DNA of 64,000 nucleotides from Malacoraja senta (GCA_038087875.1 CM075987.1:20586001-20650000); one strand, 5' to 3'. Shown: positions 1 through 64,000, counted from the first letter of the stretch. A program made the numbers and translations. Notes: generated from the sequence alone by a model not told the origin.

Positions 1-29088
<29,088 letters not shown>

Positions 29089-32000
29089 CTGAGGGGGTGC
29101 AGGGGAAGGGGAGGGAAAAACAGAAATTTTATTCAGAAATTTGATCTTTTCTCACGGTTTCTAAAGAAAAAGCTTTCAAAAATCGCACTAAAAATTGCTC
29201 TTTCAAAAAGGAATGAATCTGTATCCAATAATAACTCCAAGGACATCATAAATAGTAAATATATATTGATAGCTTAGAGCCATGATTTAAGGTGAAGTTA
29301 TTACTTATCATGGATGTGAACTGGACTTGATTTAACACTTACAGTTGGAATATATGGCAGCACACTGCTCACCCATGTAATATCAGCCCATCACTTCAAA
29401 ACAACAGAACACTCCACATACTGATATTATTCATCTCTTGTAATAAACTGCTATCTTCAAATGGGTTTCAGACTATCTCCCAGCAAAAATAAAAACACTG
29501 CATTATTCCTCTGAAACAGCAAAGATGAAAATAGAAGCCAATTGACTAATTCCACAATTAAATAGGAATTCAAAATTCCCTATTCATCATATACCAAGTT
29601 GTCATAAATTGGGGCAATAATTTGGATGGAGTCACTCTGCACCTATATTCTCAATGAGAATGGACATTGATCTTGAGAGTCCCTCACCATCAACACTTTG
29701 AAATTTAGCTGGAGCTGTTCAAGAGGATCAAAGCAAGATCAGCAGACTTCTGACTTCCTCCATTCTGACCCCATGTGCCCAGGGCAGACAAAGCTCAAAA
29801 CTGCCTTCCTTAACTATTTGCCTAGAATCAAATCCAGTTAGCCTATTATCACCTGAGAATTGTAAAGAATTATAGTGAACCAAATGGCATTACTGACAGT
29901 TCTAAAAGTTAAAATGGCAGCAGTGAAGTATAGTTAAGATCTGAGGTGTGTTATTTGTTCCTTCAATGCTCCTCTCTGAAAAGCAAGTGTTGAAGCAGCA
30001 TCACCCTAGAGCTCATACATTCAAAGCAAACCAGGATAAGTTGGTAAACTAAATTTAACACAGATGGTAATATGCAAGTTACTATAAAAAATGGTGAAAC
30101 AAACATGGCTCATTAATTCCTTCACAAAAAAGGAAGCTGCCATTGTACATGGTCAAGTTTACAAGTTACATCAGTCATCCAGTTAAAGATTCAGTGAACA
30201 GTTCACATTGCGTTAACACCATCAGAATAACTAAGGTTGCATCAGGAGTATCACTTTGATGCTCACATCATAGAAACAAATATGACAATTGTGCAAATAA
30301 TCTGGGCCAATGCAGGTTCCAGCTCCTGATTGTTGCCCTAATCCCTGTTATGTAAACAGGAGAGTCTCTTATTCTAGGCTTACAGAGACCACTGAATCCC
30401 ACCAACATTATGTTTGGACAGCAAGCAAAATACTTGTGGAGGTTACCAAGGTGGCTGAGAAACTGTCCGCTATAAAAGTATCACTAGGTTCAGGAAAGGA
30501 AGGGAGAAATGTTGAGGAAAAGCCAATTCAATCAAGTTACACAGCTCAATTTACCCGTTCACACAAATAACGATTATTTTACGGAAACTATAATTCTGAT
30601 TCCTGGGCAAATAATCTTGAAACACAACTTCAATTCTCATCAAAGCACTGAGGAATTTAATTTAGGAAATCAAATCTTTACTAAAAAGCTGGTATCAGAA
30701 ATTGTGCCCATTAAAACTAACAAATATTTGTAAAATCCCACCTTGCCAAGCCTGATCTCTCAGCCCACAGCAATACATAGTTGATTTAACCACTGCCATA
30801 ATTCCATTTGCATGCTAACACCTTCTATGACATGGTCATTACCATCAGGAATAAGCACACATCCATCAGTAAAACAAGTATTGCATGGCAAGATGATTGG
30901 ATGAATAATGATCAAATCAGATAATAACAAGAAGCAAGTTTACACACATCATCCCATCAACCATTTATATCAGTACCACAGTCCAGAAATCTATACAAAT
31001 TGTTCACATAGACCAAAGAAAGGCTAAGACTCCAGGTCAGCAAGATCGAGCCAATTATTCTGAGCACTGCTAAGTGTTGAAATCAGCAAAGGATAAACTA
31101 ACCACTTTCTGATTACCCATTCATTGCGCCTCTCTCTAGATTATTCAACTTTTGGAGAGCTGTTCTGAAATTAGAGTTAAACTCAAGGCAGATCTATTTA
31201 TGTTGGCCCCTGCCATTTGATTCCCATCATGACTAGGGGATAAATCATTCTTGGGACAAAGCACAAGGAAACCCTTGCAAACTTGCAATCAATAAATAAC
31301 ATATGATTTGGAGCTTGCCTTTTAATAGATTCCCAGATAGGACTGGACATGATTAAGGAGGTCAGGAGGCTCCAAAGATATACCGTTCAACCATTTGTTG
31401 CTTCTTACACACACACACACACACATCATCCAGCCTAATCTTTGTGAGCAAAGCAGAATACAAGACTCCAACATTGGAGTCAGCGTTCAGGCACTCTAAT
31501 GCCGATTCTAAACACACAAGGTGCCATTCATAATACCGGCATTATCAGCATCAAATTTTGGCCCTGGTGTTCAGAACTTAAAGCTGCTGTATTATAAAAT
31601 CTATTTAAATATCCTTCAAAACATAACAGTTAGACCTAAACCACAAATCAATCACAATTTCATTTAAATTGCTTTTTTTCCCATTGAAGAACATGTGTAC
31701 AGGGGGCAGTGGTTTAATCAACATAAGTTGTTCCTGATTTGGTTTATCTAGGCTACAATCTGCCCTCACTTTGCAGGTTGCAAATTATTGCTGATTTTTA
31801 TTCCCCTTTATATGTGCACAGTATTATTTCATTTACTTGTCCCAGTTATGTAAGCCTTCATGAAAGAAGAGGCATTTTGTTTGCTGTTTCTCCTACATGT
31901 ATATTTTGAGTCTCAACTTCACCACCAAAGCACAGAAAAGTGCTTCAAACCAGTGTCTGACACGCAGTTTTGATGTGAACACTTCATTCCTTTGGAATGT

Positions 32001-34104
32001 CAGGGTAGCAGTTCTGGCACAATATATTCAGAGGTTAAGAATATTCAACAGTTTGGATCCCAGCACTAGCACTGCAGTCTTTCTCTGAATTTCCTCTGTC
32101 CTCTAAAATATCTATTTCCTGGAAGGACATGGGCTAGAGTGCTTGTCTAGGTAACTTGCAGTTGAGTGTGAAGTCTAACACAATTGAGCCTCAGTAATAG
32201 CTAACGAGAGGATCAATTTGGAGGATTTTTCAGATTCAGCATTGATGTATTTGTCTAGTGCTTCAATGTAGGTTATCCAGGACTCAAAAGCATACAGGAG
32301 GACAGGTGCCACTGCTGTTCAGTAAGTCATCAGCTAGATGCTGAGTTTCATGGCCGTGGTCTACAAATATACTTTTCTTCACCAGAAGGGAAAATCCTAT
32401 AAGCACCATGTCGATCTATGAGGTCAATTGGTTTACATTAGAACCGGAAAAGTGAGAAAACAAGTGTATTTTACGCTGCAGGAAACAGGAAGATGGAAAA
32501 CAGAAGGAATAAACAACATGCTCTGTTCCAGATGTCCAATGTTTGCAGATTATTTTGTTTCATTTTTAATGCTTGCACATAAACTGATGACTGCTTTCAC
32601 TATATCTCTGTACACCTGACAATAATAAACTAATTTAAACTAAAATTAGGAGGCAAATCCAGATATATGGACATATAATAATTATTAAGTTAATAACTGT
32701 CGCTTCAGAATGGAGCTGTAGGCAGCTGACCAATTTCTTGCTCCATCTGTACATTAACTCCATTCTCGCTACAATCAAGTTAGTCGTGCCATGTAGCCTT
32801 ACAGTGAGAGTTGAGAAGTAGATTGAGGCAATGACACAACCTCTCTTGTTCATGGTCTGTGGTGGACCCAACGTTTAGGATCGTTGCTGCACACAGAATG
32901 ATAATGAATTCCCACGGAAGGCCAAATTTGAGAAGCATTTACCATATCTCGTGTAATTAATAGACTTGAAGGTCTGTTAAGCGGAAAAGCAATGTGCACT
33001 GGCTGATGTTGATCCTATATTTCTCGTAACAGATGAAGATTATGCTCACTGCATCCCTGGCTGGGCAGGATCTACACTGTGACATTGACAGGAGTTCTTT
33101 GGAGAAGGCTTTTGAGGAGGATCCTTACAATGACTTTCCCCACAGCAGATAGCTGGCGATGTAATTATGACAATCAAGTTTATCTGCTCCTGAAGACAAT
33201 CACGATTAGCAGGTATGAAACCCATAAGTTGTTCTCTTCCACCAAGATAAGGGAGATGACAATTATTAATTCACTCCAGAAGCACTTCTCTGCCACATTT
33301 TAGTGCTTCAACATGAATTTAATTTGATCTGCTGGCCCTGATCTGGAACGGTCACATAGCATCTTCAGATTGTTGCCTGCCTGAGCAGCACCAAGATCTT
33401 AGAAGTGCTGATTACACTCTATTGTTGACAAGTTGTCATCTGTTCTTGGCTTCCAGTGGAGGTCTATAGGTGTTTGGGCATCACAGTAAAAACATGAACT
33501 GAACAATGGGCTCCACGGACCTTGGTTTACCTCGGAGTTCAGCAAGGTGCACAACAGGCTCCCTCAAGTAGCAACAAAATAAAGAGACTTTTATTAATGC
33601 AATTTGAGAGGGAAAACAGCCAGGCAGTCAGAAACAAAACTGCTTCCCGCCCCTGAACTAATATTTCATAGGCATGGGAGAATAGCCAGTCTTGTCTTTC
33701 ATTATAGATAAGGAGATGAGCTGATAAAGACTTCTCACCAAACAATGAAATTCAATTAAGGAAGAGACAATTAAGGAAAAGACAAACCTTTGGTAGAGGA
33801 AGTGTAGGATAGAATTAAAGCTGGCTGCTTCCAGAATCATTTCCCACCAAGAATCACAGAATAGAGCACAATAGGTTGCCAATGCTATACCTGCTCTCTG
33901 TACAGCATTCCCCTCAGTCCCAATCCCACACTCTTTCTTTGTAGTCCTTTAAATCATTTTTAATCACCTTCCTACTTAGCTCTAGGAAATCCCCAATTGA
34001 CTCCGTTTCCATCACCACTACAGACAGCAAGTTCCAGGTCTGACCTTATGCAGTAACATATTTCAAGTGACAACTTATTAATCACAGTGAAGACAAAACA
34101 AGTC

Positions 34105-34440
34105 TGTCCAATCTCTCCCTGTAGCTAATATCCCCTAATGTAGGCATCATTCCAGTGAACATCCTCTGCACCCTTTCCAAAGCCTCCATGTCATTTCTGT
34201 AATGGGGTGACCTGAACTGCACATCAATGCGGCCTAATCAAAGCCCTATAAAGCTGCATCATGATTTGTTGACTCTTATACTCAATGCCCCAACCTATGA
34301 AGGACGACATTCCCTATTCCGTCTCTACCACTATCTACTTGTTTTGCCATTTTCAGAAAATTATGGACTTGGACCCCAAGAATCCTCTGTACATCAATGC
34401 TGTTGAGGGTCCTGCCATTAATTGTGTATATTCCCCTTGC
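34105..34440 (-). mobile_element. Old CR1 fragment
   Basis: GTGAACATCCTCTGCACCCTTTCCAAAGCC...GACCCAAGAATCCTCTGTACATC, similar to 27040-27800. Confidence 0.65.
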
Positions 34441-34928
34441 ATAACATTTTATATCCTCAAAGAAAATAAACTGTCAACCGTAATATGCGTTGCATGAAAT
34501 GATGTTGGATTTACATAGTTGTCATGATTTTTGAAATGTCCTATACCTGTGCCTTAATAATCTATTCCAGCAATTTCCCGATAATAGCCATCAGGCAAAT
34601 ATCTGCTTTCTGCCTTTTAGCTCTCGTCTTTTCCTAACTAAGCATTTCTCCCACTAACTACCAGAGAATGAGATAAACACCTTGCTGAAAAGCAAAAATA
34701 AACACATTCAATCTTTTATCACAAATTCTGCACTACTCATAAAAGCTATGCAACCACCCACAATACGTTGAGGGCAAACCAAGTACCACCATCAATGCCC
34801 TACACGTTTGAGAGACATAAAGCTGACACTCCGAATGTCAACCGTAATCAGGCATGGTCCTCTGAGGCAACTAGGCCAGGGGTAAAAAAAACACCAAAGT
34901 ACAGAATAAATAAGACTGCCACCAGATA

Positions 34929-37255
34929 CAGTGCCCTCCATAATGTTTGGGACAAAGACCCATTGTTTATTTATTTGTACTCCACAATTTGAGATTTGTA
35001 ATAGAAAAAAAATCACATGTGGTTAAAGTGCACATTGTCAGATTTTAATAAAGGCCATTTTAATACATTTTGGTTTGACCATGCAGAAATTACAGCAATG
35101 TTTATACATACTCCCACCCCCCCCCCCCCCCCCCCCATTTCAGGACACCATGTTTGGGACACAGCAATGTCATGTAAATGAAAGTAGTCATGTTTACTAT
35201 TTTGTTGCATATCCTTTGCATGCAATGCCTGCTTGAAGTCTGCAATTCATGGACATCACCAGTTGCCAGGTGTCTTCTCTGGTGATGCTCTGCCAGGCCT
35301 GTATTGCAGCCAACTTTAGCTTATGCTTGTTTTGGGGGCTAGTCCCCTTCAGTTTTCTCTTCAGGAAAGCAAAAAAAACAGGAAAGCAGACTATTTTCTA
35401 AATGGTGGCCGACTAGGAAAAGGGGAGATGCAGCGAGACCTGGGTGTCATGGTACACCAGTCATTGAAAGTAGGCATGCAGGTGCAGCAGGCAGTGAAGA
35501 AAGCGAATGGTATGTTAGCTTTCATAGCAAAAGGATTTGAGTATAGGAGCAGGGAGGTTCTACTGCAGTTGTACAGGGTCTTGGTGAGACCACACCTGGA
35601 GTATTGCGTACAGTTTTGGTCTCCAAATCTGAGGAAGGACATTATTGCCATAGAGGGAGTGCAGAGAAGGTTCACCAGACTGATTCCTGGGATGTCAGGA
35701 CTGTCTTATGAAGAAAGACTGGATAGACTTGGTTTATACTCTCTAGAATTTAGGAGATTGAGAGGGGATCTTATAGAAACTTACAAAATTCTTAAGGGGT
35801 TGGACAGGCTAGATGCAGGAAGATTGCTCCCGATGTTGGGGAAGTCCAGGACAAGGGGTCACAGCTTAAGGATAAGGGGGAAATCCTTTAAAACCGAGAT
35901 GAGAAGAACTTTTTTCACACAGAGAGTGGTGAATCTCTGGAACTCTCTGCCACAGAGGGTAGTCGAGGCCAGTTCATTGGCTATATTTAAGAGGGAGTTA
36001 GATGTGGCCCTTGTGGCTAAAGGGATCAGAGGGTATGGAGAGAAGGCAGGTACGGGATACTGAGTTGGATGATCAGCCATGATCATATTGAATGGCGGTG
36101 CAGGCTCGAAGGGCCGAATGGCCTACTCCTGCACCTAATTTCTATGTTTCTAAAAGGCATGCTCAATTGGGTTCAGATCGGGTGATTGACTTGGCCACTC
36201 AAGAATTGATCATTATTTAGCTTTGAAAAACGAATTTGTTGCTTCATTGTTGTATCATCAATGAAGATAAGTGAGCCAGTACCTTCAGCAGCCACACATG
36301 CCCAGGCCATGACACCTCCACCACCTTGTTTCACAGATGAGGTGGTACGCTTTGGATCTTGGGCAGTTCCTTCTCTCCTCCATACTTTGCTCTTGCCATC
36401 ACTCTGATATAAGTTAATCTTCGTCTCATCCATCTACAAGACCTTTTTCCAGAACTGTGGTTGCTCTTTTAAGTACTTCTTGGCAAACTGTAACCCGGCC
36501 ATCCTATTTTTGTGGCTAACCAGTAGTTTGCATCTTACAGTATAGCCTCTGAATTTCTGTTCATGAAGTCTTCTGTGGATAGTGGTCATTGACACATCCA
36601 CACCTGACTCCTGAAGAGTGTTTCTGATCTTTTGGACAGGTGTTTGGTGGAGGGGGGGGGGGCGGTTTCTTTATCACAGAGAGAATTCCTCTGGTATCGG
36701 CTGTGGAGGTCTTCCTTGGCCTGCCAGTCCCGTTGCGATTAGTAAGCTCACCAGTGTTCTCTTTCTTCGTAATGATGTTCCAAACAGTTAATTTTGGTAA
36801 GCCTAAGGTTTGGCTGATGTCTCTAACAGTTTTATTCTTGTTTCTCAGTCTCATAATGGCTTCTTTGACTTTCATTGGCACAACTTTGGTCCTCATGTTG
36901 ATAAACAGCAATAAAAGTTTCCAAAGGTGAAGGAATGACTGGAGGAAACACTAGGTGCTGAGAGCTCTCTTATATCTACATTGAGGAGGCAAGTAAACAC
37001 ACCTGAACAATTACAAACACCTGTGAAGCCATGCGTCCCAAACATTATGGTGCCCTGAAATGGGAGGACTATGTATAAACACAGCTGTAATTTCTACATG
37101 GTGAAACCAAAACGTATAAAAATACCCTTTAATAAAATCTGACAATGTGTACTTTAACCACATATGATTTTTTCTATTACAAATCTCAAATTGTGGAGTA
37201 CAGAGGCAAATAAATGAATGACGGGTCTTTGTCCCAAACATTATGGAGGGTACTG
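34929..37255 (-). mobile_element. Second, decayed Tc1-family transposon interrupted by a CR1 fragment
   Basis: TIRs CAGTGCCCTCCATAATGTTTGGGACAAAGACCC (~230 bp); left flank TA. Minus-strand fragments MRTKVVPMKVKEAI..GRPRKTS, DETKINLYQSDG..GGGGVMAWAC and [11 protein letters not shown], with an internal deletion and frameshifts. Confidence 0.9.
35365..36151 (+). mobile_element. CR1-clade LINE, 5'-truncated, young subfamily
   Basis: RT C-terminus RDLGV...LVRPHLEYCVQFWSP...RRLRGDLIETYKIL...FTQRVVNLWNSLP; 3' tail TTTCTATGTTTCTA. Confidence 0.93.
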
Positions 37256-37479
37256 TGCCTTCTATCTCCCACAGAGATCAGCCAAACTCCACTCACTATC
37301 ACCAACCGGGTACCTCCTAATTGAGAAAGAAACAAGAAAATCAGTGCCCCACTCCCACCAAACTAAATAAATCAGAAGTCTATCTTCCCAGGTTTGAGGG
37401 CAATCAAGATGTGCACAGTTCTATGCTGTAGATAAACAATTTGCCCATGGGCAGGGTTGAATCGCCTCAGATCAGGGCC

Positions 37480-38350
37480 TATCCGAGCAGCAGGAAACCA
37501 GGCATATCCATTTACCCATGGGTGCTCAAACTCTCCCAAGGGACGCCTGGAGTTCCACGCACTCCGGGAATATTGGGATGACAGGTACTTCCCTGATCCA
37601 CAGTTCGAGAGTGAAGACTGTTCAAGAGTAAATAAGACATCTCACTGACCCCAGGTTTGAGGGCACACCAGACTGTATCAACTACAGCACCCACTGTAAA
37701 TGCAAGCAAGACTCCAACCAACTATGGCCAGGGGTATAACTACGCTGTCTCCCCAGGCCATCTAGGCCAAAGGTAAACTAAACACCCTACTCACATGGGT
37801 AAATCAAATGACCATAAGGGTCAAATGCCCCGAATACAAACTATACCAGACCACTTCACCAAACCCCTCAAAGGCACACTAAGTGACTGCCCTACCGCTA
37901 GGCAGAGGCCACCAGATTATCCTATTCCTGGATACGAGTATGTTAAATGCCAATGCCTCAGATTGAGAGTACACCTTACAAATCTCATGAAGGATGCACC
38001 TAAATGACTCATATCTTCGGTCAAGGGTACACTAGAAAATCGGAATGAGCACAAATTAGATGCTTCCGTCCCAAGCTAATGAAAAACATGGCTTAAGTCT
38101 AACCCCGGCGAGCACAAACCACACCATCCCCAAGATCCAATATAAAGTATAAACCGAGCACACTATCCAAGGTTGTGAGTAAATGACTCATTGATACTCA
38201 GCATAGATAATCTATCATCCTCAGTGACTGGACAGCTACCATATTGTGGAGGATATACAAGGCGTCCAAGGTCCTCGGTTGATACCCCCGATACCAAAGT
38301 GTACAGGAGGTATTTCTCCTGGATCAAGTTTAAATCAAAGGAATCACCAG
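37480..38350 (+). mobile_element. Possible highly decayed DIRS-type retroelement RT relic
   Basis: Fragmented translations (KGRLEF..RYFPDP..EDCSR, TWVNQ, PDHFTKPLK) appear in the order expected for DIRS RT motifs; many disruptions. Confidence 0.35.
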
Positions 38351-39331
38351 CCTTGTCTGAGTATATCACAGATAACCAAGTTAAACACAAAGCGCTGGAG
38401 GAACTCTGAGGGTCAGGCAGCATCTGTGCAGGCAATGTTTACACCCCTTGTAGGGTCAGGACCCTTCTTCAGAATCTGCATGCAAGAGATCCACGACATG
38501 ATCTCTTCGAACAGGATGAGGGATATGAGGTTATGCATCCATGTGAGACGTACTTCTCTTCCATACTTTAGTAATGTATCTGATTTGGAGGCCCTGATCG
38601 AGTCTGAAGTAGGGTTTCCGACCCGAAACGTCGTCAGTCCATTCCCTCCACAGATGTTGCCCGATCCGATGAGTTCCTCTGGCACTTTGTGTGTTTTGCT
38701 CAAGATTCCAGCATCTGCATTTTCTCGTGTCTCCACGTCACGAACAACCGAACACAATTGTCACCAGGAATAAACCAAACATCACGGCGTCCCGGACATC
38801 AAACTCCTCGGTCAGGGGAGACCAGGCAGCTGAAGAGCTCCAGGTAAACAACCCCCCCTCCTCCCCAGCCCCGCATCCCCCTTGGGGTAGAGGGAGCCCG
38901 GTACTCGCAGCCGAGCCCCCTGGTTCACCCCCCCCCCCTTCCCCTCCCCCTCCCGGGCGGCGGGCAGGCCCGACGGTGCTGCAGTGCGAGGGAGGGGGTA
39001 CAGGCGGCCCCTTCGCCCCCGGGACGGCGAGTCTCACCCCCACCGTACCCGCCACCTCGGGTTAAATCCCCCTCCCCGGACTGGGACCACCGGAAGCTTC
39101 GGGGCTTCGGCCTGGTCCGGGGGTCGATATATAGACTCCCCGCTCCACCCAGCCCGGAGCCCCGGGGAATGGAGCAGGAGAACGGCCTGTGCACGGCACC
39201 GGTCCCGGGGCAGGTTTCCCCGGAGCCACGGCTCCGCTTCCCCGGGAGGCTGAGGGAAGATGGCGGCCGAGCGCCGCCGGGAACAAAGCGGCGCCGATCC
39301 TCCGGCCCTGACCCAGCAACCGACACTTTAC

Positions 39332-39520
39332 CTCCGAACTACCGACCTCGGCTCGTTCTCAGGGGTTCCTCCGCCTCTGCCGCAACGGGAAACTGGAGCT
39401 GGCGCCGATGCGGAGCCTGATGGAGGCGGATGGAGAGGAATCCAGGGCCTAGGCGAAAGGATTGAAGAGAAACTAAGTCCGGCCTCGTAAACCGGGGCAG
39501 AGACTGAGCCTCCGGCGGTG
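39332..39520 (-). other. PRRC2B: Putative non-coding first exon of PRRC2B (5' boundary uncertain)
   Basis: Lies in the CpG island; donor GGAG|GTAAAGT with the intron starting at 39331; no ATG in 39332-39500 on the minus strand. Confidence 0.55.
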
Positions 39521-39870
39521 GCGGCGCCTGCCGACAGCACCGGGAACTGCACCCGGGAAACCGCGCCACAGCGGCGCCTGCCGACAGCGCCGGGAACTGC
39601 ACTCGGGGAACCGCGCCACAGCGGCGCCTGCCGACAGCGTCGGGAACTGCTCTCGGGGAATCGCGCCACAGCGGCGCCTGCCGACAGCGCCGGGAACTGC
39701 ACCCGGGGAACCGCGCAAGGGCGGCGCCTGCCGACAGCGCCGGGAACTGCACCCGGGGAACCGCGCCACAGCGGCGCCTGCTGACAGCACCGGGAACTGC
39801 ACCCGGGAAACCGCGCCAGGGCGGCGCCTGCCGACAGCGCCGGGAATTGCAGACAGGGAACGGCACCGGG
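39521..39870. repeat. GC-rich minisatellite, 50-bp unit, ~7 copies
   Basis: Unit GCGGCGCCTGCCGACAGCGCCGGGAACTGCACCCGGGGAACCGCGCCACA starting at 39521, 39571, 39621, 39671, 39721, 39771 and 39821. Confidence 0.95.
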
Positions 39871-40244
39871 ACGGCATCTGGTGGCAGCAGAGGGAACTAC
39901 AGTGAAAGGAATCTACACTGAAGATGGACACAAAATGCTGGTGTAACTCAACGGGTCAGGCAGCATCTCTGGAGAAAAAGAATAGGTGATGTTTCAGGTC
40001 GGAATCCTTCTTCAGAATAATAATAATAATAATAATTAATTTTATTTGCTGGCGCCTTTCTAACACCCAATGACACCTTACAAGGCATAGAATCACAAAA
40101 ATACAAAACACATAATCGGAATAAATTAAATATAAAAACACCACAGTACACAAATCAAGGACAGAATTCAATTACAAAAGCACAAAAAGAAAATAAGAAA
40201 CACAATTTGACAGAATGAGTTGGACACTCGCAGTCTGAAACGTG

Positions 40245-40580
40245 CCTAACCATGATTCTCATGAACTTCTGCAGGTGTACAGTAGAGAGCATATTGACTG
40301 GTTGTATCATTGTCTGGTTCGGCAACTTGAACGTCCGGGAGAGGAAAAGACTGCAAAAAGTTGTGACCACTGCCCAGTCCATCTGTTCTCCCCACCATCG
40401 AAGGGATTTATCGGAGTCGCTGCCTCAAAAAGGCAGCCAACATCATCAGAGAACCACACCATCCTGGCCTCACACTCATTTCACCACTGCCATCAGGAAG
40501 AAGGTACAGGAGCCTGAAAACTGTAACATCCAGCTTCTTCCCTACAGCCATCGCTACAACCTCGTATAGGCTCTGAACTA
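40245..40580 (+). mobile_element. Rex1/Babar LINE 3' RT fragment
   Basis: NFCRCTVESILTGCIIVWFGN...RKRLQKVVTTAQSI is typical of the Rex1 C-terminus; a TGACAATAAA..CTTGACTCTTGA tail lies near 41140-41167. Confidence 0.75.
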
Positions 40581-41261
40581 CAATAGACTATTATTATCAT
40601 TATTGTTGTACTGTTTTGTTTGTTTTTTGAGTGTGTGTGTGTATAATAATAATAATAATGGATTTTATTTACGGGCGCCTTATACCGAGGTCTCAAGGAC
40701 ACCATACAGAGATTTATAGAAAACATATAATCAGAATTTAAAAAAAAAAAAATAGGTTATAAAGACCAATACATAAATCAGGGACAGAATTCCTTCCAAA
40801 AACACAAAAAAAGAAAATCAGAAGCACAATTTGAGGAGAGAGCAGCGGCAATTTAACGCCAGCGTCCACTCTCCCCTCCGACCGCCATCTTGAACACAGA
40901 CTAACAAATACAATTACAAACAATTACATACAAAAATCATCCCCCCACAATGATTTCCACTGTGGGGGAAGGCACAATGTCCAGTCCCCAGCCCCAGTTC
41001 ACCCAAAAAAAGTCAAAAAAAGTATATATATATACACACACACTGAGCTTTTATTTTCTCTCGTTTGTCATATCATACTGTGTTTACATATTCTGTTGTG
41101 CTGCGGCAAGTAAGAATGTCATTGTTTTATCTAGGATATATGACAATAAAACACTCTTGACTCTTGATATTCTCCACAGATGCTGCTTGACTGGCTGATT
41201 TCCTCCAGCTCTTTCTATCATATTTTGTAAACTGGCACCTGCAGTTCCTTGCATCTACACA

Positions 41262-41590
41262 CACAGTGTCAGTTTTCACAGTGCTAACATTGCCAGTGCC
41301 AGTGTTATCAGTGCAGACCATCAGTGCAGGCCAGTGCTCCCAGTACAGACACTCCCAGTGCCAGTGTTCCCGGTGCGAGCATTCGCAGTGTTTGTGTTTG
41401 TAGTTGGAACACTCCGCATCGGTGCAAGTGTTTCCACTGGGGAGCGTTTGCATGCCAGTGTCCCCAGTGCATTGTATTTGAAGTACGGACACTCCTACTG
41501 GCCATGTTGCCAGTGTAGGCACTGCTGGTGCCAGTGTTTCCAGTGCAGACTCTCCCACTGACAGTGTTTCCAGTGTGGACACTCTCACTG
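41262..41590. repeat. Degenerate CAGTG-based low-complexity tandem repeat
   Basis: Many CCAGTG/CAGTGT motifs at short irregular spacing. Confidence 0.7.
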
Positions 41591-42983
41591 ATCATATTCC
41601 CCACAGTTTTGATCTTTCATTGACACCTTGTTACTTTTGTCCCACCTCTTCACCTGGACGCAAGAATCCATGAAAACATATTGTTTGACTGAATTCAAGG
41701 TGAATGCTTCTGCCCGTGGCCTTTAATTATACACGGGGCAGGTGTGGGATGCTGCGGTCTGCGGTCTGGGCTGTGACTTCAGCCGACACAAACCCATACC
41801 CCCCCCCCCCACCTCCATAACCTCACCCCCGCCTCTGGTTTAATATTTCCTCTCACCTCTTGTAACATCGATCATGTTTAATCTACAATCAAATATCCTG
41901 CAGGCTGGGGAAGGATTGAAATAAACAGACAAGATGCAATAGGCCGCAGGAAAGTAAACGTTGATGGCACTGGGGGCATTCAAGCCCAGAGGTTGCTTCC
42001 TCCTGCCTTGGCACAGCAACTGCCCTACAATCCCCAATGGGAGTGTCATGGGTTCCTGATCCATCAACTGAAACTTTCCTACATTCTGGAATTCTCACCG
42101 CAAGAACCTCTTCTCTCGGTGTCCACCAGTCTTTGAAAGCAGCCTCAGCTAAGTCTGAAGTGGATTACTGAGGAAGCCTGGTACGTGTGAGGTGTGGAGA
42201 CACAAGGAACTGCAGATGCTTGCAGCTTGATTTTGCACTGGAGTGGAGAGCTGGAGTAATTTCCCGGTTCAGGAAGCATCTGTAGAGGAAAATGGACAGG
42301 CGACGTTTTGGGCCAGGACCCTCCTTCAGACTGATTGTAGCAGTGGGGTAGAAAGCTGGACAAGAGGTGGGGAACGAACGGGACAAAGCCTGGCATGTAA
42401 TAGGTGGAGGAAGGAACTACAGATGCTGGTTTACACCAAAAATAGACACAAAAAGCTGGAGTAACTCAGCGGGTCAGGCAATATCTCTGGCTTCAACTTC
42501 AAACCTGAAGAAGGGTCTCAACCCGAAATGTCACCTATTCCTTTTCTCTAGAGATGTTGCCTGATCCGCTGAGTTACTCCAGCTTTTTGTGTCCATCTTA
42601 AGCGATAGGTGGATACAGGTGACGGGGGTGGGGGTGTTGATTGGCAGATGGGTAGACAAAGGCCAGAGATGAATCAGAGACAAAAGAGTGTTGCATAAGA
42701 AGAGAAAATGAGTGAAATAAGAAGCCAGAGGGAGGGGGGTAGGTGGAAGGGATGGAGATACAGTCCTTCAAACGAGACATTAAACCAAGGCTCCATCACG
42801 CCCTCTCAGAAGCAAAAATAATCCTAAAGCACCAATTTAATGAAGAGCAGAAGCATTACCAGCAGGGGTGGTGAACGATTGGCAGCCCCGCCAACAGTCT
42901 GTTTATATTTTTGTCTTTTTTTAATTTTCAGTTTGTTTTCTAAGTTTGTGTAAATGTTCTCCGGCTTGTTTTATGTGGGAGGG

Positions 42984-43207
42984 TGTAGATTGATGATGCA
43001 TGTGAACCAATCACACTTAGCCAGCATCACTAACTCCACCCCATTATAACATTTATACTAACGCCCATTCCCAGCACCGTTAGTTGAAGCAGCTAGGATG
43101 AACTGAGAACACCTTGTTTTGTAATGCTGCCAAGTTACTGTGCTGGTTAAAGATGTGTGTAAATCTTATACAGTCTCAAGTGATTTACATGGTGTCAGAA
43201 GTGGGAT
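42984..43207 (+). mobile_element. LTR (TG...CA) followed by a tRNA-Leu primer-binding site; probable Gypsy-type 5' remnant
   Basis: TGTAGAT...ATTTACA termini (42984-43189) directly followed by TGGTGTCAGAAGTGGGAT (43190-43207), complementary to the 3' end of tRNA-Leu including CCA. Confidence 0.75.
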
Positions 43208-44573
43208 CAACAAGTTCAGCTGTTCTACATGCATGCACCGCTTCCTCGAGCGATAACTCTGGCCGTCTCAGGAGCTCTGATCTGAGCTTTTGATCGGTGA
43301 TACCATTCACTAAAAGGAAAACAGTCAAGGGAACATCACAGTCAGGGGAAAAGTTTGTTTCAGATTCTTACCTTGCCGGAGTCGCGATGTTTCCGCGTCG
43401 CATCTCCAGTCGCTTTTCGGCCTATCATCGGATGGAGATGGAGGCCTCCTCGGACAGGCCTTGGGCCCCACCGCGGGGCGCGGACTTAATATCGGAGCCG
43501 ATCCCTTGCCTGGGATCACTCCAGCCACAGCCTGCGGACTTACCATCAAGAGCTCGCATTCTGGGAAGAGGCTAGTCGGGAGCTCCGACGAACGCAGAGG
43601 TTCGACCAGCCCCGACGTGGGGTCCGATCGCCCGGTGCGGGGGAGTTGACATCCCCCCCGATGCAGGAGCTGATCACCCCGACGCGGAGGGCCCAAACGC
43701 CGCATGCTACGGGAGTCAATATCGTCCCGTCAACGGAAGGCTCGAGGCCCCTCGACAGTGGGAGAGCTGAGGGAAGAGATTGAACTTTTTTTTCGCCTTC
43801 CATCACAGTGAGGAATGTGGAGTCTCTGTGGTGGATGTTTATGTTAAAATGTGTTTTGTGTGTTCTGTTGCCTTTTATCTGTATGGCTGACTTGGCAAAT
43901 GAAATTCCTCGTATGTTGCAAAACATACTTGGCTAATAAAGTATTATTGTGATTGTCTGAGCCAACAGGTGATGAAAACAGATTGTGCGGTGATTGTCAC
44001 TCTGCTGTTTACTGAAGCCTGCTGTGTGCTTGTCGAAACACTTCATTGGCTGTGAAACATGTCAGGCCATCAGAGATTGTGAAAACATTGTATTCATGGA
44101 AGTCTTTCTTAACGTCAAACCGTATTCTGAGATTTCAACACATCCAGTCTTCTGGTTTCAACGCCCGATTTCTATTAGGAATTGCAAAATCGGACAGCGG
44201 TTCAGAAGGGTCTTGACCCGAAACGTCACCCATGCCTTCTCTCCGGAGATGCTGTCTGTCCTGCTGAGTTACCCCAGCTTTTTGTGTCTATCGAATGCTT
44301 GTCCATGTCAGGGACTGTATCATTGCAAGTCCCTGTGCCTGTGATGAGTGGCCAGTTGGGAGTTACTCCAACTCTCTGTTGGTCTGCAGGGATCTGCCTC
44401 GCCAATAACATCACCTGAACCTTGTCCATCAACAACAGGCTGAACGGATCAGATGAATTCCCTTGTCTACTGTCATCAGTCTCTTTGTGTACCTATCGCA
44501 CGCATTTCGCAATGAGAAGCCCACCCGCTTTAATTAATTAAACATATTTACAGCTTGTGTATGATTAAAAGTT

Positions 44574-44759
44574 CAAGAAGGAACTGCAGATGCTGGAAAT
44601 TCGAAGGTAGACAAAAATGCTGGAGAAACTCAGCGGGTGCGGCAGCATCTATGGAGCGAAGGAAATAGGCAACGTTTCGGCCTGAAACGTTGCCTATTTC
44701 CTTCGCTCCATAGATGCTGCCGCACCCGCTGAGTTTCACCAGCATTTTTGTCTACCTAC
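44574..44759. mobile_element. Palindromic Penelope-derived mini-element
   Basis: ~74-bp near-perfect inverted arms centred near 44680; TSD GATTAAAAGTT (44563-44573, 44760-44770). Confidence 0.85.
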
Positions 44760-45102
44760 GATTAAAAGTTGTTCTACCCCAGCCTGGTGAAACCATTTGT
44801 GTAAGTGGTTCGATGCAAGTTCCCTCAGTATCATGCAGAAGAGATTTCAGCACCATCAGTAACTGTCTGTCCTTGTTCCCTGTTTAATGGCTTGCTCGAT
44901 GTGTAGGCTGCAATATAATTAGCTATTCAGCAGAGAACTAAAATCAAAGCTGCCATTAGTGCTTTCATTTAACGACGTTCACTTCAGAGAGAACGATTTA
45001 CGGGTTGAGAGAAGCTGCAAAGCACGGGCACTCAAAATAATACTGAATGTAGAAGTGATTTCCAAAGGTGTCCCTCAAGCTCCCAACTCAACATGGTTAG
45101 TA

Positions 45103-45317
45103 GAAGATAGACACAGAAAGCTGGAGTAACTCAGCGGGACGGGCTGCATCTCTGGAGAAAGGGAATGGGTGACGTTTCGGGTCGAGACCCTTCTTCAGAC
45201 TCGACCCGAAACGTCACCCATTTCTTCTCTCCAGAGATGCTGCCTGTCCCGCTGAGTTACTCCAGCTATTTGTGTCCATCTTCGGTTTAAACCAGCATCT
45301 GCAGTTCCTTCCTATAC
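45103..45317. mobile_element. Palindromic Penelope-derived mini-element
   Basis: Inverted terminal-repeat copies around the hammerhead motif; 17-bp TSD ACTCAACATGGTTAGTA (45086-45102, 45318-45334). Confidence 0.88.
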
Positions 45318-45602
45318 ACTCAACATGGTTAGTAACTCTCCTTGTTCACAGGTCAAGGATCCCAGGGCAGTTCATGTTCAGACAAAGATGCTGTAGGTAT
45401 GTGATTATTTGCAGAGTGTCTTTGGAAGTATATTATTATCTATAAGTGTAACTAGGAAATGGGCCATTACTCATAAAGTTCTCCAGCAGTGGATTCAAAG
45501 GGTTTTTTACAGAGACAGTGTTTGTGATGCCTTCTGTAGATAGTCTAAGTCGGGGAATGTTGATCAATAGACCATGACTTCTGGACTACATTTGAAGTCT
45601 TA

Positions 45603-46030
45603 TGGGCCTGTCCCACTTAGGCTATTTTATAGGCGACTAGGCAGTCGCCACATGATCGCCAGGGTGTCACCTGTACGGTTGTGAGTCCTCTCCTCAGTCG
45701 CCCAAAGAGTCGCAGCGTCTTTCTGGTCACCGCTGGATTTTCAACATGTTGAAAATTTTTCGGAGACAGTCGGCGACAGTGGGTTTGACGCCAATGAGCG
45801 TAGCTTGACTTCTCCTGACATAGGTGCTGTCGTAGTTGTCACCAGGTTAACGTAGGTTGTCGCCAGATGACGTGGGTTGTCGCCGGTGCTGACTTTGTTT
45901 TTTTGTTGTTGTTAAAGTAATGATTCTATTTCAAATTTTATGTCGAAGGGGGGTCCAGTATTCGGCGACCTACTACAACTATGACAGTTGCCGGTAGTCG
46001 CCTAAAAATAGCCTAAGTGGGACAGGCCCA
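45603..46030. mobile_element. Non-autonomous PIF/Harbinger-type MITE
   Basis: TIR TGGGCCTGTCCCACTTAGGC; 3-bp TSD TTA; internal GTCGCC/GGCGAC subterminal repeats. Confidence 0.8.
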
Positions 46031-48315
46031 TTAATCTTCAAATAACCTTTTCTTCAGATGGCTACGGCTGCGTTTGTGCCCTGAAGGTGATGGTGGACTT
46101 CATCAATGCTATCTGGCTTTATTGAGATGTCTTTCACGAGACACGGGAAATAAATATTGGGATACAGTCTCAGAAAGATGTGCACATGTGGGAAAAACGA
46201 TGTGGATTAGGCAATGCTCAGACTCTGGCTAAAGCTGTGCATCCAGCTGGGCACCAGAGTTTAGAAAGGATTGTAAGACCTCGGAGGGTATGCAGAGGGG
46301 TTTTATGGAATGATACCAGAGGTAAGAAGCATCAAGATCAGAGAAGGTTAAAGGATGAGACCAAAGACTGCAGATGCTGGGATCTGGGGAAAGGTGAAGT
46401 GCTGGAGGAACTCAGTGGAGGAATTGGACAGACAACATTCCGGGTCAGGAACCTTCTTCAGACTGAAGCGCCTGAAACTGTGAATTCCTGACCCATAACA
46501 TTATTTGTCCTTTTCACTCCACAGATGCTGCCTGACCTGCTGAGTTCCTCCAGCACTTTGAAGGTGAAACGAAGATTTAATAGCCGGCAAAGGTAACAGG
46601 CTTGACAAGGAAGATAGCATTTAGAGATTGGCAGAAGGGTCAGTACTGTTTTATCTTTAGTTCTATATTTAAGAAGAGGGGTTGGTGGGCACAGGTCACA
46701 AAGAAGTAGCACATAGAAAGGCAATGGAATGGATGGGATTGCTCAGCTGGGAGCTAGCATGGACCCAATGGGCTGAACGATCTCCTTCTGTGTTGTAATG
46801 AGTGCAACTGTTGCAGAATGACAGATAGGGAAGGAGCACTTCTTCTTTTTGCGTGTGGCGTGCACAGCCCCCCCCCCTCCCCCCCCCGGCCCCCCCCGTG
46901 CACAGCCTAAAGTTGTAGGACAACTTGTTCTTTGTGATCTATTTGTTTGTGCACGCCGGGTTGATTGCATTCGGCGAAACAGGGTGGACCACGTGAAGGT
47001 TGCAATCTCCCACCCCGGAAGGAGCACTGTGATGATTGGACAGTTGCACAGGAAGCAGAATTCTGTGCAGTATGGGTTTGCTTTTATGAATGAAGTTATC
47101 AATTGGATTGGCCCTATGAATTATTGAAAGGTTATTAAAAATCAATTCCTAGGTTGTATGAATCATTGCAAGACTGTCATATTTCGGACGTCATTTCTCA
47201 TTCTTGAGATTACGCTGGGCCTTTATAAGAACACCTATTCAACATGAGTTGAGTTTAGTTCACTGTCACCTGTACCAAGGCACAGTGAAAAGCATTTGTT
47301 GTGTGCTAACCAGTCAGCGGAAAGACAATACATGACTACTATCGAGCCATCCACAGTGTACAGATACATGATAAAGGGACTAACGTGAATAACGTTTCGA
47401 GCAAGATAAAGCCAGTAAAGTCCAATCAAAGATAGTTCTACCTCAGACATCCAATGTGATTGTGAATTTTTCCTATGACTAAACATACCATGGACCAGAA
47501 GCTGATGGTGTCAGAGGCCAGGTTAGCTGACAGTGGTGTGACCTGTCTGAGCAGCAGTTGTCAGTAACGGTGAAGTGGGATGAGGCAGAGACAATGAAGG
47601 AGCGCAGCAGATTGAGTTTGATGATTCGTTTCATTTTGTGTTGACAGACAAGGCAGCATCTTGTGTTTCATTCTAAACGGTCTTATTTCAGGGGCATTTT
47701 GTTCATGATTACCATATCAGGACACAATGAATCACCTTGGATACGATGTGCATGGCTGAAGAGCTATCAACATTTTATGCTTCCCTTCATGGTTAATGGA
47801 GATTGATAACAGAAAGCCCAATAAGGGTTGCAACCACTCCACCGGGAGACACGGGGATGTTGGATAAATCAACAACTTTTTGAACACCAAATATAAGGAT
47901 TAAATTGCAAATCCTTTTCAGTTGTAAGGTTGGAATGGTCATACCTTCTTCTGGAAGGTTGCAATCTGTTTTATGAAGAAACAAACGCAATTGCATGAGG
48001 GAGGAAGGTCTTTAGACCCAGTGACAATGAAGGAATAGTCAATGAATGTCCAAATAGGATCCGTATGTCAATTGGTGGGAAATCAGAGTGAAGGATGCTG
48101 TGTTCAAATGCTGCCTTTGTACATTTTAGATTAAAACAATCTTTGGTATGGTTTGAGAGAGTTTGCAAAGAAGCCTTGTTTCATGTTCCTTTTCTAGGTC
48201 TGCACAAAACTTGAGTCTTTAATTTACAACTTAAGTCTTTAATGTTTCACTCAATGCTGGCAACAAGACTAGTCACACTGTCTGCCGATAGGATAAACTA
48301 TATACAAAACATCTC

Positions 48316-49420
48316 ACAAACATCCTACAAACCTACCGACTCCCATGGCTATCTGGACTACACTTCTTCCCACCCTGCTTCCTGTAAGGACTCCATCCCC
48401 CACTCCCAATTCCTCCGTCTACGCCGCATCTGCTCCCAGGATGAGGCGTTCCACACCAGGGCATCTGAAATGTCCTCATTCTTCAGGGAACGGGGGTTCC
48501 CCTCCGCCACCATAGATGAGGCTCGCACCAGGGTCTCTGCCATACCCCGCAACACTGCTCTCTCTCCCCATCCCCCCACTCACAACAAAGGCAGAGTCCC
48601 CCTAGTCCTCACCTTTCACGCCACCAGCCATCACATACAACAAGTGATCCTCCGTCAGTTTCGCCACCTCCAACGTGACCCCACCACTCGCCACATCTTC
48701 CCATCTCCCCCCATGTCTGCCTTCCGCAAAGACCGCTCCCTCCGTAACTCCCTTGTCAATTCTTCCCTTCCCTCCCATACCACCCCCTCCCCTGGTACTT
48801 TCCCTTGCAACCGCAAGAGATGCAACACTTGTCCCTTCACCTCCCCCCTCCACTCCATTCAAGGACCCAAGCAGTCGTTCCAGGTGCGACAGAGGTTCAC
48901 CTGCATCTCCTCCAACCTCATCTATTGCATTCGCTGCTCTAGATGCCAGCTGATCTACATCGGTGAGACCAAGCGGAGGCTTGGCGATCGTTTCGCCGAA
49001 CACCTCCGATCGGTCCGCAATAACCAACCTGAACTCCCGGTGGCTCAGCACTTCAACTCCCCCTCCCATTCCGTATCTGACCTCTCTGTCCTGGGTCTCC
49101 TCCATGGCCACAGCGAGCAACACCGTAAATTGGAGGAAATGCACCTCATATTCCGCTTGGGCAGTCTACATCCTGGTGGCCTGAACATTGAATTCTCCCA
49201 ATTCTGCTAGCCCTTGCTGTCCCCTCCCCATCATCAGCCCTCTGGTTGTCTCCTCCCATCCCCCAGCCCTCGGGCTCCTCCTCCGCCTTTTTCCTTTTTT
49301 CCTTTCTTCTCCCCACCCCCTATCAGTCTGAAGAAGGGTTTCGGCCCGAAACGTTACCTATTTCCTTCGCTCCATAGATGCTGCTGCACCCGCTGAGTTT
49401 CTCCAGCATTTTTGTCTACC
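48316..49420 (+). mobile_element. Penelope-like retroelement, 5'-truncated (RT C-terminus, Zn-finger linker, GIY-YIG endonuclease, terminal repeat)
   Basis: YKPTDSHGYLDYTSSHP..K.SIP.SQFLRLRRICS; CNRKRCNTC; LIYCIRC..C..IYIGETKRRL..RF.EH; stop at 49210; 13-bp TSD TACAAAACATCTC (48303-48315, 49421-49433). Confidence 0.93.
49328..49355 (+). ncRNA. Minimal hammerhead ribozyme motif in the Penelope-like terminal repeat
   Basis: CTGAAGA-AGGGtttcggCCC-GAAA-CGTT: CUGAnGA and GAAA core boxes flanking a short stem II. Penelope-like elements are known to carry minimal hammerheads. Confidence 0.7.
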
Positions 49421-52400
49421 TACAAAACATCTCCCTTTGTCCTGTGCAGCGCCACCTGCTGCACAGGGGTAGCAACGGGTCCTCCCACCCCACACAGTCC
49501 ACCAAACATCACACCTTGATCTACACTGAAATAGACCAGCAGGCCTTCCAACTACCACACAGAGTTGCATCAATGATAGGGGTAGGTCCACAGTGGGAGC
49601 CACAAGCTGAACGAGGTAACATTGAAGATCATTTCCCACCAGGGAACCCGGAGAGGAGCAAGAGAATCTTCACCCGTGTGCCAGTCAAACCCTCCACCCA
49701 CCTGTGTCCACCTATCACTTGCCAGACTTTGTCCCTCCACCACCTCTCGCCAGCTTTCTCCCCCACTACAGTCAGTATGAAGAAGGTTCCCAGCCCAAAA
49801 TGTCTGTCCATTCCCTCCGCGGATGATGCCTGACCTGCTGAGTTCCTTCAGCATTTTGTGTGTTGCTCAGGATTCCACCATCTGCAGTTCCTCGTGTCAC
49901 CAAGCGAGTCTTCCCCAAAGCCGGTTATGCCTCACTGATCCCGACCTCCTTCACAGCAGATCTTGCTTGGACCTCTGACCTCTGTGAAGCCTCCGTCCCA
50001 CAGATTTTACCCACACCTGTCCCGACAAGTTGTAAGATTCCTTCCTTTGCTTACTGGCCAGACAGGCAACGGAGGACCAGCCAGGAATTCCTCAGATAAG
50101 GTCCAGATGTCACGATGACGGGAGTTCTCCGGATTCCTCATTCTCTTTCCACTTCTCTGTAAAAGGACACCAGACCAGAGACAGACCACTTGTTTCAGCC
50201 CGCTGGCCTTATCTAGTAGATAGTAAGTAAATAGTCATCCACAGCCTTCAGGGAGATGTAACTAGTAAACTTACTGCTGAAAAGCAATGGCAGGAGGGAG
50301 ACAACTGGCTGAAGTATTCAAGTATCAATTCAAGTCACGCTCAGTCACTGCCTATGATGGTGAATTTTCAATATCCCCTACGAGCCAGGAGGAAAAGAAA
50401 GATGGTTGTGAGATGTAAACTATTCATAGGATCATCCGTCGCCGTTAAACATTTATAAGACAGCACGTGTGTGCTTTGAAAAGATCCTGTGCTAAAAATA
50501 AATCTCAGCGTCTTAAAAAAAGACTCCCATTTATTTATGACTGCAGAATGTCCCAGCGCGCTTTACAAGATGCACGATGCAAAGAATTTATTAGCCAAGT
50601 ATGTAAGAACATACAAGGAATCTGATTTGCCACACAGTCATACCTAAGAAGCAGCAAGACACATAACTATATAAAAATTAACATAAACATCCACCACAGC
50701 GTACTGTGATGATGGGCAATAACATATTACCTTCTGCCTTCCTTTTCTCCCACAGTCGGGGCAGTCAAACCATCCGCAGTCGGGACGATCGAAGCTGCCG
50801 CGATCGGGGCGGTCGAAGCCCCATAAGTGTACTTTTACAAGTAAAGTCACTGTTGTAATTAGGTGTAGAGTGAGCTCCCATGGTTCACAAGTTATAGGAG
50901 TAAAATTAAGCCATTCGGCCCACCGAGTCTACCCCGCCAATCAATCGTGGCTGATCTCTGCCTCCTAATCCCATTTTCCTGCCTTCTCCTCGTAACCCTT
51001 GACACCCGTTCTAATCAAGAACTTGTCTATCTCTGCCTTAAAAATATCCACTGACTTGGCCTCCACAACCCTCTGTGGCAATGAGTTGAACAATGAACAA
51101 TGACGTGGAGTGTGCAGGAAGGAACTGCAGATGCTGGTTTACACCAAAGATAGATACAAAATGCTGGAGCAGCTCAGCGGGACAGGCAGCATCTCTGGAG
51201 AGAAGAAATGGGTGACGTTTCGGGTCAAGACCCTTCTTCAGACCGAGAGTCAGGGAAGAGAAAAACTGGGGATATGGATGGATACAAAGGGAATGTAAGG
51301 TGTGAAACTGACAGATCAACAGCAGATGGTCAAGGAAATGTAGAATGGTTCATTGTTGGCTGAGGGGAAGGTGGCAACATGGAGTTATGTTTCATTGCGA
51401 TATCGGTTGGAGTACAGAGATTTCCCTGAAGTGATGTCCATCTGAGATGACAGTTTAACGTGACTTCTTTAAGGCAGCACAATCTGACGATGCAGCGGCC
51501 TCTCAGTGCTGCACTGCAAGTATCAGTCCATATCGTGCGCTCAACTCTCCAGAGTGCAGACTTTGACTGACTCAGAGGCAACTGTTGCAGCAACTGTACC
51601 ACAGACGGAAGCTGAGCAAACTGATCGGTGAGGTTAACAGTCATCAAGCCACAGACTAAAGTCATCCTCCCCCAAGGGAGACTTTTCAATAAATGTTTCT
51701 TGATAAAACCTACTCCTGGCGTCCCCAGATTAATCAGCGATTTAACCCTCTGATCCCACTTCTGGGGACGGAACATTTTCCTGCCTTCCCCATAGAACAG
51801 TACAGAACCAGAACTGGCCCTTCGGCCCACAATGTCTGTGCTGAACATGATGCCAAGTTAAACTATCCCTCTATTCTCATGTCCGTATCCAAAAACCTCT
51901 TAGATGCCACTATTGTATCTGCCTGGCAGCGTGTTCCAAGCACCCAGCACTGAGTGCAAGACCCTAACACTGAACTGAACTGTTCTTTAAACTGCAAGTT
52001 TAACCTGGAAATGGGTGGAGGGTTACGCTGTATAAATGATTGTGTGAGGCTCACTGGAGGAGGTGGGTGTGGTTTTAATGTGGAGCTGTTGAGAAAGCTG
52101 CAGCCATTTGCAATGCACTGGCACTTACTTCCTTCATTTCCTCGAGCCAGCTACAGTATGGATGCAGCACACGTCTGCAAAGTGCTGCTGTGACATACAA
52201 TGGGAAGTGATGTGGTTCCCAGAAGCCTGAAACCGTAGCAATAGTCGACAATTCAGCCCAGAACTCACAGCTGGCCTCCAAAGACAGCAATCTTCCCACC
52301 TTCTGCTTCCACTGACTGTACACTAAACTCCAGGAGTCAGAGCATCCTGAACGGAAACATGAGCGACTGAACCCGTTGCTAACCAACAATCGCCCATTGA

Positions 52401-53770
52401 CAGTGATCTTACATGAATCCCATTAGTTTATTCTCCTCCCATTCACAGCAACACCTTCCCCACCGCTCAGATTTGAACACCCACCTGCTCACATTGGAGG
52501 CAATTTGCAGCCACAACCAGCCCACCAACACACGTACCTTTGGGTTGTGGGAAGAAACCAGAGAAACCAGAGGGAATCATCGTGTGGTCACAGCAAGAAC
52601 GTGCAAACTCCACATAGTCAGGGCTGAAACCTGTGGCTGTGGCTCTACGATGCAGCAGCTTCACTTGGCCCATTAGCATTCCCACCCCAGGAGAAGGCCC
52701 TATAAAGACAAGCAGCATCTTATCCTGCACAATACCACTGCACCGAGCATTCCTGGCGTTACATTTGAAGGAGAATCTGGAAAATTAGTCCCAGTCTTCT
52801 TCCCACTGGAGAGATTTAGGAAGGGAATTTCAGAGCTCAACTGAGGCATGGCTCCTGCACATTCAGGGAAGTGCAGGGGTGCAGGCGAGTGGAATTCACT
52901 TTGCTGTGAGTGGACTTTGCTCAGACAGTGGCGGGAACTGTTCTTACAGGCGATTCAGGGAAGTGCGGTAATGTTAAAGGATTGGGAAGTTTACAGATAT
53001 TGCAAAGGCCAAAATACAGGAGGGATTTGAGCAGGTGGATGAGAAGCCAAGACGTGGGAATGTAGCTCTGTGACTCCAGGAGTGGCAGTAAACAAGGCTT
53101 AGTCAGATTTAGGGCAGCAAGTGGAACGTAATTGAAGATAATTTTAGAAAGACTTAGCTGACCGTGGAGCTGCTTTGTGCAGCAATGGCTGATTTGGATG
53201 TTTTATTTTCTCCAGTGATGATGCTGCACGGCTATAATAGTAACCTGTAATTTACTGCTGGAGCAGGGGAGGCAATCATGTTCCATAATAAACTCTTTCA
53301 TTTTTTATTTAACTGGGCAAAGGATCGAACACAGGTCACTATTTTGAATGTTTGCTGGGAGTAATTCCCAGACAACAAATGTTGTGTTGCAGTTTGGGGG
53401 GAGTTTGTTGTGGAAGACCAGCTGTGGTAGTCCTGACATTGCCCTGAAGACTCCACCCCAGAAATCACCACTGATGTGAATTTCTTCAGACATGCTGACG
53501 TGGAGAAAAGTGCTTTGGACCTGCAGGTTCTTTGTTTGATAAAGCAACGTTTTCCTTGTGTCCTGGGCCAGTATTCTTCCCATTAGCACCGAGGCGGGCG
53601 AGTGGAATTCAGTTTGCCGTGAGTGGATTATGGCAGGAACTGTTTAGTTTCATCGTTTTAGAGATACAGCGCGGAAACAGGCACCTTTGCGCGCCGACCA
53701 CATTAACACTATCCTACACCCACTGGGGACAATTTTTACACTTACCAAGCCAATTAACCTACAAACCTGT

Positions 53771-54174
53771 TAAAGAAGGAACTGCAGATGCTGGAAAATC
53801 GAAGGTACACAAAAATGCTGGAGAAACTCAGCGGGTGCAGCAGCATCTATGGAGCGAAGGAAATAGGCAACGTTTCGGGCCGAAACCCTTCTTCAGACTG
53901 ATAGGGGGTGGGGAGAAGAAAGGAAAAAAGGCGGAGGAGGAGCCCGAGGGCTGGGGGAGGGGAGGAGACAACCAGAGGGCTCAGCCAGGGCTAGCAGAAT
54001 TGGGAGAATTCAATGTTCAAGCCCCCAGGATGTAGACTGCCCAAGCGGAATATGAGGTGCATTTCCTCCAATTTCCGGTGTTGCTCGCTGTGGCCATGGA
54101 GGAGACCCAGGACAGAGAGGTCAGATACGGAATGGGAGGGGGAGTTGAAGTGCTGAGCCACCGAGAGGTCAGGT
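53771..54174 (-). mobile_element. Penelope-like 3' fragment inserted in a V-SINE
   Basis: Near-identical reverse complement of ~49035-49420. Confidence 0.88.
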
Positions 54175-54248
54175 TCACGGGGAGAATGTACAAACTCCGT
54201 ACAGCAGCACCTGTAGTCAGGATCGAACCCGGGTCTCTGGCACTGTAA

Positions 54249-54433
54249 TGGGCCTGTCCCACTTAGGCGACTCTTTAGGCGACTGCCAGGGACTAGTTGG
54301 AATGGAATTCACCTACGACAACCTGCGACAGCAAAAATTGTCGCCACTGTTGCCAAAGATTTTACAACATATTGAAAATTTTGCGGCAGTCGCCTGTAGT
54401 CGCCCAAAAAATCGCCAAAGTGGGACAGGCCCT
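54249..54433. mobile_element. Short PIF/Harbinger-type MITE of the same TIR family
   Basis: TIR GGGCCTGTCCCACTT; TSD TAA (54246-54248, 54434-54436); lies inside a SINE. Confidence 0.82.
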
Positions 54434-54931
54434 TAAGTCAGCAACTCTACCGCTGCGCCACCGTGACCTTACAGGCAACTCCTTGCCGCGCACTCGAGAC
54501 CTTTCTGAGGCACATAGTAAGTTGTGATACAACTACAAGCAGATGGCAAACAAAGCTTTATATTGGAAATCATCCACCCAATACCAGTACAGAATAGAAA
54601 TGCATTTCATACATTCATATCATAAACAAAAACATCATGCTTATTCCAGGAGATCGCACAATCACAGCCCTTTCACTAACACTTATGCCACTGAAGTGCA
54701 CTCGCCCTCCCTGTCCAGTGAGGTTGAATGGCGGTGAACTGCACGAATCCAGCGCGTCCATGTCATTTACCGGTTTGTGGCTCACGGCTGGTGTGCGCTG
54801 GTCAATGGGCTGGTTCCAGTGGTCCTGGTGCGGCCACTGGCTTGGGAGCAGTTGCTCTGATGGGGAGCCAACACCCGGCTTTTGAATTCATGCCCAAGCG
54901 CTTGTGTGTTCGTATAAATCCACGATGATCA

Positions 54932-54937
54932 TTTATT
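54932..54937 (-). terminator. Candidate poly(A) signal AATAAA for PLPP7
   Basis: TTTATT on the plus strand ~520 nt downstream of the PLPP7 stop codon. Confidence 0.35.
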
Positions 54938-55460
54938 TATCCATTGTCACTGGGCGATAACACATCACGTTGACAGTAAGATATCCTCACTAAACCCAGC
55001 AGAGTGATGGCAAGCACAGCTAGATTTTGGACGTCAGTAACAGACGACAGCATCCTTCGTACATTTCTACCAGTTGAATGTTCCATCAGTTCCTATTCAA
55101 TAGACTGTGTCACCTTTCAGAATTGTTAAGAGTTTCATTCATGGTTTATAAGTTGCAGGTTATGTGATCTTGGCAGCCAACCCCCGCCCCCCACCCACAC
55201 CAACCAGCTAACCTTCATAACAAGCAAACCTTTTCCATTTTCAAATGCAATTATCAAAATTTCTATCGTCTAAAGAATCTAAAAGGCAAAATTGTCTTTT
55301 AATTTTTCCCCAAACTGCGTTAATCAATGACAGGCTGTATGAGGCATTACAAATTCTTGTTCCATGGTTTTGCCGGTGGGGGGTGTGTGTGTGTGTGTGC
55401 TCACCACCCCACGCCCATAGCCGCCTCTCTCCTGCTTCATCCCTGCAGCTCCTGTGGTGG

Positions 55461-55847
<387 letters not shown>

Positions 55848-58535
55848 TCACAGGGTCAACAACTTAATCAAACATTTTGACCAAACACATGAAAGGAAAC
55901 GCTTTACCTAGATGTTAAGTGTGTCATTATGTAGAAATATTAGCATCCTAATGGACTAAAGGCAAGAGATCTGTACGAGGAAGTTTGCTGTGTAGACGGT
56001 AAGATTTTATATTTTCATTTCAATGTACACCACATAATAAATATGCAGTTACAATGTCCATCTTTATTAAGGAGGCTCTCTTTATATAAAGCTTGAGTAT
56101 TTGGAGACGTAAGAAACTGAGATCTGGGATCTTGTGCAAAACACAAAGTACTGGAGGAACTCAGCAAGTCAGGCAGCATCTGTGAAGGGAATTTCTCCCC
56201 ATTTGTCCCACCATCTCCCACCCCCACCACAATCGCCTTACTGCTTTCCCCTCCTTTGTGCGCTCAACTCCCATCCTAGTCCCGCGTTTCCTTATCCTCC
56301 CTCTTTCCCCTCCCCATGTCTCCTTCCACCGTCTGGCTTTACTTTTCACTCCTCCTCTTCTCTCCTTATCTGACCACCTTTTTATTTACCTCCTTTTCAC
56401 CTCTAGCCTTTGTCACTTACTCCGCCCATCTGCCAATCAACCTCCCCCCTAATCTACATCTACCTATCACTTACCAGTCCACACCGCCCTTCCCCAGTTT
56501 GCTCTCCCCTAACCACAATCAGTCTGCAAAAGGGTCCCAACCCAAAATGTCCCCTATCTTTCTTCCACGCAAGGGAAGGGAACACACACATGCTCTTTGA
56601 CCCGCTGCAGCACTTTTTTTTGCTTAAGCTTGTGTATTTGTTTTGGTGGAGCTCTGAAAACTAATGTTTAATTGTTTAATCCTGGTGCGTTAAGCCCGAT
56701 TCATGGAACCATTTTGGTGTCATTTACTGGGTAAAAGTGACTCATGATTTTCATCTATCAAAGAGGAAACTGCATGAGGAAAGGAATAAAACAACATGTC
56801 ATTAACATTTCACGTAGAAAAGTACAGCACAGGAACAGGCCCTTCGGCCCTTAATGTCTGTGCCAAACATGATACCAAGCTAAAGTAAGCTAATTTGCCC
56901 TCCATACCCTCCTATCCAAGTGCCTATCTGAAAGCCTCTTAAATGCCATTATCAAATCTGCCTCCAGGCACCCACCACTCTCTGAGTAAAAAACATGACC
57001 CATACATCTCCTTTAAACTTTGAACCAAGTCCTTTGGTCTAGACACGAGCGTGCAATGAGCTAAACAAGACGTAAGGAGGTTTGTGTGGTGTATTTATCA
57101 TGTGACAAATGATTTCTGTCCTGGAAATTCAGTTTAGATAAAGATAGAATAGGGAGATTCCACAATCTACCACTGTCTGGCCAGCAGGCTGAGAACGGAG
57201 AGCTCTGCCTTTCACCACCTGATATGACGTGGCCCAGAATTTAACTTGTGGCAGACTGGGTTCTGGTGGAGATGGATGCAGCTTCTGAAGGCTAAATGTC
57301 GACAGGGTCCATTGACAACATGCTGGGCAGAACGTTGAGAAATATCCATGTGACCTTAGCCCTTAAATCACCAGCTTCACTGGGTCAGATTCTGGTGAAG
57401 TGACTCTTGCAGAAAGCCCACAAGCTATTTTCAGATAACTACTGCTCTATATGATTTAGGACTTGCCAAGTGGCGCGTCAACTTTCTAGCAATTACATTT
57501 CACCTATTTTTGGTTTCCTAAAAGAGCATTGTGCCAAATCAGATAACCAAATAAAACTCTAGAATTAGTCCCCAAAAAAACATTTGAACCAACTTAAGAG
57601 TGGTTCACACCCAGAAGGAAGTACAAAAACATGGGCTGCACACCATCTGTCAGGACCACATTTAATGCAGCTGCCTATTTGTTGGTCAGCAGTCAGAGAA
57701 TCCTTAAAGCCAATCCTTAAAGGCACACTCCGCAGGGGAGTACATGCAATATGACCACCGTGGGGAAGTGAGAGGGAGCAGAGGACAGGGAGAGAGCTCA
57801 AGGACTTTGCAAAGGACCTTGAAGTCCTTTCAAAGCGAGAGTAATAGCAGAAGTAAAATCCCATGCGCCAGGGGTGATGGGGGTGGGGAACAGTGTGCAA
57901 GAGCCCCAATTGGACAAAGAGGAGCTTGACACGAATGGCGGGAACGGTCTCCTCCACGAGGGCGAATATCCAGACACTGTTACAATGTCACATCAAATTT
58001 CATGATCTCACCAGATATATTAAAGTGAGCGCACTGACATACTGTGTAAAAAAAAACAAAGAGCTGAAGGAAGTCAAAGAGCCAGGCAGCATCTGCGGAG
58101 GGAATGGACAGGCGACGTTTCGGGTCACGATCTTTCATCAGATTGATTGGAGCAGACGGGGGGTGGAGGGGGAAGTCGGTAAAGAGAGGTGTGGGTGGGA
58201 CAAACCTGGCAAGTGATAGGTAGATACAGGGGGGGGGGATTTGGTGTCAGGTGAAAAGTCCATATGCAGTGATACTCAGTTAAGTTGTTCTCAATGGACA
58301 CCATTCCTTGGACAAGGGCTCCCTTATGTTTTCTGTATCGTGCAATCAACCAGTGAAACGATATTATTAGGAAAGAACAACCTCAATAGGACAGATCGGA
58401 ATTCCAAATGTTGGGATTGGGAACATTGACCTTCTGACAACAGTAAATGACTGCAATATGGTTGAATTCTGGCCACACACATTATGTTTTGGGATCTCCG
58501 ATCTAATAGCTCAGAAACCCACGTGGAAGGTTTAA

Positions 58536-58699
58536 TTTAGTTTAGTTTAGTTTATATACAGAGCGGAAACAGGCCTTTCAGTCCACTGAGTCCGTGCTGA
58601 CCAGCGACCCCTGCCACACTAACACTGTCCTACACACTAGGGACAATTTACCAATTATACCAAGCCTATTAACCTACAAACCTGTACGTCTTTGGAGTG
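58536..58699 (-). mobile_element. V-SINE 3' half
   Basis: (TTTAG)n tail and 3' body matching the other copies. Confidence 0.75.
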
Positions 58700-60885
58700 T
58701 CAAATGATTTTTGTGTATTTTGTGGAATTCCATAGTCTCACCATTCTCTAAGTAAATACTGTATATTGACACCTGGGCAAATTTCAAGATGCTTTCTGTG
58801 TTAACTCTTTCACCACAGCCTCCCAGTGATGGCAGAGGGATATTAACCAATACCAAACTCCTAAAAACAGTTGGAGACTTCTCCTCTGCAACCACCTGAC
58901 ACTCTATTTAGGTTCTATGTAAGTGGTTGGCACCTGTGCATCTGTACGTATCACCTGCCGTATTGCATTCCACAGTGATGACACTTCATAAATATATCAT
59001 TGGCTATAGGTCATTGCCCGAAGTGCTGAGCTTTGGAAGATGTTACGGAAAGTCAAACATCCTTTCTGTTTCTGTTGCTACTTGAGGGTTGCGGTTGCCT
59101 CTTTGTAGCACCTTCCCTTCGCCTCCCTCGCCCCTGACTTTTGTTTCATTTGGATTGTTGGATTTGCAAATGGGACTAGCTTAGATGGAACGCAGCTTGT
59201 TGACATGGTTAAGTTCGGCCGAAAAGCCCGATTCCATGCTGTGTGATTATACCAAGGGAGCTAAGGAATATAAGTGCAGTAAGGTAGGGTTCAGCTAAAA
59301 TATCAGATAAGGCCTGTTTGAATAATAGGGAGGAGGGGAGAACAGGTTTGAAGGGTTGAACAGCCTGCTCCTGATTCTATTTTTATGACCTTGAGTTCTT
59401 GTTTAAATTGGCACCAAATTCAATCTCTGACACCATCTTTCCCATCTCTCATCTTTTCTCATTGTGCTGAACTTTGCTTGAAAACAATTGTCAGCAAGCT
59501 AGTCAGTTCTTGAGTTTACTAAATGAATAAAGAATAAAGACAGGTCCAGATTCAATTGACATGGTATGGTATCCATTGTACTCTGGGGCCAGCATCTTTA
59601 CTGGACATGAACAGTATCAACATAAACAGAGTCAACACTACTTGAGACATGCAAATGAACATTGCCAGATTTCATCATTAATTTACAAAACGTGTCGTAT
59701 AAATCCCTCACTTACAATTTAAACATATTGATCTTTGAGCAATTGGTGAAACATTTTTTAAGTTCAGCTTTCTGGTAGACTGCTGCATTTACCTGGAATT
59801 GTGCAGCATGGCTGGATGTCAGCCATGTGCCATAGTTTCAGTACAGGCTGTTTAAGAGATCTATACAATCTCCCACTACAATCTTTTCCCCAAAGTCTTC
59901 CAAGTAATATCCAATTCCCTATTGAACGTTATTTGATCTGCTTCCACCACACTTTCAATGCATATTAGATCTGAACATCTAACGTTAAAATATGCTAATT
60001 TTTCCTCTTATTCTTTTATCACACTTTCTAAATTTGCGCCTTCTGACTACAAGATGGAGAACTTTGAACACCTCTACTAAAACCACCTTAACCTTCTTTG
60101 CACGTAGGAGAACGATAAAAGCCTCTCCAAACAACTTAAGTGCGTCATCCCTGGTCACATTCTAATAAATCTCCTCCGCATCAAGCCCATACCCTTGCCA
60201 TTCATCCTGAGGTGGATTGGCCAAGTTGGGACACAGTCCTCCAGCAGAGGCACAACTGATGATTTATAAAGGTTTAGCATGACTTACAGGGCGTGTGGAA
60301 TTTTGCTTCTGGCTGGCTTTTGATGCCAGAAATATTTTCCAAATAAAATGACTGGTAATTTTCACAGAACATACATTCCTTAGCTCAGATATTGGCAAAG
60401 ACATTACCAATCTTTCCCTTTCAGGCGTAGCAAATTTCCAGTATTTATTGAAGACATTTTGAGTGGAAACAGGCCGGAATCATTTCATTGATTGAATTGA
60501 AACTATTTGACAATATGATCAATGCCAATGCATCTCCCTCCTACTAACGCCATTAAGAAAAAAAGTTATTTTCCTCAGGATAATTTAAAATAATGGAATT
60601 TCTTATATTGATACACACATTTATTTTTCACAACAAAAGTGCTTTTGCTGGCATTTACTGTAAGTATTTCTGAAGTATTGCAACGCAAGAAAACATTGTA
60701 GCCAATTTGCAGACAACAATACCTCCCAAATGACAGGGAGATAAGTGACCAGTTAATCCATTTCAGTGTTACGTGAAATGGAAAAAAATATTGGCCGATC
60801 ACCAAATATCTAACCAATACTAAGGTGAGATTTGCTGGCTTTGCAGCTGCATTATATTTTTAATCATGTCTAAAATTTATTGCTG

Positions 60886-61014
60886 TAGGAAGGAACTGCA
60901 GATGCTGGTTTAAACCGAAGATAGACACAAAAAGCTGGAGTAACTCAGCGGGACAGGCAGCATCTCTGGAGAGAAGGAATGGGTGACGTTTCAGGTCGAA
61001 ATCCTTCTTCAGAC
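60886..61014 (-). mobile_element. Penelope-derived mini-element
   Basis: Same family; near-TSD AAAAT(T)TATTGCTG on both sides. Confidence 0.8.
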
Positions 61015-63055
61015 AAAATTATTGCTGATTCATTAGTATCAATACATTTGGTTTCCAACATTTACTTCAATTATAAGTCAAGAAAGGCCCCACAATAACA
61101 CTACCGATTAGTGCTTTTTTTGCGATGGTAGTACTGGCACTTCTGAAATGTCATTACTTCATTTACTGGCCTCGTGACATGAATGCTGATTAATTGTACA
61201 TACTGGCACCTTTTTGTGTACAAAAAAAACATCAGTTCTGATCATGAAGAATACATAACATTGAACACATTCTTCCCAAAGGGATTGCCACTGGGACATA
61301 CCGATCATACCTGGGTCTGTTGTCGACTAACGCGTAGAGATCGATTGAAAGATAAATGAAAAACTCCATTCTTATTTGTTATCATCACTGGCTCATGTGA
61401 CCACCCGGGACAGTGGGAAGTGGAGCTTAAATCCTTAAATTCGATTTTGTTTCAAGAAAGAGTTATGTAAGTATCTACTGCCCATTCTCAGTTTTTCTTG
61501 CAAAGTGATAAATCTCCAAAAAAAAAACTGTAGTTGCTGGACATCTGAAATAAAAACAGAAAAGGCCGGAAACACTCAGCGGGTCAGGCAGCATCTGTGG
61601 AAAGAGCAACAGTTAACATTTTAGATCGATGATCCTTTGTCAAACTGGGAAAGCTTAAAGTTGCAGAGAAGGTGGTGGTAGGGGTGGATAGGACAAAGGT
61701 ATTTTTTGAGATAGGTTGAGGCTTGGTTGTCATGGGGATGAGTTGCCTGGTCAACATGGTTAATGAGGGCAGTTCAAGGGTGATTATGTTCTCTGTCTGT
61801 GTTACGTGCGAATAGCATGGGCTATGAGGTAAATCCAGTTGTCAGATTATTCTGACGGAGAGAGAAAACTGAGCCAATATCATAGATGAATGACTACAAG
61901 CAGAAATGGCCAGTTCCAATGTAGAGAAAAAAAAAACAAGTTACCTGAAAGTGCAAAGTTCAATATTGATGCTGGAAGGCTGCAAGTGTCCAGAAGATGG
62001 GGCATTGTCCCTCAGGCAATAGTAACAGTGCATGAGGGTATGGAGTGATAGATCACAGTGGGTGTGAGGTGGATAATTAAAGTAGCAGGCGAAACGTGTA
62101 GGAAGGAACCGCAGATGCTGGTTGACACAGACGTTAGACACAGATTGCTGGTGTAACTCAGCGGGACAGGCAGCATCTCTGGATAGAAGGAATGTGTAAC
62201 GTTTCGGGTCGAGACCCTTCTTCAGACTGAGAGTCAAGGGAGAGGGAAACAAGGGTGTGAATGCGAGAGATCAAAGGAGACAAAGTTCAAGGAAAATGTG
62301 GAATAGATCATTGTTAACTAAGGGACAACGAGTCATACAATGTAACATTTAATCAGAGGACAGTCAGACTGGTTGGAGAACTAGGATGGGGGAGGGATGG
62401 AGTGAGAGTAGCAGGGTTGGGAAGACAGTCAGATTAGATGAAGTAGTTATTTTTTTAACTGGTCTAGACACAATAGGCAAAGCATATCCCTTCTATGTCG
62501 TAAAGTTTCCGTGACTCCATGTGGCTCAGTGTCAAGTATTTTCTAAACACGTTTCTGTGAAGTGTCTTGGAACTTTTAACTCTGCTAAAAGAGTTGTATA
62601 AATACAAGCTGTTGCTGCTGGAACAGGGAAATGTTTCAACATTCCTGATGAATTTAAAGCCTGCTCTACATATTTATTATCTACTCAATTAATAATTCAG
62701 TTTTATCAAATGCAATTCATTTATTTTATTAATTGACCTCCACTACACCATCGCCTGCATTGGCCGCATTCTATCATCTATGATTTGTACAGATCAATTC
62801 TTCATATTCCTGACACAGTGATCTTTATATTCAAAGGAGAAATTCCATTCCATGCTAATTCTATGCTAATGTATAGCAGTGAACCGATTTGTTTAAACTC
62901 ACCAACAGTGTGTGTGAGTGTGTGTTTTTGTGTAAATGAGAGTGAGAAAACAATACTGATAAATAGATGAAAACAAGTCTGACGGTGGTGGAAGGCAGTG
63001 ACAGGGCACAACAGACAATCATTTGTATGCATGTCTGTGTGAGAGAGTTATGTGT

Positions 63056-63179
63056 AGGAAGGAACTGCAGATGCTGGTTTAAACTGAATATACACACAAA
63101 AAGCTGGAGTAACTCAGCGGGACAGGCAGCATCTCTGGAGAAAAGGAATGGGTGACGTTTCGGGTCGAGACCCTTCTTC
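63056..63179 (-). mobile_element. Penelope-derived mini-element
   Basis: Reverse complement reads CTGAAGAAGGGTCTCGACCCGAAACGTCACC; TSD AGAGTTATGTGT. Confidence 0.82.
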
Positions 63180-63621
63180 AGAGTTATGTGTCGGTCAGTT
63201 TGGATCAGAATTGTGGGTATGTTTGTGTGTAACAGTTGTACAGGAGATCTTCTCCACTCTTGACCACATGTGGCCAATCCAAACTATGAATAGTGCAAAG
63301 CTAACGCATGACTACGATGTAGCTCTGATCCAGGTGATATGGTACTGCCACACATTTTGTGTTAGCTGGTTTTCTACGGGGAGATCATTTCATTGAATCC
63401 GTACCTATTCCCCCATTGAAGACGTGCGTGGCTATCAATCTCTCAAATCCATTTACTCTCAGTGTTCCCCTCTCCTTTTCTAACTTTTGGACAAGGGTCC
63501 AATTATCAGCACTCAAAATCTCTGTTTCGTCATTCTCAACAGAAACAGAAAATGCGGGAAGCACTCAACTGGTCGAGTAGTATCTGTGAAAAGAGAAACA
63601 GAGTTAATGTTTCAGTCAGAG

Positions 63622-63900
63622 TCACACACTGGAAATAGGCCTGTCAGCCCATCGGTTCCACCTGGACTATAAAGCACCTATTTACACCAATCCTATTTTA
63701 TTCTCTCCATGTTCCAATCACCTCCTCCAAGATTCTATCACCCCCTACACATAATGAGCAAGTAACAATGGGCAATTATCCCTCCCACCCAAACGTCTTT
63801 GGCATGAGAATGAAACCCATGTGCCACAGAGAGAACATGCAAACTCCACACAGACAGCGTTGTTATCAGGACTAATCCCTGGGTCTATGAGACAGCAGCT
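63622..63900 (-). mobile_element. Degenerate V-SINE
   Basis: AAACCCATGTGCCACAGAGAGAACATGCAAACTCCACACAGACAGC V-domain. Confidence 0.65.
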
Positions 63901-64000
63901 CGTCTCTGTCTTTGGATCAAGTTTTATTTTCATCCGACATTTTCAACCCAGCCCAAGCCTTAAACGGAATTCTGACCCAAGAGTGTTGCAAATTTTAATT

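What the first reader, a model, noticed from the sequence alone, without database searches (positions are those of the whole stretch)
38380..63180. Dense family of hammerhead-ribozyme-bearing mini-retroelements derived from a Penelope-like element
Seen: about 20 short (100-250 bp) copies of one sequence (GAAGGAACTGCAGATGCTGG...AACTCAGCGGG..AGCATCT...GACGTTTCGGGTCGAGACCCTTCTTCAGAC) near 4080, 13740, 15740, 24640, 26160, 38400, 38600, 39920, 42200, 42410, 44200, 44580, 45105, 46360, 49330, 49780, 51115, 53775, 58060, 60890, 62100 and 63056. Its opposite strand reads CTGAAGA-AGGG..CCC-GAAA-CGTC, a hammerhead core (CUGAnGA / stem II / GAAA / GUC). The same repeat terminates the GIY-YIG elements at 48316-49420 and 15736-16444. 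Several copies have their own 11-17 bp TSDs. Established: Penelope-like elements carry minimal hammerheads in their pseudo-LTRs. Inference: the ribozyme-containing terminal repeat is inserted on its own (as an extreme 5' truncation or a retrozyme-like non-autonomous element), scattering potential self-cleaving sites through introns and intergenic DNA.
Basis: partly seen in the sequence, partly recalled or inferred. Interest (0 to 1): 0.75.

Follow-up and report, generated by a model that had tools for sequence, protein, structure and literature searches.

The report
Penelope-like retroelement tail fragments with hammerhead motif
The short repeats are dead tail-end copies, single or joined head-to-head, of a very abundant and recently active Penelope-like jumping gene. 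They carry that family's already-described minimal hammerhead motif, so the catch is real but of a known kind.

Summary
In detail: all 22 listed copies exist, and a profile finds 33 fragments in the window. The repeat is the inter-ORF pseudo-LTR segment of a Penelope-like element (PLE). [quoted passage not shown]

On the element's sense strand the segment runs from a CUGAAGA–helix II–GAAA–CG–UC/UU box to two alternative 3' ends about 30 nt apart, matching the PLE "tail".

The density is genome-wide, not local. Hits cover 5.6% of the window and 5.9% of six arbitrarily chosen 10-kb stretches. The genome holds 41,995 exact boxes.

Copies are target-primed insertions with 9–21 bp target-site duplications (TSDs):
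- 3' ends of longer truncated PLEs;
- solo units starting at the box's 5' edge;
- head-to-head pairs, usually one long-tail and one short-tail arm.

The box fits the published PLE minimal hammerhead. However, helix I is only 2 bp, Rfam finds nothing, copy ends ignore the cleavage site, and head-to-tail junctions are rare (135 against 3,892 head-to-head). A retrozyme-like element and scattered active ribozymes are therefore not supported.

It is a new member of a known kind. This scan reached the same verdict on other shark-type DNA.

The parts
48272..49207 (+). 5'-truncated PLE ORF fragment (aa 932-1238 of the 1238-aa reference ORF; Cys linker and GIY-YIG endonuclease), ending in a stop at 49208-49210
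   Evidence: tblastn 93% identity; ORF listing
49211..49322 (+). polypyrimidine 3'UTR between the stop codon and the hammerhead box; ends in a Y-tract plus CAG (splice-acceptor-like)
   Evidence: sequence read
49323..49426 (+). pLTR module, short-tail form, family A box (helix II GGGU-UUCG-GCCC, site GUU)
   Evidence: nhmmer hmm 2-105; exact box at 49328
15736..15868 (-). pLTR module, long-tail form, at the 3' end of an older truncated PLE
   Evidence: nhmmer hmm 2-135
15963..16451 (-). PLE ORF fragment (aa 1074-1237, 79% identity)
   Evidence: ORF
53770..53901 (-). pLTR module, long-tail form, at the 3' end of a truncated PLE
   Evidence: nhmmer hmm 2-134
53994..54176 (-). PLE ORF fragment (aa 1178-1238, 93%); the element's 5' end corresponds to about position 907 of the reference L030
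24633..24734 (-). solo unit, short tail, starting at the box's 5' edge; 15-bp TSD
26149..26275 (-). solo unit, short tail, 5' end reads G+AGUCUG, preceded by a 22-nt extra partial copy; 11-bp TSD seen by eye
60884..61014 (-). solo unit, long tail, starting at GUCUGAAG; 13-bp TSD; helix II carries an A.C mismatch (GGAU..ACCU)
63053..63185 (-). solo unit, long tail; 15-bp TSD (one mismatch)
45094..45316 (.). head-to-head inverted pair. The minus arm is hmm 3-112 (short tail) and the plus arm hmm 19-134 (long tail). One insertion with an 18-bp flanking repeat
44572..44764 (.). head-to-head pair joined near the AACGUU palindrome, lacking the CUGAAGA box; long plus short tail; 14-bp TSD. Scores as a sub-threshold miRNA-like hairpin in Rfam
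42405..42603 (.). head-to-head pair (arms hmm 50-134 and 6-105); 10-bp TSD
46367..46560 (.). older head-to-head pair (arms hmm 2-123 and 18-91)
4077..4301 (.). older head-to-head pair (arms hmm 2-128 and 4-100)
13745..13923 (.). older head-to-head pair (arms hmm 3-80 and 4-127)
51113..51245 (-). long-tail module continuing upstream into a family-B-type 3'UTR
62097..62230 (-). long-tail module continuing upstream into a family-B-type 3'UTR; exact box
38376..38475 (-). older solo copy, short tail, GAAA region decayed
38600..38725 (+). older solo copy, long tail, 5' end reads GAGUCUG
39890..40018 (-). solo copy starting at UCUGAAG next to an (ATT)n run
41161..41250 (+). fragment without the box (hmm 37-128)
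42204..42334 (-). older copy continuing upstream into a pyrimidine-rich 3'UTR
44204..44298 (+). solo copy truncated inside the CUGAAGA box (hmm 11-105)
49772..49892 (+). older copy with an upstream pyrimidine-rich 3'UTR; box decayed (UAUGAAGA, CAAAAUGU)
56111..56192 (-). fragment without the box (hmm 43-128)
56519..56616 (+). old decayed copy with an upstream 3'UTR
58048..58146 (-). old copy with a CUGAUGA box variant and an upstream 3'UTR
61524..61647 (-). old, strongly decayed copy (UUGACAA)
63537..63617 (-). weak old fragment (E 1.2e-5)

Best explanation
The repeat is the terminal non-coding segment (pseudo-LTR, pLTR) of endonuclease-bearing Penelope-like elements (PLEs). At least two PLE lineages in this 1.94-Gb genome carry it, one of them very young.

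The element unit, in order, is:
- a 1238-aa ORF with RT, Cys linker and GIY-YIG domain, then the stop codon;
- about 114 nt of polypyrimidine 3'UTR ending in UCAG;
- the box UCUGAAGA-A-GGGU(YUCG)RCCC-GAAA-CG-UY;
- about 70 nt more;
- two similar modules (UCCAGCAU, 8-9 nt, CCUUC), which end about 105 and 134 nt from the box;
- about 35 nt, then the ATG of the next unit.

Shown here:
- Insertions end at one of those two sites. This is the PLE 'tail', taken to reflect two internal reverse-transcription start sites.
- Insertions carry 9-21 bp TSDs.
- 42% of sampled units begin within a few nt of the box's 5' edge.
- About a quarter of units are head-to-head pairs that are single insertion events, and these pair a long-tail arm with a short-tail arm.

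Inferred:
- The element's protein starts cDNA at the internal start sites on an RNA whose 5' end lies at A of UCAGUC. This RNA end could be an initiator-like transcription start or a processing site.
- The result is 100-135 bp dead-on-arrival copies.
- Both nicked target strands prime a cDNA, and the two cDNAs join at the terminal or helix II palindromes. This gives the inverted pairs.

The hammerhead-like box is the family's min-HHR motif, inherited as a passenger in these copies. With a 2-bp helix I and no helix III, it could cleave at best weakly, as a dimer or with protein help. Solitary genomic copies are not expected to be active ribozymes.
For: PLE identity:
- Pfam gives RVT_1 (26.4 bits) and GIY-YIG (19.2 bits), both just under their cut-offs.
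- The ORF holds DKG, YIDD, a C-x4-C-xx-C linker and LIY..YIG motifs.
- A tandem pair has a period of 3996 bp, and the full inter-ORF sequence was read.
- The hammerhead strand is the ORF's sense strand.

Abundance and youth:
- The protein search gave 112,820 first-look candidates. All 121 scored were 94-100% identical to the query, mostly 96-97%.
- 38 of 40 scored 5' probes are 100% identical.
- The genome holds 41,995 exact 28-nt boxes, with 0 in the control.
- There are 37 hits in six 10-kb stretches taken at round coordinates, covering 5.9% of them.

Two 3' ends: the histogram of 146 hits has modes at hmm 105 (15 hits) and 134 (44 hits).

5' hot spot: 23 of 55 units start at hmm 2-5 without a PLE-like upstream sequence, and 11 continue upstream. 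These are my tallies from the listing.

Extra G: 7 of 28 boxes in a non-PLE context are preceded by xGAG, against 0 of 48 in a PLE context, where 40 read TCAG. One-sided Fisher p is about 5e-4 (my arithmetic).

Inverted pairs:
- 15 of 55 units are inverted pairs, and 11 of these have a flanking repeat of 10 bp or more.
- Among 18 unselected pairs, 13 are long+short, 2 long+long, 0 short+short and 3 unclassifiable. P of at least 13 of 15 at p=0.5 is 0.004 (my arithmetic).

Literature agreement:
- Two RT start sites, the tail, and both strands cut and extended in vitro (PMC11167929, main text read).
- 5' truncation, partial tandems, an adjacent inverted 5'-truncated copy, and a tail often at one end only (PMC8557442, passages).
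- The min-HHR consensus and 2-bp helix I cases (PMC4209133, text, supplement).
Against: - None of 13 long copies with a visible 5' end starts at the proposed RNA 5' end. They start at reference positions 686-1492, six of them at 842-892. If that site were the main promoter start, unit-length copies beginning there would be expected.
- No RNA reads could be examined, so the RNA 5' end, its cap and any cleavage are unobserved.
- The clade (Neptune-like) rests on one linker motif, without a tree.
- Both Pfam domain hits are below the curated cut-offs.
- Copy-number extrapolation rests on 124 kb.
- The classification of 'upstream continues as PLE' used a pyrimidine-content threshold of 0.70 and is approximate.
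- The box is somewhat better conserved than the module average, both within copies (0.90 against 0.85) and between lineages (25 of 28 against 79 of 101). Some function of the box in active elements is therefore likely and remains unexplained.
Confidence: 0.85

Rival explanations
1. The short units are a separate non-autonomous, retrozyme-like element. Tandem copies would be transcribed, cut by their hammerheads, circularised and reverse-transcribed by the PLE enzyme.
For: - The unit carries a hammerhead core.
- 135 exact tail-to-box head-to-tail junctions exist in the genome, with 0 in the control.
- A 2026 preprint argues that animal non-LTR retrozymes derive from PLE pLTRs and that monomers are widespread (10.64898/2026.07.22.740005; abstract and part 1 of 2 of its Results read).
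Against: - Head-to-tail junctions are 135, against 3,892 head-to-head junctions and 41,995 boxes.
- No array of the unit was found in 124 kb.
- Unit ends lie at the box's 5' edge and at the PLE tail sites, not at the cleavage site. Only 2 of 146 hits start at hmm 34, no more than neighbouring positions.
- The unit is colinear with the autonomous element's own pLTR.
- Helix I is 2 bp, and there is no helix III.
Confidence: 0.06
2. The identity is the same (PLE tail copies), but the 5' hot spot is not an RNA end. The reverse transcriptase would simply stop or switch template after passing the structured box on long read-through RNAs.
For: - A second cluster of 5' ends lies inside helix II: 11 of 146 hits at hmm 16-20. 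This suggests structure-related stops or joins.
- Long copies do not start at the box.
- Depth along the element rises towards the 3' end in contig data, which is a weak measure.
Against: - A stop caused by structure is expected before the hairpin, on its 3' side, not 7-9 nt beyond it.
- The extra G replacing the templated C (7 of 28 against 0 of 48) fits run-off at a real RNA end.
- Head-to-tail junctions often read tail directly followed by AGUCUGAAG (listing).
Confidence: 0.25
3. Read on the first reader's strand, the repeat is a tRNA-derived SINE (A-box-like UAACUCAGCGG, B-box-like GGGUCGAGACC), or the inverted pairs are MITE or fold-back DNA transposons.
For: - By eye, there are two box-like matches about 50 nt apart on that strand.
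- Many copies are palindromic.
Against: - ARAGORN finds no tRNA-like gene in the window.
- That strand is antisense to the PLE ORF with which the repeat is contiguous.
- TSDs vary from 9 to 21 bp rather than having a fixed length.
- The arms are unequal (long plus short tail) and truncated at variable points.
Confidence: 0.02

Closest known systems
Minimal hammerhead motifs (min-HHR) in the pLTRs of metazoan Penelope-like elements (Cervera and De la Pena 2014, PMC4209133)
   Same: - CUGAAGA box.
- One unpaired nucleotide before helix II.
- G10.1-C11.1 closing pair.
- GAAA.
- Palindromic C-G at 15.2/16.2 with no loop 3.
- U-H cleavage dinucleotide.
- Location in the pLTR downstream of the ORF.
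- Most genomic copies are single and on truncated elements, with some close pairs on opposite strands.
   Different: - Helix I is only 2 bp here. The published alignment mostly shows 3-5 bp, with 2 bp in Culex, some Drosophila including D. virilis, and Oikopleura.
- The young lineage has U at the cleavage position and a 6-nt AACGUU palindrome.
- No cartilaginous fish is named in their Table S1 or in the stored part of their figure S3 alignment (the held file is cut).
- Activity was not tested here.
Canonical EN+ PLE insertion architecture (Craig et al. 2021, PMC8557442) and the Anolis Poseidon element PAc (Frangieh et al. 2024, PMC11167929)
   Same: - Strong 5' truncation and partial tandems forming pLTRs.
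- An inverted 5'-truncated copy abutting the 5' end.
- A 30-40 bp tail, often at one end only.
- Two internal RT start sites.
- Both target strands used.
- Uncleaved RNA as template.
   Different: - Here the start sites lie in the 5' leader, about 35-65 nt upstream of the ATG rather than inside the ORF.
- The hammerhead box lies about 165 nt upstream of the ATG.
- The bulk of insertions are only 100-135 bp, or 200-250 bp palindromes.
Animal non-LTR retrozymes (Cervera and De la Pena 2020, PMC7229834, seen only in the search listing; Li et al. 2026 preprint)
   Same: Short, non-coding, hammerhead-bearing, PLE-related sequence present in very many copies.
   Different: - Retrozymes are head-to-tail arrays with canonical type I hammerheads that give circular RNAs.
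- Here arrays are rare, the hammerhead is minimal, and unit ends follow PLE reverse-transcription start sites.

Membership tests
Penelope-like elements (EN+) | Reverse transcriptase with PLE-type motifs (DKG; YxDD) | tested here: met
   DKG at aa 644 and YIDD at aa 885. Pfam RVT_1 scores 26.4 bits, below the 29.6 cut-off.
Penelope-like elements (EN+) | C-terminal GIY-YIG endonuclease | tested here: met
   LIY-x9-YIG at aa 1142-1160. Pfam GIY-YIG scores 19.2 bits, below the 22.6 cut-off. The same domain occurs in the window ORFs.
Penelope-like elements (EN+) | Partial tandems forming pseudo-LTRs | tested here: met
   Two units lie 3996 bp apart on one contig. 6 of 20 loci are colinear with the reference right to the locus edge, about 1.2 kb upstream of the box, so a preceding unit's ORF lies upstream.
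Penelope-like elements (EN+) | Optional 30-40 bp tail (two 3' ends) | tested here: met
   The 3'-end histogram of 146 hits has modes at hmm 105 and 134.
Penelope-like elements (EN+) | Adjacent inverted 5'-truncated copies | tested here: met
   15 of 55 units in 124 kb are inverted pairs. The genome holds 3,892 exact head-to-head junctions.
Neptune clade of PLEs | Zn-finger-like CX2-5CxxC linker between RT and EN; placement in a tree | tested here: inconclusive
   The linker C-x4-C-xx-C is present at aa 1105. No phylogeny was made, and Nematis shares this feature.
PLE minimal hammerhead (min-HHR) | Core CUGANGA ... GAAA, with an extra nucleotide after position 9 and a G10.1-C11.1 pair | tested here: met
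   Sequence read. 41,995 exact boxes. Helix II is predicted by RNAalifold: four of its five pairs are standard in 20-22 of 22 copies and the fifth in 18.
PLE minimal hammerhead (min-HHR) | No loop 3, palindromic 15.2/16.2, U16.1-H17 site | tested here: met
   CGUC in 16 and CGUU in 35 of 60 intact motifs.
PLE minimal hammerhead (min-HHR) | Helix I of about 3-5 bp flanking the core | tested here: not met
   Contiguous pairs from the core: 2 bp in 45 motifs, 3 bp in 4, and 0-1 bp in 11, of 60. The published alignment does include 2-bp cases.
PLE minimal hammerhead (min-HHR) | Self-cleavage (as a dimer or with protein) | not testable with these tools
   Folding only. The hammerhead-compatible monomer fold is -4.2 kcal/mol against an MFE of -11.4 for family A. 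The predicted dimer is an extended duplex.
Rfam hammerhead families | Match to a curated covariance model | tested here: not met
   No hammerhead match in the window at gathering score or at E up to 10.
Animal non-LTR retrozymes | Head-to-tail tandem arrays of the hammerhead unit | tested here: not met
   135 junctions genome-wide, against 41,995 boxes and 3,892 head-to-head junctions. No array was found in 124 kb.
Animal non-LTR retrozymes | Unit-length circular RNA joined at the cleavage site | not testable with these tools
   No RNA run was listed as a holder.
tRNA-derived SINE | tRNA-like head on the transcribed strand | tested here: not met
   ARAGORN found 0 genes. That strand is antisense to the PLE.

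The most novel reading that the evidence does not exclude
The roughly one million mini-copies may be an in-vivo footprint of how PLEs integrate.
- The enzyme starts at the first internal start module it meets on a transcript whose 5' end (possibly capped) lies at the hammerhead box. This gives 100-135 bp 'leader-only' cDNAs.
- The two nicked target strands use the two different start sites (long tail on one side, short tail on the other).
- The two cDNAs are then joined through the palindromes that are also the hammerhead's helix II and helix III.

If so, the hammerhead box would be retained in part for a DNA-level or RNP-level role in integration rather than for RNA cleavage.
Probability: 0.3. 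Interest if true: 0.5.

Novelty: new member of a known kind. Interest (0 to 1): 0.25.

Why it matters
PLE transposition is still poorly understood. This genome offers tens of thousands of young, TSD-flanked mini-insertions and about 4,000 intact head-to-head junctions. Start sites, 5' ends and strand coupling could be read from these statistically, to test the in-vitro model of internal initiation on both strands.

For genome annotation, one pLTR segment makes up an estimated 5-6% of the sampled DNA, much of it as near-perfect palindromes. These mimic miRNA hairpins and can break assemblies.

It does not open a new class of ribozyme or mobile element.

Tried and rejected
- Rfam at gathering score and at E up to 10 gave no hammerhead. 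It gave only sub-threshold miRNA-like hits on the palindromic pairs and a near-threshold SNORD62.
- RNA evidence: no RNA holder was listed.
  - All four runs laid were contigs, three of them only guessed to be RNA.
  - No table of molecule starts or ends was produced, and no splice or circular joint at the box appeared among the rows shown; most rows were not shown.
  - Contig loose ends do sit at the box's 5' edge and near the short-tail site, but contigs cannot show RNA ends.
- RNAalifold on 22 copies gave only helix II and a small GCUG/CAGC hairpin (-8.5 kcal/mol, almost no covariation).
- The 8-nt complementarity between AGAUGCUG and CAGCAUCU (the most conserved blocks) was not in the consensus fold. 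I did not test it further.
- I considered and dropped a hammerhead cleavage at AUC|AGU as the source of the 5' ends, because only 3 nt separate it from C3.
- I also dropped a fold-back self-copy origin of the inverted pairs, because that predicts equal tails, whereas 13 of 15 classifiable pairs are long+short.
- A full-text search for four 13-mers of the box found only unrelated primer matches. Repbase and Dfam could not be consulted, so the family may already be catalogued there.
- Supplement file 1 of PMC4209133 was not searchable, and file 2 is cut.

Full report
**Observation**

blastn with the copy at 15731-15870 gives 33 HSPs. An nhmmer profile built from 12 copies gives 33 hits. Five further fragments and six second, inverted arms were added.

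**Which strand, and what it belongs to**

Three ORF fragments with a GIY-YIG motif lie in the window:
- 48272-49207 (+);
- 15963-16451 (-);
- 53994-54176 (-).

In each, the repeat follows the stop codon after a pyrimidine-rich 3'UTR of about 95-115 nt. The strand that reads CUGAAGA...GAAA...GUC is the ORF's sense strand.

**The element in the genome**

The window lies in a 1.94-Gb assembly.
- A search with the window's ORF fragment gave 112,820 first-look candidates. All 121 scored were 94-100% identical to the query, mostly 96-97%, with open frames up to 1224 aa.
- A 265-nt probe from the ORF's 5' end found 38 of 40 scored matches at 100% identity. Two of them lie 3996 bp apart on one contig, which is a tandem pair.

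Reading across that junction gives the unit. In order it is:
- the stop codon;
- about 114 nt of polypyrimidine ending in AUCAG;
- the box UCUGAAGA-A-GGGU-UUCG-GCCC-GAAA-CG-UU;
- about 100 nt;
- a further 30 nt;
- about 35 nt, then an ATG that opens a 1238-aa frame.

That frame has DKG, YIDD, a C-x4-C-xx-C linker and LIY..YIG motifs. It has weak Pfam RVT_1 and GIY-YIG matches, both just under their cut-offs. This is a canonical endonuclease-bearing Penelope-like element (PLE). The linker suggests the Neptune clade, but I made no tree.

A second lineage, family B, is the commonest among short copies. It has a different, longer 3'UTR and GIY-YIG remnants that are 64-78% identical in protein. Even so, its box-to-tail module is 25 of 28 identical in the box and 79 of 101 in the rest.

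**Abundance**

- The exact 28-nt box occurs 41,995 times in the genome, with 0 in the control.
- In six 10-kb stretches taken at round coordinates, the profile finds 37 hits covering 5.9% of the DNA. In the window it finds 33 hits covering 5.6%.
- Extrapolated from this small sample by my arithmetic, that is about a million fragments.

Only intact boxes are enriched in the window: 7 there, against 1 in the other 60 kb.

**Anatomy of the copies**

3' ends are bimodal, at profile positions about 105 (15 hits) and 134 (44 hits) among 146 hits. Each end follows a similar module: UCCAGCAU, then 8-9 nt, then CCUUC (sequence). This matches the optional 30-40 bp PLE tail and the two internal reverse-transcription start sites mapped for the Anolis element (PMC11167929; PMC8557442).

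5' ends were tallied from the 55 insertion units in the 124-kb sample. These are my counts from the listing:
- 11 units continue upstream into a PLE-like 3'UTR;
- 23 start within profile positions 2-5, at the box's 5' edge;
- about 14 start at positions 6-16;
- the rest start further in.

TSDs: flanking direct repeats of 10-21 bp occur in 15 of 55 units, against 3 of 55 in a shifted control.

Fifteen units are head-to-head pairs with tails outward, and 11 of these have such a flanking repeat. Each pair is therefore one insertion. Among 18 pairs not chosen by my own queries, 13 combine a long-tail arm with a short-tail arm, 2 are long+long, none is short+short and 3 are unclassifiable. P is about 0.004 for at least 13 of 15 at p=0.5 (my arithmetic). 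Genome-wide there are 3,892 exact head-to-head junctions but only 135 tail-to-box head-to-tail junctions.

**The 5' edge**

Where the box has PLE sequence upstream, the four preceding bases are TCAG in 40 of 48 and never xGAG. Where it does not, 7 of 28 read xGAG. One-sided Fisher p is about 5e-4 (my arithmetic). An untemplated G in front of AGUCUG fits cDNA run-off at a real RNA 5' end at the A of UCAGUC.

That this sequence resembles an initiator element, and that cap-derived G additions are known for other retroelements, comes from my own recollection and not from a call.

Against a main promoter start there: none of 13 long copies with a visible 5' end begins at that site. Six begin 315-360 nt upstream.

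**Is it a hammerhead?**

The box fits the published min-HHR consensus for metazoan PLEs in every sequence feature (PMC4209133: text, alignment):
- CUGANGA;
- an extra nucleotide after position 9;
- the G10.1-C11.1 pair;
- GAAA;
- a palindromic C-G with no loop 3;
- U-H at the cleavage site.

Several results weaken the case for an active ribozyme:
- Helix I is 2 bp in 45, 3 bp in 4, and 0-1 bp in 11 of 60 intact motifs. The published set is mostly 3-5 bp, with a few 2-bp cases.
- No Rfam hammerhead model matches.
- The core columns are only modestly better conserved than the rest (0.90 against 0.85). The best-conserved 7-mers lie elsewhere, in AGAUGCU and CAUCUGCAGUU.
- The three differences between the lineage A and B boxes fall at positions a hammerhead tolerates: the loop, U-A to U.G, and N17 C to U. 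By chance that is not unlikely, about 0.2 by my estimate.
- The youngest B sub-family has an A.C mismatch in helix II.
- Predicted folds do not favour the active form. For family A the hammerhead-compatible fold is -4.2 kcal/mol against an MFE of -11.4, and the predicted dimer is an extended duplex.
- Copy termini ignore the cleavage site: 2 of 146 hits start at position 34, no more than neighbouring positions.

The literature reports no activity for single min-HHRs, low activity for dimers, and protein-assisted cleavage that is dispensable for insertion in Anolis.

**Mechanism proposed**

Shown here: PLE identity, the two 3' ends, the TSDs, the 5' hot spot, and single-event inverted pairs with unequal tails.

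Inferred:
- The enzyme initiates at the internal start modules on RNAs whose 5' end is at the box, giving 100-135 bp dead copies.
- Both nicked target strands prime, one at each start site.
- The two cDNAs are joined at UCAG-N-CUGA, at helix II, or at the AACGUU palindrome. Junction sequences of these kinds are seen.

A fold-back self-copy would give equal tails and is not favoured.

**Comparison and novelty**

Several features are already in print:
- min-HHRs in PLE pLTRs;
- their mass occurrence as single truncated copies;
- close pairs on opposite strands;
- inverted 5'-truncated neighbours;
- the one-sided tail;
- the derivation of animal retrozymes from pLTRs.

My string search of full texts did not find this particular box sequence. 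I could not consult repeat databases. This scan reached the same verdict on other shark-type DNA (e1-7788964, e1-7788970).

The finding is a correct catch of a known kind. The retrozyme-like and 'scattered active ribozyme' readings are not supported.

Noticed in passing
window 1952-2033 (-): A C/D-box snoRNA-like match to SNORD62 scores 38.8 bits, just under the gathering score of 39 (E 3e-4). It is probably a real snoRNA gene.
   Followed up: no
window 44608-44753 and 45167-45218: The head-to-head pairs form near-perfect hairpins. These score as sub-threshold plant and animal miRNA precursors in Rfam (for example MIR8670, 92 bits against 150). This is an annotation trap and a possible source of double-stranded RNA.
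   Followed up: partly
window 49270-49327; L030:1150-1204 and 1365-1372: In every lineage the box is preceded by a long pyrimidine tract ending in CAG, like a 3' splice site. In the young lineage the ORF's ATG sits in AAG|GUAUGC, like a 5' splice site. D. virilis Penelope is reported to have an intron ending at helix I. No RNA was available to test this.
   Followed up: no
L026, L029, L031, L032, L043, L045 (reference L030 positions 842-892); window 53770-54190 (position about 907): The 5' ends of long copies cluster loosely 300-360 nt upstream of the box, inside the end of the ORF: 6 of 13 ends, plus one window copy nearby. This could be another RNA start or a truncation hot zone.
   Followed up: partly
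L030:1280-1337; window 60884-60940: The two alternative 3' ends each follow a similar module (UCCAGCAU, 8-9 nt, CCUUC). CAGCAUCU is complementary to the highly conserved AGAUGCUG about 55 nt upstream. This is a candidate recognition structure for the reverse transcriptase.
   Followed up: partly
window 26252-26275: A 22-nt extra partial copy (helix II 3' strand to just past the cleavage site) is joined to the 5' end of a full solo unit, inside one TSD. It looks like a template switch.
   Followed up: no
window 36001-40000: This stretch has the highest G+C of the window (0.52, against about 0.40-0.43 in the first half). I did not examine it.
   Followed up: no
genome C5:81147873-81207313: Three identical tail-to-box junctions (spacer TGG) lie within 60 kb, and a fourth lies about 3.7 Mb away on the same contig. 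They suggest a locally duplicated or arrayed copy.
   Followed up: no
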